Part shown: positions 1-64,000 of the stretch, piece by piece
How positions within the stretch are numbered: the first letter of the stretch is position 1
Layout: every line of letters starts with the position of its first letter
Origin: an uncultured Planctomycetia bacterium
Lineage (GTDB): Bacteria > Omnitrophota > Gorgyraeia > Tantalellales > Tantalellaceae
DNA: 64,000 nucleotides
NCBI GenBank assembly: GCA_964421015.1
Contig: CAYQUS010000003.1
Coordinates: 41,269 to 105,268, forward strand
Direction: 5' to 3'
The notes under the pieces: model-generated
Told to the model about the DNA's origin: nothing
Seen by the model: only the letters and a program-made list of their open reading frames with translations
Databases searched by the model: none
Made by a program: the position numbers and the translations under genes

Positions 1-1
1 C

Positions 2-3000
2 GTGGAAACGCTTTTCAAGGCTTTCCATTATCTCTTCAAGTTCCGCGACGCCGACCTTGTGGTAAAGGACGGAATGCTTTATGCCAAGCTCAGAAAGCCT
101 TACCAGTTCTCAGAACTTGAGACGCTCAATACCGGAGACACCATAGTTATGAGCCTCGCTGACGGTAAGGTGCGGCAGATACGTATAGACACCGTTCTTT
201 CGGAGAACGCTGTTGTGTCAGAGGGCAATCTCTGGAAAGAGTTCAATTACGAGCCTTTTGCCGGAAAGGTTGACCTTGGGAATATCTCGAGTGTGCCCGC
301 GGAAGGTTTCGAATCCGGAGTAAGGTCTTACGGCGCCGGCAGCGAAAAGCTGACGGTTACGGAGTACAGCAGAGATAACTGGGAATTTCTGAAGACAAGT
401 TTCACTTTTATAAACGAGCTGGGAGAAGACAGCGTTTCCTTCACTATGGCCGAAACCGAGGATGTCCAGGGCCTCAGCGATCCCCAGAAGACGGTGTGGA
501 TAGACTTTCACGATACGGCGAGAACCACCCGCAAATACGTGGGCGAGCTTGAGATAAGTCCGGAAGGCGCGAAAATAAACCCAACGGTCACGGACAGGCC
601 CATACTCATAGAGGATGTTACGCACCCGGAAGGAAGGCATGACCTGCTTTCCATGAAGAAGTTCGGGATATTCGACGAGAAGAACCCCACTGAACAGAAA
701 TTCTTCGAAATGGACAAAGACGGCAAGATGTTCAGGGGAGTGTCTCTTGAGTTTTCTGATACTTTCGATCATGGGATAGTCGTGGTGTACGAGAGAGTAA
801 AAGACGCCGCGCCGGGAAGCGACGAAATTATGATGCGCAAAACCGAATATGTCGCCGACGGGGTTAGGGATTTTGATGAATACCTCAGAGAATACGCCTC
901 TTCGGGGAATGTCAGCGGCCTTGAATGGATATCAGAAGGAGTCTACGGCATAAGAGAAGGGCTCGACATACAAGGCAAAAAGAAAGAGATATGGGACACC
1001 TACGAGTATCGTCACATGAACGGCGAATATTACACCGTAACCGAGGTCCCCGGTGACGGCACCGATTACGGCGTTGAGACTAAGAGCTACATACAGAAGG
1101 GCCGGAACGTTTTCGGCAGGGAATACGAAAGGTCTTTCACCACGCTTGTCCGTGACAGCAAAGTGATAACCGAGCAAAGTATCCAGTTCCTCGCTCCCGG
1201 CGAAGAATATAAAGACGAGACCGGCTCGCAAAGGACGGATTTCGCGGGAAGGGTACAGACGGCCGTAAAGATGCGTCCCGATGAAGTAACGGATATCGAG
1301 GTCCTCACAGGAGCCGAAAAGGTAGCCCCGGGCGATAAAGCCGAGCTGACCAGAGGCGCTATAGAGATACCCGAAGCCAGTTTCGAAGGGATACCGGAGG
1401 AAGAGAGATTTGTTTTTAGGACAGAATCCAAAGAGATGAGGTTCATAGAGGGTATGCCGCGTGTCGTAAAAGAAGAGACACGTATAACCGACAGCCGCGG
1501 AGAGATACTTTACACGGTTACCACCAATTACCGTTTTGCCTGGGACAAAGGAACGATGGAGAAAGAGTCCACCGAGATACTTGTATACGACAATACAGCA
1601 GATGAAAATGGGGAAAATAAAGACGAGGTCAGGAAGTATGTTGTGGAGTATTCTCCGGAGTACCCCGCCGGCCGGTTCATGGAAAGAGGCCGGTACATAT
1701 CCAGGGACAAGTTCCTTTACCTGGCTTCGGAAGGCAAGGCCGTAAGGAAGATACTTAACTATGTCGACGGTTCCGAGGTGGAGAGAGAGGTGGACCTTTT
1801 CAGGTATGTGGACCGCGATCACCCCTCCATAGACGAAGTTTATGAGACTGAAAGATGGAGCGATCCCGCGGAAGACGGCGGGGCCAGGGAAACGGCTGTG
1901 ATAAGAGTTTCAAGCATGGATAAACGGGGAGTTTCTCTGGGCATGACCGCTTCGGACAGCCGGGTCATTTTTACCGACAATGACGGAAAAGAGACCGCTT
2001 CGGTGCCTTTCCCGCAGGCTGAAGAGGCGACGTTCGAAAGAATAGAAAGTTCCGGAGAGATACGTTCTCTGGACGGGGCTTTACTGGGAAATATCGATCT
2101 CGAGAACGGCATGGTAAACGTTGTTTTCGGCGGGGACCAGGCGGACGGGCCCGGCAAAGTAATAGTGCTTCCCGAAGGCGCTTATCTCGGAAGAAGCGTG
2201 GTAAGGCGCCCTGTAGGGCTTGCGAGCGACGGGAAGACCGTGGAGTTTGAGACCATAACAAGCTCTTTCGGTATATATGATATCACCGGCAAACCTTATT
2301 ACAAGCACACGACCGAGAAGTATCCCGAAGCCGAGGATAAAGCCGAAGCGCACACCATCGTGAAGTACAACGAAAACGATAAGACAATGTCGGAATGGCT
2401 CTACGTTATAGGGGTTTCGTCGGACTCTGACAAGAGGTCGGCCGAACTTAATAACCCCGTGGTTTCCTCAAGGCACGCTCTTACGAGGTATCACGGTCTT
2501 AAGGACGATTTCTACCAGATAGAACTCGAAGAGAAAGACAGGATAAAGCGCGACGCCCTCTCCGGGAGGTATTCCACAGAGGACGACTACCAGACCAGCT
2601 ATGTCTACGACAAGAACGGGTTTGCTTCACAGAGGGATTCAGGGACGCTTCCTCTGGCCAGCGAGACCAAGGTATTCGACCCGGTAACGCAAAGTATGAA
2701 GACAATAGAGGAGAACGTCTATTTTTATAACGAGGAAACCGGAGAAAGGTTCATAGTTGACGTTACGGGTATACTGCCGGCTGAAGTTGACAAGAACGAT
2801 CCCGCGGCAGTTCTAAAGTATCTTGACGAGACCGGCCAGACGGTCACGGTGTTCAGGACGCTAATGCCCATCGAGATGCAGTTCGAAGCCGAGCAGTGGA
2901 GGACAACGGTTTCCGAGAAAGAAGGTAAGATCTCGGTGAACTATACCGATCCCGGGGCTTCGCTTGAGCTTCTAAGGATAAAGCATCCCGACAGCGAACA

Positions 3001-6000
3001 CTTTGGCGGGACCTACATAACCGTTCTTCTTTCCGGTAAAGCCGGAGCCTATGAGGTAGAGGGAGTTTTCATGGGTAAAGGCGTGCATCTCTTTTACGGA
3101 GTTGCCGGTAAAAAGAGGGTAAGAGAAGGCGAAGAGCTTCCTAAAGATATAGTTACGATAGATCCCGTGACAGGACAGGTTCTCGGAGTAAGAGAAGATG
3201 TGCTTGAGGGATGGAAGGAAACAAGGAGCGTTTCGTTCGCCTATGATAAAGGCGATGAGACTGTGGTGCTTAATATTCCCGGTGTTATGAGTTCGGATGA
3301 GCTGGGTATACCCAACCCGGACAGGGGCGACGGGGTTTTCTATCTGCAGAAAAAAGTGCGCATGCCCGACGGGCAGGTGGCTTTTGTAATAGCCGAGTTC
3401 AAGGTGAAACTTAAAGAAGGCCAGACTTACGCTGAGGCTCTGGATGAGCTCGCGGCAAAAAGGAATTCTCTCACGCTCGAGATAGATTTCGAGTCGGCAG
3501 GAAACAGCCTTAAAGATCTCGGCACGCTTGAGTATCTATACTTCCCGTGCCATATGGGAGATGACAAGGCGCAGCTCTACCAGATGAAAATAGAGATGAA
3601 CCCCGACAGGACAATAGGGGACGTGGTAACCCTTAACCCGATGGAGGATTTCAAGGCCGACACGAATAGAGGATGGGAATTCGAATATAAAGAAGAATCC
3701 GCCCCAGGTCTTACGGAAATATCCAAGACAGGCACGGAGATATCTCTCCAGGATGTGGAGATACTAATGGATATAGCGCCGGCGGAACTTCTTCCCAGAG
3801 AATTTTCCATCTGGGGCGAAGAGACAATGAGATGGGTAAAGACCCCGCAGCCGGAAGGCGACGTAATGGTCGAATACTTCAAACCCGGCCAGACCAAGGC
3901 GTTTAAGGTGACGTGGGAGATAGGTGAGAATGAGGAAGCGAAAGCGCTTGTTGAAGGCGCTCTGGCAGGTCTTCCGGAAAACAGTATTTTCGGGAAAGAC
4001 GCTGATAAAAAAATAAAAGACGTGGTATACACGTTTGCCAAAGAAAACAATATAACAGATAGCGCTCTTCTTGCTCAGGGCCTTGAAAGAGCTATCGAGA
4101 TGGAAAAGGTTTTTGAAGAGGTGCTGGGCAGAGAGAGCGGGACACTGGCGTCTTCAGTATCTCCGGAGTCAAGGCCGGCTATGGCCAGCAGCGTTCTGTA
4201 CTGGACCGGTAAACTGAGTGTTCAAAAAGATGCCTCAACCGGGGCTGTTACAGGATTCAGCCGGATAGGAAGATCTCTTGGGAATAGGGCTATTCAGATG
4301 AAACCGGCCGTGGTAAAAGCCATGCAGGATCTTTACACCAAATACGGTTCTGATGCCCAGAAGGAAGGAATAGCGGCATTCACGACAGCTGGAACCGGCG
4401 AAGAATTGGTCGTGCTTGATATGGCAATATCACTCGCGGCGACAGATATAACTACGGACAGAGCAATGAAAGATCCTGCCCAGGTGATAAGCGCCGCAGA
4501 TATGCTTTTTGACGGCGAAAGTTATGATAGGGCAGAGCAGGGTATTTTATCTGATCTCAGAAAAGCCGCGGTGAAAGAGTTCCAGGGTATTCTCGATGGA
4601 ACTATAGCCCAGAGCCTTTCGGTAACGATAGAGTCTTTTATGAAGGGTAAGGTGCTGGCAGAAGCTGAAAATCTGGTGGAAGCCATACAGAACAAACCGG
4701 CGGATGCCGATGAGAGCGTAGAGAAAGGAATTGAAATATGGAAGAAGGTGGTGCGTACTTACTATGAGGCTTACGGCGATATTCTCTTTTCGGAGTTTGT
4801 CGATAATAGAAGAAAAGCGCCTAACATGTACGCTTTCCACGCGCAGGACCTTAAGAGCAAAGTGACTGAAATACTTGAAGAAGCCGGAATGGAAAACCTG
4901 GCTTCCGAAATAACGCCGGAGATAAAAGTGCCGGAAGTTAAGCCCGAAGAGGCGGCTCTCAGTATTTCTCTGGATGAGATGGGTCTTAATATACGTCCGG
5001 AGGCCCTTACTCCGAAAGTTATTTTGTCTGAAAATGAGGATTTGAACGGTAAAGGCGCCGTTTATTTCTACGCCAGTAACGAGACTTCTGAAGAAGCTCC
5101 GGGTACGCGTAACTTAGCGGGTAAAACGGTTACTGTTACCGGGAAAATGCCGTATCAGGCAGACCCCGACTCTCCGATAGTGATAGCCCTTACCGATACC
5201 AACGGCAATACCATGGCCGCCACGGCGACGGTGGGCGAGGACGGAAATCTTACGGCGGTATTTGAAAAAGTGCCGGCAAGCGAAGATTTTGACGGAACCA
5301 GCGTTGTTCTTATGGAAACAAGGTTCGCTATGGCGTCGACGACCCCGCCTGTTTGGTCGGTTATGGGAATAATGGTTGCTTATATGTTCGCCAGTTTCAT
5401 GTTCATGGTCGTTAGAAAAGTCCGAGGGTACGGTAAACTTTTGCGTTTGTCTAAAGCAGGGGCGGAGCTAAAAGCAAAAACCCCTATACCGATGACAGGC
5501 TTTATAGCCGATTTTATAAGGGACCTGGGCTATGCGTGGAGAAGCGACCGCTCTTTCACTGGGGCGGCGTTCAAGGTATTTTTTATTGGATTGTTTAATA
5601 TATTTAGAGGAAAACCTGCCGAGAAAAAAGAGGAAACTAAAAAAGTTAAGGAAGAGGAAAAAACAGAAACTACTGCAACCGACACAGCCAGGGAAAAAGC
5701 TTCACTTCAGCCGTTGGAGACAACGAAAGATGCCGAAGAAACAGCCGTACCCGCCGCTACCACCGAGGCTGTAGAAGAAGTTGCTATTGAACCGGCACCG
5801 GTAACCGAAGAAGAGATCCAAACCGAAGTCGATATGGAGTTAGTACATCTCGGTGTAAAAGAGATGGCGCATGCCATAAGGGGCTGGGTAGACGATATTA
5901 AGGTCGATTTCAGAATGATAGGGATTCAGCAGGAAGAAGCCGGCATATTTCTGCCTTTTATGAGGTCTTCCGAAATATGGGAATTCTCGGACTATGCCGC

Positions 6001-9000
6001 TAAACCAAAATATTCTCTCAGCAATATCACCCGGGGCTTGTCTATGGTAGGACTGGGCCTTGCCATCTACGGCCTTGCGGGTTTTGGCGGCGCTCTTACC
6101 TGGATATATCCGGTCGCTCTTATGCTGATACTTCCTGGGTTCTTTAACTGGCTGGCCGTGGCTAAAGTCTCCGTGCCGGGGAGTATAGGGTTTGTCTTAA
6201 TGCACACCATTCTTCCTCTTTTTGGTATGTCGCATCCGGCTATAAGTGTAGTCTTTAGCGCCATTTTTATCGCTTTGTATGTAGCAGCGCCGTTCTATAA
6301 ATATTTGCGAGCGATAAGTGATCCTAATAGCTATGTGGAAAAACAGAGGGGACAGCTTGAGACATTGCGAAGTATGGTATGGATAATGCAGAACGGAGAT
6401 GAATCGCTGCAAAGAGCCGCAGATTGGCTAAGGAGCCACGGAGACCAGGGCCAAAAACTCGAGAAAGAGGAACTTGCAAATATTGCGGACAACAAAGATC
6501 TTAATTTAAGCTCCGAAGCCATACTATACTTGAAAGCAAGAAGTGTTTGGTATTCAAAAGAACGCGGCAAGTTAGGTTTAACTAGAAAACAAGTTATAGA
6601 ACGTCTTGAACTTCTGGCGAGATTTAATAAGAATGTATTGCCCCATATAAAGGACCTTAGAAGGTGGAGACGTTCGCATGACGTGGGCGCCGGGACATCC
6701 TGGATAGGAGCGAAAGTGCCAGGCGGAGAACTGGAAGAGCTTCCTGAGTTCTCTAAAGAGCTGGAAAGTACGCTCAAAGAACTTGACGAACTGGTTGTTT
6801 CTACTCCCAATGAAGGTTCTTTTCGGAAGGATGCGCCGTTTTATCTATTGGGCGCTGGAATGGCCATGTTAGCCGGTGGTATTGGAGTGATATTTACTAC
6901 AGGTATCGTAGTGCCTATCGTAATAGGAGTTATAGCGGTAACGGTTTCATTTATGCTGTTAGTGGCGGGGCTTGGAAAAATAAGAGAGAGTGAGATGATA
7001 ATGTCGCCGGGCCGCGATATGAAAAAGCTGTGGCGCGATAATTTCAGGATCATATATTCCACATCCAGCGGACACGAGCTCAAAGCCCTTGCTTTGTGGA
7101 AAGGCCTGCAGGAAATAACCGCCGCTATAAGCAGAGAGACTTTGGTAATAAAGGCAGAAGAGACACTTTCTCGAAACAGGTTTGTTAATATTGTTCAAGG
7201 AAGTCTCAATAAGATGAAAACCGCACTTACGAATGTGCGTGATACGGCGATTGTAAGGGGCTTTTTCGATTCTTTCCATCTTTCAAGGAACGAAGAATTT
7301 GTCAGAAAAGTCCACATGCTGTTCAATGTTGTTGTTTTTGTTCTGGTGATAAGCGTTGTTCTCCAGCTTGCCACTTTCACGGGGCTTTTTGCCGTCAAAG
7401 AACTGGCAAACCTTGTACTTGCCGGAGAGTTTCTGTCTTTCTCGGAAGTCTTCGCGAAACCCTTCTATGTGCTTGAAATAGGAAAGGCCATATTTACATC
7501 CTACGAGCTCCAAAGCCCGTTTACAGCTGTGATACTGGCGTTCACTCAGACGGCTGTTTTCGGCACAACGGTCATAATGGGCCTCTGGCTTGCTCTCGGT
7601 AAGTTTGTTTTCTATTTTCTCGGTGATAATGCCAGACATTACCCCCAGGAGAAGGTGGTTACTTCCCGCCGGGTGTGGCTTAATGTCGGGATAGGCGCCG
7701 CGGCCGCTATTGCCTTTGCCGTTATCCCCGGAGGGTCATGGCTTGCTGTTATCGGCCGGGCCGTTTCGGCTGTATTTGTCGGGATTTCAGTTTTCAGGTT
7801 TTTTATAATGCGTACGGCCTCAACAAGGTTCAAAGCCATAGTCGAGCAAGACAAACTTCTCACCAAGGATTCCCCCATGCCAAGAGTTACGGCTCTCACG
7901 GAAGCTCAGTGGGATGAGATGAAGAGGGAGTCTTTTGACAATTTTGTTGATACGGTTTTAAGCCGTTATAACGCAGAGGAACAAAGAGTTATTCTTAAGG
8001 CTAACGAAGTTGGAAAAGAAAATCTGTCAGACATGGAAAAAATGGTTTACGAAAGAACCCTTGGAAGAGGAGCCGAACCATCCAGGTCTAAATATAAGAA
8101 CTTTGACAGAGCGTCTCTGGAAGAGGAATATAAAAAGCTTACTACCGAAAACCTTCTTAATCGTATGTCCGGAGCGGGTTTTGAGAACCTAAAGAGAGCT
8201 TTAGGCTTGGACTGTGAAGATCTTAAATTGTGGCATATACAGTCAGAAGATGAGAGTATTAAATTTATAGCGAATTCCATAAAAGATAACGAAACTCGCA
8301 AGAAGAATTTTGAGAATTCCCGAAATGCTATAAAGGGCCTCAGCCCGGATGTTTTGAGGGATATTATAGACGGAGATCTTCTTGAGAGACGTGTGGTTCT
8401 TATGTATGACCTTCTCCCGAAATTTACGCCCTGGATAGTTGTTGTGGACGGAGCTAAAGAGACTCCCAAACTTGTGAATTATCTTGTGGGGTACAGATAT
8501 CCTTTGCAGAGAATACGCATAGTTTTTGCCGGAGAGAACTGGGATAACGGAACGGATGATTTTGTGCAGAAAGGTAAAAGCAATAGCAGCATACCTCCGC
8601 AGCTTATTTTCCGCGGTATGCCGGTGAGGGAAGACAATCTTAACGAGGTTGATATTAAAAAACTTCCTCGTGAGGAAAGAAAGAAAATGCTTATGGCGTG
8701 GGTACAGGCCAATCATCCGTACACTAAACCCGGCGCTAATACATCGGTTCTTGACGACTCCGACGGGACAAGCGGGATAATATACGACGCTGAGAACACC
8801 CCGCACCCATTACAGCCCCTTGAGTTTATACTTGGAGTCATGGACGGGGTTGCCACTGTGCGCCGTCTTTCCGATAAATTCACAAAAGCGTATGCCTCTT
8901 CCGAGATAGGAGAAGAAGATAATGCCGCAGTTAGCGTAAAGAAAGCCTCGGCGCTGTTAGAAAAAACACTTCCTGAGTATGGAAGAGCTCTCGACGAAAA

Positions 9001-12000
9001 AGATATCTCCGATAGTTTAAGATTTAACATAAAGCAGAAAGGCATCCTTAAGCGCCAGATGCGTTATTTCGTTAAGCATAACCTTAAAACCCTGCTCGAA
9101 ATAACCGAAAAAGATCCAAAACTCTTCTCAACCGGAATGTTGTTTGAATATATAAAAGAACAGGTCAAGGCAGGAAGGTCTCTCCTTGAAGACAAAGAAA
9201 TGAGGGAGCTTCTCAATCTTTACATAGTTCTTTGTAATATGCCCGGTTATGGTGAGGCCGCGACTGAGTACATAAAGGGAACATTGACCAAAGATGCTTT
9301 CGTGAAAGAACTTATTAAAGGAGAGTTCCGAAGGGTTAATGAACCCAAGAACGGGCAGGGTCGTCTTGCTAAAATAACTAACGCTCTCGAATTTGCCGGG
9401 CCGGATAAGGGTGCGGGGTCGCAAGGTTCGGTAGCGGCTTTTATGTACGGTGAGTATGCCAGCTGGTATGATCCGGGCTGGTCCGGTTTCATGGCCTCTC
9501 AGGACACTTTTAAACCGCTTGGCGGAACCACGGGATATTTCTGTACAGAAGTTATAGAGGAAATAGACTGGCAGGACCAGGACGTACAGACAAAATTATC
9601 TTTTACGGCCGAAGAAAATGATATAGTGAAACAACATTATGTTACAAAGAATAAGCTCCTTGCCATAGGAGCATGGGACGAATTCCAGGTTGCCGAAGAC
9701 TATATGCTTGGTTTCGTAACATGGTGGTACGGCTTTAATATAGCCGGTTTTATGAGTTTAACTCCCGAGAACCCTGCGGGTTTCGAGGCCGAGGTTGGCT
9801 ATAAGTTCAGGCCCAAACAGCTTTCCCGCTGGATAAAGGGGTACAATATCGGCCTTGTTGTTCTTACGGAAAACTGGTCAAACGTAAGTGAACTCTGGGA
9901 AAGAAAGGGCTGGTGGGGTTTCTTTGTTTTTCTTGTCCCCACTCTTTCAAGCGCTGTAAACCCGCTTCTTTTTATAGCGGCAAGGTTCATAACACAGCTT
10001 TGGTGGATATTCTTCGTACCGGTAGAAACAATAAGAACGTTTCTTGTCAATATTACCTTTATGGACGCCGGCAGTTATATTCAGGGTATGCTGCAGGCTA
10101 CCCAGTTAGATACGCTTCTTCTGAATTTTCAGGATTCAGTTGTATGGTTCATAACAGAGAACCTTAACTATCTTGACTGGTCGCTTGGAGCTCCGATAGT
10201 TGTTCTTCCGTTCGCTCTTCACGCCTATTTTACCTTGCGCGGAATATTTAGAGGAGTAGATAACCGTCTGGGGATGGAGCGTATACTGGCCGAACATGAC
10301 GAGCTGCTTGAGGATGCCCAAAAAGCAGATCCAGCTGTTGTAAAAGAAGTAGAGGACAGGATCAAGGCTATAAAGGAGGGAAGTCTAGAAGAAGTTCCGG
10401 GGCTTGTTTCCCCGAAACCTTTCATTCTCGCGGCAAGCGCTCTAATAGGAGCGTTCGTTACAATAATCGCTATGCCGTTTATTGTTTCATCAGGTGTAAC
10501 ATTTCTTGCGGGTGTAGGAGTATGGGTAGCGGTTAGCCTTATTATATCACTCGGGGTAAACAAATTAACCAGATGGTATGTAGACAGCGCGGTCAAGAAG
10601 AAAGCGAATAAAACGCCCGAGGAAGAGGCTGCGGAAAAAGAAGAAAAAAGTATTCGCGCTATGGCAGTGAGAGCCGGTTCGGCCAATCTCTTTATAGCTT
10701 TTTATCATGCTACCGTGTATCTCCCCGGGAATACAATGGCGTGGTCCGAGATAATAAGCGGCGGCCGAACGGGTTATTGGTGGAGAACTCCTCGAGTTGT
10801 AGGTCAGATCGCTCAGGTCAAAAAAAGGCAAGATAGGAAGTTCGCTTTAGGCGAAGCTAAAATTGCAGAATTTCCTAAGCCGCAAAAAGAGGATAAGGTC
10901 GCAGAAGATGAGTTTATAGAAGCCTTCAAGGAAAAAATGACCAAGGATGAACTTATAGAAAGAGATTTGGAACATACGAGGCTCTGGACACGCCTTATTT
11001 ACGGCTGGGGTTTTGTGGGAGCCATGCTTCTACTTGTGGCTTACAACTTCAGGATGAATTTAAGGGACCAGTTCATAACATCTATCGTCTCGCCGTTTAT
11101 GAGCGGCAGCGCGCCGACTACTTATATCTATCAGCTGGCGTCGAGTAATCCTCTTATTGCTTTAGGGATAGTAGCCGGATCTATCGCCATGGCAGGCCTT
11201 CTTTTCGCCGTAAGTCGTTCTAGAGGCCGTTCGGCTGTGCCTGAGGCGTCAAGGCAGGAAACTTTAACTCTTGAACCGCGAACGGAAGAAGAAGTTATTC
11301 CCGAAACCGGAGAAGTTAAGTCCGAGGCGCCGGTAGCACCGAAACCAAAGGTTCCGGCTGTCGGTATAGGCATTGAAGTTTCTGAGGAAGAGGGAGCTCT
11401 TCTTGAAACATTTGAAACACTTGAAGAAATCCAGGCCAAAGTGAATATAAACACCGCCACTCTGGAAGAACTCCAGACAATACCCGGCGTAGGCCCGGTC
11501 TTGGCCGAGCGTATATTGGAATACCGCCAGACAAATGGGGATTTTGAAAGCATAGAGGATCTTCTTAAGGTCAGCGGTATAGGAGAGAAAAAGCTGGAAA
11601 GTATAAGGGAGTACGTGGACATTCCCCTTGAGCTTCCTGCCGCGAGCCACGCAGTACCGATATCCAATAAAGTAGGCATTCCTATAGGGTCTATAGCCAT
11701 GCTCTTCGGTGCCGCTATTCTCGCTTCAATGTCAGCCGGTGCCGAAATGACCGGAGATGCTCTGCCAACAAAGGGCGCACGCCTTTTTGCGTCGATATCA
11801 GGTGTAGAAATAGCTCTTGTAGCCGGGGTTATTGCTCTTCTGGTATACGGAGCGATAAAATTGCGTAATTATTCAAAGGCAAACGCTCTAAAGTTGAGTT
11901 ATAAAGGTTTTTCAGTTCCTATGTCGATAGCGATTCCGCTCAGTAAACTTGTTAGAAATTCTGAAGATAGAGCGGCAGTGATGGATATGATAAATCGGAC

Positions 12001-15000
12001 TGCCTATACGAAAATTCGTAAGGAACCGGCAACGTGGCATTTTGAGACAAAGGGTGAAATAGTGGAACAATGGCCTTCCCGTGGAGGAGACGATAATAGG
12101 TACGGTCCTTGGGTGGAGGATAGAACTTGGGAAGAAAAAGTTGTCGATAGTTACAAAGATGTTGAATACCCTGTTTTCACTAAGACTGCTGAACTCGTTT
12201 CTAACTCTGCTGAACTCGGGAAAGTCTTCGCCGAAACCAAAGCCAGTCTTGCGGTTAAAAGAGCACGTCAAAATGAATACCAGAAGATGTTTGATGTTTC
12301 AGGAGAAGATGAAAGTTTTAACGCATTAGGCAAAATATATGCGTTTTATGAGTTGTTCCCAGGGGCAGATTTTACTCTCGATAATATTTTCCATATCGAT
12401 GGATTTAGTGGACTCGAGAGCAGAGCCTTATTCTCAAAATTGGCAGGGCAAATTAACGACATTGAAAAGCTAAGAGCCATTGCTGTTCTCGTTCTTATGA
12501 GAGTTGAAGGGATAAATAGAGAACTAGTCGAAACTTTAGCGAATCAGGTTGAAGATATTGAAGACTTATATGTTTTGGAAAGCGTTCTTAGGGAGAATGT
12601 TTCCTTGTTGAGGTCGTCAGAAGTTCCTGTCTACCAGGGAATAACCGAAGAGGTTTATCTAAGAACCGATACAGTGGATGTAAAGCAGCATCTTGACTGG
12701 ATAGAGACAGCGAGTGTTCCAGTGTATGAAACTCGCCAAATCGACGATTTTGTGGGATACCGCACTGTAAACGAGTACGATTTTTCAAAACTTGAAGAAC
12801 TCGCAGCAAATACGGAAACATTGAACAGAGTCTTCGCCGAAACCAAAGTCAGGCTTGCGGATGAGAAAGGGTTACCTGCTGAAGAAGTTACAGCTCAGGC
12901 TCCTCTTACTACAGAAACAACTGGAATAGCGGAAATAGAATACACCTCTGAACAGGTTATAACTGACAAGCTTGCGGAAACCGCTCTCTCTATGGGGTAC
13001 GATTCAACTGTGGTAACAGAGCTTGTTGATAAGACGTTGCAGCGTACAGTAACGTATAACGAAGACGGCACGCCGAATTTCGGAAGGCTTGAGGCTCTTA
13101 TGGAAAACCCCATAGCTTTAGGAAGGGTTTTTGAAGTCTTGTCAGCCGACATCCACCCCATATCATGGCAGACATCGGCATGGGCGGCGGCGTTTTACGG
13201 GGCGCTTTCCGTTATTATAGGAATAGGTTCCGTTTCCGGGCTTTCGCTTGGCGGGAACTTTGTTCCGCTTATGGCCGGAGCTCTTGCTATAGTAGCGTCG
13301 ATATACGCCGTTCAGGCCGCGGATGTTTCTTACGGCGTTCTTGCCGGCGCGCCTTCGGCTCTTATATCGCCTTTTGCTAATGCCCTTCCGGCGGAAGAAG
13401 GCTACATAACATATGTAAGAAGCGGCAGGCTACATGTTAACGCCGAAGAAATGGCTAAGCGGCCCAAGGCGCTTCAGTGGCTGTACTATTCGCACGAATA
13501 TCTGCACCTTAAGGGAGTATATTCTCACGCGGCAGTTTACGGTCTTCAGGGTGTTCTAATGGCCGTTACGGCGGGCCTGGGAGTTATACTTGTTTCCACG
13601 GCCGCGGCAATGAGCCCGGCAGCGGTTTCAGGGGTAGGCATAATGGCCCTCGGGACATATTCGGCTTCGGGCCATGCCGAAACAGTCGGTAAACCCGAAA
13701 AAGTTAATGTTTTAAAGTCAAATAGCGTGCCGAACAGCGTATATAACGGTGTTGTATATAGGTATGATCCGAAAGAGGAGGCGCCTAAAGACGAAGAGTC
13801 TATGATGGCTTATCTTGAGGAAACGATGCTTGACTACGGCAGGCAGGGGATGGAAAGGTACTCAGGAAAGCTGTCCCAGGATAACATCAAGGACGAATTG
13901 ACCCATTTGAACGGTGTCAGGTCCTACATTATGAGCAGCACCGGTGATATGACGGTTGAGTATTTCATGATGATGGAAACATTCGGGAAGATCAAGACTG
14001 CCGAAGGTTCTGACATGCCGGTATATCAGCTGATGAATGTGCTGGCTGATGAGCAGAACTGGAGGGCCAGGGCTAAGATATACGCCAATAACGGTACTTA
14101 CGCCGACTTTAAGCAGATAGTTGACCTTTTCCGTAAAGCCGCGGAACAAATGGCTGAATCTTACAGGATAGATCCGTCGGACAGCGAGCTTGAAATAGAA
14201 AAACTCGCGGTAGTAGTTAGCGAACCCGGTTTTATATCTGAAGTTTCGGGCACTCCGGGCATGGCGGAACTGCTTGAGGGTGCTTTGCCGGATGTGGCAG
14301 AGATTATCAGGCAAGGGTATACGGCGAATTTCGCTTTGCGCAGGTGGCTGGAGACGCCCGGGAACGTCGATCTGACTCTTGCGGAAAAAGTTGTAAACAT
14401 GGTATCGTCCAGCCTTTCTGCGATGCATGACGAGGAGCTGGCAAGGTTCATGGAAGAGACCCTTCCCGGAGGAAAATACGCCGGCCGGCCCGTGATAATA
14501 GTAGCCGATAACTTCCTAGCTAGCGAAGAAGAGATAAGAATGCTTACCGAGAAGTTCGGCATAAAAGCGTATGTTTCGTCTAAGGGCGCCAACGAGCTTA
14601 CCGGTCATTACGCGGTAGTGGCCGGGGCGAGCGGTATGTCTATAGCCGCCGGGCTCGAAGAAAGTGTTCTTGCCGGGATAAACACCGGAGATTCATTGTC
14701 GTTCTTCGTGGAAGAACACGGTGAGGACGCGTATCTTCTTTTTACCAGGGAAGACGGCCGGGATTTCAACGAAGAGGCTAATTCCTGGATGCTCACGAGA
14801 ATGCTTAGCGTTACCGCTCTTCAGGACTACTATGCGGAGAGTTCGTCGGGTGACGTTAAACAGACCATAGACAGGGTAAAGTTCCCTGTATTCGGCAACA
14901 TAAACCTGCCTCTTTCTACGGACAGGGCGGTAGGCATGCTTGACAGCCTTATGGAGTCCGGGGCCGACGGCGTAGGGCTTGTAAGGACAGAGTATATGTA

Positions 15001-17329
15001 CGACGGTGTCTCGGCTCCCACCGAGGCTCAGCAGGTAGAGCTCTATTCCGCTCTTGCTGAAAAAGCCGGCGACAAGATAGTAACTTTCAGGACTTTCGAC
15101 AAAGTGGACGATAAAGAGTGTCCCGCTCTTCCCGTAGAGGACGGCAGACGGAGTTTTGATTATTACAGGACACCTGCCGGGAAAGAAGCTTTCACGGCGC
15201 AGTTAAGGGCGCTGTACAAAGCCGCTTTGAGACATGAAAATATCAGGATAATGTTCCCGATGGTAAAGGACATATCCGACATAGAGTTCATAGCTTCGGT
15301 AGCCAGGGAGAACGGCATGAGTCTCGACCGGGTGAGCCTGGGGATAATGATAGAGACCAGAGAACTTCTGGAAGATGGGAACGGTGATCTTTTCGGAGAG
15401 ACAGGCAGTGTTTCTCCCGTCAATATAAGCGCTCTGGCGCTTAAGGCGATACTGTCTAATCAGGCTGTTCCGATAAGTTTCGTCAGCGTGGGGAGTAACG
15501 ATCTTACCTCTGCCGTAAAAGGAAAACCGAGGACAGATATAACCGATGATGATTTCGACAAGGAGATGCTGGTGGTGCTAGAAGGTATAGCCATTGCCCT
15601 CAGACAGGAATATTACAGGAGGGTAGAGAGCGAAGATGATATGGCTGAACTTGAAGAAAGAGAGCCCAGGGCAATACAGCCTGTAACTATGGGTATATGC
15701 GGAGACGCGGCCAAGTTCGACATAACTTTCCTTTTCAGCCTGTACCTGTACAAGACCCATGGGGTGCTTCTCACACCGAGCGCCGTAAGTTCAGTTATTC
15801 CAAGAAGGAAAGCGCTTATTCCTTTTACCAACGCCGAAGGATGGGTAACGTCTTTCGACCACGGCTGGTGGAATCGTACGGAAGAAGAAATAGCCGGCAT
15901 GGTAAGAGCCAAGGTGGACAAGGTTATAGGCAAGATACGCAAGTCCCCTGGCTATATTGAGATGATAAGAAGAAAAGTCAGCGACAGGGTAGGTATGCGG
16001 AAGATGACCGGGGCTCTGGCGATGGCCGGTTTCGGCGGGGAAGGCCTGAAAGTTTTCGGAGAAAAGGTTTCCGAGCTCATGTACGGCTATGTTCCGGAGC
16101 ATCTTGATTCAGTGCTTCCGGCTATGGCCATACTTATACTTTTGGGCGCGCTTGCCTGGAAAGCTTTCTGGACCGCGGCGGATACTAAGAATGAAGCTTT
16201 GCTGGAAGAACAGCTGACGGAACTTTCCTTAAAGCCTTCCGGCCAGAGGAGATGGCCCTCTATGGTTCATGTTATAGGGGTCCAGACATCTATGACCCAG
16301 GCGGAACTTGATATGGAATTTCCGGGTTTCAAGGCCGGCGGGGTAGACATATTGGCCCTTCCGGAAGGGAAGACAAACGAAGAGAACCTGCTTTTACTCG
16401 AAGCCGCACGAAGAGAGCGCAATACCGTATGGTCAAGCTATGTGGACGCTTCGGCTCTTGAAGCCGCCGGCGGAATATCCAGTCTCGGCAGGGTGGCGCT
16501 TGATATGACGAGAGAAATAGAGAAAAGAGAGACCGAGAAGTTCCTTGAGGAAAATTCTCTTGAAGAAATAGAGTCGCTGCGGTCGGCTCTTGAAGGGATA
16601 CTGAAAGAAATGAATCTCCCGGCCATGCTTCCGGAAATCGGGCTTCTCAGCCTTTATAACCTGAGGATAACCGACAGGGCCAGATCCGGTATGCCAGGAT
16701 GGCTTGACGCGACCACGCAGTCTTACATCGAGCGTGAAGATAAGGAATCTCTCGTTCATGTTACCGTGAGTTCTCTGGCCGAAGTTAAGACGCAGGCCGA
16801 AGCTTTCAGGCTAAGAGATCCCAGGAAACTTAAGCTGAGAGTTACCCTTGCAGTCGGTGACGAAACAAGCGAAGACGAACTTGCGGCTATGAAGACCGGC
16901 AAGGCGGCTCTAATGAAGAGTATGGACGTGGACAAGCTTATAGGCGAGGGCGATCTTGAAATAGTAAGAAGGTCCGACATAAAAGCCGGTCTTACCGACG
17001 CTACAATGGCGGCCATACAGTCCGCCAGGAGCACGGGAGGCGACGTTATAAGCGTAGACAGGGTAGAGGATGCCGGCAACCAGGCTAACCAGAACCTGCC
17101 AAAAGGCGTTCTCGAAATGAGGTACAACCAGTACGCTACTGCCGACGTGTTCGACACGGCGCTTAGGGTGCTCGCAAGAGGCGGAGTGGTAGGAGATATC
17201 GCTTCAGCGATAGGCCTTGATCCGTTGACTAATGGAGTAATTATGTATCTCAGGGAGATCAAACCGGAAGATATGGGTACACTTAAAGCCGAGTTCGAAA
17301 GGTACAGAGAGATACTTACCAGAGCGTAA
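2..17329 (+). CDS. Giant (>=5775 aa, 5' end outside window) polytopic membrane multidomain protein. Beta-rich N-terminal region, acidic Thr/Glu/Lys low-complexity linker, many clustered TM helices, ComEA-like helix-hairpin-helix module, C-terminal PEP-utilizing-enzyme phospho-His-like and PEP/pyruvate-binding TIM-barrel domains
   Basis: Uninterrupted 17.3 kb ORF ending TAA 17327-17329. Translation shows 'INTATLEELQTIPGVGPVLAERILEYRQ..VSGIGEKKLESI' (HhH, nt ~11440-11625). 'GANELTGHYAVVAGASGM' lies at nt ~14585-14640. 'GLVRTEYMYDG..PTEAQQ..IVTFRTFD', 'IMFPMVKD' and 'VSVGSNDLTSAV' mark a PEP-utilizing TIM barrel (nt ~14900-15560). Hydrophobic helix clusters at nt ~6000-7800, 9890-10560, 10980-11860, 13150-13680. 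Followed by a palindromic terminator-like repeat. Confidence 0.8.
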   Translation: METLFKAFHYLFKFRDADLVVKDGMLYAKLRKPYQFSELETLNTGDTIVMSLADGKVRQIRIDTVLSENAVVSEGNLWKEFNYEPFAGKVDLGNISSVPAEGFESGVRSYGAGSEKLTVTEYSRDNWEFLKTSFTFINELGEDSVSFTMAETEDVQGLSDPQKTVWIDFHDTARTTRKYVGELEISPEGAKINPTVTDRPILIEDVTHPEGRHDLLSMKKFGIFDEKNPTEQKFFEMDKDGKMFRGVSLEFSDTFDHGIVVVYERVKDAAPGSDEIMMRKTEYVADGVRDFDEYLREYASSGNVSGLEWISEGVYGIREGLDIQGKKKEIWDTYEYRHMNGEYYTVTEVPGDGTDYGVETKSYIQKGRNVFGREYERSFTTLVRDSKVITEQSIQFLAPGEEYKDETGSQRTDFAGRVQTAVKMRPDEVTDIEVLTGAEKVAPGDKAELTRGAIEIPEASFEGIPEEERFVFRTESKEMRFIEGMPRVVKEETRITDSRGEILYTVTTNYRFAWDKGTMEKESTEILVYDNTADENGENKDEVRKYVVEYSPEYPAGRFMERGRYISRDKFLYLASEGKAVRKILNYVDGSEVEREVDLFRYVDRDHPSIDEVYETERWSDPAEDGGARETAVIRVSSMDKRGVSLGMTASDSRVIFTDNDGKETASVPFPQAEEATFERIESSGEIRSLDGALLGNIDLENGMVNVVFGGDQADGPGKVIVLPEGAYLGRSVVRRPVGLASDGKTVEFETITSSFGIYDITGKPYYKHTTEKYPEAEDKAEAHTIVKYNENDKTMSEWLYVIGVSSDSDKRSAELNNPVVSSRHALTRYHGLKDDFYQIELEEKDRIKRDALSGRYSTEDDYQTSYVYDKNGFASQRDSGTLPLASETKVFDPVTQSMKTIEENVYFYNEETGERFIVDVTGILPAEVDKNDPAAVLKYLDETGQTVTVFRTLMPIEMQFEAEQWRTTVSEKEGKISVNYTDPGASLELLRIKHPDSEHFGGTYITVLLSGKAGAYEVEGVFMGKGVHLFYGVAGKKRVREGEELPKDIVTIDPVTGQVLGVREDVLEGWKETRSVSFAYDKGDETVVLNIPGVMSSDELGIPNPDRGDGVFYLQKKVRMPDGQVAFVIAEFKVKLKEGQTYAEALDELAAKRNSLTLEIDFESAGNSLKDLGTLEYLYFPCHMGDDKAQLYQMKIEMNPDRTIGDVVTLNPMEDFKADTNRGWEFEYKEESAPGLTEISKTGTEISLQDVEILMDIAPAELLPREFSIWGEETMRWVKTPQPEGDVMVEYFKPGQTKAFKVTWEIGENEEAKALVEGALAGLPENSIFGKDADKKIKDVVYTFAKENNITDSALLAQGLERAIEMEKVFEEVLGRESGTLASSVSPESRPAMASSVLYWTGKLSVQKDASTGAVTGFSRIGRSLGNRAIQMKPAVVKAMQDLYTKYGSDAQKEGIAAFTTAGTGEELVVLDMAISLAATDITTDRAMKDPAQVISAADMLFDGESYDRAEQGILSDLRKAAVKEFQGILDGTIAQSLSVTIESFMKGKVLAEAENLVEAIQNKPADADESVEKGIEIWKKVVRTYYEAYGDILFSEFVDNRRKAPNMYAFHAQDLKSKVTEILEEAGMENLASEITPEIKVPEVKPEEAALSISLDEMGLNIRPEALTPKVILSENEDLNGKGAVYFYASNETSEEAPGTRNLAGKTVTVTGKMPYQADPDSPIVIALTDTNGNTMAATATVGEDGNLTAVFEKVPASEDFDGTSVVLMETRFAMASTTPPVWSVMGIMVAYMFASFMFMVVRKVRGYGKLLRLSKAGAELKAKTPIPMTGFIADFIRDLGYAWRSDRSFTGAAFKVFFIGLFNIFRGKPAEKKEETKKVKEEEKTETTATDTAREKASLQPLETTKDAEETAVPAATTEAVEEVAIEPAPVTEEEIQTEVDMELVHLGVKEMAHAIRGWVDDIKVDFRMIGIQQEEAGIFLPFMRSSEIWEFSDYAAKPKYSLSNITRGLSMVGLGLAIYGLAGFGGALTWIYPVALMLILPGFFNWLAVAKVSVPGSIGFVLMHTILPLFGMSHPAISVVFSAIFIALYVAAPFYKYLRAISDPNSYVEKQRGQLETLRSMVWIMQNGDESLQRAADWLRSHGDQGQKLEKEELANIADNKDLNLSSEAILYLKARSVWYSKERGKLGLTRKQVIERLELLARFNKNVLPHIKDLRRWRRSHDVGAGTSWIGAKVPGGELEELPEFSKELESTLKELDELVVSTPNEGSFRKDAPFYLLGAGMAMLAGGIGVIFTTGIVVPIVIGVIAVTVSFMLLVAGLGKIRESEMIMSPGRDMKKLWRDNFRIIYSTSSGHELKALALWKGLQEITAAISRETLVIKAEETLSRNRFVNIVQGSLNKMKTALTNVRDTAIVRGFFDSFHLSRNEEFVRKVHMLFNVVVFVLVISVVLQLATFTGLFAVKELANLVLAGEFLSFSEVFAKPFYVLEIGKAIFTSYELQSPFTAVILAFTQTAVFGTTVIMGLWLALGKFVFYFLGDNARHYPQEKVVTSRRVWLNVGIGAAAAIAFAVIPGGSWLAVIGRAVSAVFVGISVFRFFIMRTASTRFKAIVEQDKLLTKDSPMPRVTALTEAQWDEMKRESFDNFVDTVLSRYNAEEQRVILKANEVGKENLSDMEKMVYERTLGRGAEPSRSKYKNFDRASLEEEYKKLTTENLLNRMSGAGFENLKRALGLDCEDLKLWHIQSEDESIKFIANSIKDNETRKKNFENSRNAIKGLSPDVLRDIIDGDLLERRVVLMYDLLPKFTPWIVVVDGAKETPKLVNYLVGYRYPLQRIRIVFAGENWDNGTDDFVQKGKSNSSIPPQLIFRGMPVREDNLNEVDIKKLPREERKKMLMAWVQANHPYTKPGANTSVLDDSDGTSGIIYDAENTPHPLQPLEFILGVMDGVATVRRLSDKFTKAYASSEIGEEDNAAVSVKKASALLEKTLPEYGRALDEKDISDSLRFNIKQKGILKRQMRYFVKHNLKTLLEITEKDPKLFSTGMLFEYIKEQVKAGRSLLEDKEMRELLNLYIVLCNMPGYGEAATEYIKGTLTKDAFVKELIKGEFRRVNEPKNGQGRLAKITNALEFAGPDKGAGSQGSVAAFMYGEYASWYDPGWSGFMASQDTFKPLGGTTGYFCTEVIEEIDWQDQDVQTKLSFTAEENDIVKQHYVTKNKLLAIGAWDEFQVAEDYMLGFVTWWYGFNIAGFMSLTPENPAGFEAEVGYKFRPKQLSRWIKGYNIGLVVLTENWSNVSELWERKGWWGFFVFLVPTLSSAVNPLLFIAARFITQLWWIFFVPVETIRTFLVNITFMDAGSYIQGMLQATQLDTLLLNFQDSVVWFITENLNYLDWSLGAPIVVLPFALHAYFTLRGIFRGVDNRLGMERILAEHDELLEDAQKADPAVVKEVEDRIKAIKEGSLEEVPGLVSPKPFILAASALIGAFVTIIAMPFIVSSGVTFLAGVGVWVAVSLIISLGVNKLTRWYVDSAVKKKANKTPEEEAAEKEEKSIRAMAVRAGSANLFIAFYHATVYLPGNTMAWSEIISGGRTGYWWRTPRVVGQIAQVKKRQDRKFALGEAKIAEFPKPQKEDKVAEDEFIEAFKEKMTKDELIERDLEHTRLWTRLIYGWGFVGAMLLLVAYNFRMNLRDQFITSIVSPFMSGSAPTTYIYQLASSNPLIALGIVAGSIAMAGLLFAVSRSRGRSAVPEASRQETLTLEPRTEEEVIPETGEVKSEAPVAPKPKVPAVGIGIEVSEEEGALLETFETLEEIQAKVNINTATLEELQTIPGVGPVLAERILEYRQTNGDFESIEDLLKVSGIGEKKLESIREYVDIPLELPAASHAVPISNKVGIPIGSIAMLFGAAILASMSAGAEMTGDALPTKGARLFASISGVEIALVAGVIALLVYGAIKLRNYSKANALKLSYKGFSVPMSIAIPLSKLVRNSEDRAAVMDMINRTAYTKIRKEPATWHFETKGEIVEQWPSRGGDDNRYGPWVEDRTWEEKVVDSYKDVEYPVFTKTAELVSNSAELGKVFAETKASLAVKRARQNEYQKMFDVSGEDESFNALGKIYAFYELFPGADFTLDNIFHIDGFSGLESRALFSKLAGQINDIEKLRAIAVLVLMRVEGINRELVETLANQVEDIEDLYVLESVLRENVSLLRSSEVPVYQGITEEVYLRTDTVDVKQHLDWIETASVPVYETRQIDDFVGYRTVNEYDFSKLEELAANTETLNRVFAETKVRLADEKGLPAEEVTAQAPLTTETTGIAEIEYTSEQVITDKLAETALSMGYDSTVVTELVDKTLQRTVTYNEDGTPNFGRLEALMENPIALGRVFEVLSADIHPISWQTSAWAAAFYGALSVIIGIGSVSGLSLGGNFVPLMAGALAIVASIYAVQAADVSYGVLAGAPSALISPFANALPAEEGYITYVRSGRLHVNAEEMAKRPKALQWLYYSHEYLHLKGVYSHAAVYGLQGVLMAVTAGLGVILVSTAAAMSPAAVSGVGIMALGTYSASGHAETVGKPEKVNVLKSNSVPNSVYNGVVYRYDPKEEAPKDEESMMAYLEETMLDYGRQGMERYSGKLSQDNIKDELTHLNGVRSYIMSSTGDMTVEYFMMMETFGKIKTAEGSDMPVYQLMNVLADEQNWRARAKIYANNGTYADFKQIVDLFRKAAEQMAESYRIDPSDSELEIEKLAVVVSEPGFISEVSGTPGMAELLEGALPDVAEIIRQGYTANFALRRWLETPGNVDLTLAEKVVNMVSSSLSAMHDEELARFMEETLPGGKYAGRPVIIVADNFLASEEEIRMLTEKFGIKAYVSSKGANELTGHYAVVAGASGMSIAAGLEESVLAGINTGDSLSFFVEEHGEDAYLLFTREDGRDFNEEANSWMLTRMLSVTALQDYYAESSSGDVKQTIDRVKFPVFGNINLPLSTDRAVGMLDSLMESGADGVGLVRTEYMYDGVSAPTEAQQVELYSALAEKAGDKIVTFRTFDKVDDKECPALPVEDGRRSFDYYRTPAGKEAFTAQLRALYKAALRHENIRIMFPMVKDISDIEFIASVARENGMSLDRVSLGIMIETRELLEDGNGDLFGETGSVSPVNISALALKAILSNQAVPISFVSVGSNDLTSAVKGKPRTDITDDDFDKEMLVVLEGIAIALRQEYYRRVESEDDMAELEEREPRAIQPVTMGICGDAAKFDITFLFSLYLYKTHGVLLTPSAVSSVIPRRKALIPFTNAEGWVTSFDHGWWNRTEEEIAGMVRAKVDKVIGKIRKSPGYIEMIRRKVSDRVGMRKMTGALAMAGFGGEGLKVFGEKVSELMYGYVPEHLDSVLPAMAILILLGALAWKAFWTAADTKNEALLEEQLTELSLKPSGQRRWPSMVHVIGVQTSMTQAELDMEFPGFKAGGVDILALPEGKTNEENLLLLEAARRERNTVWSSYVDASALEAAGGISSLGRVALDMTREIEKRETEKFLEENSLEEIESLRSALEGILKEMNLPAMLPEIGLLSLYNLRITDRARSGMPGWLDATTQSYIEREDKESLVHVTVSSLAEVKTQAEAFRLRDPRKLKLRVTLAVGDETSEDELAAMKTGKAALMKSMDVDKLIGEGDLEIVRRSDIKAGLTDATMAAIQSARSTGGDVISVDRVEDAGNQANQNLPKGVLEMRYNQYATADVFDTALRVLARGGVVGDIASAIGLDPLTNGVIMYLREIKPEDMGTLKAEFERYREILTRA

Positions 17330-17340
17330 CGCATACGAAT

Positions 17341-17383
17341 ACACATTAGTGCCAGGCACCTATGGTGCCTGGCACTAATGTGT
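17341..17383. repeat. 43-nt perfect palindrome (REP-like / terminator-like), copy 1, 12 nt after the ORF1 stop
   Basis: acacattagtgccaggcacc-tat-ggtgcctggcactaatgtgt, with 20-bp arms. Confidence 0.9.
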
Positions 17384-17643
17384 GATAAGCGTCATTCTGA
17401 TGCCCCGATAGGGGCTGAAGAATCTAGAGGCATTAGATCCTTCACTTCGTTCAGGATGACGGAGAGAAGTCAGCTTAAAGAAGCCACCTTGCGCGCGGCA
17501 AGTATTTCCCGGCCGCCTCAGGTGGTTTCGTGGTCTCTGGGATAGAAAAAGGTTTTCAAAAAATGGATCCTGTTGAATATCAGGTACTTGTTGATCTCAA
17601 TAAAGCGCTTTTACGAGTATTGCAGGCAGCTTAATTAACGAAT

Positions 17644-17685
17644 ACACATTGGTGCCAGGCACCATAGGTGCCTGGCACCAATGTG
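17644..17685. repeat. Palindrome copy 2 (variant, loop inverted: ..caccATAggtg..)
   Basis: acacattggtgccaggcacc-ata-ggtgcctggcaccaatgtg. Shares 5' flank cgaatac with copy 1 and 3' flank aaaaagttag with copy 3. Confidence 0.85.
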
Positions 17686-17734
17686 ATAAAAAGTTAGATT
17701 CCATGTTAGTTATGAAAAATCTTGTTATTTTTCA

Positions 17735-17763
17735 TTGAACCTATGTTCGCCTGATAGTACAAT
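17735..17763 (+). promoter_or_regulatory. Sigma70-type promoter of the 4131 aa giant gene
   Basis: TTGAAC (17735-17740), 17-nt spacer, TACAAT (17758-17763), ~40 nt upstream of ATG 17802. Confidence 0.5.
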
Positions 17764-17801
17764 GTCATGTATAGCATATAAAAAGTTAGAAGGCGGAGTT
17801 C

Positions 17802-20800
17802 ATGCATAAAAATTCACCGTTTTTGCGGTTGGTGGCAGTATTTTTATCTTTGGTCTTTTTTCTTCAGGAAACAGGAGTAGCGGCTGCGGCTACGCAAGTC
17901 CCCGGCGCGTCTGTTCCAACGGTAAAAGTGTCTCCCGAGGCGTTTACCGAACCTGAAATAAAACTTCCTCTTTCCGTTGCTCAGACCGAGAGCTGTTTTT
18001 TCGGTTGCGGCGGAGAAACCATAATCAATATACAGGACGACCATTCGTCTCTTTCCAGGCAGTATTCAATAGTGAACGTTCTGGGAGAGCTTTCATCTAA
18101 CTACAATATCAACGTTGTGGCTATCGAAGGAGGAAGGGGGTATATAGACACCTCTCTACTTAAAAGCCTTCCCGACCGGACCGTAAAAGAGAAAACCGCT
18201 GATTATCTCATGAAGCAAGGGACGATATCGGCCGGCGAGTTTTTCTCGGTAATGTCAGAGGGAGATGTGGCTCTCTACGGCGCCGAAGAAAATGAGCTTT
18301 ACCAGAAGAATCTGGAGCAATTTCGGGCGATATTTTTGAATAATGCCGGAAATAGAAGGATACTGTCGGTACTCATCGAAGAGCTGAAACGAAAAGAGAA
18401 GAGAGTATATTCCGAAGATCTTTGGAGGTTCGTGTATCGCTCGCGCCTTCACGCGGAGGGCCGGCTGAGCCTGGAATCATATTGGGATTTTCTTGTTAAT
18501 GAGCTGGGCCTTGCCGGGGGAAAGATCTCGGATTATCCCGTAATATCAAGTTTTGTAGGGACAGTGGAACTTGAGCGTGAAATAGATTTCGAGAAAGCCA
18601 CAGCGGAGAGAAAACAGCTTATAGACAGGATAATGGAGACGTCTCCTGCTGAAGCGGCAGAGGAACTTGTGGCGAGATCTGTAGATTTTGAGAAAGGAAA
18701 GGTCGATGAAGCGGGGTACCACGAATGGCTCCTGAAGTTTGCCGTTTCCCGGGGAGAGGAACTTTCCGGATATGCCGAGCTTGTTAAATTTTCCAGCTAC
18801 TCTTCATCCTACAGGGAACTTGATGTAACCGCCCTCCATAGGGAACTTGCAACCGCCGAGAAAGAAATTTTTAACAGTCTTTGCGCCGCAAAAGAAGAGT
18901 ATGATCTTTTTCAGGCGGTATCTTCAGCGGAGAAGCTCAAACGGCTTTTCGAGATACGGCTTTCGGCCGATGACGTTGACTCTCTCAAGGAGCTGGCGGA
19001 GGGGCTTTCAGGTAAAAGCATGACGGCGTGGTTGGGCGAGGACGCCGCTGGAACGGCTTCCGGCAAGCTCAGGAAGATCCTTCCTGGGCTTGATAAGCTG
19101 GCGTCAGACGCCAAAGAGGCCATGAAGTTCTACGCGGTGGCCAGAGAGCGCGAGAAGAAAATGATAGCCAACACGGTAAGGGCCATGCGTAACGAGGGTA
19201 AAAGGGCCGCGGCCCTTATATCAGGAGGATACCACTCGTCGGGGCTATCCGGAATGATGAGGGAAAAAGGGCTGAGCTACCTGGTCCTTATGCCGTCCGC
19301 GCAGGGAAATGTGGACAGGTCTTACGTGGCGGTCCTTACAAGGAAAACCGGCCCGTACACGGAACTTGTTAAGAGCGGCTCTTATGAACTGGCGCTTGAA
19401 GCCTATTTCGATTCGGCGGATCTGGATTCATTCGAAAAGATGCTGGCCTTTATAGCGGCGGAGAACGTTATGTCCGGCAAGACACCCATGGACATAGAGA
19501 GGGAGAAAAAGGAGTGGATAGCCCGGCTTAAGGCTGAGCGTGAAACAATGCCCGAGAGAAGGGCCAGACTTTCCGAGCTTGTGGATATAGAGGCTCTTGA
19601 AGAAAGGCTTTCAAGCATTAAGGTGCTTCAGTCATCCGGGGATGAGTGCGAAGTTTCCATAGCCGGAAGGCTTTACCTTGTGGCGGGGGGGGAGGTCTCT
19701 CTTCTGGAAAAGGCCGCCAGGATGCCCGAAAAAAAGACAGATATGAACGTTTTTCTGCCGGCTCTGAAAAAAACTTACAAATTGCCAGGCCAGGCCGCTT
19801 TTTATTCTTCCGGAAGCCTGCTGGGAGAGATAGCCCTGAACTGGGCCGCGACAAGGGATTTCAAGAACGCCGCCGATTCCTTAAGGAAAACGGCGAGAGC
19901 CCGGAAAAAGAACCCCAGCATACTTGAGGCGGCTCTATGGAACATAAATGAGGCCGCCAAGATGATGAAAATGGCTCCTGAGATAAAGGAGATAATAGAT
20001 TCCCCCGAAAAAGTCACGGAAGTAAATTTCACGGTGGGGCTTGATGACGGCACGAGCGTGGAGATATGGGGTTTCAGGGCCTTGCATAACGGATCGCGCG
20101 GAGCGGGAAAGGGCGGGCTCAGGTGGCTTGTGGCTAAGGATGAAACTCCCGAAGACGCTATGAAGGCCGCTGTCGGGCTGGCTACTCTTATGAGCATAAA
20201 AAATTCCGGCGTAGGTATACCTTACGGCGGCGGTAAAGGCGATATTTTTGTTCCGGACAGGAAATATACCGACAGTGATAAAGCCCGGATAGTAAGAGCC
20301 TTCTCACGGGAGCTTACCCTGAAAGAAGCGGTAGGAACTTTTCAGGATGTTCCCGCGCCCGATAAAGGGACCGACGCTCGCATGATGGCCTGGTTCCTTG
20401 ACGAGCATATCCGCACACTCCTTGAGATGGGAAAGATACACGATAAGCTTCTCCAGGAAGAGCTGAGAAAAAATCTGGCGGATACCGATCCCGGTGAGCT
20501 TGTTCAGTCCGACGAGAAAACACCTTACCTGGATATTTACATCGATGTTCTTGAGAACGATGACACGGGCGTTTTGAGAGGAGTGGAGCTGGGAGTTATA
20601 ACCGGTAAGCCTTTGAGGAAGGGAAAGAAGGTTCAGCTTGGGTCTCTCGGCCGCACAAAAGCCACGGGGTTCGGCGGGTTCATAGCCTTCAGGTCAGTTC
20701 TGGAAAAGTTCTCCGCCATGAAAGATATGGACGGCGATGTAATAGCCGGAACACTTAACCCCTCAGTGAGGCGCGTACTCAAAAAGAATATAAGCGACAT

Positions 20801-23800
20801 GACGGTTGCGGTACAGGGAACGGGCAATGTAGGAGAATATAACGCGTGGGAATTTTTCAGAGCCGGCGCCAGAGTGACAATGCTGGAAGACTGGCATGAA
20901 GGGACGAATTGGACGCTGTACGGCGATAAAGGCATCGACCTCGAAAAGCTTAACTCGGCTTTGGAGCGGCTTCCCGACGGCAGATGGGCGCCCCTTGCCA
21001 CGCTGCCGGAGAAATTTCTAAGAGAGAACGGTTACGAGCTTAAAAAAGGGACAAGCGAGTTCTGGGATACTTATAGTGACGTAAAGGTTCCTGCGGCAAC
21101 GGAGAACCAGATAACCTATTCCAACGCCGAGGATATTAACTGCGCCATAGTGCTGGAACTTGCCAATAATCCCACTACTCCCGAGGCGGACGCTATACTC
21201 GCGAAAAGAGGCCTTCTTGTTATCCCGGATGTGGTCGCTAACGCGGGGGGCGTAACAGTTTCTTATTTTGAGTGGCTGCAGAACATAGAGGGGAGATACT
21301 GGAGCGACATAAGTGTCGACATGATGCTTGAAGAAAGGATGGAGACGGAGATCAGGGATGTTATGGCCGTGGCTCAGAGGTTTTCCTCGGAGTTTCGGGA
21401 AGAGGGCGGTTCCGCCGGGCGCAATGTTTTCAGGCAGGCGGCGTATATTCTGAGCCTGGCCAGGATAGCCGACGCCGAGCTCTCGAGAAAACCTGAGCTG
21501 ATGGTACAGCTGACGGGTGACAACAGGGAACCTTACAGGTTCCGCGGAAGTCTGGGGCTTGTGCCCGAGACGGTAGAGGCTCTTAATGATGTTTCTTCCG
21601 ACGTGGAAAAATTCAGGGACCTTGCGGATTTTTGCGAGGCGCGCCATGAGAGAGAGATAAGAGGCATAGTCGCGGACGTGGAAAAGAAGTTCGCCGGCGC
21701 TAAAGGCGGGTTCGTTCTGGTCTCGGGTCCGGTTACAAGCGGAAAGATGGCCGTATCCGACAGAATAACCGCGGGGCTCATCGAGAACGGGTTAAAAGCC
21801 AGGAAAATAGATATCGACGAAATGATATTCCCCAAAGAAAGGTTCTGGAGGCAGAGCGGGCTTGATGAAAGCAGGGTGCATGAACTCGCTATAGCAGAGA
21901 TAACGAATATTCTTGAAGATCTTATGTCGCGCGTTAGCTCGGAGATATTTGTTCTGGAAGGAAGTTACGTGCTGGACGAGGCGTTCCTCGACAGGGAAAA
22001 GGGCCTGCTGAAAAACGAGAATACTTACGGGATATTCACCAACATGGCCCCGGCAATGAAAATGTCGGGTAACGTTCCCCTTACATCTCTGGACATGAGG
22101 CTCATACGGCACATACTTACTTTTCAGAGGGTTTTCGGCTCTTCCCCGATAGACATAATAAGAGAATGGCCGTTGACGAGGGAAAACAATCTTAAGTACG
22201 TGTACCCGTCGTGGAAGAACGCCGACACTACGTTCAACAGCTACCTGCCGTATGAATTAGCCGTTCTTAAAAGCCCTGTTACAAGGGCCCTGCGCGACGC
22301 CATGGAAAACGCCTCTAACGACCTCGAGAAGTCCACAATAGAAAGGCTTCTTGGCATACTTTCCGGAGTTGAAGACGCGCCCGGGACAGCTGGCCTTGAC
22401 GTGAATTCGGTAATAAGGCAGTTCATAGGCGCTCCCTCGTACCTTGATGAGATGGAAGCGGATGATGTGTTGTCGATGTACCGAGGCGAATACGTGGAGA
22501 ACCACGCCAGGAGGGTCACGGATATCGGCGCCGTCCTGGCCGAAGAGATGGGAATAAGGAGAACCGACCCCGGGCTTTTTAACGATATCCTCTCGGCCTG
22601 CGCCGCCCATGATTTCGGAAGCCCCGGATCTCCCATAGACCCGGCTGATTTCGCGCGTATACGGACAAGCCTGGCTTCAAGGGGAGTAGATGTGCCAGAA
22701 AAAACATCCAGGGACGAAAACTGGCATGCCTCTCTTTTTGAGCGTTTCAGCGCGGCCAAGCCTGGGGAATTTTCCGCTGAAGAGGTTGATCTTGCTCTTG
22801 ATATGTTCCAGGGGCCGGACTCCCTGAGGCGCCTGGCCATGCGCGGCGCCGTGCCCTCCAGGCCGGTCAGGACCGCTATACTTTTTCATCACCACGCCGG
22901 AGAGTTGGAGACTTATCTTTCCGGAAAAGACTGGCCGGAGAAGGAAAAGGAAAGGACGCGCTTGATCCTTTCGGTGCTTGTAGCCGCGGATGTCATAGAG
23001 AACGGCATGAATCTGTTCAAAAAAATATTTTTCAGGAACACCTACGTCGTTGAGACCCCGGATGAGACAATGAGATTCCTGGACCCGGCAAGAAGCGGTA
23101 TCCCAAGGACAGAAGCGATAGAGGCGTACAAACGAATTGTCGCTGAAAGCCCCGAAAAGCTCCGTGGTATAAGCGAAAGGGCGTTCGATATATCACCTCA
23201 GGAAGAAGAATTCCTTCTAAAGGCCGAAAAGGTCTTGATAGATAGAGGGGAGATTCACGGAGCCGGGCCCGAGAGAGGAGGGACGACGGCCGTAATAAAA
23301 ACCCTGAAAAATATTTCGGGTAAAAAAACGCCTTTCGGGTATTATGCCGTTAGCGTGGCTCCCAGGGTGGAAGAAAGACTTTTCTTTCTTGTTCCGGCAG
23401 TTCTCGGTTTCGCGCTTGACGTTGCGTTTTCGGGAGGCGGGGTTATAACACTTTCATCAATGGTAACAGCCAGGGCGCTTTTTCTGGTTTCGCACGGCAA
23501 GTTTGCTTTTTCAGGGTTTTTAACGAGAGGCCACGCGCCCTCGAGGGTAGCTATAGCCGGGGTTTTAGGTGTTCTCCCTCTTGCCGCCGTTTCCTGGCTG
23601 GGCCTTCCTTTGTTCCTGGCGCTCGCCGCGGGCGGAGTACTGCTGCCGGTTTCATATTTTTCCGTAAAAAGGTATCACTCCTTCATGAACAATTTGGCGC
23701 TACGGAGCGGGAATCTTCCCGCTGTTATGGGGCATTCTGGCGACATCTTTCTTCTGGGCGACGCAGACGCCGATAACATAATAAAAGGCATAGCTTCACA

Positions 23801-26800
23801 TCATGTGCTTGTAAAGGCGGCATCAACCGAGGGGATAACTCCCGCTGAATATTCCAGATGGGTAGATGTAGACGATGAGGCTTCTCTGCTGAGAGGATTC
23901 AGGGCCCTGGCCGCGATGGGAGCCATGGAGAACGGCATAGAAGCGGCCGACGGAGCCAAGGCTTACCGGATCACTTCCTCCGGCATGGAACTATTGAAGG
24001 CCACCTGGAAAAATAATCTTAAAGAGTGGCTTGAGGCCATGTCGTCCCTGCCCGATAATTCGCCCGAAAAATCAAGGCTTTTCCAGGAGCTCAGAGAAAG
24101 CCGGTTTCTTGGTTTTACCAGAGGCAAAGAGTATCCGGCTGAGAGACTTGAAGTGCTGAAAGAGAACCGGACCAGGGTGCTGGACGCCATATTTATAGTC
24201 CTTACAGGCATGCTTGACGGGTCGGTTTCTTACAAAAGGAGCGATATACTTTTTTCCACCATGTACATTACAGCTCTTCTGGACATCGCCGAAACCAGCG
24301 CCGATGAGGCGTTCCTGGAAGATATACTGGAGAGGCTGATGGGGCTTCCCAACGCCACGGACGCCGAAGCCCAGGGGGAGATGCAAAAGTTTTTCATGCA
24401 TACTATATCTTCTTATCCCGGTAAAGCCAAGACGCTTGTTTTTCACCTTATGGCTGGTTTGCAGGAGAACGGGAATGTTATCAAGGAAACGGACAATCCT
24501 CTTTTTGATCTTATGGACCTTCTGCATAAAGCCGGCGGCGGCGACTTCTACTATTTTCTCCGAAGAGTATCGGGGATGTATTTCATGGACAATTCGGGCC
24601 AGGTAAACGTGGGGGTCGACCACCCCTTGAGGGTAAGGACCCGAAGCGGCAGTTACGGGCTTGATATAGACGGAGTTGTAAGGGACTCCATACACAATAA
24701 TCTCGGTGTTTATGTTCTTGGGCTTCTTGAGCGGATGCTGGAATACTACCGCACCGGGAACGTTGAGATCCTGGGGGACAAGGATTACGAGGTAGACGCT
24801 TTCAGGAACGATGCCGTGAAGGGGCTCGATGCCTGCTTTCCGGAAGAAGGAACAATAGACGTCAGAAGGAACAGGCCCTTGTACCCGGATACATGGCACG
24901 AAGCGGCCGTTCGGATATTTCACCATCTTGAGGGACGTCTGGGAGAAGATGCCGGAGCCGAAGGCGCAACGAGATATGAAAAGCTGAGGAATATATCCGA
25001 CGAAGGTCTGCAGAAGATCTATGACGCGGTAAACGAGGAGCTCGGCCCGGGGTTCCCGAAGATGGAGGTCAATGATACCGGGTACGGGTTCTCGGGATAT
25101 TTTTACGCGTACAGGGAACTTAGCCGCAGGTACAAGAGAGCGGATTCCGAAGAAGACCTTAAAGGTAACCTGAGGAGGCTCTCAGCGGTTTACCGGAACG
25201 TCAGGAATATAATCGGCCCCAGCGGCATTGCCGACGCCGGGAAAGTAGAAGGGGAAGCGTATTCCCCGGAAAAGGAGCTTTCCAGGATACTCGAGGTAAA
25301 GTCGGCTATAAGGGGAAAAATACTCGATATCGAGGCCGAGCCTTACGACAGGACCGCCGTGGAGGAAATATTTACCGAGGATTGGGGCGTGGATTACACT
25401 GGTAACGCCTACGGCGGAGCCTGGGTTAAGGATGAGCTTTTGGGGCTCTACATGGCCGATCACGGTGTCTCTCTGCTCTTGGCCAGGGTTATTGAAAAAA
25501 TGGAAAGTACCCTGGTGAAAGGTATAAATCAGGACAATATTGAAGAGGCTCTGAGATACCTGAAAGTCCTGGCCGAGATAAATAATGTTAACGGTCTCAT
25601 GCCGAGGTCTTTTGTCGATAAAGTCGATACCCTTATTGAGGAGAAGGCGATTGACGCTACGGTCGCAAGGGACCTTGTGAGCCTTCTTGAGGACGAGTAC
25701 ATAGAGAACGAGCGGTATATTACCCACAATATGAAGGTGTACATAGAGAGGATACTCGATATTAAAAAAGTGTTCGGAACGGAAGCCCGCAACAGCGAGA
25801 TCAATAGGCGCATATCTTCCTTATTAAGGTCCGAGAGAGAATACTACGCTCTTTTCAGCCTTCTAAGAAGGATAGGAGTTTATCTTGAGGGGATGGAAGG
25901 TGTTCTGGGAACGGAAAGGGCGGGTGTGGAAGAGCTGCCTTACACGCTATTCGGGCCGGGAACGGAAAAAGATGTTCTCGACAGCGCTCTGGGCCAGGGC
26001 AGGTACAGGCTTTCCGGCAAGGGGATAGAGCTTGTGAGGATGGCCAGGGAGGGGCTACCGGTGCCGGAGGGAATAATAGTCCCGGCTACGTTCGACGTTA
26101 CCCGCACGGTCAACTCTGCCGTTTCTGCCGTGTCCGCTTGGCCGCACGGGGATGAGGTTTTGGGTTCTTCCGAGCGGCCACTTGTTGTGTCGGTGCGTTC
26201 CGGAGGGTATTTTTCAATGCCGGGCCAGCTCCCGACAATAGTTAACGTAGGGCTTTCGAGAAGCACCATAGATGGATTCATGAAAGTTCTTTCGGAAAAA
26301 CACGGACTAGGCGAAGACGAGGCCGCGTGGACGGCATGGGATTCCTATGCCAGGTTCCTGAGAAGTTACGCCGGCGAGGTCATGAAAATAAGCGAGGAAG
26401 AATTTATCCGGGAAGACGAGAGAGTTTTTTCTCAGTACGGTGTTTCAGGCGGGATTGAACTGGGATGGGAAGATAAACGCGCTTTAGCGGAAAGGTACGA
26501 GAATCTTATAGAGAGACTTCGCCCGGGAGAGTTTCCCGCTTCTCCCGAAGAACAGTTCGAAAAAAGCGTTGAGGCGGTCAAGTCCGCCTGGGAAGGTACG
26601 GAAAAATACAGGGAGAACATCAGGTTGAACGGGCACTGGCCGGGTACCGCCGTTATAGTGCAAAAGATGGTCTATGGCAACATCAGAAGATCTTCAGGTG
26701 CCGGCGTAATAAATTCAAGGAACGTTAACGTCAGGGAAACCGGAATAAAGGGTGATTTTCTTTTCTCTGCCCAGGGAGAAGACATAGCCCAGCACCGCAA

Positions 26801-29800
26801 GGCGGATCTGGTAGACATAGATGATATCGAAGGTGATCCGGAGTGGAAAAGAGACCTTGTCCGGATAGCACAAGGAATAGATAACGCGATAGGAACTATC
26901 GCCGAGATAGAGTTTACGGTGGAAATGGGTAAACTCTATATACTGCAGATAAGGAACGCCAGGGTTGAAAGCGTGTCGGAAGATTACCACTTTACACCTT
27001 CCTCCCAGATGCTTCTTGCCCCGCCCGCCGAAGTAGTGCCTTCCGGAGGAGGAGCCTACCGGGGAATGGTCTTCAATATGAGATCAGGAGATATTGACGA
27101 AACTAAAATAGGCGAAATGTACAGCCTGGCACGGGCAAAAGGATGCGACGGAATAATAGTTCTGAGCGACGATCTGGACCCCAAGAAAATGGACAGCCTC
27201 ATGACCAGGGATGCCGAAGACGGGGGCCGGTACAAGATAGGCGGAATAATCACAAGTTCCGGAGGCAGGCTTTCGCACGCGGCAAGTATAGCGCGCAACA
27301 ACGGGATAACCGCGATAGTCGGGGTTAAGGGGATGACTTTTTCTCCCCGGGGAGGAGCGTCCCTCGCCGGCCGGGAGATAAATAACGGCGACATAATATC
27401 TATATCGGGTAAAAAAGGCTACATAATGAGAGGCCTTATTCCGGTCAGCGCAAGAGAGCTCATTGACGGCCGGTACGAGATGAGCATGTCTCCCATAGAT
27501 TATGTAAAACTTCTAAGGACGAGAGGCCAGGTGCTTACCGTTCTTAACGATCTTTTATGCGAGGACTGCGACGACAAGGGCCAGGAATACAAGAGCAAGG
27601 TCGCCGGGTTCATAAACCTTGTTCTTACCAACAGGCGCGAGATCCTTGAAACAAGGGCTCCGGCTGTCTTAAAAATAATGAAAGAGTATCTGGAAGAAGG
27701 CCGCAGGATAGAGGACATAAGGCGCGTTTTGAGCGAAGAATTGTCCAGAAAAACCAAAGAGGGAGGCGCGAGGGTTACTGAGGAGATGCTTTCCCTGGTG
27801 GTAAATCAGCTGACATCCAGGGACGCCTTCAGGAAAATGGGGATAAACCCGGTATCGGTGGAAAGGATAGTGCTGGCAGATCGCAAGATCGAGATACAGG
27901 AGGGAAGGGTATCTTTTGAAATAGATGTGGTTTACAGGCTTCCCGGTGATTCAGGAACTGAGAAAGTACCTTTAAGGGTTGTCCTGTATAAGAGAGGATA
28001 CGGCCTTGAGGCGCAGGGCATATTTGAAGGTACGGCCGTGGCGGAAAGGATAGTACAGCTCTACCGCGACGGTCTTCTGACCGACTCACGCAGAGAAAGT
28101 TTCGCCGGGCTCGGGCTTGGCGCGGATCTTATACACAAAGCCCATTCAGAGGCTTTAGGAGAAAAAAAGAGGTCGGCCGAGATACTGGCGGAGAGGATAA
28201 GAGAGAACAATATCCCTGAACCCGCGCTGATGGACCTTATAGCCGGTATAGATGCTCAGAATATGGAGACTTTTTTCAGAAGATGCCAGGCCATGGATAA
28301 CCCATTCTCTTTCGAGAGGATATTATTCCGGTCGGTGGACAGCGAGAAGTATGTAGCCGTAAAGATACGCCCGGTAGATTCGGCGCCGGATATAAGGAAA
28401 TTTTCCGCGGCCGATGCTGTGGTGGGCGGAAGGCTGGGCGGAGCTAGGCTAAGGTCGGAGGACGTTCTCAGGATACGAAAAGATACCATTAAAGCCCTTT
28501 TAAGCGCCTACGACAACAGGATAGAGATATACAAGACGCTCTCCAGGCATTTGGGTGTACCGGCCTATTACAGCAGCATGACTTTCGACGAGATGCGTGA
28601 AAATCTGCGCGGTATAGATGTCGCGCGTATAGACAGCTCAAAACACAGACTTCTTAACGATCTGCTGGAGCTTAAGGGAGGATTTGACTCCTCGGATATC
28701 GAAAAAAGTTTTGTGCGCGCCGGCACGGTAAAGAGGTTCCCTCTCGACGTGGAACTTAAGGACCTTATACTTGTTCCTTCAGATACGGCGGCCGGATACT
28801 CTCCAAAGATACTCAGGTTCGGTGATTTTTTCGAAAGATGCTCCGAAAATACAGTTATAGCTCATCTTCAGGAAAACCTGGGATTCAGCTACGACGATAT
28901 TTTCGAGTCTATAACGGAACTTTACAGCAGGGAAGACGCCGTAAGGTTCATGAAAGAGGCTTACAGGAGAGAACAGCCGGGTTCCGAGATGTTTTACGAA
29001 CTGCAGGAACGGATAGAGGAGACTTTGTGCGAAACAGCGCTTTCGGTCGGGCTCCCGGGAGCCGTGTTCGGGGCTCTTTCCGCCGAGGACCTTATAGAGA
29101 CCATAGAGGCGAACAACGGAGTGAACCTGGTGCCTGTTACAACGGGGGATGACGGTTATATCAAAGAGGCGCTCTCATCAGGGATAGGCCCTGGAAGAGG
29201 AGTGGCCGTTCTCATGGATTCCACGGCGTTCCCGGCGGATATTTCCTCTGAAAGCGGCATGGACGAAGCGATTTCTATCATAGATGGTTTTTGCCAAAGG
29301 GTAAAACTGGACATTACCCCAGGCCCCGGACAGCGGGAAATGGAGTTTGACTCTGTCACGGCAGTGACGGAAAGGGAAGAGTCGGTCCGCGTTGTTTTCA
29401 GGTCTCTCCCCGAGGGAAGATCCTACGATCTTGGTAACAAGAGCCTGCGTCAAATAGTTAAAAGCCAGTCCGTTATGGAAGAGCTATACGATTCTGACCA
29501 GATAGCTTCTCTTCAGCCTGTAATGCCGCGGGAAGCCGAGCAGGGTAAGGGAAGGTCATACCTTGTGCATTTTGCCGACGGCGAGGAGATAGTGGAAGGC
29601 GCAGGGCCCATCATAGTTCCTCCCGGTCTTGAGATAGCCAAAAGACGGAGGGAACAGGGGGTTATCGGCCGAAGCGACGTTCTTTGCCGGGACAAGTTCT
29701 TTGTTGTTGTACCCAAGGGCATTTCGAAGTCTGATTTTAAGAAATACCTAATGGAACTTTGGATGCTGGATGGTGTCGTGAACGATTCTGAAGTAGTAAT

Positions 29801-30197
29801 ATTGGACAGAAAAGAGGAAGGCTACTCCGTGAGCGAACTTTTCGGGTTGCTTGAGGGATCTTCCGCTAAAGTTCTTCCTCCAACAGCGCACAATACGGGG
29901 TTCAGGTATCTGGGCAGGGGTGATATGCTTAAATATGACACCAATGCCGGCGAGGAGGGGCTCTTGTGTCTCGGGCTTTCGCCCAACGCGGTGAGCAGTA
30001 TGAGCCAGTATGAGGTGCTTTACAACCTTATAGCCGCGGCGAAGTCCGGAAATGGAGATTATTCGCTGGAAGGCCTTACGAATGTAGGAGAGAGGCACTT
30101 TGTTTATGGGTTTCCAAGGGCTACTTTTATAGATATTGAGCATGAAATAAAGAGATATTACGAACTTTACAGAGAAGAAGTGCTGATAAAGGCTTAA
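17802..30197 (+). CDS. Giant 4131 aa exported/membrane multi-enzyme-domain protein. Signal peptide, Tiki/TraB-like N-domain (shared with next gene), Glu/Leu/Phe/Val dehydrogenase domain, uridine-kinase-like P-loop, HD domain, internal TM helices, PPDK/PEP-synthase-type ATP-grasp N-domain and PEP-utilizing phospho-His domain, ~1000 aa C-terminal region of unknown function
   Basis: RBS aggcggag + ATG 17802. Promoter TTGAAC-N17-TACAAT at 17735-17763. Signal peptide 'MHKNSPFLRLVAVFLSLVFFL'. GDH motifs 'GFRALHNGSRGAGKGGLRW', 'GIPYGGGKGD', 'VAVQGTGNVG', 'LANNPTTPEAD..PDVVANAGGVTVSYFEWLQN' at nt ~19990-21330. Walker A 'VLVSGPVTSGK' at 21724-21750 with uridine-kinase-like downstream motifs. 'ENHARRV..AAHDFG' HD-like at 22440-22900. 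TM helices at nt ~23380-23700. 'SGKGIELVRMAREGLPVPEG..VQKMVYGN..AQGEDIAQH' PPDK N-domain at ~25990-26990. 'GGRLSHAASIARNNGITAIVG' phospho-His domain, His codon at 27276-27278. Confidence 0.8.
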   Translation: MHKNSPFLRLVAVFLSLVFFLQETGVAAAATQVPGASVPTVKVSPEAFTEPEIKLPLSVAQTESCFFGCGGETIINIQDDHSSLSRQYSIVNVLGELSSNYNINVVAIEGGRGYIDTSLLKSLPDRTVKEKTADYLMKQGTISAGEFFSVMSEGDVALYGAEENELYQKNLEQFRAIFLNNAGNRRILSVLIEELKRKEKRVYSEDLWRFVYRSRLHAEGRLSLESYWDFLVNELGLAGGKISDYPVISSFVGTVELEREIDFEKATAERKQLIDRIMETSPAEAAEELVARSVDFEKGKVDEAGYHEWLLKFAVSRGEELSGYAELVKFSSYSSSYRELDVTALHRELATAEKEIFNSLCAAKEEYDLFQAVSSAEKLKRLFEIRLSADDVDSLKELAEGLSGKSMTAWLGEDAAGTASGKLRKILPGLDKLASDAKEAMKFYAVAREREKKMIANTVRAMRNEGKRAAALISGGYHSSGLSGMMREKGLSYLVLMPSAQGNVDRSYVAVLTRKTGPYTELVKSGSYELALEAYFDSADLDSFEKMLAFIAAENVMSGKTPMDIEREKKEWIARLKAERETMPERRARLSELVDIEALEERLSSIKVLQSSGDECEVSIAGRLYLVAGGEVSLLEKAARMPEKKTDMNVFLPALKKTYKLPGQAAFYSSGSLLGEIALNWAATRDFKNAADSLRKTARARKKNPSILEAALWNINEAAKMMKMAPEIKEIIDSPEKVTEVNFTVGLDDGTSVEIWGFRALHNGSRGAGKGGLRWLVAKDETPEDAMKAAVGLATLMSIKNSGVGIPYGGGKGDIFVPDRKYTDSDKARIVRAFSRELTLKEAVGTFQDVPAPDKGTDARMMAWFLDEHIRTLLEMGKIHDKLLQEELRKNLADTDPGELVQSDEKTPYLDIYIDVLENDDTGVLRGVELGVITGKPLRKGKKVQLGSLGRTKATGFGGFIAFRSVLEKFSAMKDMDGDVIAGTLNPSVRRVLKKNISDMTVAVQGTGNVGEYNAWEFFRAGARVTMLEDWHEGTNWTLYGDKGIDLEKLNSALERLPDGRWAPLATLPEKFLRENGYELKKGTSEFWDTYSDVKVPAATENQITYSNAEDINCAIVLELANNPTTPEADAILAKRGLLVIPDVVANAGGVTVSYFEWLQNIEGRYWSDISVDMMLEERMETEIRDVMAVAQRFSSEFREEGGSAGRNVFRQAAYILSLARIADAELSRKPELMVQLTGDNREPYRFRGSLGLVPETVEALNDVSSDVEKFRDLADFCEARHEREIRGIVADVEKKFAGAKGGFVLVSGPVTSGKMAVSDRITAGLIENGLKARKIDIDEMIFPKERFWRQSGLDESRVHELAIAEITNILEDLMSRVSSEIFVLEGSYVLDEAFLDREKGLLKNENTYGIFTNMAPAMKMSGNVPLTSLDMRLIRHILTFQRVFGSSPIDIIREWPLTRENNLKYVYPSWKNADTTFNSYLPYELAVLKSPVTRALRDAMENASNDLEKSTIERLLGILSGVEDAPGTAGLDVNSVIRQFIGAPSYLDEMEADDVLSMYRGEYVENHARRVTDIGAVLAEEMGIRRTDPGLFNDILSACAAHDFGSPGSPIDPADFARIRTSLASRGVDVPEKTSRDENWHASLFERFSAAKPGEFSAEEVDLALDMFQGPDSLRRLAMRGAVPSRPVRTAILFHHHAGELETYLSGKDWPEKEKERTRLILSVLVAADVIENGMNLFKKIFFRNTYVVETPDETMRFLDPARSGIPRTEAIEAYKRIVAESPEKLRGISERAFDISPQEEEFLLKAEKVLIDRGEIHGAGPERGGTTAVIKTLKNISGKKTPFGYYAVSVAPRVEERLFFLVPAVLGFALDVAFSGGGVITLSSMVTARALFLVSHGKFAFSGFLTRGHAPSRVAIAGVLGVLPLAAVSWLGLPLFLALAAGGVLLPVSYFSVKRYHSFMNNLALRSGNLPAVMGHSGDIFLLGDADADNIIKGIASHHVLVKAASTEGITPAEYSRWVDVDDEASLLRGFRALAAMGAMENGIEAADGAKAYRITSSGMELLKATWKNNLKEWLEAMSSLPDNSPEKSRLFQELRESRFLGFTRGKEYPAERLEVLKENRTRVLDAIFIVLTGMLDGSVSYKRSDILFSTMYITALLDIAETSADEAFLEDILERLMGLPNATDAEAQGEMQKFFMHTISSYPGKAKTLVFHLMAGLQENGNVIKETDNPLFDLMDLLHKAGGGDFYYFLRRVSGMYFMDNSGQVNVGVDHPLRVRTRSGSYGLDIDGVVRDSIHNNLGVYVLGLLERMLEYYRTGNVEILGDKDYEVDAFRNDAVKGLDACFPEEGTIDVRRNRPLYPDTWHEAAVRIFHHLEGRLGEDAGAEGATRYEKLRNISDEGLQKIYDAVNEELGPGFPKMEVNDTGYGFSGYFYAYRELSRRYKRADSEEDLKGNLRRLSAVYRNVRNIIGPSGIADAGKVEGEAYSPEKELSRILEVKSAIRGKILDIEAEPYDRTAVEEIFTEDWGVDYTGNAYGGAWVKDELLGLYMADHGVSLLLARVIEKMESTLVKGINQDNIEEALRYLKVLAEINNVNGLMPRSFVDKVDTLIEEKAIDATVARDLVSLLEDEYIENERYITHNMKVYIERILDIKKVFGTEARNSEINRRISSLLRSEREYYALFSLLRRIGVYLEGMEGVLGTERAGVEELPYTLFGPGTEKDVLDSALGQGRYRLSGKGIELVRMAREGLPVPEGIIVPATFDVTRTVNSAVSAVSAWPHGDEVLGSSERPLVVSVRSGGYFSMPGQLPTIVNVGLSRSTIDGFMKVLSEKHGLGEDEAAWTAWDSYARFLRSYAGEVMKISEEEFIREDERVFSQYGVSGGIELGWEDKRALAERYENLIERLRPGEFPASPEEQFEKSVEAVKSAWEGTEKYRENIRLNGHWPGTAVIVQKMVYGNIRRSSGAGVINSRNVNVRETGIKGDFLFSAQGEDIAQHRKADLVDIDDIEGDPEWKRDLVRIAQGIDNAIGTIAEIEFTVEMGKLYILQIRNARVESVSEDYHFTPSSQMLLAPPAEVVPSGGGAYRGMVFNMRSGDIDETKIGEMYSLARAKGCDGIIVLSDDLDPKKMDSLMTRDAEDGGRYKIGGIITSSGGRLSHAASIARNNGITAIVGVKGMTFSPRGGASLAGREINNGDIISISGKKGYIMRGLIPVSARELIDGRYEMSMSPIDYVKLLRTRGQVLTVLNDLLCEDCDDKGQEYKSKVAGFINLVLTNRREILETRAPAVLKIMKEYLEEGRRIEDIRRVLSEELSRKTKEGGARVTEEMLSLVVNQLTSRDAFRKMGINPVSVERIVLADRKIEIQEGRVSFEIDVVYRLPGDSGTEKVPLRVVLYKRGYGLEAQGIFEGTAVAERIVQLYRDGLLTDSRRESFAGLGLGADLIHKAHSEALGEKKRSAEILAERIRENNIPEPALMDLIAGIDAQNMETFFRRCQAMDNPFSFERILFRSVDSEKYVAVKIRPVDSAPDIRKFSAADAVVGGRLGGARLRSEDVLRIRKDTIKALLSAYDNRIEIYKTLSRHLGVPAYYSSMTFDEMRENLRGIDVARIDSSKHRLLNDLLELKGGFDSSDIEKSFVRAGTVKRFPLDVELKDLILVPSDTAAGYSPKILRFGDFFERCSENTVIAHLQENLGFSYDDIFESITELYSREDAVRFMKEAYRREQPGSEMFYELQERIEETLCETALSVGLPGAVFGALSAEDLIETIEANNGVNLVPVTTGDDGYIKEALSSGIGPGRGVAVLMDSTAFPADISSESGMDEAISIIDGFCQRVKLDITPGPGQREMEFDSVTAVTEREESVRVVFRSLPEGRSYDLGNKSLRQIVKSQSVMEELYDSDQIASLQPVMPREAEQGKGRSYLVHFADGEEIVEGAGPIIVPPGLEIAKRRREQGVIGRSDVLCRDKFFVVVPKGISKSDFKKYLMELWMLDGVVNDSEVVILDRKEEGYSVSELFGLLEGSSAKVLPPTAHNTGFRYLGRGDMLKYDTNAGEEGLLCLGLSPNAVSSMSQYEVLYNLIAAAKSGNGDYSLEGLTNVGERHFVYGFPRATFIDIEHEIKRYYELYREEVLIKA

Positions 30198-30389
30198 TGG
30201 GGACATTGGTGTCTCCTCTGTATTAGATCCTTCACTTCGTTCAGGATGACAAGGGGTGATGTGCAGGGATGACGAAGTGAAGAGGTGGAGAAATGACGAG
30301 AAGTGTAGGGAAGGCCAGGGTTAAAAAGCAGCAAATTATAAGGTTTCAGTAGACTTTAGTTAAGATACAAAAAATTCAGAATTGATTAG

Positions 30390-30418
30390 TTGACTACATA
30401 TTGCCGCTACTGTATAAT
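30390..30418 (+). promoter_or_regulatory. Consensus sigma70-type promoter of the 3043 aa giant gene
   Basis: TTGACT (30390-30395), 17-nt spacer, TATAAT (30413-30418), ~130 nt upstream of ATG 30547. Confidence 0.6.
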
Positions 30419-30546
30419 TTTAGGTGTAAGGTTTTAAAAAGCAAGCTTAAATATTTCGGCGCACATCTCAACAAATTAAGAAGGTTTGCGCGTTGGTATT
30501 TTGCAATCCGGGTTTTTAAAGGAATTTAAAACAAGGGGATGAAAAA

Positions 30547-33500
30547 ATGATGTCTTTAAAAATTAAGAACTCATTTTTAGGGAAAGTTTCCGCTATCTTT
30601 CTGATAGCGGCATTTTCTTTTTACAACTGCGACATAAGTTCCGCCGTTACCCAGGCGGAAATAAAGTCGCCGGGTTCCGCGTCCGATAATTCCGTTCTCT
30701 CTGTGGAGGATATCGGAATAGCCATAGACGCGGGCACGATAAGGTCGAAGTTTGCCGGCCAGACCGGCAAGACCATAGTGCACATACAGGACGCCCATTG
30801 TAATTTCGAGGCCCAGAGCAACATAAGCCGCATACTCGAACAGCTTTCCAGGGATTCAGGCATAGCGATGATATCAGTAGAAGGCGCCGAAGGAACGGTT
30901 GATACGGCCTGGTTCAGAGCCTTCCCGGACGCCGAGATCCGCAGGGAAGTAGCCACCTATTTCATGAAGAAGGGCGAAATAACCGGAGCGGAATTTTTCT
31001 CCATAAACTCGGATTATAACGGCACTATTTTCGGGGCGGAAACAAGAGACTACTACGTGCAGAACCTTAGAGCCTTCCTCGATATGTACCCCTACAAAGA
31101 AGCTATACTTTCTTATTTCAACGATCTTAAGTCCGCCGGCGAAAAACTGAAGTCTATAATATATCCTCCGAAACTCAGGGAGCTCGACAGGAACGCGCAC
31201 AATTTCGAAAGCAAGGAGATGGACCTGAGCAAGTACGCGGAATATCTGGTAAAGGCTTCCGCGGAGAACGGGGTAGATACCGCCGGTTACGCCAACTTTA
31301 AAAAACTCACAGACACTCTCGAGTATGAGAAGAAAATAGATTTCGACGTAGTGGACGGTGAAAGGGCCAGGTACATAGACGCTCTTTCCAAGATGCTTTC
31401 CAAAGAGGAAATGGCCGACCTTGTGGCAGAGAGCATAAAGTTCAAGAAGGGTTACATAAAAGCCGTTGATTTTTATTCGCATCTCAGGGACCTGGCGAAG
31501 GCCCACGATATACCGATGATGCAGGAATACCCCAACCTTTTTTATTACTACATTTACTCCAAGATATACGACGGCATAGACATAGAAGGCCTTTTCAGGG
31601 AAATAGATCTTGTGGAAAGAGCCGTGAAAAAGAAGCTTATAAAGGATGAAACGCAGGACAAGCTCGACAAACTTTCAGAGAAAGTCGAAAAACTCATAGG
31701 GCTTGTGAATATCGAACTTACCAACGACGATTACGACCGTTTCAGGAAAATAGCCGACGCTTTTACACTTGACGACGTAGTTTCTTTTTATGACGGTATG
31801 GCCGGCAGATACAACCTTGATTTCTCCCTGGGGGAAGTTCCTTCGGTTGTCAGAGAGAACATGCCCAAGATGGTGGATTTTTACGAGATAGCGATAAAAC
31901 GCGATATGGCCCTTGTTGAGAACACCCTGGCCCAGATGGAAAGGGAAGGCAAGGACAGATCGGTCCTTATAGCCGGAGGTTTCCATACAAGAGGTATGGC
32001 CGATATACTGGAAAAGAAAGGTGTTTCTTATGTGGTTGTCACCCCAAAAATAACTAAAGATGTCGAGTCTCCCTATATACAGGTACTTACCAACCAGAGA
32101 ACTTCAATTGAGGACATAATTACCGAAAGCGCCATGCCCGGGACAAAGAACGAGAATGTCTCTGCCGGCGAGAACGCTGGTGGGCTTTTGTCTCCTCTTC
32201 TCAGGTTCGGTTGGGGAATTACCATGCTTCTGGACGACAACCAGAAGGCTTTGCTGCAGTCGGTTTCGGATGAACTTGGCAAGGTGGACGGCGGGGCCAA
32301 GTTCGAGGACGCCGTAAAGGAAAGTTTTAGAACTACTGTAAGAATGATGGCCGACAGGTGGCTTTCTACCGTAAAAAGCAATATGGTGGAACGCCTTGGG
32401 ATGGATGAAGATAAAGCTGAGGAGGAATTTCTTAAATTCGCGAATGACGACAGCCTTTGGGCCATGCTTCAGTCTGTCTATGTCGGCAAATACGACGATT
32501 ACTTCAGGTCGGTCAACAGAGTAGCTTCCCCAGCGGTGAAGGCGCAGATAGTGCTGGCGTTTAGTGAATATCGCAACGGGTATCTGGCTCGCGGTGAAAT
32601 AGGTGAAGGGGATGGCGCCGCCCAGAGCCCCGGACGCCAGAAAGCGGGCGACAGGGTGCTTAAAGACAACGATGAAATAAAGAATTTTGACCAGATAATA
32701 AGGTTCAGTTTTGATTCAGGAAAAGCCAATGAGGAAGCTTTCAGGGTTTCCGGGGTTTTCGGCCCGGAAATAGACGGAAAGTTCAGGTTTTTCGCACACG
32801 ATGGCTTAAACTCGTCGCTTGAGACCGCCGGGCTTCCGGCAAACGTTCACCCGGGCCGTGGCGGCGAGGCTAAGATGCACCAGGCCTATCAGGCCCACAT
32901 GGACAAATATGTTTTCGATAATCTTACCGACGCCCAGAGAACCACTCTGGCAAGACATGAACTTGCCCATCTTGTAATAGCCAACGCCGAAGATATAGCC
33001 TACAAAGAAAGAAAGGATTACAAGACCAGGGGAGAGGTAGAGCTAACCATAGAGGGCAGGCTCGGAAGGCAGGCTTTTAACACCTGGAAAATGTGGGAGA
33101 AATTCGTGGAGAGAGAATTCTCCGGGAATTTCCAGAGGTACAAGGACCGCGCTCTTTCTGAACAGGAAATGGAAACTCTGGCGGAGCTCCAGGAAAGGTT
33201 CGTCAACAGCCTTCCAAATTCCGACGTAACCGGTGTAGTGGCCAGGATGAACGCGATATCCGAGGCGAAAAAAGCGTCGGATCAGAAGGCTCTTAGAGAA
33301 ACGCTCCGTAAACACGCCAAAGAAATGTCGACTTCCGTAGCTGACGAAAAGGGTCCGGACGTAGTCATAGTGGTGTCTTCTACCGACGACCTGGCGGATT
33401 TCTGGCAGAAAAGGCTTACCTGGGATGGTTTACATGGTTCAGGCGCGGTAGTGAAAAAAAGTTCCGTGGTGTTGTCAGTTTCCGAGACCAACTGGACAAA

Positions 33501-36500
33501 AGGCGCCGGTAACGGACTTGGCACGCTTAATGGTTTTATAAGGGCCGCCAGAAAAGCCCAGGATCTCAATATCATAGAGACAGATGTTCCTTCTGGCAAA
33601 GTTAACCTTACTCAGGACGACATAAACAAGCTCGCGGACGCTTTCAGCGCCTATCTTAAGAGGGGCAACAAGAGCGCTTTTATGTTCCATACCGCCGGAA
33701 AAGGCACACGTACGGCGCCTCTTCCCGGAGTGGAAGGCAATTCCAAACCCAATATCAAGCTTCCCGAGATGGTTGATGTAGGCGGGGTTATGCAGCCCAT
33801 GACCATACTCGAGGGTGTCATGAAGGCTATAAGCAGATATGCGGATACAAGAAAAGGCCGTCTGGGTGTTTTCTGGGGAGACCAGGTCATTATAAACCAG
33901 AACCCTGTAGGCGACGAGGCGCCCAAACATCACGTCGAGATATTCGGGCAGAACGTTCCATTGGATGAAAGCATACAGTCTTACGGTGTTCTTATAGCGG
34001 GTGACCAGCCGGGCGACGCCATGCAGAGGGAAAAGCTCCCGATGAAAGAGGTCGAGGACCTGCTCAAGGCCAGCAACAAAGGACCCGACGAGGTATATAA
34101 GAGCATAGGTTCGTTCACTATATCAAACGATTTTCTCATGGCGCTACTAAAAGACAATGTTGCGGGTTCCGAGAAGAGCCTTGAGTCCACGAAAGGCAGT
34201 CTTGATACCGACCCCGACTGGTGGCAGCCGCTTACATCGTCGCTTGACGAGTACAAGGCCATGATGGCGAAAAAGAAAAAGTCTCCGGCGGTCGCTGAAG
34301 CTCAGTGGAACAAGATGAACGCCCTTTGGAACAATTTTAACAGCCAGGGGAAGGGGAAAATAGGCGTTACCGACGTGGGTAAGGATTCGCTCTGGTGGGA
34401 TTACGGCCAGAACAAATACTACCTTAGGAACATGCAGATACTCACAGAAAAGGACACAGTCGACGGAGTTTCCTCGAGAGAATTTTTCGGTATAGACAGC
34501 TGGATAAAAGGTTCCACGCTTGGTGACGCTAACGACGTTTCCGATACAGAAAAGAGGTTCACATCCCAGGCGCTGGCGGAAGGCAGAGCTGTCGGGGCAA
34601 AAGACGGCAAGAAATATCTGGATATACAGTCTTCTGTCGTACAGAACTCTACGATAAAGAGCGGGCGCCTTAAGAACTGCGTTGTAATAGACAGCTACCT
34701 GGAGAATGTTGACGCCGAGAACGCCGTGATAATAGGAAGCACTGTGTTCAAGCTTAACGCTAAAGGCGCTCTTGTATACAATGTGGTGAATGACGAAGTT
34801 CCGGCGCTTACTGAGGGCCAGATACTGACCAACGTTTTCCATCCCACGGTCGGTCGCATACAGATGCAGATGAGGACAGATGTTTCCCGTGACGGCAGTG
34901 TCGACTGGGAACAGGAGGTTTTTGTTTACGACAATCTTTATACTTACGCCGACGTCGCAAAACTCATGGCAGAGAGCGGTATTACAATGGACGTCATAAA
35001 GATTTTAAGAGATAACGCGGCCAGGGCGCTTATTGAGAGCCGCGAAGCCAGTAATACAAGGAGCGCTAACGAACTTAAGAATGATCTGCTTACCAGCAGG
35101 AACAAAAAAGCGGGGACGCTAAAGACCAAAGCTCTTGAACTTAAATCAAAGGCCGAAGGCGTTCTCAGGGAAGACCCGAAAGGCAATGTAAGGTCCATAC
35201 TGAGGGAAGCGGGGCTTAACGAACTTTGGGCCGCCAGGGCGGAGCTCGACGAACCCGAGGCCAGAAAGATAGTAGCTTACAGCATTATGGTCACCGAGGG
35301 CAGGACCTCGATGGACGTAGCCGAATACATGGAGATGTTCGCTATGGTGCCTAACCCGGCAAACATCCGCGCGGCCGAAGAGGAACTGGTCGCCGTGAGA
35401 AAACTGGTGGAGCTCTCAAAGGTGGACCGCCGCAAGTACTACGCCCAGCAGGAACCTCTGGCTTTCGGTACAAGCGGCCTTAGGGACACAGTTGAAAGAC
35501 TTACCGATATGGAAGTTTACATAAACGCCCGTGGCTTTATCAGATATCTTATCGAGCAGGGAGAGATAGTTGACGGTGACTCTGTTGCCATAGCGGGAGA
35601 CTTGAGGCCGAGCACACCAAGGCTTATGACGGCTGTGGCCAGGGCTATAGAGGACGAGGGTCTTGCTAACGGATATTCGCTTGGAGTGGATCTTAGGGGA
35701 TTCCTGCCGTCGCCCAGCGTGGCTCTTGACGGTTTTATCGGCAAGAAACCCAGCGTTATGGTGACCGGCAGCCACATACCGGCCGACAGGAACGGAATAA
35801 AGTTCAACAAGAAGAGCGGAGAAGTTCTTAAACAGGACGAGAAAGGCATACTTTCTAAAGTCAAGGAGGCAAGGGCCGAAGAGACCGCGCTTGACTGGCA
35901 GGTAACATTGTTCGATCAGGCCGGGAAGTTTAAGGACGCCCCGGTTTATGCGCTTCAATCCGGGCAGGATGAAAGTATAGAGGTTTTCGTCAATAGGTAT
36001 ACCAGCGTTTTTGGTACGGAAGCTCTTAAGGACAAAAAAGTGTTCATATACCAGCATTCAGCTGTCGGAAGGGACATAATTTCCGACATATACAGAAAGC
36101 TGGGAGCTACTGTGATAACTCCCGGAGTAGATGAATTTGGCGGGTACATAGAAGGTAAAGAAGAAGACAACATAATACAGGTTACGTATACCGACGAAAA
36201 AACCGGTAAGGAAGTAACAGAGAATGTGAATCTTCGCAGCGAGGAGTTTGTCCCGGTGGATACGGAGAAAGTATCCAATAAGACAAAGGCCATACTCAAA
36301 GCTGTTGCCGCGAAGTACGCTCCGGACGTTATAATATCCACTGACGGAGATTCTGACAGGCCGCTTTTTGTGGACGAAGAAGGTAACTTCCTTGTTGGTG
36401 ACAAACTTGGTCTTCTTGCTGTTAAATTCATGGTGGAAAATGCTCAGAAACCCGCCATGGTGGCTTTACCGGAAAGCACTAATGAGGGAGTAGTAGCCGA

Positions 36501-39500
36501 GCTTGAAAGTATGGGGATAAAGGTGATCAAGACCAAGATAGGTTCGCCGCATGTCATAAAGGCCATGAACGACTGGACACGTCCCGGCAGGGGGCATGAG
36601 AACGACATAGTATGCGGTTGGGAAGCCAACGGAGGTTTTCTCCTGGGCAGCGACATAAAGTTGTTTGACAAAGATTTAAGGTCTCTTCCGACACGCGACG
36701 CGGTGTTCCCGACACTTTCCGGTATACTTTTGTCCGGGATAAAAGGGGTGTCAGTGAAGGAGCTTATAGAGAAGGAGACCCCGGCCGTGTATAACGGCGC
36801 CGGTGTTTTTGACGATTTCCGTGATAAGGACGGCAAGAAACTTACGGGTAACGCCGGGTTCGGGCTTATGAAGGAAACCATGGCGAAGTTCTCTCCCAAA
36901 CTCGAGGATCAGACGATCGTAAGGGTTAATTTTGATAAGAACACTGTTATTCGGAGAGTACGGGACGAAGAGGCAGGAGAAGAAATAGCCGACAAGTATT
37001 TCTTTGAGACAGTGGAACAGAATATAGACACTCTTAGTCCGGCGGATCTTGCTGAAATAACAAGGGTCAAGGACCTTTTTGGTAAAAACATCCTTACTAA
37101 GGAAAGAGGGTTCGAGCCTATAGCGTCCATAAGTGTTCTTGACGGTATCAAGATATTTTTCAGTAACGGCGAAATATCGCATTTCAGGCCTTCCGGGAAC
37201 GCTCCTGAGTTCAGAAATTACACGACAGCGGCGACACAGGAAAGAGCCGACGCGATGCTGGCCGTAGGACTGAAGGAGTTGGTGCCCTCTATGGTCACAG
37301 AGACATTAAACTCGCCTTCGGGAAGCACCGAGTTGCCGATATGGTCGCCCGGAAGACAGGCCGCGACGGCGACGCCGGCCTCTCCTGAAGTACAGGAAGT
37401 GGCCGATCTTTTGAGGCAGGGCTACCCGGCCATGATAAAGCCGCACAAGGAAGCCAAGGTATGGGGTGTTAATGGCATAGGAGAATATTGGTACGGCGCC
37501 GAAGCGGGAGACAAGACTTCAGTTGTTTCCGTGCGCGACGCCAATGGTAAAACGGTCGAAGCTCCGCTCAATGAGGTTTTAAGCTACGCTCCGGATGTTT
37601 TGGGCAAGGACGCGCTTGATAATTTCGGACAGATGCTGCCGCTTGTAAAGATACTTACGCCCCAGGGCAGGTTGTCGGCCCAGTTCCACGATGCCAAGAA
37701 CGAGCTATGGATAGTTACCGGGATAGATCCCAAGGTCCAGAACCCCTCTATAATACTCGGGTTCAGCAAGGCTTCTGTGGACAGGTTCGGCAGCGCGGTC
37801 AATTCTGAATATAAGAAAGCTCTGGAAAATTACGGCGAGAAGCTTAACGCTCTTATAGACGCCGCTGAAGATATTGGTATCACGCAGGCTTTCCAGGGGG
37901 ACATACTCGAAAAGGCTAAGGATTACCCCGCCATGGGAAGTTATGTGGCGGAACTCGAGTCGGCGAAAGGTGAGCTGGAATGGTTCTATAACTACAGGCC
38001 TGTTAAGGTTGGAGAGGTTATACCTGTTCCGGCCGGCACTTTACACGCTCTTGGAACAGGTGTGGAGGTAGTAGAACCGCAGATAGCCGGTCTTACGCAG
38101 TCTCTGGAAGACGGAGCTACTTATCCGGTGAGGTACTATTTCCCGGGGCATGAAAGGCCCGGCGCTCAGAAACAGCTGGATATAGACAGGGTAGGAGAGA
38201 TGATACCCGCTGTGGCGGTAGAGACCAGCCCGGAAATTATTTCCGAACAGCCGAACGGTGAAAAGGTCGAGAGGCTTCCGGGAAATTTCGAGTCCAAGGG
38301 GCTTGAGGTTAACAGGATAACGGTAAGAAAAGACGCCGCCTCGACCGGGACCTTCAGGATAGGCAGCATGGAGAGCATACACAATCTGGTAGTGGTCAAG
38401 GGTGAAGCTTCGGTGCTTGTGGCCGGTCAGAGGATCAAAATACCCGCCGCCAGGGCCGGAGAGCCAATGATGATGATACCGCCGACGGCGGGACAGTACA
38501 CCATAGTAGCCGATGCCGACGGTGACAGCGAGATCATTCTTACGCTGACCCCGAAAGCCGAGAAGTGGAATCTTGAGACTCCTGTTGAGAAGGGTTCCGG
38601 AGTGAGCATAAACGGCGAGATGGAGTACGGATATGAGGTGACACCCAGATTCCTGGAGTTTGAGACAATGGTCGATGTCAGGGACGAGGTGAACATACAT
38701 GCCGGGCAGAAGGCTGAAAGTTCTCCGATCATAGCCGGAAGAGCCCATAAAATAAAGGTTCTGGACGGAACGGTAGTAGTGACGCGTTCTACTGGCGAGG
38801 AAGTTGTGGTGGCCGCGGGAGAAGAGTTCCTTGTTGATGAAAACTATTCCAACGTAAGCCTTCTTGATCCGGGCCGTTATGAGATAGTCAATAGAGCCGA
38901 TCTTCCCGCGAAAGTTGAGGTTTCTTACAGCCTCACACAGGAAGAAAAAGTGGCATACGAGACCATCTCTACGCTTAAAAAACATATACCTGTCATAAAA
39001 GGCAAGAAGATAAGGGCGCATGTTCCAAACGAGATCTTCCCGAGCGGCGGTAAAACAGTGGTAGGGTCACGCCTTTGGACGCAGGAGATAATGCAGAATC
39101 TTCTTGGCCCCGACATAATTCTCGCCGGATACGATTCCGCGCTTGGTTTCAGCAGGCTCAAGACCAGCAGCGAGGACGATGTAGTGGAGATCCTTATAGC
39201 CGACAACAAGAAACTGGAAGCCGAGAAGGAAGTTAAGGGGTCGGAAGAGTTCCTCAAGAGCGTAAGGGTCCTGCCGATACCGGAGAACGCCCTTAGCCAG
39301 AAAGGCGGATGGGATTTCTGCCTCGAGGTGGTGGGTTGGTCCATGATACTTGGCGCCGTGGGTCCGGAACAGATACGCGATAAGGCCGATCTTACAAGCC
39401 CTGCCGCGGATATGCATAAGTTCCTGACGAAAGTCCTCAAGCGCCAGGTGGAAAGGGAACACCTTTTCCTCATGCTTTCTTTCAACGAAGCCAACACGTA

Positions 39501-39678
39501 TCTCAGCGGTCTTTCTGAGGACGAAAGGACAGCCATACAGGAGAAGATAGGCGATGTCAGCGATGTCGTGACATGGATGAAGAACCTTGTTAAGAACATA
39601 TTGTTCCAGATGCCGATAAGGCCGTTTGACCCTGCGGACACGCTCCGTCAGAGGCTCAAAGTAATGTGGTCGGCATAA
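30547..39678 (+). CDS. Giant 3043 aa exported protein. Signal peptide, Tiki/TraB-like N-domain paralogous to previous gene, HExxH motif, then fused sugar-1-phosphate nucleotidyltransferase (fucose/mannose-1-P guanylyltransferase-like with left-handed beta-helix) + phosphoglucomutase/phosphomannomutase + type-I phosphomannose isomerase (cupin), ~330 aa C-terminal unknown region
   Basis: RBS aagggga + ATG 30547. Consensus promoter TTGACT-N17-TATAAT at 30390-30418. 'TIVHIQDAH' (30772-30798) and 'GGFHTRG' (~31975-31995) parallel the previous gene. 'HELAH' at ~32950-32975. 'DVVIVVSS', 'FMFHTAGKGTRTAPL' (33680-33725), LbH 'RLKNCVVIDSYLENVDAENAVIIGS' (34660-34800). 'FGTSGLRD' (35464), 'TGSHIPADRNGIKF' (35761), 'DGDSDRPL' (36343) mark a phosphohexomutase. 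'QFHDAKNELWIVT' (37681) and 'PVPAGTLHALGTGVEVVEPQ' (38041) mark PMI type I. Confidence 0.8.
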   Translation: MMSLKIKNSFLGKVSAIFLIAAFSFYNCDISSAVTQAEIKSPGSASDNSVLSVEDIGIAIDAGTIRSKFAGQTGKTIVHIQDAHCNFEAQSNISRILEQLSRDSGIAMISVEGAEGTVDTAWFRAFPDAEIRREVATYFMKKGEITGAEFFSINSDYNGTIFGAETRDYYVQNLRAFLDMYPYKEAILSYFNDLKSAGEKLKSIIYPPKLRELDRNAHNFESKEMDLSKYAEYLVKASAENGVDTAGYANFKKLTDTLEYEKKIDFDVVDGERARYIDALSKMLSKEEMADLVAESIKFKKGYIKAVDFYSHLRDLAKAHDIPMMQEYPNLFYYYIYSKIYDGIDIEGLFREIDLVERAVKKKLIKDETQDKLDKLSEKVEKLIGLVNIELTNDDYDRFRKIADAFTLDDVVSFYDGMAGRYNLDFSLGEVPSVVRENMPKMVDFYEIAIKRDMALVENTLAQMEREGKDRSVLIAGGFHTRGMADILEKKGVSYVVVTPKITKDVESPYIQVLTNQRTSIEDIITESAMPGTKNENVSAGENAGGLLSPLLRFGWGITMLLDDNQKALLQSVSDELGKVDGGAKFEDAVKESFRTTVRMMADRWLSTVKSNMVERLGMDEDKAEEEFLKFANDDSLWAMLQSVYVGKYDDYFRSVNRVASPAVKAQIVLAFSEYRNGYLARGEIGEGDGAAQSPGRQKAGDRVLKDNDEIKNFDQIIRFSFDSGKANEEAFRVSGVFGPEIDGKFRFFAHDGLNSSLETAGLPANVHPGRGGEAKMHQAYQAHMDKYVFDNLTDAQRTTLARHELAHLVIANAEDIAYKERKDYKTRGEVELTIEGRLGRQAFNTWKMWEKFVEREFSGNFQRYKDRALSEQEMETLAELQERFVNSLPNSDVTGVVARMNAISEAKKASDQKALRETLRKHAKEMSTSVADEKGPDVVIVVSSTDDLADFWQKRLTWDGLHGSGAVVKKSSVVLSVSETNWTKGAGNGLGTLNGFIRAARKAQDLNIIETDVPSGKVNLTQDDINKLADAFSAYLKRGNKSAFMFHTAGKGTRTAPLPGVEGNSKPNIKLPEMVDVGGVMQPMTILEGVMKAISRYADTRKGRLGVFWGDQVIINQNPVGDEAPKHHVEIFGQNVPLDESIQSYGVLIAGDQPGDAMQREKLPMKEVEDLLKASNKGPDEVYKSIGSFTISNDFLMALLKDNVAGSEKSLESTKGSLDTDPDWWQPLTSSLDEYKAMMAKKKKSPAVAEAQWNKMNALWNNFNSQGKGKIGVTDVGKDSLWWDYGQNKYYLRNMQILTEKDTVDGVSSREFFGIDSWIKGSTLGDANDVSDTEKRFTSQALAEGRAVGAKDGKKYLDIQSSVVQNSTIKSGRLKNCVVIDSYLENVDAENAVIIGSTVFKLNAKGALVYNVVNDEVPALTEGQILTNVFHPTVGRIQMQMRTDVSRDGSVDWEQEVFVYDNLYTYADVAKLMAESGITMDVIKILRDNAARALIESREASNTRSANELKNDLLTSRNKKAGTLKTKALELKSKAEGVLREDPKGNVRSILREAGLNELWAARAELDEPEARKIVAYSIMVTEGRTSMDVAEYMEMFAMVPNPANIRAAEEELVAVRKLVELSKVDRRKYYAQQEPLAFGTSGLRDTVERLTDMEVYINARGFIRYLIEQGEIVDGDSVAIAGDLRPSTPRLMTAVARAIEDEGLANGYSLGVDLRGFLPSPSVALDGFIGKKPSVMVTGSHIPADRNGIKFNKKSGEVLKQDEKGILSKVKEARAEETALDWQVTLFDQAGKFKDAPVYALQSGQDESIEVFVNRYTSVFGTEALKDKKVFIYQHSAVGRDIISDIYRKLGATVITPGVDEFGGYIEGKEEDNIIQVTYTDEKTGKEVTENVNLRSEEFVPVDTEKVSNKTKAILKAVAAKYAPDVIISTDGDSDRPLFVDEEGNFLVGDKLGLLAVKFMVENAQKPAMVALPESTNEGVVAELESMGIKVIKTKIGSPHVIKAMNDWTRPGRGHENDIVCGWEANGGFLLGSDIKLFDKDLRSLPTRDAVFPTLSGILLSGIKGVSVKELIEKETPAVYNGAGVFDDFRDKDGKKLTGNAGFGLMKETMAKFSPKLEDQTIVRVNFDKNTVIRRVRDEEAGEEIADKYFFETVEQNIDTLSPADLAEITRVKDLFGKNILTKERGFEPIASISVLDGIKIFFSNGEISHFRPSGNAPEFRNYTTAATQERADAMLAVGLKELVPSMVTETLNSPSGSTELPIWSPGRQAATATPASPEVQEVADLLRQGYPAMIKPHKEAKVWGVNGIGEYWYGAEAGDKTSVVSVRDANGKTVEAPLNEVLSYAPDVLGKDALDNFGQMLPLVKILTPQGRLSAQFHDAKNELWIVTGIDPKVQNPSIILGFSKASVDRFGSAVNSEYKKALENYGEKLNALIDAAEDIGITQAFQGDILEKAKDYPAMGSYVAELESAKGELEWFYNYRPVKVGEVIPVPAGTLHALGTGVEVVEPQIAGLTQSLEDGATYPVRYYFPGHERPGAQKQLDIDRVGEMIPAVAVETSPEIISEQPNGEKVERLPGNFESKGLEVNRITVRKDAASTGTFRIGSMESIHNLVVVKGEASVLVAGQRIKIPAARAGEPMMMIPPTAGQYTIVADADGDSEIILTLTPKAEKWNLETPVEKGSGVSINGEMEYGYEVTPRFLEFETMVDVRDEVNIHAGQKAESSPIIAGRAHKIKVLDGTVVVTRSTGEEVVVAAGEEFLVDENYSNVSLLDPGRYEIVNRADLPAKVEVSYSLTQEEKVAYETISTLKKHIPVIKGKKIRAHVPNEIFPSGGKTVVGSRLWTQEIMQNLLGPDIILAGYDSALGFSRLKTSSEDDVVEILIADNKKLEAEKEVKGSEEFLKSVRVLPIPENALSQKGGWDFCLEVVGWSMILGAVGPEQIRDKADLTSPAADMHKFLTKVLKRQVEREHLFLMLSFNEANTYLSGLSEDERTAIQEKIGDVSDVVTWMKNLVKNILFQMPIRPFDPADTLRQRLKVMWSA

Positions 39679-39687
39679 GGATATAAA

Positions 39688-39730
39688 ACACATTAGTGCC
39701 AGGCACCTATGGTGCCTGGCACTAATGTGT
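39688..39730. repeat. Palindrome copy 3, identical to copy 1, 10 nt after the ORF3 stop
   Basis: acacattagtgccaggcacctatggtgcctggcactaatgtgt followed by aaaaaagttag. Confidence 0.9.
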
Positions 39731-39844
39731 AAAAAAGTTAGTTGGTTCCGGTCCCGTAAAAAGGTCCGGACATACAGAGAGAGCGTTAAGCCAAACCACC
39801 TCCCCCTCGGCAAGGCAAGCTCTCTCTGTTTTTTTTGATAAGAG

Positions 39845-39957
39845 TTTACTTTTGTCGTTCTGAGCCGAATCCACTTTTGTCATCCTGAGCCGAATCCACT
39901 TTTGTCATCCTGAGCCGAATCCACTTTTGTCATCCTGAGCCGGCAGGCGAAGGATCT
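39845..39957. repeat. Tandem repeat, 25-bp unit x ~4 (tccacttttgtcatcctgagccgaa)
   Basis: Units at 39845, 39870, 39895 and 39920. The last unit degenerates into gtcatcctgagccggcaggcgaaggatc, a member of the dispersed 'gtcatcctga..gaaggatc' motif family. Confidence 0.85.
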
Positions 39958-40040
39958 GGTCAATTATTGCCTGGCGTTATTGTCTTTCACCCGGCACAAA
40001 ATGGTTGGAAAAATCGGGGGGTTGTCGTACAATTAGCGGG

Positions 40041-41699
40041 ATGGAAGCTGAAAAAAATATTAAAAAAGCCGATTTTGGCGTTCTTGCCGGTATAGAGGAG
40101 ATGTTAAGCGCTCCGGACCTGGGTATAGGGCCTGATGTTGTAATAGTGGTCAGTTCCTGCGAGGACGGCGCGTCTTTCTGGCAAAAGAGGCTCACCGGGG
40201 CGGACGGAGTGCATGGTTCGGGAGGCATAGTAAAGCCTTCCGCCGTAGTCCTTTCCGTGAGCGAGTCCAACTGGCATGGGTCCGCCGGCAACGCTCTTGG
40301 GACGATAAACGCCTTTTATGAAGCCGGTCGTATGGCCATGGAGCTCGGCCTTGTGCGGCCCTCAGGCGACGACATAGACCGGATCTTCAGTATTTTCTCG
40401 AATTTTTTAAAGGATAAAAGCGCTTTCATGTTCCATACCGCAGGCAAAGGAACAAGGTTGTCACCTCTTACGGCTGCGGAACATAATTCCAAGTCCAGAA
40501 TAAAGCTTCCTGGCATGGTACACACAAGAGAAGGGCAGGAGCCCATAACAGTGCTTGAGGCCGCCATCAGGGCCGCGGGAATATGCGCGCCCACAAGAGA
40601 AGGCCGCCTTTCGGTTTTCTGGGGAGACCAGATACTCCTCAACGAGCGCAATGTGAGGTCGGACAATACACACCATATAGAAATATTCGCTCAGCCTACG
40701 GAACTCGACGAAAGTATTAGGTCTTACGGGGTCATAATACCCTCTGGCGCTGGAGAGTGCAGACTTCGCGAAAAACTGCGCCCGGCTCTGATAAAGAAAT
40801 TATTCCCTGACGCGGCAGGAAATATATACAGGAGCATAGGATCATTCAGCATCACGCTTGAGGCCTTTGGAGCTTTCGCCGCGTCCGAGAAGAAAGCCGC
40901 TATTATGAGAAGCGGAGAGCTTAATACCGACAGCGGCTGGTGGCAGGCCCTTACTTCGGAGATGGAAGAGTATGTGGATCTACTTTCCGACAAGGGGCTT
41001 TCCCGGGCTAAGGCCGAGAAAAGATGGAAAAAGACCAGGAAAGTCAGAGATCAGCTCGTATCTGCCGGTAAAAACGTTTCGCCCAGAAAAGAGTTGATAG
41101 GATTCGTAGATACCGGGGCAGGTTCTCTCTGGATAGACTGCGGCCGATCTTCCAGTCTTTTTGAAAATATGCTTCTTTTGACCAAAAACACGCCCGAGGC
41201 CGTAGCGGCCAGGAAATTTTTCGGCCTTGACCGGGAATTTCAGGTTTCGTCGGATGCGCGCGGATTAATTTCGGAGAATTCGGCGGTAATAGCTTCCAAG
41301 GTAGGACGAGGCCGTCTCAAGAACTGCGTGGTGGTGGCCAGCGACATAGCGGAAGCGGAAGCCGAGGATTCGGTGATAATAGGGAGCGTTGTAACAAGGC
41401 TTAATGCCGGTTCCGCGCTGTGTTACAATGTTGTTTCCTCCCGGGAAAAACTGGGCAAAGGTGATGTGGCAGTTAATGTTTTCCATCCCGACAGGGGGCG
41501 GATAGTAATGAAGACCCACGTAACAAGGGACGGACAGGAGGATTGGGCCAAAAAGGTCAGGATCGGGGAGAACAGTTTTTCTTACCCGGAACTATCCGAT
41601 CTTGTAGGGGGAGTTTCCGAGGAAGATATAAAAAAAGCCAGGATGTCGGCCGTTAAGGCCGTTAAAAAGGAAAGGAAGAACAATGCAGAACACTCTTAA
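40041..41699 (+). CDS. Sugar-1-phosphate nucleotidyltransferase-like protein (fucose/mannose-1-P guanylyltransferase family). Stand-alone paralog of the nucleotidyltransferase segment of the 3043 aa giant protein
   Basis: Aligns residue-by-residue with ORF3 ('PDVVIVVSSCEDGASFWQKRL', 'AFMFHTAGKGTRLSPLT', 'RLSVFWGDQ', 'RLKNCVVVASD'). ATG 40041 (MEAEKNIKK) preferred over the ORF-track TTG 40005 (no RBS). Stop TAA 41697-41699 overlaps the next gene. Confidence 0.65.
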   Translation: MEAEKNIKKADFGVLAGIEEMLSAPDLGIGPDVVIVVSSCEDGASFWQKRLTGADGVHGSGGIVKPSAVVLSVSESNWHGSAGNALGTINAFYEAGRMAMELGLVRPSGDDIDRIFSIFSNFLKDKSAFMFHTAGKGTRLSPLTAAEHNSKSRIKLPGMVHTREGQEPITVLEAAIRAAGICAPTREGRLSVFWGDQILLNERNVRSDNTHHIEIFAQPTELDESIRSYGVIIPSGAGECRLREKLRPALIKKLFPDAAGNIYRSIGSFSITLEAFGAFAASEKKAAIMRSGELNTDSGWWQALTSEMEEYVDLLSDKGLSRAKAEKRWKKTRKVRDQLVSAGKNVSPRKELIGFVDTGAGSLWIDCGRSSSLFENMLLLTKNTPEAVAARKFFGLDREFQVSSDARGLISENSAVIASKVGRGRLKNCVVVASDIAEAEAEDSVIIGSVVTRLNAGSALCYNVVSSREKLGKGDVAVNVFHPDRGRIVMKTHVTRDGQEDWAKKVRIGENSFSYPELSDLVGGVSEEDIKKARMSAVKAVKKERKNNAEHS

Positions 41700-44529
41700 A
41701 TTCGGCACAAGCGGACTGAGGGATACCGTGACAAATATGACCGACCGCGAATGCTACATAAACACGGCCGGTTTCATAAGTTTTCTTAAAGAAAGAGGGG
41801 AGATCTCCGGAGAGAAATCCGCTATCGCTATAGCGGGTGACCTGAGAAGTTCGACTCCCAGGATAATGGCCGCGGTAGCCGCGGCCGCGAGGGATTCCGG
41901 ATGCGCGGTAGTTTCGTGCGGCAACCTTCCTTCCCCGGCGCTTGCCTATTTTGCCATGAGCAGAGATCTGCCCAGTGTGATGGTTACCGGCAGTCATATA
42001 CCGGATGACCGCAACGGGATAAAATTCACGAAGGTTTCCGGAGAGGTGCTAAAGACCGACGAACAGGATATATTGCGGAATGTTTCAGCTGTCAGGCAGA
42101 GAGCGGAAAAAGATCCCCGCGTTAAAGCCCTTTTCGGCGCGACAGGCATGTTCATCTCATCGCCTGAACCGGCAGGCAGGGAAGCGGAGAAAGAAGCCTT
42201 GAAGCTTTACCGTGAAAGGTACACCGGGGTTTTCCCGGCAGACAGTCTTAAGGGGCTAAAAGTTGTTTTTTATGAACATTCGGCGGTAGGCCGGGACATT
42301 ATCGCGGAGATACTCGAGAAACTGGGGGCGACACTTATTCGTGTGTCGAGATCCGACAAGTTCGTTCCGGTGGATACCGAAAAAATATCAAAAGAGACCC
42401 TGGAGCTTCTTAAGAAATGGTCTTCGGAGCACAGGCCTTTCGCTATAGTTTCTACCGACGGAGATTCCGACAGGCCCCTTGTCGCAGATGAGAAGGGGGC
42501 GTTCATACCAGGTGATAAACTGGGCGCTCTGGCAGCCATGTACCTTAACCCTGATTTCGCGGCGGTGCCGGTGAGCGCCAATGACGCCGTGGTAAGCGCT
42601 CTTACCTCCAGAGGAGTTAAAGTTAAACAGACGCGGATAGGTTCCCCATATGTGGTAAAAGCCATGATAGACGAGATGGCTACTTCTCCATCCTCCAAAA
42701 CAGTAAGCTGGGAATCCAATGGCGGATTTCTTCTGGGTAGCGCCTGGGTTTTCGCCGGGAAAAAACTGAAGGAACTTCCGACAAGGGACGCGGTATTGCC
42801 GATAGTGACTCTTCTTATGATGGCAAAAAAACGGGGGAAGGCAATATCTGAGATAGTAAGCGAGGATATGCCCGCAAGATATACCGACGCCGGAGTGGCC
42901 GACAACGGAACTCCGGGATGTGAGAAATATACCGCAGAGATGGGGACGCGTATAATAAACGCTTTTTCGCCGGCGAGAAAAGATATCTTGGAGGCCGTGT
43001 TCTCCAAGGGTGAAGTAAAGGTCCCGGGAGCGGATATAAGCCAGGCGGACAAAGAGAACCTAAAGGCGATAAAAGACAGGTTGTCGTCATATTTTGACCG
43101 GTCGAAAGGGTTTGGAGAAATAAAGAACATTAACTTCGTGGACGGGATAAGGGTCTATTTCGAGGGAGGGGATGTGGTGCACCTGCGCCCTTCGGGCAAC
43201 GCCCCGGAATTCAGGTTATATGCCACGGCGGACACCACCGAAAGGGCCGGCGCGATAGTTTCTCTTAAGGACAAGATCCTTCCTCTCGTAATAAAGGACA
43301 TTTCTGTTCCCGGTGCAAGGTCGGTAGGGGCCATGGCGTCTTCCGAATGCGAACTCGACGAGGAAATAGTCTCTTCGGTTTCAAGAGGCGAACCTTTCCT
43401 GATAGAGCCGTACAGGGAGCCCAAGGTATGGGGAGTTGGCGGCATCGGGGAGTACTGGTATGGTCCGGGGGACGAGGAAAAAAGTTCGCTGGCCGTAATA
43501 GCCGGTAAAAAAGTCCTTATGGGGGTGCTTGTTTCTTCTTTGCCGGAAGATGTTCTCGGAGGGAAGGTCATAGAGAAATTCGGGGTTATGGCTCCGCTTG
43601 TAAAGATACTGACCCCTAAAGGGAGGCTCTCGGTACAGTTCCATGACGCCAAGAACGAACTTTGGATAGTGACCTCATGCGACAACTCTCTGGTTGAAGG
43701 CGGCAAGAATTGGATAATACTGGGATTCAGCGCCGCATCGGTGGAAAAGTACGGAAATAAGGTCACGGAACATTACGGCAAAGCTCTGGGGGTTTACGGA
43801 AAAACTCTCAACGCGATGATATCCGCCATCGAAGCCTGCGGACAGGAGAAAAAAGATCTTTTGAAAGAGACCAGAGATGTTCTCTCCGCCGCCGAAAAGG
43901 TCAAATCGGAAAGTCCCGCCGTGGCCGGGGCGCTCAAGGATTTTTTAAAGGCAAAAAGTGACGTGGAGTATTTTTACTCCTATAGGCAGGTTAACGCTGG
44001 TGACGTTATCCCGGTACCGTCAGGTACTTTGCATGCCATGGGTCCGGGTGTTTATGTTATAGAACCCCAGATAGCCGGTCCTACCCAGTCGCTCGAAGAC
44101 GGGACCACGTATCCGGTAAGGTATTATTTCCCGGGGTATCAGAGAGAGGACGCCGTGAAAAGACTGGATATAGACAGAGTAGGGGAAATGCGGCCCGAAG
44201 TTACCACGGACATACGTCCCGAGACAGTCGAAAAGGGCGAGGGTTACATCGTTGACAGGCTACCCGGAGACTTTGCCGACAAGGGGCTTGAAGCCCACAG
44301 AATAAAGTTTGTAACTAAAGCCTTTATAAGGAGATGCAACAACGACAGCATGCACAGTTTTTCCGCCACAATGGGGGAAGCTTTCGTGGATTTCTCAGGT
44401 AAAAGCTACGCTATACCAAAAGCCGCTCCGGGCGCTTCGATGCTTATAGTCCCGGCCTCTTGCGGAGAATATGTCTTAAGAGCCGGTACCGGAGCCGAAA
44501 TAATAGATACTTTTACCCCGGTTTCTTAG
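41683..44529 (+). CDS. Bifunctional phosphomannomutase/phosphoglucomutase fused to a type-I phosphomannose-isomerase (cupin) domain. Paralog of the C-terminal half of the 3043 aa giant protein
   Basis: RBS aaggaaagga + ATG 41683, 17-nt overlap with the upstream gene. 'FGTSGLRDTV' (41698), 'TGSHIPDDRNGIKF' (41984), 'DGDSDRPL' (42457), 'RPSGNAPEFR'. PMI-like 'VQFHDAKNELWIVT' (43636), 'PVPSGTLHAMGPGVYVIEPQ' (~44000), 'YPVRYYFPGY'. Confidence 0.8.
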   Translation: MQNTLKFGTSGLRDTVTNMTDRECYINTAGFISFLKERGEISGEKSAIAIAGDLRSSTPRIMAAVAAAARDSGCAVVSCGNLPSPALAYFAMSRDLPSVMVTGSHIPDDRNGIKFTKVSGEVLKTDEQDILRNVSAVRQRAEKDPRVKALFGATGMFISSPEPAGREAEKEALKLYRERYTGVFPADSLKGLKVVFYEHSAVGRDIIAEILEKLGATLIRVSRSDKFVPVDTEKISKETLELLKKWSSEHRPFAIVSTDGDSDRPLVADEKGAFIPGDKLGALAAMYLNPDFAAVPVSANDAVVSALTSRGVKVKQTRIGSPYVVKAMIDEMATSPSSKTVSWESNGGFLLGSAWVFAGKKLKELPTRDAVLPIVTLLMMAKKRGKAISEIVSEDMPARYTDAGVADNGTPGCEKYTAEMGTRIINAFSPARKDILEAVFSKGEVKVPGADISQADKENLKAIKDRLSSYFDRSKGFGEIKNINFVDGIRVYFEGGDVVHLRPSGNAPEFRLYATADTTERAGAIVSLKDKILPLVIKDISVPGARSVGAMASSECELDEEIVSSVSRGEPFLIEPYREPKVWGVGGIGEYWYGPGDEEKSSLAVIAGKKVLMGVLVSSLPEDVLGGKVIEKFGVMAPLVKILTPKGRLSVQFHDAKNELWIVTSCDNSLVEGGKNWIILGFSAASVEKYGNKVTEHYGKALGVYGKTLNAMISAIEACGQEKKDLLKETRDVLSAAEKVKSESPAVAGALKDFLKAKSDVEYFYSYRQVNAGDVIPVPSGTLHAMGPGVYVIEPQIAGPTQSLEDGTTYPVRYYFPGYQREDAVKRLDIDRVGEMRPEVTTDIRPETVEKGEGYIVDRLPGDFADKGLEAHRIKFVTKAFIRRCNNDSMHSFSATMGEAFVDFSGKSYAIPKAAPGASMLIVPASCGEYVLRAGTGAEIIDTFTPVS

Positions 44530-44574
44530 GCGCTCCGCCCCTTCACAGGTCCTGAGGAAAAGGCATAAGTCGTG

Positions 44575-44603
44575 TTGACACCGTTATATAAATCCGTTAA
44601 AAT
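44575..44603 (+). promoter_or_regulatory. Sigma70-type promoter of the ABC-permease/glycosidase operon
   Basis: TTGACA (44575-44580), 17-nt spacer, TAAAAT (44598-44603). Confidence 0.55.
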
Positions 44604-44651
44604 AATAGGGCTAACTATCATACATTTGAAAAGCGTAAAAGAAGGTAGTTG

Positions 44652-45560
44652 ATGGCCGGTAATAATTTTTTGAAGAAGCTCAATCAGCAGAAGATGTCCT
44701 ATCTTTTTATAGCGGTTCCATTTACGCTTTTTTTCGTATTCCAGGTGGCTCCGGTCGCGATATCTTTTCTGTGGTCCTTCACTGAGTACAATGTCATACA
44801 ACCACCCAAATTCATAGGTCTCAGCAATTACAGGCAGCTTCTTTTCAGCGATCCTCTTTTTTGGAAGGCTCTCAAGAATACGGCGATATATGTGGCGGGT
44901 GTTGTGCCTCTGGGGGTTTCTCTTTCCCTTCTTCTTGCAGTGGCCATAGACCAGAAGATCAAGTTCAAGAACTTTTTTAAATCGGTGTTCTTTCTGCCCA
45001 CAGTCACGGCCATAGTGGCTGTTTCGGTCATATGGAAATGGCTTTATGCGGGGGAGAAGTACGGTCTTTTGAATTTTTTTCTGATAAAGCTCGGGTTTGA
45101 ACCTTTGGACTGGCTGACAAGCCCGGAATGGATACTGCCCGCCATAATGATAATGTCCATATGGGCCGGGCTTGGGTACAGCATGATACTGTTTCTTGCC
45201 GGTCTGCAGACTATTCCACACTCGATGTACGAGGCGGCCGAGATAGACGGAGCCGGGTTCTGGCACAGGTTTGGTCACATAACGCTGCCGCTTCTAAGGC
45301 CCACTATAGTTTTCGTTTCCATAATGAGCTTTATCTCCAGTTTTCAGGTTTTTGAACAGGTGTACATAATGACGGGAGGACAGGGCGGGGTAGGTGGGGT
45401 GCTCAATTCCGCGCTCACGATCGTTTCATATCTTTACGACAAAGGTTTTGTGAAATTTCAGATGGGCTACGCTTCGGCTATCGCTTATGTCATCTTCGCG
45501 GTGGTTTTTGCCGTCACGGTGATGAACAAACGTTTTATGAGAGCTAACTTTGACTACTGA
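44652..45560 (+). CDS. ABC sugar transporter permease (MalF/UgpA-type, binding-protein-dependent inner-membrane component)
   Basis: EAA-like motif 'EAAEIDGAGFWHRFGHITLPLLRPT' with 6 predicted TM helices. RBS gaagg. The ORF track begins at TTG 44649 but the adjacent ATG 44652 is preferred. Promoter TTGACA-N17-TAAAAT at 44575-44603. Confidence 0.8.
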   Translation: MAGNNFLKKLNQQKMSYLFIAVPFTLFFVFQVAPVAISFLWSFTEYNVIQPPKFIGLSNYRQLLFSDPLFWKALKNTAIYVAGVVPLGVSLSLLLAVAIDQKIKFKNFFKSVFFLPTVTAIVAVSVIWKWLYAGEKYGLLNFFLIKLGFEPLDWLTSPEWILPAIMIMSIWAGLGYSMILFLAGLQTIPHSMYEAAEIDGAGFWHRFGHITLPLLRPTIVFVSIMSFISSFQVFEQVYIMTGGQGGVGGVLNSALTIVSYLYDKGFVKFQMGYASAIAYVIFAVVFAVTVMNKRFMRANFDY

Positions 45561-45573
45561 TTGATGGAGAGTT

Positions 45574-46422
45574 ATGCTGCCTAATGCCATAGAACACAAA
45601 GAGACCTGGGGAGTAAAAGCGATGATATACGCTTTTCTTATAGCCGGAGCCGTTACCATGGCTCTGCCCTATGTCTGGATGTTCGTAACTTCCATAAAAC
45701 CGCTCGATGAGATACAGGCTTACCCTCCAAGTTTTCTGGTAAAGAACCCGACCTTGGAGCCGTATAAGGACCTTTTCAAAATGATCCCAATGGGAAGGTA
45801 TATACTGAATAGCCTCTTTGTGGCCGGGGCTATAACGCTTTTCAATGTGTTCGCGACATCGCTTGCCGGGTACGCTTTCGCCAAACACAATTTCTGGGGC
45901 AGGGACAATCTGTTCCTGCTTCTCATAGGGTCTCTTATGGTGCCATGGCAGGTCAACGTGATACCAGGTTTTATCATCGCCAAACATCTGGGATGGCTGA
46001 ACAGTTACCTGGGCCTTATAATACCTCCTATGGCGTGCTGCGCTTTCGGTATTTTCCTGAGCCGGCAGTACATATACAGCATACCCAACGACCTTATAGA
46101 CGCGGCCCGGATAGACGGCTGCGGGGAGTTCACTATATACCTCAGGGTGGTCCTTCCCCTGATTAAGCCGGTAATAGCCACCATAGCCATATTCACTTTT
46201 CTTCAGCAGTGGAACAATTTCGTCTGGCCGCTTGTCATAATACACGCGGGCGAGATGAGGACCCTGCCTCTTGCCCTGGCGGTCCTTACGGGGCAGTTCG
46301 GAGCGAATTTCGGTATGGTCATGGCCGGAGCGGTCGTGGCTACGCTGCCTATACTGGCGGTGTACCTGGCTTTCCAGAAATATGTGATAAGAGGTATTGC
46401 AATGATCGGGATAAAAGGGTAA
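45574..46422 (+). CDS. ABC sugar transporter permease (MalG/UgpE-type)
   Basis: 'DAARIDGCGEFTIYLRVVLPLIKPV' EAA motif, multiple TM helices. Starts 13 nt after the previous stop with RBS gatggagag. Confidence 0.8.
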   Translation: MLPNAIEHKETWGVKAMIYAFLIAGAVTMALPYVWMFVTSIKPLDEIQAYPPSFLVKNPTLEPYKDLFKMIPMGRYILNSLFVAGAITLFNVFATSLAGYAFAKHNFWGRDNLFLLLIGSLMVPWQVNVIPGFIIAKHLGWLNSYLGLIIPPMACCAFGIFLSRQYIYSIPNDLIDAARIDGCGEFTIYLRVVLPLIKPVIATIAIFTFLQQWNNFVWPLVIIHAGEMRTLPLALAVLTGQFGANFGMVMAGAVVATLPILAVYLAFQKYVIRGIAMIGIKG

Positions 46423-46462
46423 AATTCGCTAACGCTCGTCTAACGGAACGGAAGGAAGGATA

Positions 46463-48142
46463 ATGTCGAAAAAGATGCGAAGGAACACCGGTGTTTTTCT
46501 CGGGTTTTTGTTTATGTGTTTTTTAGCGGTTTCCGGTTGCGGCGGAGCCAAGGGGACAGATAGCGCCAAAGACGCTAAAACGGTTCCCGCGCAGGTTTCA
46601 CAGCCGGCAAGGCAAACCGCCAAAGAAGCCGACATAAAGACCGTTCAGGTAGCCGCGGATGATACTTTGGCCTATATAAAGGCCGTTGCGGCCGAGGCTT
46701 CGAGTTTCGACCAGACCCCGGACTGGGCCCCTGATCCCAATCCGATGAACGCTTACGACGGAGACATGCTTACCAGGTGGTCAAGCGATTACCACGAAGG
46801 GCCCCAGTGGATATATTTCGATCTTGGGAAAGAAAGCGTAGTGTCGAACGTCATCATAAGATGGGAAAGGGCTTACGCTACCGACTACAAGATATTGGCC
46901 TCCAATGACGGCGAATCGTGGAAAGAGGTCTATCACGAGACTGCCGGCAACGGCGGCTCGGACGATATAAGTTTCGCTCCTGTAAAATGCCGTTACATCA
47001 AGATGCTGGGGCTTGGCCGTGTCAACGAGGACTGGGGTATTTCCGTATGGGAAACCGAGATATACGGGCCCGGTTCCCACAATCCCCATGCCGTAAAAAC
47101 AAAAGAAGAATATCTGGGGGCGGCCGACGATACCAACAAAAGAAAAGAAGCCGATGAGGCTCTCGAGGCTATCGCCCAGGAGCCCGTGGCTTTGTCGGTC
47201 AACCCTTTCCAGAAGGGCCTGGTTTATACTTCCTGGATGGGGGAGGAGTTCCTCTCTCCCGCCTCGGACATAACCCTCGTGTATCTTAAGAACGCCGGGT
47301 ACGACTCCATAGCCATAATGGTGCCGGCATATCAGGACAGCATAGAATCAAAGGTTGTTTTTACCAACGATACCTCCGACGGAGACACTCCCACCGACGA
47401 GGCTTTGAAACACGTTATAGCTTCCTGCAGGAAGATCGGGCTTAGAGTGATGGTGAAACCCCACGTGGACCCCAGGACCAACGAGGCCAGGATAAACATA
47501 ATGCCCTCCGAAGAATGGTTCGACAGTTTTGAGGCGTTCACTCTGAGGTACGCTCGCCTTGCGGCCGAAACCGGAGCGGAAATGTTCTGCATAGGCACAG
47601 AGCTTGAAGCCACCACTTTCGAGGCCTGGACGCACAGGTGGGAAAGGCTGATAGACAAGGTAAGAGAGGTTTATAAAGGAACTCTTACTTACGCCGCCAA
47701 CTGGACAGAGTACAAAGAGGTTCCTTTCTGGAACAAACTGGACTTTGTAGGTATAGACGCGTATTTTCCCCTTTCGGGAAGTGAAGATCCATCCCAGGAA
47801 GATCTTATTTCGGCTTGGGAAAGGATAGCCGATGAGATAGGAGCCTGGAGAGAGTCCATGAAACTTACCGACAAAGGAGTGGTGCTCACGGAGATAGGAT
47901 ATCCGTCCGCCAGGGGAGCGGCTATACAGCCCTGGGCGGCTATTTCCGCGACGGAAGATCAGAAAGCCCAGGCGGAGAGCCTTAACGCTGTCTTTACGGT
48001 GTTAAGCAAGCGGCCATGGTTCCAGGGGTACTATGTGTGGCAGTATTTTCCTCAGGAAAGATGGAGCCCGCTGGGGTTCACGGTAAAAGGGAAACAGGCA
48101 GAAGGAATAATGACAAAATGGCTTAAAGGTACAGAACAATAA
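46463..48142 (+). CDS. Lipoprotein glycoside hydrolase: F5/8 type C (discoidin) carbohydrate-binding domain + clan GH-A TIM-barrel glycosidase (GH113/GH5-like, possible beta-mannanase)
   Basis: Lipobox 'LAVSGC'. Discoidin motifs 'DGDMLTRWSS..WIYFDLG..YKILASNDGESW' (46700-47080). Catalytic domain paralogous to 49721..50806 ('MVKPHVDP', 'FCIGTELE', 'VLTEIGYPSA'). Confidence 0.6.
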   Translation: MSKKMRRNTGVFLGFLFMCFLAVSGCGGAKGTDSAKDAKTVPAQVSQPARQTAKEADIKTVQVAADDTLAYIKAVAAEASSFDQTPDWAPDPNPMNAYDGDMLTRWSSDYHEGPQWIYFDLGKESVVSNVIIRWERAYATDYKILASNDGESWKEVYHETAGNGGSDDISFAPVKCRYIKMLGLGRVNEDWGISVWETEIYGPGSHNPHAVKTKEEYLGAADDTNKRKEADEALEAIAQEPVALSVNPFQKGLVYTSWMGEEFLSPASDITLVYLKNAGYDSIAIMVPAYQDSIESKVVFTNDTSDGDTPTDEALKHVIASCRKIGLRVMVKPHVDPRTNEARINIMPSEEWFDSFEAFTLRYARLAAETGAEMFCIGTELEATTFEAWTHRWERLIDKVREVYKGTLTYAANWTEYKEVPFWNKLDFVGIDAYFPLSGSEDPSQEDLISAWERIADEIGAWRESMKLTDKGVVLTEIGYPSARGAAIQPWAAISATEDQKAQAESLNAVFTVLSKRPWFQGYYVWQYFPQERWSPLGFTVKGKQAEGIMTKWLKGTEQ

Positions 48143-48162
48143 TCCAAAAGGAGGGACAAAAA

Positions 48163-48747
48163 ATGAAAAAGAGTATGTTGGTTGCGGTGATACTGTGTTT
48201 CTTTGCCGCGGGACTCTCGTTCGCGGGAGAGGATGTTCTTTTTAGTTTCGAAGGCGGCACGGAAGGATGGGAGATCCCGGATTGGGCCTATGAAAAACCG
48301 GACCATGTCCAGGAAGCCATAAACATTTCGGAAGAGTTCGCTTCTAACGGGGCCAACAGCCTTGAGGTAGAGGCTGTTTTTCCGGGCGGCAGATGGGCCG
48401 GAGCCATAGTTGAGACCATGCAGTATTTCGACTGGTCGGAATACAACAAGCTGGCCTGCGATATCTATCTTCCTGCTGACGCGCCTCTCGGGCTCAAGGC
48501 CAAGTTCATACTTACTGTGGGCGACAACTGGCAGTGGGTTGAGATGTCACGTTCCTACGATCTTAAGCCGGGCGAGTGGGTGACCGTAGAGGCGGACATA
48601 GCTCCGGGCAGTATAGACTGGCGCAGAGTCGAGGTAGGAGAGGCTTTCAGGCAGGATATCAGAAAGATAGACATAAGGGTTGAGTCTAACAATAAACCCG
48701 CTTATTCCGGACCTTTCTACATAGACAACGTAAGGGTCATAAAGTAA
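48163..48747 (+). CDS. Secreted beta-sandwich protein, putative carbohydrate-binding (CBM-like) module
   Basis: Signal peptide 'MKKSMLVAVILCFFAAGLSFA', RBS aaaggaggg. Paralog of 48776..49513 ('FPGG.W...VE..QY.D.S.Y......D.YLPADAP.GL.AK.ILTVGDNW..VEM.RS..L.PGEWVT'). Confidence 0.6.
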   Translation: MKKSMLVAVILCFFAAGLSFAGEDVLFSFEGGTEGWEIPDWAYEKPDHVQEAINISEEFASNGANSLEVEAVFPGGRWAGAIVETMQYFDWSEYNKLACDIYLPADAPLGLKAKFILTVGDNWQWVEMSRSYDLKPGEWVTVEADIAPGSIDWRRVEVGEAFRQDIRKIDIRVESNNKPAYSGPFYIDNVRVIK

Positions 48748-48775
48748 AAAATCAACGTATCAGGGAGAGGTCTTT

Positions 48776-49513
48776 ATGGAAAAGACGAAAAAGTGTGTTT
48801 TATGCGGGGCCGGCGGGCTTTTTTTGGCCGCGATAGTGTTTCTTTCGGGATGCGCTCAGGAAGACGCGACAAAACCCATGGCCATGAAGCAGGCCGAGAC
48901 CGGAGTGAAGTCGGACTCGCTTCAGCTAGCCGATAAAACCCAGACGGCCAAGGAAGAGGTTCCCGTGCCTTCAACGGCGCCTATAACCGAAGAGAGGTCC
49001 TACTACGATTTCGAAAGAGGCGACCTTGCCGGATGGGAAGTTCCGCAATGGGCCGAGGGTAAGAACGACTACGTGGCTAAAAAAGCGGAGATCTCCCAGG
49101 ATTTCGCTTCCAAGGGGACGAGCAGTATGAAGGTTACGGCGGATTTCCCCGGAGGGTACTGGACAGCGGCCCTTGTGGAAATACAGCAGTATCTTGATCT
49201 CAGCAAGTACAGGGTCATAAGCGTTGACGTTTACCTGCCGGCAGACGCGCCTGTGGGTCTCAACGCCAAGCTCATACTGACAGTCGGCGACAACTGGCGT
49301 TTTGTGGAAATGAACAGAAGTTTCCCGCTTATGCCGGGCGAATGGGTCACCATAACGGCCAGTCTTGAGCCCGGAAGTTACGACTGGAAAAGAGTGGTTC
49401 CGGACGAGAAGTTCGCGGAAGACGTAAGGAAGATAGCCGTAAGGATAGAGTCGAACAACAAGCCCAAGTACACGGGCGTAGTATACATAGACAACGTGAG
49501 AGTCGGAAGGTAA
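48776..49513 (+). CDS. Lipoprotein paralog of the preceding secreted beta-sandwich (CBM-like) protein, with a longer Ser/Thr-rich N-terminal tether
   Basis: Lipobox 'FLSGC'. ~45% identity to 48163..48747 over the C-terminal 160 aa. RBS gggagagg. Confidence 0.6.
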   Translation: MEKTKKCVLCGAGGLFLAAIVFLSGCAQEDATKPMAMKQAETGVKSDSLQLADKTQTAKEEVPVPSTAPITEERSYYDFERGDLAGWEVPQWAEGKNDYVAKKAEISQDFASKGTSSMKVTADFPGGYWTAALVEIQQYLDLSKYRVISVDVYLPADAPVGLNAKLILTVGDNWRFVEMNRSFPLMPGEWVTITASLEPGSYDWKRVVPDEKFAEDVRKIAVRIESNNKPKYTGVVYIDNVRVGR

Positions 49514-49720
49514 AGCGTTCCGGAATATCTTTCCTTCCGCGAGTGAGAGCGGCGCGATATAAGCTGAGTTCACCCGCGGAAGGAAAGAGGGTTTTTATTA
49601 TGCGGTTTTGTCCCGAAATTTCTCCGAATACGAATGAAACACCGCGGGTGAACACCGCGGTTTCAGATAGATGAAATAAAACTTAAAAGAAAACGGCTCG
49701 AGCTGAAAAGGGAGAAGGCT

Positions 49721-59046: not shown

Positions 59047-59505
59047 ATGGCGGAACACATAAAACCTATCATAACCAATAGAGAAGCTTCCCGGGATTTT
59101 CACCTTGAAAAGGCCTACGAGGCCGGAATACAGCTTAGAGGAGACGAGGTAAAATCCATAAGGGCCGGCAAGGCCAATCTTAAGGGAAGTTTTGCCAGGG
59201 TCGAGGGTAACGAGATATTTGTTTACGGTATGCATGTTACCCCTTATAAGTTCGCCAGGGAAGAACATGATCCCGTAAGGCCCAGAAAACTTCTCCTTAA
59301 CGGTTACGAGATAAAGCATATAGCCGCTAAGCTGACGCGTGAGGGGTATACGCTTGTCCCCACTAAAGTTTACTTCAGGAGAAGCTACGCCAAGATGGAG
59401 ATAGCTTTGGCGAAAGGCAAAAAGCTTCACGACAAAAGGGCCGCCATAAAAGAAAGACAGGCCAACAGGGAAATACAGAAAGCCCTAAGGCATAAAAACA
59501 GATAG
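59047..59505 (+). CDS. smpB: SsrA-binding protein SmpB
   Basis: 152 aa. 'RDFHLEKAYEAGIQLRGDEVKSIRAGKANLKGSFARVEGNEIFVYGMHVTPY', a typical SmpB sequence. RBS gaggg. Immediately upstream of tmRNA. Confidence 0.9.
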   Translation: MAEHIKPIITNREASRDFHLEKAYEAGIQLRGDEVKSIRAGKANLKGSFARVEGNEIFVYGMHVTPYKFAREEHDPVRPRKLLLNGYEIKHIAAKLTREGYTLVPTKVYFRRSYAKMEIALAKGKKLHDKRAAIKERQANREIQKALRHKNR

Positions 59506-59608
59506 CGTTCTTTGAAATATAAGTTCCGGATCAAAAACATGAATACAAAGGTCGAGGGCGAGCGGTAATACCGATGGAGCGAGCCCGAAGACCTTTTGCG
59601 TACTAGAG

Positions 59609-59989
59609 GGGGGTGACAGGCCTCGACATGTTCTTTTGGTCAAGGGGCAGCATGCAGAGGTTTCAGGAGGCCTCTTTAAACACCTGAAACAAAATAAACG
59701 CAGACTACGATCCAGTAGCCGAAGCCGAGTCTATCTTGGCTGAGGGAGCGTTAAATGTTCCTGCTTTAGCGGGGACTGGTTCCTTAGTAAGCGCCTTGGC
59801 GTACTAAGAGAACCCAACTAACAAGGACTCCCGGGGGGATGTCTCCTAATCCCGGGAGTATCAGGAGACCGCTCCGGGCGGGGCCCAGTTTACCGGACTC
59901 TCCCGGCTAAGACTAAAGGTAAGCTAAGCATGTAGATACTCCTCGGTCAGGGTTCATGGACCCGGGTTCGAATCCCGGCACCTCCACCA
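59609..59989 (+). ncRNA. ssrA: tmRNA (ssrA), one-piece
   Basis: 5' GGGGGUGACAGGCCUCGAC pairs with the 3' end to give an acceptor stem with the G3:U wobble (Ala identity). 3' end ..GGGUUCGAAUCCCGGCACCUCCACCA (T-arm + CCA). Internal 'GCUAAGCAUGUAGAUACUCCUCGG' matches the conserved tRNA-like domain. Immediately follows smpB. Candidate tag frame resumes at GCA 59700 and stops at TAA 59805-59807. Confidence 0.85.
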
Positions 59990-59998
59990 CAATTGGCC

Positions 59999-60037
59999 AA
60001 AAAGCAGGATTCCGAAGGAATCCTGCTTTTTGTTCTT
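59999..60037 (+). terminator. Rho-independent terminator after tmRNA
   Basis: 'aaaaagcaggattcc' gaa 'ggaatcctgcttttt' followed by gttctt. Confidence 0.75.
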
Positions 60038-60130
60038 ATAGGTTCCCTCGAGGCCAAATGTGTCCCCCTTCCCCTGTTAGTTTTGTTCTATTCAACAGCG
60101 TCACAGGACAAAACAAGGGGGGACTAAATC

Positions 60131-60323
60131 AAAACACTTTGGTGCCAGGCACTTTGTCCGGGTTTTTGTGCCAGGCACCTCGCTTTATACTTTCCTCTTG
60201 AGGCCAAATGTGTCCCCCTTCCCCTGATTTACTCGCTGCCCCCTCGCGGTGCTCGGGGACAGTTCGACCAAGCTGTTTCATTTCACTTCGTTCATGAAAC
60301 AGCGGTCTCACTGCCAGGCACCC
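60131..60323 (-). repeat. MITE-like ~190-bp element, copy B (inverted relative to copy A)
   Basis: Reverse complement aligns end-to-end with 57859-58049. Partial extra copies of its core lie at 58838-58912 and 60048-60100. Confidence 0.85.
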
Positions 60324-60468
60324 CGCTTTAAACTTTTCTCTTGAGGCTGAATCAATCCCCCCCTTTATTTACTCACTATGTTCGTAAATCAATCCAGGGG
60401 GGATTGCCCAAAATTTGCCTTTTCCTGTTGTGGGGGGTATGCTTTTGGGATAATAAAGAGAGGAAACG

Positions 60469-61179
60469 ATGAAAAAGAGTATCACGGCAGCAATTTTATT
60501 GGTGTTTTATATGTCTTTATGCTCGGTTGTTTGCGGCCAAGATCCCGACAAAAGCGCCGAAGCGGACGAAAATAGTGCCGGGATAATTTCAGCGATAAAT
60601 GACAAGGCCGATAGCATAAACACTTTTAAAGCAAACGTTATTACAACGGTTACTAAGGGAGCGGAAAAAACCGTCACAGAAGCTAAAATCATCTTTGAAA
60701 AACCAGGCAGATCCAATATGCAGGGATCGACATCGGCGTTCATTAACGGCACGTTAGTAAGGAAAGACATCGAACAGGCTATAATCTCGAACGGGGAAAT
60801 ACTCTGGCACTATATTCCGGCAATGAGAATGGCGGCAAAAGTATCTTTAAACGCGAATAGTTCGGCGCCCATAGGGAACGAGCTTGCGGCTCCATTTTAT
60901 GGGCTCGATAAGAACTCCCTTGTTTTCATCGGCATGGACATAGCGGATGATCAGGTGTGTTATGTCATCGAAGGAGAGAGAAAAGACTTTGTCAGGCCGT
61001 TTAAAAAAATGTATTTTAACGTCAGAACCAATTTGTTATGCAAACAAATAAGCCGGGATATAGCCTCTACGAATGTAGAAGAAATCACATATAAGGGCGT
61101 GGATATAAACGTGCCGGTTTCTGATGAAGATTTCACATTTGTCGTGCCGGCCGGGGTACAGGTCAGAGAGGCCCGCTGA
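60469..61179 (+). CDS. Secreted protein, LolA/outer-membrane-lipoprotein-carrier-like fold (function uncertain)
   Basis: Signal peptide 'MKKSITAAILLVFYMSLCSVVCGQ'. RBS agagagga. Beta-rich ~210 aa mature region. Confidence 0.4.
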   Translation: MKKSITAAILLVFYMSLCSVVCGQDPDKSAEADENSAGIISAINDKADSINTFKANVITTVTKGAEKTVTEAKIIFEKPGRSNMQGSTSAFINGTLVRKDIEQAIISNGEILWHYIPAMRMAAKVSLNANSSAPIGNELAAPFYGLDKNSLVFIGMDIADDQVCYVIEGERKDFVRPFKKMYFNVRTNLLCKQISRDIASTNVEEITYKGVDINVPVSDEDFTFVVPAGVQVREAR

Positions 61180-61287
61180 AAATTTACAGGTTTGGGATGA
61201 AAACCAGAAACGTTGATAGACTTAGAGCGATTTTTTAATTATGATAGGGAGTTAAGCAAGGCTTTTTAAGGGGCAAGGAGGAATGCC

Positions 61288-62094
61288 ATGCAAGAAATTT
61301 ACGGCAAAGTTCATGTGTACATAATGACGTACGGGCTAAACGCCATAGCGGCAGTACTGATATTCTTTGTGGGTAAGTGGCTGGCCGGTCACGCGGCCAA
61401 TCTGCTGGAGATACTGATGCATAAAGCCAAGGTAGACCGCATACTTTCGTCTTTCGCCAAGAACATGACCTACATGATGCTTCTGGCATTCGTGGCGATA
61501 GCGGCTCTTAGTAAGCTTGGCGTCCAGACAACGTCTCTTGTCGCTCTGGTAGGCGCGGCGGGGTTGGCTGTAGGTCTTGCTCTTCAGGGATCTTTGGCTA
61601 ATTTCTCGGCGGGCGTGATACTGATAATATTCAAACCTTTCAGCGTGGGGGATTTTGTGGAAGCCGGCGGATCGGCCGGTACGGTGGAAGAAGTGCAGAT
61701 ATTCAACACCATACTTACGGCTCCGGATAACCGGAGGATAGTAGTGCCTAATTCCAAAGTAACCGGGGACTCGATAACTAATTTCACCGGGATAGGAAAA
61801 AGAAGGATAGACCTTGTATTTGGCATTTCCTACGGGGACGACATGAAGAAGGCGAAAGAAACCCTTCTGGCGCTTGTGAATTCAGATCCCAGGGTGCTTA
61901 AGGACCCGCTTCCTGTAGTTGCAGTCGCGGAACTTGGCGACAGCAGCGTTAACCTTGTGTGCCGTCCGTGGGTCAAGCCGGCCGATTACTGGGATGTGCG
62001 TTTTAGTATGATAGAACAAGGAAAAACAAAACTTGAGGCAGCGGGCATTACCATACCTTTTCCGCAAAGAGATGTCTATGTCCACCAGAGGTAA
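61288..62094 (+). CDS. mscS: Small-conductance mechanosensitive channel (MscS family)
   Basis: Three N-terminal TM helices then 'IIFKPFSVGDFVEAGGSAGTVEEVQIFNTILTAPDNRRIVVPNSKV', the conserved MscS beta-domain. RBS aaggagg. Confidence 0.8.
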   Translation: MQEIYGKVHVYIMTYGLNAIAAVLIFFVGKWLAGHAANLLEILMHKAKVDRILSSFAKNMTYMMLLAFVAIAALSKLGVQTTSLVALVGAAGLAVGLALQGSLANFSAGVILIIFKPFSVGDFVEAGGSAGTVEEVQIFNTILTAPDNRRIVVPNSKVTGDSITNFTGIGKRRIDLVFGISYGDDMKKAKETLLALVNSDPRVLKDPLPVVAVAELGDSSVNLVCRPWVKPADYWDVRFSMIEQGKTKLEAAGITIPFPQRDVYVHQR

Positions 62095-62127
62095 TTCAAA
62101 GCCACAAAGGCCCGTCGTTAAAGTATC

Positions 62128-64000
62128 ATGGCATTAGTAGGTTTATACGAGATCTCACTGTCTTTCGGTTCTACGCTTATTTTTGATGAGCTGAGCCTTG
62201 AGCTGGAAGACGGTCAGAGGGTAGCCTTGCTTGGGCGTAACGGCGCCGGGAAGACCACTATGATGAAGGTCATCGCCGGAGAGGCCGAGGTCGATAAAGG
62301 CAAGGTGGTCTATCAGAAAGGCGTAAAGGTAGCCCTTCTTCCGCAGGAAGTCCCTACAGGTATGAAAGGCAGTGTTTTTGACATTGTCCTTTCAGGACTC
62401 GGAGGGGAAGTGAAGCTTCTGGCGGATTATCATCAGATAGCTCGCCGTTTAGAGACCGAACAATCTTCGGAACTAATGCGTCAGTTGGGGATCCTGCAGG
62501 CCCAGATAGATCATATGGGCGGGTGGGACCTGAACAGCCGCGTCGAGTACGTGATCTCTCGGATGAAGCTCGATCCGGAAAGCGATTTTGATGAGTTATC
62601 CGGCGGGCAGAAAAGGCGGGCTCTTCTGGCCCGGGCGCTTGTTATCCAGCCCGATATCCTTCTTTTGGATGAACCCACAAATCATCTGGATATAGATTCC
62701 ATAGAGTGGCTTGAAGGTTTTTTAAGAGAATATCCCGGAACGGTTTTTTTTGTAACGCATGACCGCGCGTTCATGACCCGTCTTGCCAATCGTATTGTGG
62801 AGCTCGACCGGGGCAAAATATACAGCTGGGAATGTGATTACAGGACTTTTCTTGAGAGAAAGAAGGCTCTGGAGGAAAATGAGGCCGCCCAGTGGGCCAA
62901 TTTTGACAAAAAACTCGCCAAAGAAGAGATATGGATAAGACAGGGGGTTAAAGCCCGGAGATGCCGTGAGGAGGGTAGGGTTAAGGCCCTGGAACGGTTG
63001 AGGGAAGAGAAGAAGAACCAGCGCAAGGCTTTGGGACTGGTTCAGATGAAACTTCAGGAAACCGGCATGTCTGGGCATATAGTGGTAAAGGCGGTAAAAT
63101 TAAATTTCAGCTACGGCGGCAAAACTATAATCCGCGATTTTTCCACAAAAATAATGCGGCGGGATAAAATCGGTCTTATAGGTCCTAATGGCAGCGGAAA
63201 AACAACCCTGATCAAAATACTTTTAGGCGAACTGGTTCCTCTTTCCGGCAAGGTCAGGCAGGGGACCAACCTTGAGATAGCTTATTACGACCAGCTGAGG
63301 GAACAGCTTGATGAGGAAAAGACTATCGCCGAAAATATTTCCAGCGTAAATGATACCGTTATGTTCAACGGCAAGCCCCGGCACATAATAGGATATCTTC
63401 AGGGGTTTCTTTTTTCTCCTGAGAGGATCCGAACACAGGTGAAATTGCTTTCCGGAGGAGAGAGGAATCGGCTCCTTCTCGCCAAGCTTTTCTCTAAGCC
63501 TTCAAATTTTCTGGCAATGGACGAACCCACTAATGATCTGGATATAGAGACGCTCGAACTTTTAGAAGAGGTCCTTCTGGATTATCCCGGAACGCTTATC
63601 CTTGTCAGCCACGACAGGACTTTCCTTAATAACGTGGTCACTTCGACTATGGTGATAGAAAAGAATGGAGAGATAAACGAATACCCGGGAGGGTATGATG
63701 ATTGGCTCAATCTACGGCCTGTCCCTGTAACAGAGATCAAGTCGAAAGTTACCGCCGAAAAAAAGAATACTAAGTCCGTTAAGAAAGAGTCTCACCGCAA
63801 AATGACCTTTAACGAGAAAAAAGAATTAACAGAGATCGCCTCAAAGATAGAACACCTTGAAGAAGAACAGAAGAGAGTCTTCGCTAAGCTAGCTGACGGC
63901 AGTTTCTATCAAAAATTCCCCGAAGAGGTGGCTAAAACCAAGGCAAGGGCCGCGGAACTGGAAAAGGAGATACTTGCCGCTTGCGACCGGTGGGAATATC
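62128..64000 (+). CDS. ABC-F family ATPase (Uup/YheS/EttA-like, two ABC domains + coiled-coil), 3' end beyond window
   Basis: Walker A 'GRNGAGKTT' (62230) and second 'GPNGSGKTT' (~63185). Signatures 'LSGGQKRRALLARAL' and 'LSGGERNRLLLAKL'. No TM domain. The ORF is open to the window edge, so it is absent from the ORF track. Confidence 0.7.
   Translation, partial: MALVGLYEISLSFGSTLIFDELSLELEDGQRVALLGRNGAGKTTMMKVIAGEAEVDKGKVVYQKGVKVALLPQEVPTGMKGSVFDIVLSGLGGEVKLLADYHQIARRLETEQSSELMRQLGILQAQIDHMGGWDLNSRVEYVISRMKLDPESDFDELSGGQKRRALLARALVIQPDILLLDEPTNHLDIDSIEWLEGFLREYPGTVFFVTHDRAFMTRLANRIVELDRGKIYSWECDYRTFLERKKALEENEAAQWANFDKKLAKEEIWIRQGVKARRCREEGRVKALERLREEKKNQRKALGLVQMKLQETGMSGHIVVKAVKLNFSYGGKTIIRDFSTKIMRRDKIGLIGPNGSGKTTLIKILLGELVPLSGKVRQGTNLEIAYYDQLREQLDEEKTIAENISSVNDTVMFNGKPRHIIGYLQGFLFSPERIRTQVKLLSGGERNRLLLAKLFSKPSNFLAMDEPTNDLDIETLELLEEVLLDYPGTLILVSHDRTFLNNVVTSTMVIEKNGEINEYPGGYDDWLNLRPVPVTEIKSKVTAEKKNTKSVKKESHRKMTFNEKKELTEIASKIEHLEEEQKRVFAKLADGSFYQKFPEEVAKTKARAAELEKEILAACDRWEY

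Follow-up and report, generated by a model that had tools for sequence, protein, structure and literature searches.

The giant genes described here are real, form a conserved tandem array and belong to an Omnitrophota bacterium; they are carried on a stretch of 64,000 nucleotides that is called the window throughout. Genes B and C share a constant frame, made of a Sec-type signal peptide, a TIKI-fold domain and a constant C-terminal module (Table 1). Published accounts already describe giant mosaic proteins of Omnitrophota that contain PGM/PMM and PPDK_N domains and have carbohydrate genes nearby (10.1101/2023.11.21.568195; 10.64898/2026.06.07.730766). The novelty suggested by an earlier sequence-only reading of this DNA was therefore overstated, and the locus is a well-resolved further example of the published Omnitrophota giant genes, not a new kind of system.

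Table 1. Features of the window, with positions counted from its first letter
Feature	Position	Strand	Remarks
Giant gene A	2..17329	+	5'-truncated by window edge; at least 5775 aa
Giant gene B	17802..30197	+	complete ORF, 4131 aa
Giant gene C	30547..39678	+	complete ORF, 3043 aa
A, ComEA-type HhH domain	11420..11653	+	aa 3807-3884; flanked by hydrophobic segments
A, PEP-binding domain (PEP-utilizers_C / Enzyme I C-terminal type)	14849..15781	+	aa ~4950-5260
B, signal-peptide-led TIKI/Ere/ChaN/TraB-fold domain	17964..19721	+	aa ~55-640; D79-x-H81, E109, H478
B, complete glutamate dehydrogenase	19908..21482	+	aa 703-1227; ~70-aa insertion
B, hydrophobic (transmembrane-like) cluster	23379..23627	+	aa 1860-1942; 3-4 segments
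B, PPDK ATP-grasp and phosphohistidine swivel domains	26001..27530	+	aa 2734-3243
B, constant C-terminal module	29019..30194	+	aa 3740-4131; ends ...REEVLIKA
C, signal-peptide-led TIKI-fold domain	30724..32136	+	paralogue of B's; IQDAH ... EG ... GGFH
C, HPG...HExxH segment	32839..33036	+	HELAH at aa 804; metallopeptidase-like
C, D-like sugar-1-phosphate nucleotidylyltransferase-fold region	33352..35046	+	aa 936-1500
C, E-like region	35449..38553	+	aa 1635-2669; phosphomannomutase/phosphoglucomutase, then class I PMI-like domain
C, constant C-terminal module of C family	38908..39675	+	aa 2788-3043
Gene D, free sugar-1-P nucleotidylyltransferase-like	40041..41699	+	likely start ATG 40041; ORF opens TTG 40005
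Gene E, free PMM/PGM and PMI-like	41683..44529	+	948 aa; Pfam PGM_PMM I-IV; 17-nt overlap with D
Mannan-use locus	44649..53366	+	Pfam
C promoter-like site	30390..30418	+	TTGACT-17-TATAAT, 11/12
Palindrome copy 1, REP-like	17341..17383	.	43 nt, perfect; 12 nt past A stop; dG -42 kcal/mol, z -8.2
Palindrome copy 2	17644..17686	.	upstream of B's promoter-like site
Palindrome copy 3	39688..39730	.	10 nt past C stop; dG -38.6 kcal/mol, z -9.3

The three same-strand giant open reading frames (ORFs) were found at the positions and with the lengths that the sequence-only reading had given, and they cannot have arisen by chance: with the base composition of the window, the log10 probability of meeting no stop is -135 for A, -96 for B and -71 for C. 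In codon-position GC and purine bias they match the ordinary genes of the window, and their in-frame stops number zero, compared with 60-280 in the other frames. The 23 further ORFs of at least 150 aa in the first 39.7 kb are all on the minus strand and beneath the giant ORFs, a few of them passing a giant-ORF end by some bases, and are thus shadows, as had been proposed.

The source organism is uncultivated and giant ORFs are usually broken up in MAGs (13 of 13 N-domain matches were partial), which leaves room for an artefact, either an assembly chimera or ordinary genes joined through lost stops or frameshifts. This reading is largely refuted and very improbable. In fact, C is matched at both ends, in its N- and C-terminal parts, by at least 12 clusters of independently assembled, full-length homologues of 2750-3930 aa, and several homologues are collinear with it over nearly the whole length of C (e.g. 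P0149). Since independent assemblies contain collinear full-length homologues, the ORFs are not chimeric joins, the objection that had been foreseen. Moreover, the search for syntenic giant genes in relatives, which the earlier reading had suggested, showed that in GCA_028710465.1 a B-like gene comes after an A-like one, so that such giants recur elsewhere in the same order, and the coding signature is uniform along the stop-free ORFs. It is next to impossible that the locus belongs to a known kind of megaprotein such as an NRPS/PKS synthetase or a repetitive adhesin (RTX, Bap, Ig-repeat), for which only the size and the same-strand layout speak: Pfam and NCBIfam domain scans reject this identity, having found no condensation, adenylation, ketosynthase, carrier or repeat domains, and no DNA tandem repeats were found inside A, B or C.

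The link to Omnitrophota, originally offered as an inference, has been substantiated, as every N-domain homologue carrying a taxon label (among 13 proteins and 77 species-representative loci) comes from Omnitrophota MAGs and gene D of the window has a 100% identical match in a protein fragment that bears the Omnitrophota label. At least 182 relatives are present in species-representative genomes. The majority are ORFs longer than 3-4 kaa; another giant ORF on the same strand often precedes them, and contigs often bear several copies. As judged from these sequences, the B/C family appears restricted to Omnitrophota. The label 'uncultured Planctomycetia' is attached to some of the 77 species-representative loci.

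The two N-termini visible in the window had been described as canonical signal peptides, and the predicted signal peptides of B and C do have a positive start, a hydrophobic core and a cleavage-like site of small residues, a pattern kept across the aligned homologues. The TIKI-fold domains of B and C are paralogues (blastp of B 3-515 against C 7-517, 2e-56). This N-domain, which is recognised by no Pfam or NCBIfam model, has a core of parallel beta-sheet with helices around it, resembling solved members of the superfamily, and among its neighbours in structure are the effectors HopBA1 and RRSP. Its residues D79-x-H81, E109 and H478 reach at least 90% conservation among 15 sequences or do not vary in an 8-sequence alignment, the catalytic motifs are kept in 12 of 12 C-family giants, and E109 lies exactly 28 residues past H81, the spacing of Bcr135 and RRSP. 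With the 2His/2Glu motif of the TIKI superfamily as reference (PMC6254334), the N-domain appears to keep the acid-x-His ... Glu ... His catalytic set and is predicted to hold a hydrolase active site. It is like the TIKI / TraB / PrgY / ChaN / erythromycin esterase superfamily in core fold, catalytic residue set and His-to-Glu spacing, but differs from it by a ~300-aa helical insertion between core strands, by Asp instead of Glu as the first acid and by its fusion to multi-kiloresidue proteins.

The opposite end of the frame is equally recurrent. The C-terminal module of B, for which PDB and Pfam searches gave no match, recurs as the end of giant ORFs in 11 other loci, the aligned columns averaging 49% identity, and shorter orthologues of B combine the N-domain, the glutamate dehydrogenase (GDH) and the same C-terminal module (e.g. 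a 3160-aa ORF, Ca. Tantalella remota, L010); conservation between relatives does not extend to the middle of B. An HExxH motif is found near aa 760-835 in 11 of 13 C-family proteins (C of the window and 12 homologues); in an 11-sequence alignment the H, P, G, H, E and H of this segment are invariant, and it gives a weak profile match to selecase MJ1213 (4qhf, E 0.0014). By hydropathy windows, B has 3-4 clustered hydrophobic segments past its signal peptide and C has none, while a strong hydrophobic segment within 450 aa past the N-domain occurs in 23 of 76 relatives and is lacking in the other 53.

The mosaic with core-metabolism enzyme domains was borne out by significant Pfam and PDB matches and by retained catalytic motifs, and the enzyme domains in A, B and C look intact. 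The GDH of B gives two Pfam matches, 6e-50 (170.6 bits) and 3e-26 (92 bits), both above the cut-offs, and matches PDB 2tmg at 1e-56; the motifs GAGKGG, GGGKG, GVITGKP, G-x-GNVG and NAGGVTVSY are kept in B and in two orthologues. The substrate Lys and the dinucleotide-binding NAD(P) motifs are conserved, as in the Glu/Leu/Phe/Val dehydrogenases. The PPDK half of B (PDB 1kbl residues 15-538, 5e-49; Pfam PPDK_N and PEP-utilizers) carries the His motif GGRLSHAASIAR. The three PPDK domains are not in one polypeptide, as B has the ATP-grasp and phosphohistidine domains and A the PEP-binding domain, each part retaining its catalytic His (B) or Cys (A). All three domain types of PPDK / PEP synthase / PTS Enzyme I are present at the locus with catalytic His and Cys, but, in contrast to those enzymes, they are divided between two giants, each part amid thousands of unrelated residues.

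In C, the nucleotidylyltransferase region, whose fold was assigned via the structure model of D, has 42% identity to D and keeps every invariant family motif, including HTAGKGTR. The E-like region likewise has 42% identity to E (PDB 4hjh, 2e-59; motifs TGSHIP and DGDSDR). C 1635-2100 and E 1-530 have the features of an alpha-D-phosphohexomutase, with Pfam domains I-III found in C and all four (I-IV) in E, the phosphoserine loop SVMVTGSHIP, a motif of PROSITE type, and the metal loop DGDSDR, both loops being kept in 10 of 12 C-family giants. The PMI-like domain (E 520-948; C ~2170-2669) matches TIGR00218 (manA) at 9.7e-7 in E, under the cut-off of that model, and Pfam weakly in both paralogues; PMI domains are carried by distant relatives and by one C-family giant.

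Giant gene A is predicted to encode a membrane giant with many transmembrane segments, hydropathy windows giving ~20 or more hydrophobic segments over aa 1786-5386. Its homologue in GCA_028710465.1 (L001), a gene of 11,719 aa, is syntenic and lies upstream of the B-like gene there. A homologue search with its first 1200 aa found none, and this orphan part has a normal coding signature. Its HhH domain (Pfam HHH_3 1e-23, 83.5 bits; PDB ComEA 8dfk, 7.5e-17) reaches 72.7 bits with TIGR00426, whose cut-off is 53.1, and is thus a tandem helix-hairpin-helix; for the loop that carries it, the positive-inside rule applied to the hydropathy windows indicates the inside, whereas the analogy with ComEA indicates the outside. 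The PEP-binding domain (Pfam 5e-25 to 6e-26; PDB Enzyme I, 1.4e-16) has the intact motifs GVGLVRTEYMY, FRTFD, IMFPMV, GIMIE, VGSNDLT and MGICGD, with the catalytic-type Cys5233 included.

Downstream of C lie the free genes D and E. D has no Pfam model and no sequence model reaches significance for its family; its structure model (AF2 pLDDT 89.6) matched in Foldseek the GDP-fucose pyrophosphorylase of FKP (5e-11), as well as ADP-glucose pyrophosphorylases and GMPP. Both D and C 936-1500 show the nucleotidylyltransferase fold with a loop of the G-x-G-T-R-(x)-P-L type (motif HTAGKGTRL), followed by a left-handed beta-helix. The overlap and order of D and E are kept in L081-L083. The mannan locus encodes two ABC permeases, a GH113 protein with an F5/8-C domain, two CBM proteins, a second GH113, a ROK protein and a solute-binding protein; its gene order after D and E is the same in three related contigs, and in L081 the whole order from C through D and E to the mannan locus is kept. 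C resembles the fucokinase/GDP-fucose pyrophosphorylase FKP of Bacteroides, to whose pyrophosphorylase part the D model is closest, in placing successive hexose-activation steps in one chain. Bifunctional PMI/GDP-mannose pyrophosphorylases also fuse such steps. C differs from these fused enzymes in having three activities in a 3-kaa signal-peptide protein, with free copies adjoining.

By sequence comparison, the cargo of C is a diverged duplicate of the adjoining D and E. In L083 the 'short C' of 1250 aa corresponds to C 1-851 joined directly to the C-terminal module (C 2788-3042), and is followed by free D and E. We infer that the giant genes of the B/C family grow by capture of copies of neighbouring genes between constant ends. 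The fused copies contain 2 cysteines in 1600 aa, against 16 in 1512 aa for D and E (Fisher p 5e-4), a 5-10 fold depletion relative to the free copies that also holds in relatives, so that the constraints on fused and free copies differ. The presumably exported GH113, CBM and binding proteins of the same locus are not Cys-poor, and the depletion may therefore reflect protein size and not location. As free D and E adjoin C, the fused copies are not simply redundant.

The regulatory features attributed to the three genes were upheld in part. A near-consensus sigma70 promoter together with a ribosome-binding site had been assigned to each gene; C has such a promoter-like site, while that of B (TTGAAC-17-TACAAT) reaches 9/12, a score equalled by shuffled sequences, and the 5' end of A is outside the window. 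Upstream of B, a purine-rich stretch with GGAG lies 4-13 nt 5' of the ATG. Likewise, of the palindromes said to end each gene, A and C have one, the same 43-nt perfect palindrome in both cases, but at the 3' end of B the only structure is a 7-bp hairpin without significance (z -0.8). At all the palindromes and at the B hairpin, a T-tract on the plus strand is absent.

As to where the proteins act and what they do, we infer a frame-plus-cargo array with envelope-associated enzymes outside the producer's cytoplasm, an explanation that, taken whole, stands at about even chances. A, B and C would be targeted by Sec and remain associated with the cell envelope, with A as a membrane platform that B may join via the split PEP-utilising enzyme. 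The enzyme cargo would be displayed in the periplasm, on the cell surface or in a host/prey contact zone, and would act with the GH113 mannanases, the carbohydrate-binding proteins, the binding protein and the ABC importer on polymer- or host/prey-derived sugars and metabolites; the N-terminal hydrolase-like modules might free the cargo, process it or cleave a target. The conserved predicted signal peptides, the lack of a later hydrophobic segment in C, the Cys depletion and the free D and E alongside all suggest a cargo outside, and published topology surveys of long Omnitrophota proteins reach similar conclusions on export (10.64898/2026.06.07.730766). Against it, the enzymes depend on ATP/NTP, NAD(P), PEP and sugar phosphates, normally found in the cytoplasm only; a PPDK shared by A and B implies that both parts are in one compartment; and no secretion or pilus genes were found in the window, unlike most published giant loci.

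The cytoplasmic cofactors, the catalytic residues kept in all cargo enzymes and the complementary PEP-utilising halves, which argue for a shared ATP-containing compartment, would also fit membrane-tethered metabolons facing the cytoplasm, a possible but rather unlikely arrangement. Here only the N-terminal TIKI-fold domain would be exported, weak or unrecognised stop-transfer segments holding the rest inside, and the enzymes beside the sugar importer would channel mannose through Man-6-P to Fru-6-P or an NDP-sugar, as well as PEP/pyruvate/ATP and glutamate/2-oxoglutarate, in a very small cell. The 23 relatives with a hydrophobic segment soon past the N-domain are consistent with this, as are the weakly hydrophobic stretch of B that precedes a positive block (RKTARARKK) upstream of the GDH and the 46% of published long Omnitrophota proteins predicted to have TM helices without a signal peptide, the chain being mostly cytoplasmic (10.64898/2026.06.07.730766). 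However, C and the majority of relatives lack such a segment, the free cytoplasmic D and E next door already give the same activities, and the Cys depletion of the fused copies would be unexpected in a shared cytoplasm. Constant ends with variable inner cargo, the conserved signal peptide, the Cys depletion and the kinship in structure with HopBA1 and RRSP could instead indicate secreted, MARTX-like multi-effector polyproteins, whose frame would export the enzymes and deliver them into the cytoplasm of a host or prey cell, where they would rewire metabolism, while the polyprotein would be processed by its TIKI-fold and HExxH modules. A predatory or epibiotic lifestyle has been reported for Omnitrophota, and N-terminal peptidase domains have been proposed to cleave giant proteins (10.1101/2023.11.21.568195; 10.64898/2026.06.07.730766). 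This scenario is improbable: neither translocation repeats nor a pore-forming region nor a dedicated secretion system was recognised in the window, a Sec signal peptide crosses the inner membrane only, and host and processing are hypothetical for the organism of the window. Equally doubtful is a cargo-capturing export frame into which neighbouring enzyme genes would be copied, stripped of Cys and sent out as active polyproteins (GDH, split PPDK, hexose-activation pathway), to act in a host/prey cytoplasm or contact compartment after release by the N-terminal protease-like modules. If true, it would represent a new class of 'metabolic effector' delivery, and the export frame would explain the 'cytoplasmic' enzymes in predicted extracellular parts of giant proteins.

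Compared with known systems, the frame-plus-cargo array is closest in kind to the giant proteins of its own phylum. Archaeovorins (West-Roberts et al. 2023, 10.1101/2023.11.21.568195) share with it the phylum, the mosaic structure, the hydrophobic segments, the long unannotated stretches, a peptidase-type domain beside an N-terminal signal peptide, the carbohydrate-uptake genes nearby and the puzzle of 'cytoplasmic' enzymes predicted outside the cell. They are, however, defined by a gene of more than 90 kb and more than 30,000 aa, a size that B (4131 aa), C (3043 aa) and A (at least 5775 aa; 11,719 in its homologue) do not reach, and have numerous transmembrane regions, for which hydropathy windows suggest ~20 or more in A, 3-4 in B and, past the signal peptide, none in C. 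Their content includes glycosyltransferases, methyltransferases, glycosyl hydrolases, peptidases, NUDIX, HEAT and usually SecA_DEAD, with PGM/PMM and PPDK_N, which the present locus does carry, less common (10.1101/2023.11.21.568195). Pfam and NCBIfam scans found none of the Archaeovorin-type domains (SecA_DEAD, glycosyltransferase, methyltransferase, glycosyl hydrolase, peptidase, NUDIX, HEAT, C39, S8) in the visible part of A, in B or in C, and the N-terminal domain of B and C is of the TIKI fold instead; type II secretion, pilus and PilZ genes are absent from the window, and GDH is not listed among the Archaeovorin domains in the accessible part of that account (10.1101/2023.11.21.568195). 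The 'multi-enzyme metabolic' class and sugar-metabolism Pfam module of a later catalogue (10.64898/2026.06.07.730766) are like the locus in that PGM/PMM, ROK and sugar enzymes co-occur in long signal-peptide/TM proteins and glycoside hydrolases recur in the flanks. That catalogue treats much longer proteins than B and C (clustering of at least 10 kaa) with secretion machinery in the flanks, against mannan import and GH113 here, and its available text has no mention of a TIKI/TraB/ChaN/erythromycin-esterase domain or of a comparison of fused with free paralogues. MARTX toxins with the TIKI-fold effector RRSP (PMC6254334) are, like B and C, multi-kiloresidue exported proteins with constant ends, swappable inner catalytic modules and a TIKI-fold 2His/2Glu domain, and proteolytic processing is part of their mechanism. 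B and C lack RTX/glycine-rich repeats, a cysteine protease domain and type I secretion genes, have an N-terminal Sec signal and carry metabolic enzymes of a housekeeping type in place of toxins; the two are alike in logic and not by homology.

Most Omnitrophota giants are too large to study, but C and B are small complete members of 3.0 and 4.1 kaa. Their N-terminal domain, which goes without mention in the accessible parts of the published giant-protein accounts, marks a family of at least 182 loci, often in tandem arrays. The fused copies in C, the free D and E and the insert-less 'short C' constitute a natural control and direct evidence for growth by gene capture, and Cys depletion is a measurable signature of the fused copies. 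Owing to this natural control, the N-domain and the Cys signature, the location of the enzymes inside or outside the cell is testable with ordinary constructs.

The three consecutive giant genes A, B and C, located by the sequence-only reading on one strand at the 5' side of the window, were recovered by ORF calling with the same positions and lengths, and both the claim that such lengths do not arise by chance and the claim that the antisense ORFs are their shadows stood up. On the base composition of the window, the probability of the stop-free run is 1e-135 for A, 1e-96 for B and 1e-71 for C; the giant ORFs hold no in-frame stop, versus 60-280 in the other two frames, and the coding signature is uniform, with the codon-position GC pattern and the first-position purine bias of all giant segments, aa 1-1200 of A included, equal to those of the ordinary downstream genes. 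Every one of the other 23 ORFs in 1-39.7 kb that reach 150 aa is antisense and sits beneath A, B or C. Gene A begins at the window edge without a signal peptide and is therefore truncated. An assembly chimera is rejected on the strength of collinear homologues in independent assemblies, and a reading as NRPS/PKS or as repeat adhesins by the absence of the corresponding domains and of tandem DNA repeats within the three genes.

Features of the window (nucleotide positions in the window, or residues of the encoded protein where marked aa)
Feature	Position	Strand	Remarks
Gene A	2-17329	+	ORF, 5775 aa
A, ComEA-type HhH domain	aa 3807-3884		
A, PEP-binding domain, Enzyme I/PPDK type	about aa 4950-5260		signature motifs complete, including MGICGD
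Gene B	17802-30197	+	ORF, 4131 aa
B, signal peptide, then conserved N-domain			about 600 aa
B, glutamate dehydrogenase	aa 703-1227		complete
B, 3-4 hydrophobic segments	aa 1860-1942		clustered
B, pyruvate phosphate dikinase (PPDK) residues 15-538	aa 2734-3243		ATP-grasp and phosphohistidine swivel; His motif intact
B, C-terminal module			about 390 aa
Gene C	30547-39678	+	ORF, 3043 aa
C, signal peptide and N-domain			26% identity to B N-domain, 2e-56
C, HPG...HExxH segment			conserved; downstream of N-domain
C, D-like region, then E-like region			42% identity to D, 42% identity to E
C, C-terminal module	end of C		
43-nt perfect palindrome	17341-17383		after A
43-nt perfect palindrome	17644-17686		upstream of B
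43-nt perfect palindrome	39688-39730		after C
tRNA-Leu	58555-58641	-	
smpB	59047-59505		
tmRNA	59609-59989		

Of the control elements proposed earlier, a near-consensus sigma70 promoter for each gene is borne out by a promoter-like site at C (11/12) and fails for B, whose site (9/12) is not above shuffles; likewise, a palindromic element ends A and C, while the hairpin 3' of B is not significant (z -0.8). All three copies of the 43-nt palindrome, which has a stem of 20-21 bp, fall between or beside the giant genes, in intergenic sequence, and nowhere else; it begins within about 10 nt of the ends of A (dG -42 kcal/mol, z -8) and C (dG -39 kcal/mol, z -9). No T-tract is present on the + strand at these palindromes, which resemble REP-like elements or mRNA end-stabilisers more than a classical terminator. 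Short repeats of a second kind between the genes comprise an exact 27-nt repeat (TAGATCCTTCACTTCGTTCAGGATGAC) behind A and B (17434-17460 and 30224-30250) and, behind C (39848-39942), a tandem array of a 25-nt unit (x3.8). The core of this unit, GTCATCCTGAGCC, is similar to the 27-nt repeat when that is read as its reverse complement. Several short repeats also surround tRNA-Leu, smpB and tmRNA (57868-60230), namely a 74-nt pair, 88% identical, at 57868 and 58829, a TAAGGAGCAAGGAG-type micro-array at 58749-58814, and GGGGGACACATT(C/T)GGC motifs in both orientations; the tmRNA tag given by ARAGORN ends in ...SALAY, versus the usual ...LAA. Three ORFs of ordinary size, 53435-54391 (-), 57974-58474 (+) and 60469-61179 (+), are without a Pfam match.

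Canonical signal peptides had been read in B and C, and both are present and kept family-wide, leading into a domain of TIKI/Ere/ChaN/TraB fold (the N-domain). With the first 700 aa of B as query, 13 proteins were returned, 11 of them source-named and all of these 'partial' Omnitrophota MAG proteins. When genomes, one for each species, were scanned with an alignment of 8 sequences, 182 N-domain relatives emerged, and all 77 retained loci are Omnitrophota-type MAGs, among them Ca. Tantalella remota, Ca. Aadella gelida and Ca. Omnitrophus magneticus, as well as some with the submitter label 'uncultured Planctomycetia'. Together with a 372-aa fragment labelled Candidatus Omnitrophota that is 100% identical to gene D, these labels support the Omnitrophota link that had been guessed. 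Where a related locus has enough DNA, the ORF starting with the N-domain nearly always exceeds 3-4 kaa; in about 25 loci the upstream 10 kb is another single same-strand ORF, and some contigs bear two or three N-domain copies spaced 30-40 kb. The sequence after the N-domain is not conserved among relatives. When a metagenome collection lacking the contig of the closest relative (JGI Ga0643578_0000103) was scanned for the A-B-C order of that relative, the best match was 45% identical.

In gene B, the cargo between the N-domain and the C-terminal module starts with a glutamate dehydrogenase whose substrate and dinucleotide motifs are identical in two orthologues (42-44% identity overall) and which was seen again in 4 loci only (L010, L014, L086, L109). 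In the B orthologues of L010 (12452-14713) and L014 (6063-8276), the dehydrogenase leads into some 300 conserved residues with a P-loop (GPVAVGKA); this stretch is missing from B of the window, a further cargo difference between orthologues. The C-terminal module, whose fold has no PDB or Pfam match, also closes ORFs at 11 other loci, where the mean column identity is 49% and the ...REVLIKA end is conserved. No C-terminal module common to A, B and C was detected by BLAST or phmmer; in hhalign the A tail aligns to the B-type module with an E of 0.0025 and a probability of 12%, both terminating in RE(I/V)L..A, and the C tail gives no match. Gene A has about 20 or more hydrophobic segments (aa 1786-5386) and no match in Pfam, NCBIfam or PDB for aa 1-3000; for aa 1-1200 (window 2-3601) a word-indexed search of 5.8 billion proteins found no detectable homologue. 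Its PEP-binding domain contains 2 of the 6 cysteines present in 5775 residues, and one of them, Cys5233, is of the catalytic type. Cysteine is extremely scarce in B (17 in 4131 aa) and C (5 in 3043 aa) as well, and mostly makes up 0.4-1.4% in ordinary genes of the window, secreted ones included.

Gene C is followed by two free genes, D and E, of which its middle part contains likenesses. D has no Pfam match, and a confident model obtained from 41 homologues (pLDDT 89.6) has structural matches in Bacteroides FKP, namely in its GDP-fucose pyrophosphorylase part (5e-11), and in ADP-glucose and GDP-mannose pyrophosphorylases; with its HTAGKGTRL loop, the predicted structure says that D is a putative sugar-1-phosphate nucleotidylyltransferase with a left-handed beta-helix. 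The D family (window 40005-41699; homologues P0015-P0133), of about 540 aa and without a Pfam model, extends beyond Omnitrophota at about 30% identity to Chlamydiae, Lentisphaeria and many eukaryotic algae (diatoms, Ectocarpus, a Euglena-like transcript). E joins a phosphomannomutase/phosphoglucomutase to a domain akin to class I phosphomannose isomerase (PMI), as indicated by manA (9.7e-7), by weak Pfam PMI matches in both paralogues and by distant relatives that are PMI proteins. D and E, and likewise the middle of C, resemble three successive hexose-activation steps (Fru-6-P, Man-6-P, Man-1-P, NDP-sugar), of which we infer the substrate. The start-stop overlap of D and E is kept in relatives, so that the two are genuinely separate genes rather than a frameshifted fusion. 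Directly after them lies a mannan-use locus (44649-53366) with two ABC permeases, two GH113 enzymes, one of them with an F5/8-type C domain, two mutually paralogous CBM proteins, a ROK protein and a binding protein, in a gene order unchanged in three related contigs (L081-L083).

Full-length homologues of 2750-3930 aa, in at least 12 clusters, match the N- and C-terminal parts of C, and several of them (e.g., P0149) are collinear with C over nearly the whole length. One C-family protein of 3927 aa (P0160) carries, besides the PGM and PMI-like region, a phosphofructokinase domain (aa 752-1120) as extra cargo. In L081 (JGI 3300077567) the order is C-orthologue (3321 aa), D, E, permeases, GH113, CBM, GH113 and ROK. 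In L083 (GCA_041667545.1), the gene ahead of D and E has just 1250 aa and consists of the equivalents of C 1-851 (58% identity) and C 2788-3042 (35% identity); this short gene and the likeness of C to D and E indicate that C grew when the adjacent D-E pair was copied into it, between ends that stayed constant. Fused copies have far fewer cysteines than free ones: the D-like region of C has 1 in 565 aa versus 7 in 564 aa of D, and the E-like region 1 in 1035 aa versus 9 in 948 aa of E (pooled Fisher p 5e-4). The difference recurs in relatives, where the median is about 0.2% for fused E-like segments and 0.74-0.95% for free orthologues, and the C-orthologue of L081 has 1 cysteine in 3033 aa.

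As had been proposed, the locus belongs with the giant mosaic proteins already published for Omnitrophota. By size and domain content it falls outside the Archaeovorins, and B and C are well under the published sizes, which are >30 kaa for Archaeovorins (10.1101/2023.11.21.568195) and 10 kaa or more for the proteins clustered by sequence in 2026 (10.64898/2026.06.07.730766). New relative to these two accounts are the TIKI-fold N-domain marking a large, tandem-arrayed family, the frame-and-cargo build with direct evidence of neighbouring-gene capture, the PEP-utilising enzyme split across A and B, and the cysteine depletion of fused copies.

The presence of enzymes needing ATP/NTP, NAD(P) and sugar phosphates in giant proteins has been noted as a puzzle (10.1101/2023.11.21.568195; 10.64898/2026.06.07.730766). 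In the present family the TGSHIP phosphoserine loop and the DGDSDR metal loop are retained in 10 of 12 C-family giants, the D-like region of C keeps all invariant motifs of the D family, and both the PPDK His (B) and the PEP-domain Cys (A) are present; this retention, with that of the dehydrogenase motifs of B, speaks for selection on catalysis. The same cofactor needs count against export; the main rival reading, a rather doubtful one, is a metabolon on the cytoplasmic face. Also against export count the complementary PPDK halves of A and B, which would need one common compartment, the absence of secretion genes from the window, the ordinary cysteine content of other proteins in this locus (GH113, CBM and binding proteins), which are not Cys-poor, and the hydropathy-based topology of A, which is not self-consistent, the hydrophobic-segment count disagreeing with the positive-inside rule on domain placement.

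In favour of export count the signal peptide kept throughout the family, the scarcity of cysteine in fused as against free copies, the lack of any hydrophobic segment in C past the signal peptide, and the free D and E adjoining C, by which the fused copies are not simple redundancy. Moreover, a strong hydrophobic segment at most 450 aa after the N-domain occurs in only 23 of 76 relatives and in neither B nor C, by which a 'type I topology', with a TM helix right behind the N-domain and the cargo inside, was rejected. Delivery of the cargo into another cell is improbable. The function of the giant genes is one that we infer, and its best reading, with about an even chance of being right, would be an envelope-associated, at least partly exported arrangement.

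Follow-up and report, generated by a model that had tools for sequence, protein, structure and literature searches.

Candidatus Omnitrophota are the source of a published class of giant membrane-anchored multi-enzyme proteins, among them the 'Archaeovorin'-like proteins of West-Roberts et al. (2023) and the class 1 'multi-enzyme metabolic clusters' of Nielsen and Lui (2026) (bioRxiv 10.1101/2023.11.21.568195 and 10.64898/2026.06.07.730766). These giants are catalogued at a length of at least 10,000 aa, a SecA-DEAD domain is present in most of the full-length ones, and 552 distinct Pfam families have been catalogued in the long Omnitrophota proteins of at least 10 kaa, while their transmembrane (TM) predictions are regarded as unreliable and error-prone by the published authors. 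The main text of neither paper mentions a helix-hairpin-helix (HhH) domain of ComEA type. In ComEA itself, K164 of the B. subtilis protein (K63 in V. cholerae, K166 in G. stearothermophilus) is essential for DNA binding, and its mutation abolishes binding or transformation (PMC9747964, PMC3879209).

Here, we analysed a 64,000-nucleotide stretch of DNA, referred to as the window, which begins within ORF1, one stop-free plus-strand frame of 5,775 codons (nt 2–17329) whose protein is longer than 5,775 aa because the frame is open at the left edge of the window. An NCBI partial protein from Candidatus Omnitrophota (P0001, titled 'helix-hairpin-helix domain-containing protein, partial [Candidatus Omnitrophota bacterium]') is 100% identical to part of ORF1, and the homologous loci come from Omnitrophota metagenome-assembled genomes; this source places ORF1 in the published class. 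ORF1 is a giant membrane-stitched multi-enzyme mosaic protein of the kind typical of Candidatus Omnitrophota. Like the described giants, with which it shares the phylum, it consists of soluble segments broken up by many TM helices. The window ORFs also have in common with them several unrelated enzyme domains, of sugar metabolism and of PEP/pyruvate type (PEP-utilizers_C in ORF1; GDH, PPDK_N, the PEP-utilizers mobile domain and PGM/PMM in the next two giant ORFs, ORF2 and ORF3) and an absence of Pfam matches over most of the sequence. By contrast, the window ORFs reach 3–6 kaa (ORF1 being truncated by the window edge) rather than at least 10 kaa, and no SecA-DEAD, dockerin, TSP3 or HEAT domain was detected in the 64-kb window. 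Domain shuffling is rampant in Omnitrophota giant mosaics.

The original prediction described this protein as a polytopic membrane protein with at least six clusters of hydrophobic helices, and all six were recovered among ~25 hydrophobic helices in ORF1. Non-overlapping 19-aa windows with a Kyte-Doolittle value of at least 1.6 numbered 21 in the whole of ORF1, compared with a mean of 8.4 and a maximum of 14 in 200 residue shuffles, and 19 in the region originally flagged, compared with a shuffle mean of 6.7 and a maximum of 14. A topology model with 23 TM helices, based on hydropathy, the positive-inside rule and domain anchors, predicted the N-terminal ~1,780 aa before T1 to lie outside. The architecture of ORF1 is as follows:

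nt 5351–5413, plus strand: candidate first TM helix, T1, followed by RKVRGYGKLLRLSK (6 K/R); from hydropathy, beyond the range originally flagged.
nt 6035–7801, plus strand: TM clusters T2–T5, T6–T7, T8–T9 and T10–T11, each with an even number of helices (hairpins).
nt 7802–9913, plus strand: conserved soluble core domain, aa ~2601–3304, with the GT2-like motifs IYDAENTP and QLSRW.
nt 9914–10561, plus strand: TM helices T12 and T14 and hairpin T15–T16, from hydropathy and the topology model.
nt 10994–11215, plus strand: T17 (aa 3665–3683) and T19 (aa 3716–3738) with a non-membrane loop between them; end of the conserved core.
nt 11216–11434, plus strand: 73-aa linker, starting with RSRGRS, then acidic and proline-rich (8 K/R, 17 D/E, 7 P).
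nt 11435–11617, plus strand: ComEA-type (HhH)2 module, aa 3812–3872, from Pfam, NCBIfam, PDB and AF2.
nt 11672–11857, plus strand: TM hairpin T20–T21 with an outer loop of 19 aa, followed by KLRNYSKANALK; positional equivalents in homolog L002.
nt 11858–13171, plus strand: soluble segment without a known family, aa 3953–4390, no Pfam match.
nt 13172–13675, plus strand: TM hairpins T22–T23 (nt 13172–13321) and T24–T25 (nt 13535–13675), T25 being marginally hydrophobic.
nt 14492–15358, plus strand: Enzyme I/PPDK-like PEP-utilizers_C domain (Pfam E = 5.4e-25; TIGR01417 model positions 155–431).
nt 16103–16180, plus strand: candidate C-terminal TM helix T26, from hydropathy, beyond the range originally flagged.

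T4, T14 and T25 are marginal helices. A further candidate, T18, was rejected as a TM helix, its score of 8.06 being close to the soluble background and the equivalent stretch of the homologs being charged.

A ComEA-like tandem HhH module had been proposed between the helix clusters on the strength of a peptide placed at nt ~11440–11625, which we located at aa 3815–3868 (nt 11444–11605), and both profile searches and a structural model bear the proposal out. The module (aa 3812–3872) matched Pfam HHH_3 (PF12836) at E = 1.1e-23 with 83.5 bits against a cutoff of 27, the HHH, HHH_5 and HHH_2 profiles matching as well, and NCBIfam TIGR00426, 'ComEA helix-hairpin-helix repeat region', with 72.7 bits against a cutoff of 53.1. 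The ComEA proteins of B. subtilis (8dfk, E = 1.7e-19) and Geobacillus were its best bacterial matches in a PDB sequence search. An AF2 model of the module, built from a 40-sequence alignment with a pLDDT of 77, contained four helices (at 22–26, 33–46, 52–57 and 63–69), and Foldseek aligned it with G. stearothermophilus ComEA 8dss at an rmsd of 0.6 Å over 63 columns with 52% identity. The two GxG hairpins, GVG (aa 3829–3831) and GIG (aa 3859–3861), the latter accompanied by a KK pair (aa 3863–3864), together with a compact four-helix fold lacking a connector helix, are those of the HHH_3 fold, and every invariant and near-invariant column of 39 relatives is kept. The closest relatives, 55–67% identical and including one from Omnitrophota, are stand-alone members of the ComEA family, secreted or anchored, that carry a TM helix or a signal at the N-terminus. 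The ORF1 module is a bona fide ComEA-type (HhH)2 domain.

The module shares the atypical (HhH)2 arrangement of four helices and a loop connector with the DNA-binding domains of ComEA (8dfk, 8dss, T. thermophilus 2duy and V. cholerae), retains both GxG hairpins and the GIGEKK lysines of the second motif, and, like anchored ComEA, follows a TM helix and a flexible linker. However, it is embedded far from either end of its host protein, which has at least 5,775 aa against 100–205 aa for ComEA; its predicted location is cytoplasmic, not periplasmic; and it has no counterpart of the oligomerisation domain found in Gram-positive ComEA. The DNA-contact lysine (K164, K63 and K166 in the B. subtilis, V. 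cholerae and G. stearothermophilus proteins, respectively) is replaced by Leu3834, with GVGPVL opposite GVGPSK in the HMMER alignment to 8dfk, and a leucine occupies this position in 84 of the 114 members of the nearest ComEA-annotated subfamily. The full-length comE model TIGR01259 scored 80.2 bits against a cutoff of 152.35 and was covered only at positions 57–119 of 120. Three attributes of a ComEA receptor are absent from the module, namely the DNA-contact lysine, a full-length comE match and, by prediction, an extracytoplasmic location. Its net charge is −6, at the acidic end of a homolog range of −8 to +6. No competence genes (comEC, pilQ or pilus genes) were found in the 64-kb window, the part of the genome that was searched. 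Cytoplasmic proteins with HHH_3 domains exist, for example Tex; the Tex and Spt6-type domains have the same fold and work inside the cell as part of a large multidomain protein (Foldseek TM-score 0.77 and rmsd 0.8 Å for P. aeruginosa Tex 3bzk), but Tex is only 34% identical, is a soluble protein and has YqgF and S1 domains alongside its HhH, partners that are absent here. On balance, binding or tethering of DNA by the module is a putative function to which we give slightly less than even chances.

To place the module in its family, we compared ORF1 with six homologous giants that cover the site (L002, L003 and L005–L008) and share aa ~1930–3750, a core that starts at the T2–T11 region and ends at T19; their homology with ORF1 stops at aa ~3741–3784. 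None of the six carries the HhH module, which is present in one of seven when ORF1 is counted. In L002, T19 is followed by a 27-aa K-rich loop, T20 and T21, so that its TM helix count equals that of ORF1. Judged from these alignments, the acidic linker and the HhH are an insertion of ~150 aa into a short K/R-rich T19–T20 loop in one lineage, a distribution that lends no conservation support to the importance of the module. The GC and GC3 of the insertion equal those of the rest of ORF1, which speaks against its having arrived recently from a foreign source. The region after T19 holds variable cargo, wHTH-like in L003, GNAT in L005 and GH5 in L006 and P0275. Seemingly at the same post-T19 site, L003 has a winged helix-like segment, a different DNA-binding fold; this segment hints that nucleic-acid binders may have been recruited to the site recurrently.

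The side of the membrane on which this loop lies was assessed from flanking charges, homologs and domain anchors. Of the flank residues in the 23-TM model, K/R make up 58 of the 313 predicted inside and 8 of the 146 predicted outside. Locally, placing the HhH inside gives 12 K/R inside versus 4 outside, and placing it outside gives 5 versus 11. T19 has no K/R on its N-terminal side versus four (RSRGRS) on the HhH side, and the flank after T19 is K/R-rich in all homologs. In stand-alone ComEAs, the TM helix has a mean of 2.47 K/R in its N-flank versus 1.88 in the other, the N-flank being the richer in 18 of 34 and the poorer in 7. In L005, GNAT and HD domains follow T19 directly, then a two-TM hairpin and PEP-utilizers_C; in P0275 and L006, T19 is followed by a K/R loop, one further TM helix and GH5. 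Six TM helices separate the HhH from the downstream PEP-utilizers_C domain of ORF1, which served as a cytoplasmic anchor; counted back from this anchor, the HhH would fall outside if T25 were not a TM helix. The positive-inside tally, the flanks in the homologs and the anchor domains all point the same way, and we infer with good confidence that the T19–T20 loop and its module are cytoplasmic. As a one-off insertion in a loop with a predicted inward orientation, the module is unlikely to be a device that captures DNA on the outside. Of the original proposal of nucleic-acid capture or tethering at the envelope, capture is disfavoured by the cytoplasmic prediction, the absence of the module from six homologs, Leu3834 and the lack of competence genes in the window, whereas the module may tether nucleic acid at the inner face of the membrane.

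Taking these observations together, we lean modestly towards a module that descends from ComEA, was domesticated and sits at the cytoplasmic side of the giant membrane protein. The conserved core, comprising TM hairpins and a conserved, possibly GT2-like domain, ends at T19, with the cargo beyond it differing by lineage. The first cargo in the ORF1 lineage is the ~150-aa insert, an acidic linker followed by the ComEA-type (HhH)2 domain, whose most likely origin is a small, free-standing gene of the ComEA family. As no TM helix came with the insertion, the module lies on the same side as the T19–T20 loop, where it may serve as a sequence-independent nucleic-acid (dsDNA) clamp at the inner membrane face and hold DNA against the giant scaffold; the role of a periplasmic DNA-uptake receptor would not be expected of it. 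That such a re-targeted clamp couples the nucleoid, or the locus of the giant gene during coupled transcription, translation and membrane insertion, to a membrane multi-enzyme assembly is a speculation that we consider quite unlikely.

An HhH facing the periplasm or cell surface could instead capture or tether extracellular DNA, for example that of prey, in the manner of anchored Gram-positive ComEA. The succession of T19, flexible linker and HhH mimics that layout, the closest relatives are stand-alone ComEA-family proteins, and Omnitrophota have been described as predatory or episymbiotic, with type II/type IV pilus-like secretion loci near giant genes. This orientation would, however, require T18, soluble-like in ORF1 and charged in the homologs, to be a TM helix; the error-prone published TM predictions for such giants and the marginal T25, which makes it conceivable that the TM helices separating the HhH from PEP-utilizers_C are odd in number, leave it some room. 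The K/R bias of T19 (0 versus 4) runs opposite to that of stand-alone ComEAs, the homologs are all K/R-rich after T19, and the domains on that side are GNAT, HD and PEP-utilizers_C in L005, with GH5 one TM helix later in P0275 and L006. Together with the leucine at the K164 position and a window without comEC, pilQ or pilus genes, these features make the outward orientation improbable.

The module may also be a passenger, or a repurposed module, acquired by domain shuffling, either without a selected nucleic-acid function or as a protein-protein or structural element like the HhH of PsbU, which shares the HHH_3 fold and is not known to bind DNA. Its presence in one of seven giants covering the site, at a hot-spot for variable cargo (L003, L005, L006 and P0275), fits such an origin, and with 552 Pfam families in long Omnitrophota proteins any single family is unsurprising. 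The module is acidic (−6) and has a leucine in place of the essential ComEA lysine (PMC9747964), but this leucine is the norm in the nearest ComEA-annotated subfamily, and the remaining conserved family positions are kept, the two GxG hairpins and the lysine pair of GIGEKK among them. The fully ameliorated composition and intact frame argue for retention under selection. We consider a passenger or repurposed module rather unlikely. In a metagenome-assembled genome, with an NCBI copy that is a 4.6-kb fragment, the contig could be chimeric, or a small comEA gene could have been wrongly joined to the giant ORF; yet the frame continues without a stop for 17.3 kb, the independent P0001 is 100% identical across both module junctions, the insert does not differ in GC or GC3 from the remainder of ORF1, and the homologous soluble region resumes after T21, leaving an assembly or annotation artefact very improbable indeed.

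Upstream of the insertion, the core domain contains YDAEN and QLSRW, motifs spotted by eye that are invariant in the homologs. Processive family-2 glycosyltransferases (cellulose-synthase-like) are recognised by a GT-A fold with D, DxD, D and QxxRW motifs. Pfam, NCBIfam and PDB sequence searches with the window sequence of this domain gave no match, and its AF2 model was unusable (pLDDT 46). Of four homologs, one matched PF13632 at E = 8.9e-4, and the homolog P0273 carries the NCBI name 'glycosyltransferase'. The conserved soluble domain of ORF1 is possibly GT2-like, as its motifs suggest. Downstream of T21, aa 3956–4090 match L002 at 27% identity, and three loose copies of a motif resembling L..N...L.RVFAETK were noticed by eye in the segment aa 3953–4390.

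ORF1, which encodes a giant polytopic protein, is one open frame of 5,775 codons on the + strand (nt 2-17329), and no stop codon lies upstream in its frame; the protein therefore extends past the window edge. Two further very long ORFs follow it, and an ordinary sugar-utilisation neighbourhood lies 3′ of the giant ORFs. Tandem repeats were looked for in ORF1 and none were found.

Giant ORFs and neighbouring genes
nt 2-17329 (+): ORF1, at least 5,775 aa, open at the left window edge
nt 11435-11617 (within ORF1, aa 3812-3872): ComEA-type (HhH)2 domain, here the HhH module, in the loop between predicted TM helices T19 and T20
nt 17802-30197: ORF2, 4,131 aa, with glutamate-dehydrogenase, PPDK_N and PEP-utilizers mobile domains
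nt 30547-39678: ORF3, 3,043 aa, with phosphoglucomutase domains I-III
3′ of the giant ORFs: a PGM gene, two ABC permeases, two GH113 mannanases, two CBM proteins, a ROK kinase, a solute-binding protein, PMT_2, GT2, YdjC, smpB/tmRNA and MscS

The peptide that the original prediction likened to the tandem HhH signature of ComEA occupies aa 3815-3868 (nt 11444-11605). Pfam HHH_3 matched aa 3812-3872 with E=1.1e-23 at 83.5 bits (cutoff 27), NCBIfam TIGR00426 ('ComEA HhH repeat region') matched at 72.7 bits (cutoff 53.1), and four further HhH families also matched. The top bacterial matches in a PDB sequence search were B. subtilis ComEA 8dfk (E=1.7e-19), G. stearothermophilus ComEA 8dss and the T. 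thermophilus ComEA-related protein 2duy, with Tex, PolX, XPF and PsbU ranking lower. An AF2 model built from a 40-sequence alignment contained four helices (pLDDT 77) in an HhH fold, 0.6 Å from 8dss over 63 columns at 52% identity. Profile and structural evidence were concordant, and the identification of a ComEA-type HhH module inside a giant polytopic protein is upheld by profiles, PDB matches and predicted fold alike. A 100%-identical NCBI partial protein is named 'MAG TPA: helix-hairpin-helix domain-containing protein, partial [Candidatus Omnitrophota bacterium]', so the HhH had already been caught by routine annotation.

The closest relatives of the module are stand-alone proteins of 100-130 aa in which an N-terminal TM helix or signal is followed by a linker and the HhH; the nearest are 55-67% identical to it, one being an annotated Omnitrophota ComEA, and proteins of this type are the likely donor. 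In an exhaustive HMMER search with aa 3650-4400 as the query against 1.84 billion representatives, the best 150 of 57,083 matches were all through the HhH alone, mostly in multi-HhH proteins, and are therefore uninformative on the flanks and on recurrence of a TM-HhH-TM arrangement.

All six hydrophobic clusters originally described along ORF1 are present; nt 5351-5413 and nt 16103-16180, beyond that stretch, each hold one more candidate helix. ORF1 contains 21 strongly hydrophobic 19-aa windows, against a mean of 8.4 and never more than 14 in residue shuffles. Three of the numbered predicted helices (T1-T26), namely T25, T14 and T4, are marginal.

Relatives of ORF1 were collected by pattern-based scans of genomes (L001-L004) and metagenomes (L005-L008) and by protein searches (P0002 and P0273-P0276). 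BLASTP delimited a conserved core common to the homologs, from aa ~1930 to ~3750 of ORF1 (T2-T19), at 35-59% identity. Homology ends just past T19, at aa ~3741-3784 (nt ~11222-11353), and the part that follows differs per lineage.

Regions following T19 in homologs of ORF1
L002: a 27-aa K-rich loop and two TM helices, followed by a soluble region again homologous to aa 3956-4090
L003: a soluble region with a winged-helix-like segment (sub-threshold but convergent FUR, DeoR, PadR, ArsR and MarR-type matches)
L005: GNAT, HD, a 2-TM hairpin, PEP-utilizers_C
L006 and P0275: GH5 after a single TM helix
L007: soluble repeats, TM helices, PEP-utilizers_C

L008 and P0002 resemble L006 and P0275 by sequence similarity only, with no Pfam match for L008. 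None of the six homologous loci covering the post-T19 position carries an HhH domain there; the module and its acidic linker thus form a ~150-aa insertion in the T19-T20 loop that is specific to this lineage. The insertion added no TM helix, T19, T20 and T21 being present in both L002 and the window, and a composition test for recent acquisition found the GC and GC3 of the insert indistinguishable from those of the remainder of ORF1. Judged by these sequence comparisons, the post-T19 site resembles a junction for recombination or domain shuffling, with HhH, wHTH-like, GNAT+HD or TM+GH5 as its apparent cargo.

Where the window has the HhH, the giant ORF of L003 (JAQTUD010000017.1) reads 'VSKGTVARDLKFLADTGLVKKE...' (aa ~3620-3900, nt ~10860-11700). 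This segment gave sub-threshold Pfam matches to FUR, DeoR, HTH_41, PadR and ArsR (E 0.003-0.03), all winged-helix DNA-binding families, and sub-threshold PDB matches to MJ223, Lrs14 and MarR structures (E 0.1-1.3), likewise all winged-helix. L004 (CAZOMD010000070.1), a core homolog whose reading frame is in several pieces through frameshifts or assembly errors, lies on a contig that bears the label 'uncultured Planctomycetia bacterium', and the source of P0275 is 'Candidatus Aureabacteria'; by these labels the family reaches beyond Omnitrophota-labelled MAGs.

The side of the membrane on which the module lies was assessed by combining the positive-inside rule, local flanks, homolog flanks and domain anchors. 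A 23-helix model, which takes T1 from outside to inside and gives all later clusters an even helix count, has K/R at 58 of 313 'inside' flank residues versus 8 of 146 'outside'. The N-flank of T19 contains no K/R and its C-side begins RSRGRS, and the sequence after T21 is KLRNYSKANALK; with the HhH inside, the local flanks hold 12 K/R inside versus 4 outside, and with the HhH outside, 5 versus 11. The latter arrangement requires T18, a rejected candidate between T17 and T19, as a membrane span. On an approximate Hessa scale, T18 scored 8.06, the accepted helices -2.4 to 5.7 and the soluble N-terminal region at minimum 8.9, and the equivalent stretch of homologs contains charged residues. In addition, a K/R-rich flank follows T19 in every homolog. 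In L005, GNAT, HD and PEP-utilizers_C, families that need cytoplasmic cofactors or substrates, all lie on the C-side of T19 with at most a 2-TM hairpin between, and GH5, expected outside, is reached in P0275 and L006 only past one extra TM helix. The PEP-utilizers_C domain of the window lies six predicted helices beyond the HhH. Taking the K/R tallies, flanks, homologs and domain anchors together, the module probably faces the cytoplasm. Of 34 genuine stand-alone ComEAs used as a positive-inside control, 18 showed the expected direction, 7 the reverse and 9 a tie, a weak outcome that makes single-helix charge counts soft evidence alone; topology predictions for Omnitrophota giants also differ between tools (West-Roberts et al. 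2023, bioRxiv 10.1101/2023.11.21.568195).

No invariant or near-invariant column of its relatives is lost in the module, which also retains the two GxG hairpins and the lysine pair of GIGEKK. The best-conserved ComEA residue per Ahmed et al. is a lysine (K164 in B. subtilis, K166 in Geobacillus, K63 in V. cholerae), mutation of which abolished DNA binding or lowered transformation more than 100-fold (PMC9747964, PMC3879209). In the alignment to 8dfk, Leu3834 stands opposite K164 ('GVGPVL' versus 'GVGPSK'). Leu occupies this position in 84 of 114 members of the module's nearest subfamily, and K/R in only ~22% of modules in a broader HHH_3 sample. Leu3834 speaks against treating the module as equivalent to the ComEAs that have been studied, short of demonstrating a loss of DNA binding. 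The full-length comE model scored 80 bits, far below its 152-bit threshold, the module has no oligomerisation domain, and a search for competence genes within the 64-kb window found none; these points go against a ComEA proper, the last as far as the window reaches. Net charge was considered as a discriminator of DNA binding; at -6 the module falls within the homolog span of -8 to +6, which makes charge uninformative here.

The best-supported reading is that a ComEA-derived module was domesticated in a cytoplasmic loop of an Omnitrophota giant mosaic, where the conserved core meets variable cargo. From there it could clamp dsDNA non-specifically onto the inner membrane face, or it may just as well be a passenger of the domain shuffling that pervades giant mosaics. 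An outward-facing role in DNA capture looks improbable and would demand several simultaneous wrong predictions; the capture at the envelope first envisaged was not upheld given the predicted cytoplasmic loop, the leucine at the K164-equivalent position and the window's lack of a competence gene.

Omnitrophota giants are known to be TM-rich and to carry glycolytic, sugar-metabolism and pyruvate phosphate dikinase domains ('Archaeovorins'; West-Roberts et al. 2023, 10.1101/2023.11.21.568195). Nielsen & Lui 2026 term such giants 'multi-enzyme metabolic clusters' and catalogue 552 distinct Pfam families, with TM helices or signal peptides in 94% of 916 long proteins (10.64898/2026.06.07.730766). 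Both ingredients, the HhH module and giant mosaics with hundreds of Pfam families, are already known; the main text of neither paper mentions HhH or ComEA domains, and in the papers searched no description was found of the module's placement, the post-T19 insertion site or the probable orientation towards the cytoplasm.

These giants are almost wholly uncharacterised, and functional models first need segments to be assigned to compartments. The module offers a concrete, testable case, a textbook periplasmic DNA-uptake domain inserted into a conserved loop, apparently on the cytoplasmic side. If it binds DNA there, it would provide a direct link, through protein, from chromosome to membrane in an ultra-small episymbiont; if it lies outside after all, it would hint at DNA scavenging from prey. 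Either way, a core common to at least eight giant proteins (aa ~1930-3750) and a variable-cargo junction directly past T19 are defined.

The most conserved part of the family, aa ~2601-3304 (nt 7802-9913), shows long invariant runs in a four-sequence alignment and 36-59% identity across larger segments in eight homologs. Its 'IYDAENTP' and 'FRPKQLSRW' motifs recall processive GT2 synthases. Pfam, NCBIfam and PDB sequence searches with the window copy gave no match, and a conserved-core profile against PDB sequences returned noise (E >= 0.16); PF13632 matched one homolog at E=8.9e-4, and P0273 carries the NCBI name 'glycosyltransferase'. An AF2 model of aa 2830-3960 from a 6-sequence alignment reached pLDDT 46 with essentially no strands and is therefore unusable for TM counting or for the GT2 idea. 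Further on, aa ~3953-4390 (nt 11858-13171) are soluble, match no known family and are partly conserved in L002, with three loose motif copies by eye: FTKTAELVSNSAELGKVFAETKASL, FSKLEELAANTETLNRVFAETKVRL and FGRLEALMENPIALGRVFEVLSADI.

A PPDK / PEP-synthase / Enzyme I-type enzyme has its parts divided between two consecutive giant ORFs, with PEP-utilizers_C in ORF1 (nt 14492-15358) and PPDK_N plus the PEP-utilizers mobile (phospho-His) domain in ORF2 (aa ~2791-3206); in L005 and L007, PEP-utilizers_C likewise shares one giant ORF with the conserved core. ORF2 also encloses, within its 4,131 aa, a complete Glu/Leu/Phe/Val dehydrogenase with dimerisation and NAD(P) domains (aa 735-1227, E=6e-50). 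Phosphoglucomutase/phosphomannomutase domains I-III occupy aa 1639-2076 of ORF3, and a separate PGM/PMM gene of 948 aa, extended at the C-terminus by ~400 residues, lies just downstream (nt 41683-44529). A mannan-utilisation-like set follows at nt 44649-53366, comprising two GH113 enzymes, of which one carries an F5/8 type C domain, two ABC permeases, two small CBM27/mannanase-GBD-like proteins, a ROK kinase and a solute-binding protein. A tRNA-Leu(CAG) lies at nt 58555-58641 (-), and smpB (nt 59047-59505, +) is directly followed by a tmRNA gene (nt 59609-59989, +) with the predicted tag VPALAGTGSLVSALAY.

Follow-up and report, generated by a model that had tools for sequence, protein, structure and literature searches.

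Genes at the locus

The window, meaning here the whole 64-kb stretch of DNA that was analysed, is a piece of a Candidatus Omnitrophota chromosome. It contains three giant open reading frames (p1, p2 and p3) and, downstream of p3, two further genes (p4 and p5); p1 and p2 are giant proteins 1 and 2 of an earlier note on this DNA. The best matches of p5, at 57-69% identity, are found in MAGs named Omnitrophota, and three loci (L002, L005 and L007) are syntenic with the window. An in-frame copy of p4 and p5, which are separate genes downstream, is embedded in p3.

All three giants are "multi-enzyme" membrane proteins of a class already known in Omnitrophota, each a single membrane-anchored polypeptide that carries a long row of divergent enzyme cassettes. 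West-Roberts 2023 (bioRxiv 10.1101/2023.11.21.568195) counts PPDK_N with the 20 domains found most often in Omnitrophota giants and mentions PGM/PMM domains; a 2026 preprint (10.64898/2026.06.07.730766) sets out a class of giant proteins termed "multi-enzyme metabolic cluster". PPDK_N in Omnitrophota giants is already published, and p1 and p2 belong to a known kind of protein. We met no description of a fused-HPr, Enzyme-I (EI)-like cassette or of a barrel-less PPDK module in the passages of these two texts that were consulted.

According to the ORF list, p1 (nt 2-17329) encodes at least 5775 aa, with its 5' end beyond the left window edge, and p2 (17802-30197) encodes 4131 aa; these genes and all protein features described below lie on the plus strand. 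The C-terminal domain of p1 (aa 5424-5775; 16271-17326) is 80% identical to P0326 and similar to the C-termini of P0327, P0337, P0338 and P0365. It closes with a family-wide tail, ...ERYREILTRA, common to P0326, P0337 and P0338 and nearly matched in P0340 (...REVLTRA). At its N-terminus p2 has a signal-peptide-like segment, and homologs of its N-terminal module likewise begin with signal peptides. With a conserved family tail at the end of p1 and a conserved signal peptide at the start of p2, the boundary between them is ancestral. The intergenic region (17338-17690) carries two copies of a perfect palindrome of ~41 bp (17338-17383 and 17640-17690). Between the two genes there is also a weak sigma-70-like site (17735-17763), and a Shine-Dalgarno-like AAGGCGGAG precedes the p2 ATG.

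The Enzyme-I-like cassette of p1

A hydropathy scan of p1 finds about 16-25 hydrophobic TM-like segments. In the EI-like cassette (cassette 1; aa 4565-5345; 13694-16036), a helical N-domain is followed by a phospho-His domain and then by a PEP-binding TIM barrel. The N-domain (aa ~4598-4820; 13793-14461), a region kept in relatives, is all-helical in the AF2 model, with about 11 helices and a pLDDT of about 60-86; an ATP-grasp assignment was rejected on this secondary structure. It is followed by an EI-type swivel domain (14492-14746) with H4869 (codon 14606-14608) as the candidate phospho-His, modelled by AF2 at low confidence, and by the PEP/pyruvate-binding barrel (aa ~4953-5290; 14858-15871). 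Motifs of the barrel are GLVRTEYMYDG (nt 14975), IVTFRTFD (15077), IMFPMV (15248), GIMIETRELLED (15341) and FVSVGSNDLTSAV (15479). Right behind the cassette, the hydropathy scan places a hydrophobic TM-like helix (aa 5371-5389; 16112-16168); TM segments are found behind the EI-like cassette in relatives too. No ATP-grasp was detectable in the 5775 aa of p1 within the window.

The barrel scores 88.6 bits with PF02896 (PEP-utilizers_C, cut-off 22.8) and matches the EI C-domain with an E of 8e-18 in a PDB sequence search. Positions 155-431 of TIGR01417 (PTS_I_fam) align to aa ~4831-5119, at 79 bits versus an equivalog cut-off of 342. When a profile of the whole cassette was compared with the PDB, the EI C-domain was matched at 4e-36, PEPS at 7e-9 and PPDK at 8e-5. 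Full-length EI also gave the best Foldseek matches to the AF2 model of the cassette (E ~1e-15 over about 650 columns), with a TM of 0.78-0.80 for the EI C-domain. Profile and model comparisons together assign the p1 barrel to the PTS Enzyme I type and not to PPDK. The phospho-His-like segment that the earlier note had seen ahead of the barrel is real, as it falls within the TIGR01417 alignment and H4869 is shared without exception by the eight family members that were aligned.

The conserved barrel residues are R4995, R5030, D5033, E5118, N5166, D5167, R5177 and C5233 (codon 15698-15700), and all EI catalytic positions, including the His and the Cys, are invariant across these eight members, which are 28-32% identical to p1. 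Cysteine makes up just 0.1% of p1 residues. Such conservation in the alignment points to an active site under selection.

The cassette is a recurring, conserved unit of ~780 aa (helical domain, His domain and TIM barrel). At least 19 proteins of large or giant size carry it, and those with a source name are from Omnitrophota. Homologs in other large or giant proteins share 28-36% identity, and the cassette is also found in proteins of <1000 aa (P0331, P0334 and P0342). HPr is fused behind it in three cases (P0329, P0328 and L014), directly in two and ~340 aa downstream in one. Of 18 relatives checked, 17 have no PPDK_N. The sole relative with an ATP-grasp in cis is P0340, a 7326-aa protein that is the closest p1 relative found (45% identity over 2150 aa) and joins an EI-like cassette, a His-like segment and PPDK_N in one polypeptide. 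Its ATP-grasp is of another type, is placed after the His-like segment and has no similarity to p2; it is not orthologous to that of p2.

The PPDK-type module of p2

Besides its signal-peptide-like N-terminus, p2 has a TM cluster at aa ~1860-1939. Its PPDK-type module (cassette 2; aa 2736-3245) consists of an ATP-grasp nucleotide-binding domain (aa 2736-3054; 26007-26963), with the motifs SGKGIELVRMAREGLPVPEG (nt 26013), VQKMVYGN (26658) and SAQGEDIAQH (26766), and a mobile phospho-His domain (aa 3117-3245; 27150-27536), with GGRLSHAASIARNNGITAIVG (27261). The catalytic His codon claimed previously, 27276-27278, encodes H3159 within this last motif (GGRLSHAAS), and the two ORFs contain all nine peptide motifs quoted in the earlier note, each at the nt position it gave.

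Both p2 domains exceed their Pfam cut-offs, as the p1 barrel does (PF01326 PPDK_N, 47.2 bits against 27; PF00391, 45.6 bits against 23.1). In a PDB sequence search, aa 2734-3245 match residues 15-539 of C. symbiosum PPDK (E 1e-51); positions 19-339 of a PPDK profile match the ATP-grasp at 196 bits and positions 438-537 match the His domain. TIGR01828 matches at 1e-66 (226 bits; equivalog cut-off 843), and NCBIfam PRK05878, a 534-aa short PPDK, at 1e-44. The ATP-grasp residues are K2740, R2799, E3035, E3037, Q3049 and R3051; aligned with PPDK, equivalents of K22, R92, E323, Q335, R337 and H455 are kept and D321 is replaced by Glu (E3035). Catalytic residues are thus conserved in both cassettes, and p2 carries a true PPDK N-terminal half.

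No PEP-binding TIM barrel was detectable in p2 by Pfam, PDB, PPDK-profile or EI-cassette-profile searches. The ~630 aa after the His domain (27537-29420) have no recognisable fold and no Pfam, PDB or profile match; the AF2 model, of low confidence, is mostly helical and free of beta/alpha alternation. The C-terminal domain (aa 3874-4131; 29421-30194), with the family tail ...YELYREEVLIKA, shares 38% identity with the P0329 C-terminus and 25% with the P0328 C-terminus. Homolog searches found no p2 orthologue. The signal peptide could mean that domains of p2 are extracytoplasmic, which is hard to square with ATP-dependent chemistry.

Two cassettes or one dikinase

The earlier note had proposed that the two giants hold matching parts of one PPDK/PEPS distributed over two polypeptides. 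Its domain identities and catalytic His are right, as is the conservation of catalytic residues, and the parts do lie on separate polypeptides as far as the window extends: p2 shows no barrel, and the in-window part of p1, which is incomplete at the left edge, shows no ATP-grasp. That the parts match as halves of a single enzyme is not supported: p2 is PPDK-type versus Enzyme-I-type for p1, cassette 1 recurs by itself, and the gene boundary is ancestral. Moreover, with a His domain in each half, neither depends on the phospho-carrier of the other and these are not one enzyme's parts shared out. Somewhat better than evenly, we favour the reading that the p1 and p2 features are two autonomous phosphohistidine cassettes and not one dikinase cut in two, each looking like an intact yet incomplete phosphoryl-transfer module.

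From the domain identities, subfamilies, residues, recurrence of cassette 1 and HPr fusions observed above, we infer the chemistry, transfer direction and acceptors as follows. In cassette 1, the TIM barrel would bind PEP, with E5118/D5167 carrying the Mg2+ and R4995/R5030/R5177/N5166 holding the phosphate. With C5233 as putative proton donor, PEP would phosphorylate the cassette's own swivel His4869 and pyruvate would be released, the phosphoryl group then passing to an HPr-like or other acceptor. Cassette 2, as the nucleotide half of a PPDK, would bind ATP (and Pi) in its ATP-grasp and phosphorylate its own His3159, giving AMP and PPi. Because there is no barrel in cis, its phosphoryl group would go to some other acceptor, possibly the following ~630-aa region. 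No HPr or other acceptor for either cassette was found within the 64-kb window. A repurposed phosphorelay, which the earlier note had also raised, is possible and gains some support from the EI-HPr fusions in relatives.

What counts against two autonomous cassettes is that adjacent ATP-grasp-His and His-barrel cassettes are just what a trans-acting dikinase requires. In-trans transfer between p1 and p2 is possible: the p2 ATP-grasp would load His3159, and the p2 His domain, or that of p1 after His-to-His transfer, would dock on the p1 barrel, so that both membrane-anchored giants jointly interconvert PEP + AMP + PPi and pyruvate + ATP + Pi. The three domain types, catalytic residues intact, do sit in adjacent co-oriented genes. 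The barrels of EI and PPDK are homologous, as are their His domains, which makes docking across subfamilies conceivable, and the combination in P0340 makes some functional link between an EI-like cassette and PPDK_N conceivable as well. However, the two halves are of different subfamilies and neither lacks a phospho-carrier, EI-like cassettes mostly occur without PPDK_N (17 of 18 relatives) and are HPr-fused in three, and the P0340 ATP-grasp differs from that of p2 in type and placement. Chance adjacency is likely, PPDK_N being among the commonest domains of these giants (West-Roberts 2023), and the two cassettes may face opposite membrane sides. We consider a dikinase in trans improbable.

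It is also unlikely, if a little less so, that proteases cut the giants into separate enzymes, yielding a free EI-like enzyme of ~780 aa and a free half-PPDK of ~500-1400 aa, ordinary soluble or membrane-tethered proteins. Cleavage of giants by C39/S8 peptidase domains is proposed in West-Roberts 2023, TM segments border the cassettes, and the p4-p5 copy in p3 and the small EI-like proteins imply that cassettes occur both free and embedded; but the in-window parts of p1, p2 and p3 show no detectable peptidase domain, and the proposed cassette chemistry would be the same either way. The least probable reading is that both are degenerate PEP-utiliser domains with only a structural or binding role, the active enzymes being conventional ones elsewhere in the genome. 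Scores far under the equivalog cut-offs (79 versus 342 and 226 versus 843 bits), Pfam matches to just part of each profile, insertions in both modules and the D321-to-Glu change in p2 would fit such relics, whereas the catalytic positions tested are all conserved, including a Cys in a protein with so few, and those of cassette 1 are invariant across homologs as divergent as 28-32% identity.

Among known systems, p1-p3 resemble the "Archaeovorins" (West-Roberts 2023) and "multi-enzyme metabolic clusters" (2026 preprint) in phylum, many TM segments, tandem genes and a succession of diverged domains from metabolic enzymes, among them PPDK_N and PGM/PMM; they differ in size (3-6 kaa, with p1 incomplete, versus >30 kaa) and in that no SecA-DEAD or C39 domains were seen in the window. 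Like PTS Enzyme I (PtsI; TIGR01417; PF05524 + PF00391 + PF02896), the p1 cassette has a His swivel domain followed by a PEP-binding barrel, equivalents of H189, R296, R332, E431, N454, D455, R465 and C502, full-length EI as best structural match, and relatives with HPr fused downstream. Unlike it, the cassette is only about 20-25% identical, has a larger helical N-domain (~250 aa) without a PF05524 match and insertions in the barrel, and sits between TM segments of a membrane protein that is 5775 aa long or longer, with no HPr detectable in the window. Omnitrophota are not known for having a sugar PTS.

The p2 module shares with PPDK (TIGR01828) the ATP-grasp and central His domain at ~30% identity and retains the catalytic Lys/Arg/Glu/Gln/Arg/His, but it lacks the PEP/pyruvate barrel after the His domain, has a shorter linker region and is embedded, from aa 2736 onwards, in a protein of 4131 aa with a signal peptide. 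Enzymes that combine PPDK_N and a mobile domain without a barrel include rifampicin phosphotransferase and glucan-water dikinase, which pass the phosphoryl group to a non-pyruvate target; short PPDKs of the PRK05878 type, for example mycobacterial Rv1127c, share this two-domain layout. Enzymes of this group have a known, or at least bounded, acceptor domain or substrate, whereas the ~630 aa of p2 show no recognisable fold, and glucan-water dikinase differs in domain order; what p2 has in common with this group, matching PRK05878 at 1e-44, is the logic of an ATP-grasp serving a swivel His.

The Enzyme I-like cassette of giant protein 1

Three giant ORFs lie in tandem on the + strand: p1 (2..17329, at least 5775 aa), which is cut by the left edge of the window with its N-terminus outside, p2 (17802..30197, 4131 aa) and p3 (30547..39678, 3043 aa). 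An earlier note had read p1 and p2 as the two halves of one pyruvate phosphate dikinase (PPDK) or PEP synthase (PEPS), working by phosphotransfer in trans or as a repurposed phosphorelay. The observations behind this proposal were confirmed. Each quoted peptide lies at its assigned position, as does the His codon at 27276-27278, and PF02896 in p1 (88.6 bits, cut-off 22.8) and PF01326 and PF00391 in p2 (47.2 and 45.6 bits) all pass the Pfam thresholds. The interpretation was supported in part, the split-PPDK reading being the less likely one.

The PEP half resembles PTS Enzyme I (EI). For an AF2 model of p1 aa 4565-5345 (cassette 1; mean pLDDT 67, barrel-core blocks mostly in the 80s-90s), Foldseek ranks full-length Enzyme I highest (E ~1e-15, ~650 aligned columns), and the barrel matches the EI C-domain with TM 0.78-0.80. 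Seven barrel residues (R4995, R5030, E5118, N5166, D5167, R5177, and C5233) are invariant in an alignment of eight family members, and from motif order and spacing we take them to be E. coli EI R296, R332, E431, N454, D455, R465, and C502. The invariant motifs comprise RTE, RTFDK..DKEC, the Glu of IMIE, ND, an Arg, and the Cys of CGD. The aligned homologues are just 28-32% identical to p1, yet every EI catalytic position is invariant, and Cys makes up merely 0.1% of p1; together, these features argue for an active PEP site.

What had been described as a phospho-His-like segment proved to be a genuine EI-type His (swivel) domain, in which the TIGR01417 alignment begins at model position 155 and runs to 431. 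Its candidate phospho-acceptor, H4869 (nt 14606-14608), is the equivalent of H189 and invariant among homologues. The domain is modeled at a pLDDT of only ~30-37, PF00391 was not reported for p1 by Pfam, and the whole-protein TIGR01417 score (79.3 bits) is under the NCBIfam cut-off of 341.7. Further upstream, the N-domain is helical (~220 aa in AF2, within a conserved region of ~250 aa) and had no Pfam match to PF05524; the all-helical model argues against an ATP-grasp hidden in this region, a candidate that we ruled out on that basis. HPr-like sequence was found in none of the frames of the 64-kb window. Elsewhere in p1, a ComEA-type helix-hairpin-helix DNA-binding domain (HHH_3, 83.5 bits; aa 3812-3872, window 11435-11617) lies between TM-like segments.

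With p1 aa 4801-5775 as query, an exhaustive HMMER search recovered ~12 relatives of 941-7326 aa (29-36% identity over the matched stretches), with ordinary Enzyme I of ~570 aa ranked behind them and matched over EI residues ~145-435. Four further giant loci carrying the cassette (L014-L017) came from a metagenome scan. The conserved unit spans ~750-780 aa and consists of a ~250-aa region that is helical in AF2, the His domain, the barrel, and a helical tail, after which TM segments occur in several relatives. We therefore regard the p1 module, as judged from sequence, as a recurrent, self-contained cassette. HPr (PF00381) is fused after it in three relatives. In P0329 (as GLHARP) and in P0328, the latter with a pair of EI-like modules, HPr follows directly, and in L014 it lies ~340 aa further on.

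PPDK_N occurs in cis in one of the 18 relatives covered by Pfam or precomputed Pfam. This protein, P0340 (7326 aa, locus L011 25-22005), is the closest p1 relative found (45% identity over 2150 aa) and carries GDPD, NAGPA, the EI-like cassette (aa ~4720-5520), a His-like segment (SSRGKGHARR, ~aa 6118), and a PEPS/GWD-like PPDK_N ATP-grasp (aa 6214-6547). It is a permuted arrangement with all parts in cis: the barrel is followed after ~750 aa by the ATP-grasp, which has the His-like segment before it. The PPDK profile does not pick up this ATP-grasp, and it lacks any similarity to p2. As proof of coupling, this combination is weakened by an ATP-grasp of another type and order, unlike that of p2. 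Another relative, P0336 (4741 aa), combines uridine kinase/PRK, nucleoside diphosphate kinase, cytidylate kinase, and methyltransferase domains with the cassette in one giant, a hint that the cassette can have nucleotide-phosphorylating enzymes as neighbors.

The PPDK-type half of giant protein 2

The ATP half, in p2, is PPDK-like. Residues 2734-3245 align to C. symbiosum PPDK residues 15-539 (E 1e-51), the short PPDK model of NCBIfam (PRK05878) matches at E 1e-44, and a profile built from 120 PPDK sequences matches at positions 19-339 and 438-537 only. The ATP-grasp keeps the equivalents of K22, R92, E323, Q335, and R337, the sole change being D321 to Glu, and the central His domain reads GGRLSH (PPDK motif GGxTSH) with H3159 as the H455 equivalent; the roles of these residues are those known from PPDK. 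After aa 3245, no TIM barrel was found by Pfam, the PPDK profile, a 13-sequence EI-cassette profile or comparison with PDB, and with phmmer added, these searches led us to reject, on sequence, a cryptic barrel behind the His domain. The AF2 model of p2 aa 2700-3880 (mean pLDDT 47) is too poor for a fold search.

Homology searches with p2 aa 2401-3500 returned solely ordinary PPDKs at ~30% identity; the database returned nothing above ~1650 aa and relatives of 2900-7300 aa occur in other collections, so the missing giants there are uninformative. Scanning genomes, viral contigs, and metagenomes with the PPDK half revealed no p2 orthologue, and an ordinary Rickettsiales PPDK was the one relative. 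Looking for exact copies of p2 and of two downstream genes likewise gave no match. Elsewhere in p2, a complete Glu/Leu/Phe/Val dehydrogenase (PF02812 + PF00208, 170 bits; aa 735-1227, window 20004-21482) sits between the signal peptide and the first TM cluster. A simple topology would place this domain on the non-cytoplasmic side, an odd location for an enzyme that depends on NAD(P).

The two halves do not match as parts of one PPDK/PEPS. The PPDK profile barely registers the p1 barrel (3 bits, E 0.006), and the cassette-1 family profile, run against PDB, ranks the EI C-domain (4e-36) ahead of PEPS (7e-9) and PPDK (8e-5). Because of these profile results and those of AF2 and Foldseek, the ATP half is assigned to the PPDK type and the PEP half to the EI type, each with its own phospho-His domain. 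Thus, the barrel that p1 could offer in trans is, by sequence comparison, EI-type and not PPDK-type.

Gene boundaries, neighbors and growth of the giant ORFs

The boundary between p1 and p2 is old, and the two genes are not one gene that broke recently: p1 ends in a family tail, p2 starts with a signal-peptide-like segment, and the intergenic stretch of 472 bp contains a REP-like palindrome in two copies and, ahead of the p2 ATG, a Shine-Dalgarno-like AAGGCGGAG. The p1 C-terminus (...ERYREILTRA) also ends the relatives P0326 (80% identical) and P0337, and is closely matched in P0338 (...REILTRA) and P0340 (...REVLTRA); variant forms are found in nearly all proteins of the class, p2 and p3 included. 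The tail form ...P.I.PID...E...Y...L..A-COOH (for example, ERYREILTRA, ERYVREVLVKA, and YIEAIAVIRTAA) ends almost all proteins of a set made up of p1 (~17150-17326), p2 (~30020-30194), p3 (~39500-39675), and ~20 relatives, and may be a sorting or assembly signal common to them. A C-terminal domain common to p2, P0328, and P0329 was rejected as a dedicated phospho-acceptor, since the same tail ends nearly all proteins of the class.

A signal-peptide-like segment opens p2, p3, and free-standing homologues of their common N-terminal module (p2 aa 1-515, 17802-19346; p3 aa 1-515, 30547-32091; 26% identity). This module has no matching Pfam family. Its free-standing versions (~520-560 aa, with a conserved IQDAHCNYE) occur in Omnitrophota, Elusimicrobia, and Ratteibacteria, and some proteins combine the module with PFK (PF00365) or UDP-glucose pyrophosphorylase (PF01704) domains. 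The palindrome, ~41 bp and perfect (ACACATTrGTGCCAGGCACC-TAT-GGTGCCTGGCACyAATGTGT), is repeated at intergenic spots (17338-17383, 17640-17690, 39685-39733, ~58002-58040, and ~60141-60179, with half sites near 57859 and 60310). It lies directly behind giant-gene stop codons twice, its 13-mer core has 22 matches at up to 2 mismatches (0.8 expected by chance), and it looks like a REP-like element or terminator.

Comparison with L005 371-4123 and L007 10001-13210, two relative loci, resolves p3 (30547-39678) into the ~1070-1250-aa protein of its relatives and a stretch inserted in frame (aa 936-2669), which duplicates the downstream genes p4 and p5 at 42% identity; L002 encodes a similar version of 3321 aa. 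By this comparison, p3 is a concrete case in which a giant ORF has grown by taking in a duplicated pair of genes. Downstream of p3 follow p4 (564 aa) and p5 (948 aa), overlapping by 17 nt (41683-41699), and then a mannan-utilisation cluster of ABC permeases, GH113 enzymes, a ROK protein, and a solute-binding protein. The fusion of PMM/PGM with mannose-6-phosphate isomerase (PMI) in p5, which adjoins this GH113 mannanase/ABC transporter cluster, is kept across Omnitrophota. MAGs named Candidatus Omnitrophota supply the top matches of p5 (57-69% identical), and synteny is seen with several metagenome contigs; these matches and the named syntenic loci indicate that the host genome is Omnitrophota. 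The window, a piece of bacterial chromosome, also carries a tRNA-Leu gene (58555-58641) and a tmRNA (59609-59989, Rfam 158.7 bits), for which ARAGORN predicts an unusual tag that ends ...SALAY; reading in frame from the usual GCA resume codon would give a tag of ~35 aa.

Proposed phosphoryl transfer in the giants and relation to known systems

The most likely mechanism has each cassette acting on its own. Cassette 1 would pass the PEP phosphoryl group to H4869, as in Enzyme I, and from there to an acceptor, HPr-like or otherwise. In cassette 2, H3159 would be phosphorylated at the expense of ATP (+Pi), in the manner of the opening partial reactions of PPDK, and phospho-H3159 could then hand the group to some other acceptor, by analogy with barrel-less enzymes made of PPDK_N and a mobile domain. 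The dikinase assembled in trans from p1 and p2, as the earlier note had it, would draw on ATP-grasp, phospho-His, and PEP-barrel domains that are all present at the locus; given an EI-type barrel and a phospho-His domain on each side, we consider it improbable, and less likely than separate action of the two cassettes. That the cassettes are non-catalytic relics is unlikely, as the active sites are conserved in both. The giants may be processed into separate enzymes, which would leave the chemistry unchanged.

A larger possibility builds on both cassettes. Together with the PPDK half that lacks a barrel, the EI-like cassette (joined by HPr in relatives) might form a membrane-anchored phosphohistidine relay, in which ATP- and PEP-derived phosphoryl groups are exchanged in trans between neighboring giants. 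This is doubtful; if true, it would be a PPDK-like or PTS-like device for energy or signal coupling, scaffolded on the giants of a predatory or episymbiotic bacterium.

Previous work lists PPDK_N among the 20 most frequent domains of giant proteins, mentions PGM/PMM and other glycolytic domains, and leaves topology unresolved and proteolytic processing possible (West-Roberts 2023, 10.1101/2023.11.21.568195). A 2026 preprint (10.64898/2026.06.07.730766) describes "multi-enzyme metabolic cluster" giants, most of them membrane proteins whether or not a signal peptide is present. Neither an EI-type cassette with fused HPr nor a barrel-less PPDK module is described in the passages of these two sources that the analysis covered.

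For Omnitrophota giants, recognised questions are whether the embedded metabolic enzyme domains work, which membrane face they occupy, and whether the proteins are cleaved. For p2, we predict a signal peptide and a cluster of two to three TM segments, a count that is ambiguous in its parity on a crude hydropathy scan, so that the PPDK half could lie on either side of the membrane. The locus reveals no new enzymatic principle. It does supply two cassettes, one an EI-like PEP:His module and the other an ATP:His half-dikinase, both small, well defined, testable and with their active sites intact, which give biochemists concrete constructs for expression. It also defines a family of conserved EI-like cassettes, in which three relatives have HPr fused downstream. 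These features point to phosphohistidine transfer as one activity of Omnitrophota giants.

Overall, the window is another example of the Omnitrophota giants already described. SecA-DEAD and C39/S8 peptidase domains were not detected in the parts of p1, p2, and p3 within the window. Unlike the giants of West-Roberts 2023, which exceed 30,000 aa, the three proteins have at least 5775, 4131, and 3043 aa, respectively; like them, they combine numerous TM segments with many divergent enzyme domains, including PPDK_N and PGM/PMM.

Follow-up and report, generated by a model that had tools for sequence, protein, structure and literature searches.

Two giant proteins of an Omnitrophota bacterium share an N-terminal domain that probably belongs to a very divergent TIKI/EreA-ChaN-like hydrolase family

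The window analyzed here, a 64,000-nucleotide stretch of contig CAYQUS010000003.1 (GCA_964421015.1; uncultured Planctomycetia bacterium, assigned by GTDB to the Omnitrophota), contains three giant open reading frames (ORFs), two of which, the neighbors G2 and G3, begin with a similar domain that we call the head (Table 1). When the first 600 amino acids of each protein (window positions 17802 to 19601 for G2 and 30547 to 32346 for G3) were compared by BLASTP, residues 3 to 515 of G2 aligned with residues 7 to 517 of G3 in a single colinear alignment, with 27% identity and 47% positives (E = 5e-64). Whole-protein BLASTP restricted the similarity of G2 and G3 to the head segment and matched G1 to neither protein at E ≤ 1e-5; the head is thus the sole similarity among the window's three giant ORFs. 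When every six-frame ORF in the window was scanned with a head HMM, only G2 and G3 matched (E = 4.5e-197 and 9.9e-171). The initial annotation had proposed that these two proteins share a paralogous, colinear N-terminal domain; the BLASTP similarity over residues ~55 to 535 and the HMM bear this out, and the G2 and G3 strings that it quoted are found in the translations. Its G2 coordinates (17980 to 19360, residues ~60 to 520) agree with the HMM envelope; its G3 range (30727 to 32050) overlaps the head but ends about 30 residues earlier than the envelope.

Table 1 Positions of the giant ORFs, their leaders, and the parts of their heads (window coordinates; G2 or G3 residue numbering)
Feature	Position	Strand	Residues	Basis or remark
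G2 ORF	17802-30197	+	4131 aa	
G2 leader (putative)	17802-17891	+	1-30	Translation; hydrophobicity scan (segment 10-28, KD 1.94)
G2 whole head (TIKI-like)	17952-19400	+	51-533	HMM envelope; AF2 model, pLDDT 82.5, pTM 0.71; BLASTP to G3, E = 5e-64
G2 core, N-terminal half	17979-18290	+	60-163	Model secondary structure; invariant residues in 144 homologues
G2 Asp79-x-His81 codons	18036-18044	+	79-81	Asp and His each 144/144; directly follow core strand
G2 Glu109 codon	18126-18128	+	109	144/144; 28 residues past His81
G2 helical lobe	18291-19109	+	164-436	Model secondary structure; conservation in 144 homologues
G2 core, C-terminal half	19110-19367	+	437-522	Models; alignment of 144 homologues
G2 Arg450 codon	19149-19151	+	450	144/144; 28 residues before His478
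G2 His478 codon (G-G-x-H motif)	19233-19235	+	478	144/144; directly follows core strand
G3 ORF	30547-39678	+	3043 aa	Neighbor of G2
G3 leader (putative)	30547-30651	+	1-35	Inferred from translation only
G3 head	30706-32139	+	54-531	Paralogue of G2 head; HMM envelope and alignment; BLASTP
G3 key residues	D82 30790-30792, H84 30796-30798, E112 30880-30882, R452 31900-31902, H480 31984-31986	+		Alignment

Each head follows a leader. That of G2 consists of a basic n-region, the hydrophobic stretch LVAVFLSLVFFL, and then GVAAAA, and reads as a putative Sec signal peptide or signal anchor. That of G3 has a K-rich n-region, the hydrophobic stretch VSAIFLIAAFSF, and then ...ISSA/VTQ; the KD hydrophobicity scan did not flag it at a threshold of 1.6. 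The equivalent leaders of family members share a conserved F-x-x-Q-Q-[IV]-x-W-A-[QA]-G motif. The hydrophobic N-terminal leader is our sole ground for inferring that the head is probably exported and lies outside the cytoplasm.

The two heads belong to a large family. An exhaustive profile search of 1.84 billion cluster representatives (50%-identity clusters) returned 9346 matches at E ≤ 1e-3 and 6139 at E ≤ 1e-30. The head is N terminal in all of the best 150 matches, in proteins of up to 7834 amino acids, and starts between residues 1 and 129 in each of 144 full copies, with varied domains downstream. GTDB species genomes hold at least 577 head loci, and the best 80 of these all lie in Omnitrophota metagenome-assembled genomes or in bins with the title "uncultured Planctomycetia"; one contig often carries several. 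The downstream domains include PPDK_N, PEP-utilizers, and GDH in G2, PGM/PMM in G3, and HEAT in the relatives P0011 and P0014; those of cytoplasmic enzyme type (GDH, PGM) fit poorly with an exported N terminus.

In the models, the head is an alpha/beta core interrupted by a helical lobe. The N-terminal half of the G2 core runs from a beta hairpin through a strand leading to Q-D79-x-H81, a helix, a strand leading to E109-G110, and helices that bear S-A-G-E146-F-F, to a strand with the sequence L-Y-G160-x-E162. The lobe, predicted to have ~12 helices in G2, is inserted between this third core strand and the helix that carries Arg450; it measures 250 to 307 amino acids (median, 272) in the 144 homologues and has conserved residues of its own (E258 in 144/144, Y333 in 143/144, R270 in 142/144, E353 in 140/144, and Y337 in 137/144). 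The C-terminal half of the core comprises the helix F-Y444-x-x-A-x-x-R450-x-x-x-M-x-x-N457-T and the strand-bearing motif A-A-L-I-S-G475-G476-x-H478-x-x-G481, followed by a helix, the strand S-Y-L-V-L-M-P498, and a conserved tail, R506-P-Y508-x-A-x-L-T513. We also modeled the core as an artificial construct from which the lobe was deleted, using an alignment with the G2 core construct in the first row and natural sequences below. This core-only AlphaFold (AF2) model (pLDDT 88.7, pTM 0.85) reproduces the secondary-structure elements of the full model, with about seven strands in one sheet.

Structure searches with these models point to the TIKI superfamily. Against the PDB, the best Foldseek match of the core model was HopBA1 (5t09; E = 3.4e-3, prob 1.00, TM 0.40/0.38, 13% identity over 167 columns), with BcR135 farther down the list (3b55 at rank 28, 2rad at rank 33); against BFVD, it was a Marseillevirus "TraB family protein" (E = 1.1e-3, prob 1.00, TM 0.46/0.44). 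With the whole-domain model, EreC (6xcs) and ChaN (2g5g) were among the best 50 of 350,542 chains, the EreC match having an E of 1.4 and a TM of 0.14 to 0.16, with a lobe of 250 to 307 amino acids set against the four-helix bundle of EreC. HopBA1, BcR135, ChaN, and EreC are stated to have one common fold (PMC7979712, PMC6254334). The likeness to the TIKI/TraB/GumN/erythromycin-esterase group suggested by the initial annotation therefore holds at the level of predicted structure, in that the best match in both libraries is a TIKI/Ere-ChaN-superfamily member and no other fold was assigned; these best matches reach E values of only ~1e-3 and TM scores of 0.38 to 0.46 (below 0.5), with rmsd values of 6.8 to 13 Å. 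Helical-bundle proteins such as AhlB/ClyA pore toxins, MukB, and dynein dominated the whole-domain list (E ≥ 0.19, prob ≤ 0.28), and we set them aside as reflecting generic helical-lobe architecture.

Sequence and profile searches gave fainter signals. Pfam searches of the native domains and 19 natural homologues found nothing above the gathering score and one faint relevant match, of PF04187 (ChaN, Cofac_haem_bdg) to the G3 head (E = 0.021). PF04187 was matched below threshold by 6 of 39 core constructs as well (profile positions 145 to 204 of 213); across G3 and the constructs, E ranged from 0.012 to 0.13 and scores from 12.7 to 15.2 bits among the matches listed, versus a cutoff of 27.7. 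Core constructs also matched DUF5694 (E = 4e-4, profile positions 126 to 184 of 185) and, in 10 of 39 cases, DUF5682, both below the gathering score; a literature search on these two families found nothing. The weak Pfam matches agree on one register, that of the Arg helix and the G-x-x-H strand. PF01963 (TraB_PrgY_gumN) and PF05139 (Erythro_esterase) had zero matches in the Pfam searches of native domains, homologues, and core constructs. Searching the PDB by phmmer and hmmsearch with head sequences and profiles yielded nothing significant, troponin C and dehydroquinate synthase being chance matches, and NCBIfam gave only noise and no consistent family for the 39 constructs. Comparison of the 144-sequence core with the E. 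coli YbaP (TraB) family by hhalign returned a probability of 6% in a noncanonical register, at Neff values of only 3.2 and 2.3 (2.5 to 6% with YbaP alone or as a family); the YbaP profile is shallow because the homologue search gave only close enterobacterial orthologues. Because the profile tests are sub-threshold and the Foldseek matches have E values of ~1e-3 and TM scores of 0.38 to 0.46, the assignment to the TIKI superfamily is probable, not proven. The head is absent from Pfam and NCBIfam and probably adds a new and highly divergent family to a known superfamily.

The pattern of invariant residues is consistent with this assignment. Across the 144 full-copy homologues (mean pairwise identity, 39%), D79, H81, E109, R450, G475, G476, and H478 (G2 numbering) are invariant, and G481 is present in 142. 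Conservation of His and Glu across homologues, proposed as a check by the initial annotation, is complete at H81, E109, and H478, as it is at D79 and R450, and the C-terminal G-G-x-H-x-x-G motif that it described is right. Its N-terminal motif, T-I-x-H, is not: the histidine concerned, His79 of G3, has Asn as its G2 counterpart, and only 26 of 144 homologues have His there. Judged from the sequences, the conserved N-terminal histidine is the one in Q-D-x-H (His81 in G2, His84 in G3), five residues farther on. The models place D79-x-H81, E109, and H478 each after a predicted strand and R450 on the preceding helix. This is the TIKI/EreA-ChaN order of acid-x-His, Glu, Arg, and His, with Asp rather than Glu as the first acid.

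Spacing likens the head to several characterized proteins. In G2, 28 residues separate His81 from Glu109 and 28 separate Arg450 from His478. The same two intervals occur in the EreC catalytic set E47/H50/E78/R261/H289 (PMC7979712), and they are 28 and 29 in the RRSP set E3900/H3902/E3930/R4001/H4030 (PMC6254334); H85 and E113 of BcR135 are likewise 28 apart (PMC6254334). D79-x-H81 corresponds to the E-x-x-H of EreC (E47/H50) and the E-x-H of RRSP (E3900/H3902). The erythromycin esterases (EreC 6XCS/6XCQ, BcR135 3B55, BcR136) may share with the head a build of an alpha/beta major lobe joined to a helical lobe, but they have no significant sequence match to it, their lobe is a four-helix bundle rather than ~12 helices, and they are stand-alone proteins of ~400 amino acids, whereas the head follows a leader at the N terminus of proteins of 3 to 8 kaa; its substrate is surely not a macrolide. 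HopBA1, a Pseudomonas syringae type III effector, resembles the core in its single-lobe EreA/ChaN-like fold and differs in being a small secreted effector without a helical lobe, at a TM of only 0.40; its own biochemical activity is unknown (PMC7979712). The TraB/PrgY/GumN group (PF01963; E. coli YbaP, Enterococcus PrgY, eukaryotic Tiki) has a comparable strand-x-x-H, strand-E, R-N/R-D helix, and G-x-x-H-x-x-G, although the YbaP spacing, taken from its translation, differs (26 residues from H41 to E67 and 24 from R228 to H252). PrgY and Tiki are extracytoplasmic domains that trim peptide or protein N termini. RRSP/DUF5 of MARTX toxins, which is absent from the Foldseek matches listed for the head models, is a TIKI-fold protease domain within a giant multidomain secreted protein and has the 2His/2Glu and Arg set at near-identical spacing; it sits internally and is delivered into host cells as an effector module, whereas the head is always N terminal and is the shared, not the variable, module.

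Together, these observations make it probable that the G2 and G3 heads represent a very divergent TIKI/EreA-ChaN-like hydrolase family (the superfamily of TraB/PrgY/GumN, erythromycin esterase, HopBA1, and RRSP) behind a Sec-type leader, and an exported His/Glu hydrolase is the most likely identity on sequence and model grounds. Residues ~60 to 163 and ~437 to 500 would form a small alpha/beta core; Asp79-x-His81, Glu109, and His478 would lie at the C termini of its strands, and Arg450, on the preceding helix, would complete the catalytic set. If the head works as proposed for EreC, a water bound between Glu109 and His478 would lose a proton to His81, which Asp79 would orient, and would then act as the nucleophile on the carbonyl of an ester or peptide, while Arg450 would stabilize the oxyanion or transition state or bind the substrate. 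Such chemistry may proceed without a metal, and metal binding is not required of the head because EreC and RRSP are both described as metal independent (PMC7979712, PMC6254334). The helical lobe, which occupies the same Glu-to-Arg segment as the helical minor lobe of EreC and BcR135, is a probable substrate-binding lid.

Could the head have this fold and yet be no enzyme? It might instead be a binding, anchoring, or export-handling module linking the large protein to the envelope or to secretion machinery, and the superfamily does have noncatalytic members: ChaN binds heme, and the C1/C2 domain of PMT is without Ras-cleaving activity (PMC6254334, PMC7979712). The strict N-terminal place of the head by the leader in 144/144 homologues would suit a biogenesis or anchoring handle, and E258, R270, Y333, and E353 of the lobe could form a binding surface. 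PMT, however, is without the 2His/2Glu motif (PMC6254334), whereas the head keeps all catalytic positions, and five such positions retained in 144/144 sequences at ~39% identity are a signature of retained catalysis rather than of binding, so that we regard a nonenzymatic role as unlikely. We give about the same low credence to a generic three-layer alpha/beta core, Rossmann-like or RecA/KaiC-like, with a convergent TIKI motif, in which case the head would be a wholly new Omnitrophota-specific domain. KaiC/RecA-like domains do follow closely in the PDB list of the core model, from E = 9e-3, and KaiC C1 domains make up most of that list (E = 9e-3 to 0.1), while every profile link to TIKI families is sub-threshold and TM to TIKI members stays below 0.5. 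Yet the KaiC matches have prob values of 0.2 to 0.6 and rmsd values of 11 to 12 Å, whereas HopBA1 and the TraB-family protein both reach prob 1.00; the first strand is followed by Q-D-x-H-S-S-L-S-A-Q, with no Walker A/P-loop; four different TIKI-superfamily structures were recovered over three Foldseek searches; and the five invariant residues match the EreC/RRSP set and spacing (with 29 for Arg to His in RRSP). With Walker motifs absent and Foldseek probabilities poorer, we rejected a P-loop/RecA (KaiC) reading of the head.

Motifs of the G-G-G-H kind, and D-x-H following a first strand, are also known from metallophosphoesterases and DHHA1 domains, and in principle D-x-H ... G-G-x-H could point to a metal-dependent domain of phosphoesterase or phosphomutase type (metallophosphoesterase, DHH/DHHA1, or cofactor-independent PGM-like). 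In NCBIfam, 7 of 39 core constructs weakly matched PRK04200, the archaeal cofactor-independent phosphoglycerate mutase (best E = 0.0028), and 5 of 39 matched TIGR02535, E values that are unremarkable given 39 queries; an iPGM identity was discarded as noise without a consistent family. Such folds are absent from the best 50 Foldseek matches of the core in both the PDB and BFVD, the predicted single sheet of about seven strands contrasts with the double-sheet sandwich of metallophosphoesterases, and GDxxDR, GNHE, and DHH motifs are absent from the head alignment. We consider a metal-dependent domain of this type very improbable.

For the exported hydrolase that we favor, the distribution of the head bears on function: thousands of large Omnitrophota proteins that are mutually unrelated downstream begin with this lineage-specific module, and it therefore most likely serves one common function, which would be exerted at the outer face of the cytoplasmic membrane. 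The head may process or mature its own large protein by proteolysis or ester cleavage, or it may act on a substrate of the envelope or of prey. N-terminal C39 and S8 peptidase domains next to a signal peptide have been described in Omnitrophota giants and suggested to cut these into pieces (bioRxiv 10.1101/2023.11.21.568195); these peptidase-type domains, whose folds are unrelated to that of the head, likewise sit at the N termini of very large proteins. Apart from them, N-terminal regions of giant proteins are said to "generally lack identifiable domains" (West-Roberts et al. 2023, bioRxiv 10.1101/2023.11.21.568195), and the TIKI-like head is mentioned neither there nor in a 2026 complete-genome preprint. 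The archaeovorin-type giants of the former study exceed 30,000 amino acids and carry glycosyltransferase, methyltransferase, peptidase, NUDIX, HEAT, PPDK, and sugar-phosphate enzyme domains (bioRxiv 10.1101/2023.11.21.568195); G2 (4.1 kaa) and G3 (3.0 kaa) are similar in domain flavor and far under that paper's size threshold. A bolder and rather unlikely extension is that the head is the common maturation enzyme of Omnitrophota surface "polyproteins," cutting or trans-esterifying its own or paralogous giants into enzymes after export or attaching them covalently to the envelope. The conserved tail, modeled with low confidence, could then be a cis substrate or pseudosubstrate. If true, bacteria would have a counterpart of viral polyprotein processing, built on a fold for which no such role is known so far.

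Omnitrophota have some of the longest proteins known. Our analysis shows that a single N-terminal module heads thousands of their large proteins; this module is probably a His/Glu hydrolase with the TIKI/Ere fold that is still active. The family definition is a candidate addition to Pfam/InterPro, and the head can serve as a marker to find large Omnitrophota genes and set their starts in fragmented metagenomes. Under the assignment, the TIKI superfamily would reach a new, phylum-specific setting, in a form whose helical lobe is unusually large; the assignment also offers a testable hypothesis on how large Omnitrophota proteins may be processed or may act at the cell surface.

Three very long plus-strand open reading frames, G1, G2 and G3, occupy the first 40 kb of the window, and the region at issue is the N-terminal ~530 residues of G2 and of G3. 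BLASTP of the N-terminal 600 residues of each returned a single colinear alignment (535 columns, 27% identity, E = 5e-64). In whole-protein BLASTP, the similarity between G2 and G3 is confined to this segment, and the portion of G1 inside the window has no similarity to either at E ≤ 1e-5. When all six-frame ORFs of the window were scanned with a domain HMM, only the G2 and G3 ORFs matched. These checks bear out the paralogous N-terminal domain proposed in the initial annotation, and this domain (the head) is a module common to giant proteins that are otherwise unrelated. The peptide strings quoted there are present in the translations, and its coordinates agree with the domain envelopes.

Coordinates of the giant ORFs, their domains and neighboring features in the window
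Feature	Window (nt)	Strand	Residues	Details
G1	2-17329	+	>5775 aa	continues past left window edge
G1 ComEA-like HHH_3			~3812-3872	
G1 PEP-utilizers_C			~4953-5119	
Palindromic repeat copies	17340-17385, 17640-17690, 39690-39730, 58000-58040, 60140-60180			~45 bp, intergenic
Sigma-70-like promoter	17735-17763			9/12; upstream of G2
G2	17802-30197	+	4131 aa	
G2 leader	17802-17891			includes FFLQETGVAAA
G2 head envelope	17952-19400	+	51-533	domain HMM
G2 head tail	19293-19400		498-533	
G2 Glu/Leu/Phe/Val dehydrogenase (GDH), full	20004-21485		735-1227	ELFV N E=3e-26, C E=6e-50
G2 hydrophobic helices	23379-23654		1860-1951	three, closely spaced
G2 PPDK_N and PEP-utilizers mobile domains	26172-27422		~2791-3206	far downstream of dehydrogenase
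Sigma-70-like promoter	30390-30418			TTGACT-17-TATAAT, 11/12; ~130 bp upstream of G3 start
G3	30547-39678	+	3043 aa	
G3 head envelope	30706-32139	+	54-531	domain HMM
G3 head tail			500-531	
G3 PGM/PMM domains I-III	35461-36777		1639-2076	
ORF between G3 and PGM/PMM gene	40005-41699		564 aa	TTG start; no Pfam match
Second PGM/PMM, two genes downstream of G3	41683-44529		948 aa	domains I-IV, more complete; ~400-aa C-terminal extension, unannotated
Apparent mannan-utilization cluster	44649-53366			two ABC sugar permeases; ROK-family protein; solute-binding protein; two GH113 mannanases, one with F5/8-type C domain; two mannanase-type carbohydrate-binding proteins

G1, whose N terminus lies beyond the window, contains some 21 hydrophobic TM-like segments, and Pfam matches nothing in its first 3,000 residues. 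G2 carries housekeeping-type enzyme domains inside a protein with an N-terminal leader. The stronger promoter, near consensus, and the weaker one suggest, as consensus matches only, that the giants may have promoters of their own. A near-perfect palindromic repeat (ACACATTrGTGCCAGGCACC-nnn-GGTGCCTGGCACyAATGTG) closely follows the G1 and G3 stop codons, also precedes G2, and has two more copies near 58 to 60 kb; its 12-mer GGTGCCWGGCAC has 22 matches versus 0.25 expected, and the repeat resembles either a REP-like element or a common terminator/operator hairpin. Beyond the mannan cluster are a PMT_2-type glycosyltransferase, GT2, YdjC and an MscS channel.

Word-indexed searches found only 10 to 14 relatives of the head, all unannotated "hypothetical protein, partial" entries in Candidatus Omnitrophota MAGs. 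When 1.84 billion cluster representatives were searched exhaustively with a profile, 9,346 matched at E ≤ 1e-3 (8,193 at ≤1e-10 and 6,139 at ≤1e-30); the profile contained some columns past the head, so that some of the weakest of the 9,346 may be something other than head domains. In each of the best 150 of these, the match starts at the N terminus of a protein of up to 7,834 amino acids, and the full domain, present in 144 of 157 collected sequences, always starts at residue 1 to 129. Scanning a single genome for each GTDB species confirmed at least 577 head loci, the best 80 of which are all in Omnitrophota MAGs or TPA bins titled "uncultured Planctomycetia"; among the matches listed, there are often several per genome and sometimes three per contig (e.g., PLNN01000019.1). 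What follows the head varies widely among carriers: GDH, PPDK_N and PEP-utilizers domains in G2, PGM/PMM in G3, and HEAT repeats, enolase or PEMT in relatives.

An AlphaFold2 model of G2 residues 51 to 533, built from 19 sequences, is confident (pLDDT 82.5, pTM 0.71) except in the final ~30 residues. Numbered as in the model (G2 position minus 50), N-terminal strands (10-16, 23-29, 55-58, 62-64, 107-111) and helices (34-51, 76-88, 94-101) are followed by an all-helical lobe (114-370) and then by a long helix (371-414), a strand (419-425), a helix (429-438) and a strand (442-448). The N- and C-terminal parts would make a single alpha/beta core split by the lobe, which is 250 to 307 residues long in all 144 full-length homologs (median, 272). 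A core-only model, from an alignment with the G2 core construct in row one above 45 natural sequences, reproduces these elements (pLDDT 88.7, pTM 0.85).

Across the 144 domains (mean pairwise identity, 39%; range, 29 to 62%), D79, H81, Q87, E109, G110, G160, E258, Y444, R450, M462, G475, G476, H478, P498 and Y508 (G2 numbering) are invariant, some of them within the lobe, and residues conserved at ≥96% include E146, N170, R270, Y333, E353, N457, T458 and R506. D79-x-H81, E109-G110 and G475-G476-x-H478 each directly follow a core strand; R450 and N457 sit on the long helix running into the G-G-x-H strand. The N-terminal "T-I-x-H" motif of the initial annotation gives way to [IV]-Q-D-x-H, which holds the conserved His; the His first proposed (G3 His79) is His in 26 of 144 domains and Asn in G2. 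Straight after the last core strand comes a conserved tail, P498 ... R506-P507-Y508-x-A-x-L512-T513-x-K515-x-x-x-Y519 (P498, R506, P507, Y508 and T513, 98 to 100%; L512, 94%; K515, 89%; Y519, 97%), in which R506 is Arg in 143 of 144 domains, the exception being G3 with Ser. Its pLDDT is 28 to 38 in the full model and 55 to 65 in the core model; conserved but unstructured beside a putative hydrolase, it may serve as an interface, as a pseudosubstrate or as a site of cis cleavage.

Is this a TIKI domain, or a generic alpha/beta domain unrelated to TIKI? Sequence tests of TIKI/TraB/Ere membership gave nothing significant. The G3 head faintly matches PF04187 (ChaN, "Tiki superfamily"; E = 0.021). 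Among 39 core constructs with the lobe cut out in silico (G2 60-179 plus 437-522 and equivalents), 6 matched PF04187 (best E, 0.042), 10 matched DUF5682 (best E, 0.068; family consensus, 0.009) and 2 matched DUF5694 (E, 4e-4). These matches are sub-threshold but convergent: the Arg helix and G-x-x-H strand map to the C-terminal end of each profile. PDB sequence searches were empty, and hhalign against the E. coli YbaP (TraB) family, a shallow comparator alignment, gave 6% probability in a noncanonical register. In Foldseek searches of the PDB, the lobe dominates the whole-domain model, which finds only nonsignificant helical-bundle matches, with EreC (6xcs_A, E = 1.4) and ChaN (2g5g, E = 1.6) in the listed top 50 from 350,542 chains. 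The core model has HopBA1 (5t09) as its top PDB match (E = 3.4e-3, prob 1.00, TM 0.40/0.38, 167 columns), followed by many KaiC C1 chains (E, 9e-3 to 0.1; prob, 0.2 to 0.6; rmsd, 11 to 12 Å), with BcR135 at ranks 28 and 33; in BFVD, its top match is "TraB family protein [Marseillevirus LCMAC201]" (E = 1.1e-3, prob 1.00, TM 0.46/0.44). HopBA1, BcR135/136, ChaN, PMT and EreC have been described as sharing one fold (PMC7979712) and, with RRSP, have been termed the TIKI superfamily (PMC6254334). The best matches in PDB and BFVD and four different members overall therefore indicate the same superfamily, and we argue against an unrelated alpha/beta domain. A KaiC-type P-loop domain, the only competitor, was excluded because the head has no Walker A motif and the KaiC structure matches score worse.

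We likewise argue against a noncatalytic TIKI-fold handle and a phosphoesterase-type domain. In EreC (E47, H50, E78, R261, H289), which is metal independent, the general base H50 is oriented by E47; H50, E78 and H289 hold water and R261 stabilizes the transition state (PMC7979712). RRSP, also metal independent, uses E3900, H3902, E3930, H4030 and R4001, and BcR135 has H85 and E113 (PMC6254334). The corresponding head set, D79, H81, E109, R450 and H478, is invariant at all five positions. His-to-Glu spacing is 28 residues in EreC, RRSP, BcR135 and the head, and Arg-to-His spacing is 28 in EreC and the head and 29 in RRSP. A helical minor lobe is present in EreC and BcR135/136 as well; that of the head is far larger.

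Both giants begin with a basic n-region and a hydrophobic stretch, which by the positive-inside rule would place the head outside the cytoplasmic membrane. In most family members (P0001-P0043), the stretch precedes F-x-x-Q-Q-[IV]-x-W-A-[QA]-G, a motif that fits the signal-peptidase -3/-1 pattern; it is loose in G2 and leaves no trace in G3. Many database entries carry 30 to 45 more residues upstream, probably mis-called starts. The downstream domains are cytoplasmic-type enzymes, which renders the topology puzzling, as West-Roberts et al. also pointed out. A hydrophobicity scan found three further helices mid-G2 and no such segments in G3; should the G2 N terminus be exported, the head and GDH would lie on the outer side of the membrane, with the PPDK-like part on the inner side.

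Together, these results are best read as a divergent TIKI/Ere-fold hydrolase domain, predicted to be catalytically intact, an assignment we hold with good though incomplete confidence. It would be exported at the N terminus of large multidomain Omnitrophota proteins and would use a His/Glu-activated water to attack a peptide or ester bond, the helical lobe acting as a substrate-binding lid. The superfamily and its chemistry are already known. The head family is new to the databases and literature checked: it has no model in Pfam (2025 copy) or NCBIfam (2026) and is not described in either of two papers on long Omnitrophota proteins, one of them by West-Roberts et al.; in one of the two, N-terminal regions are said to "generally lack identifiable domains," C39 and S8 peptidases excepted. 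Also new are the size of the family, its restriction to Omnitrophota within the searches run, its unvarying place at the N terminus of giant proteins and the ~270-residue helical lobe. The head is constant and the remainder of the protein varies, so its function is probably one that every carrier shares; it may serve to process or mature the large protein, or act on the envelope or on prey.
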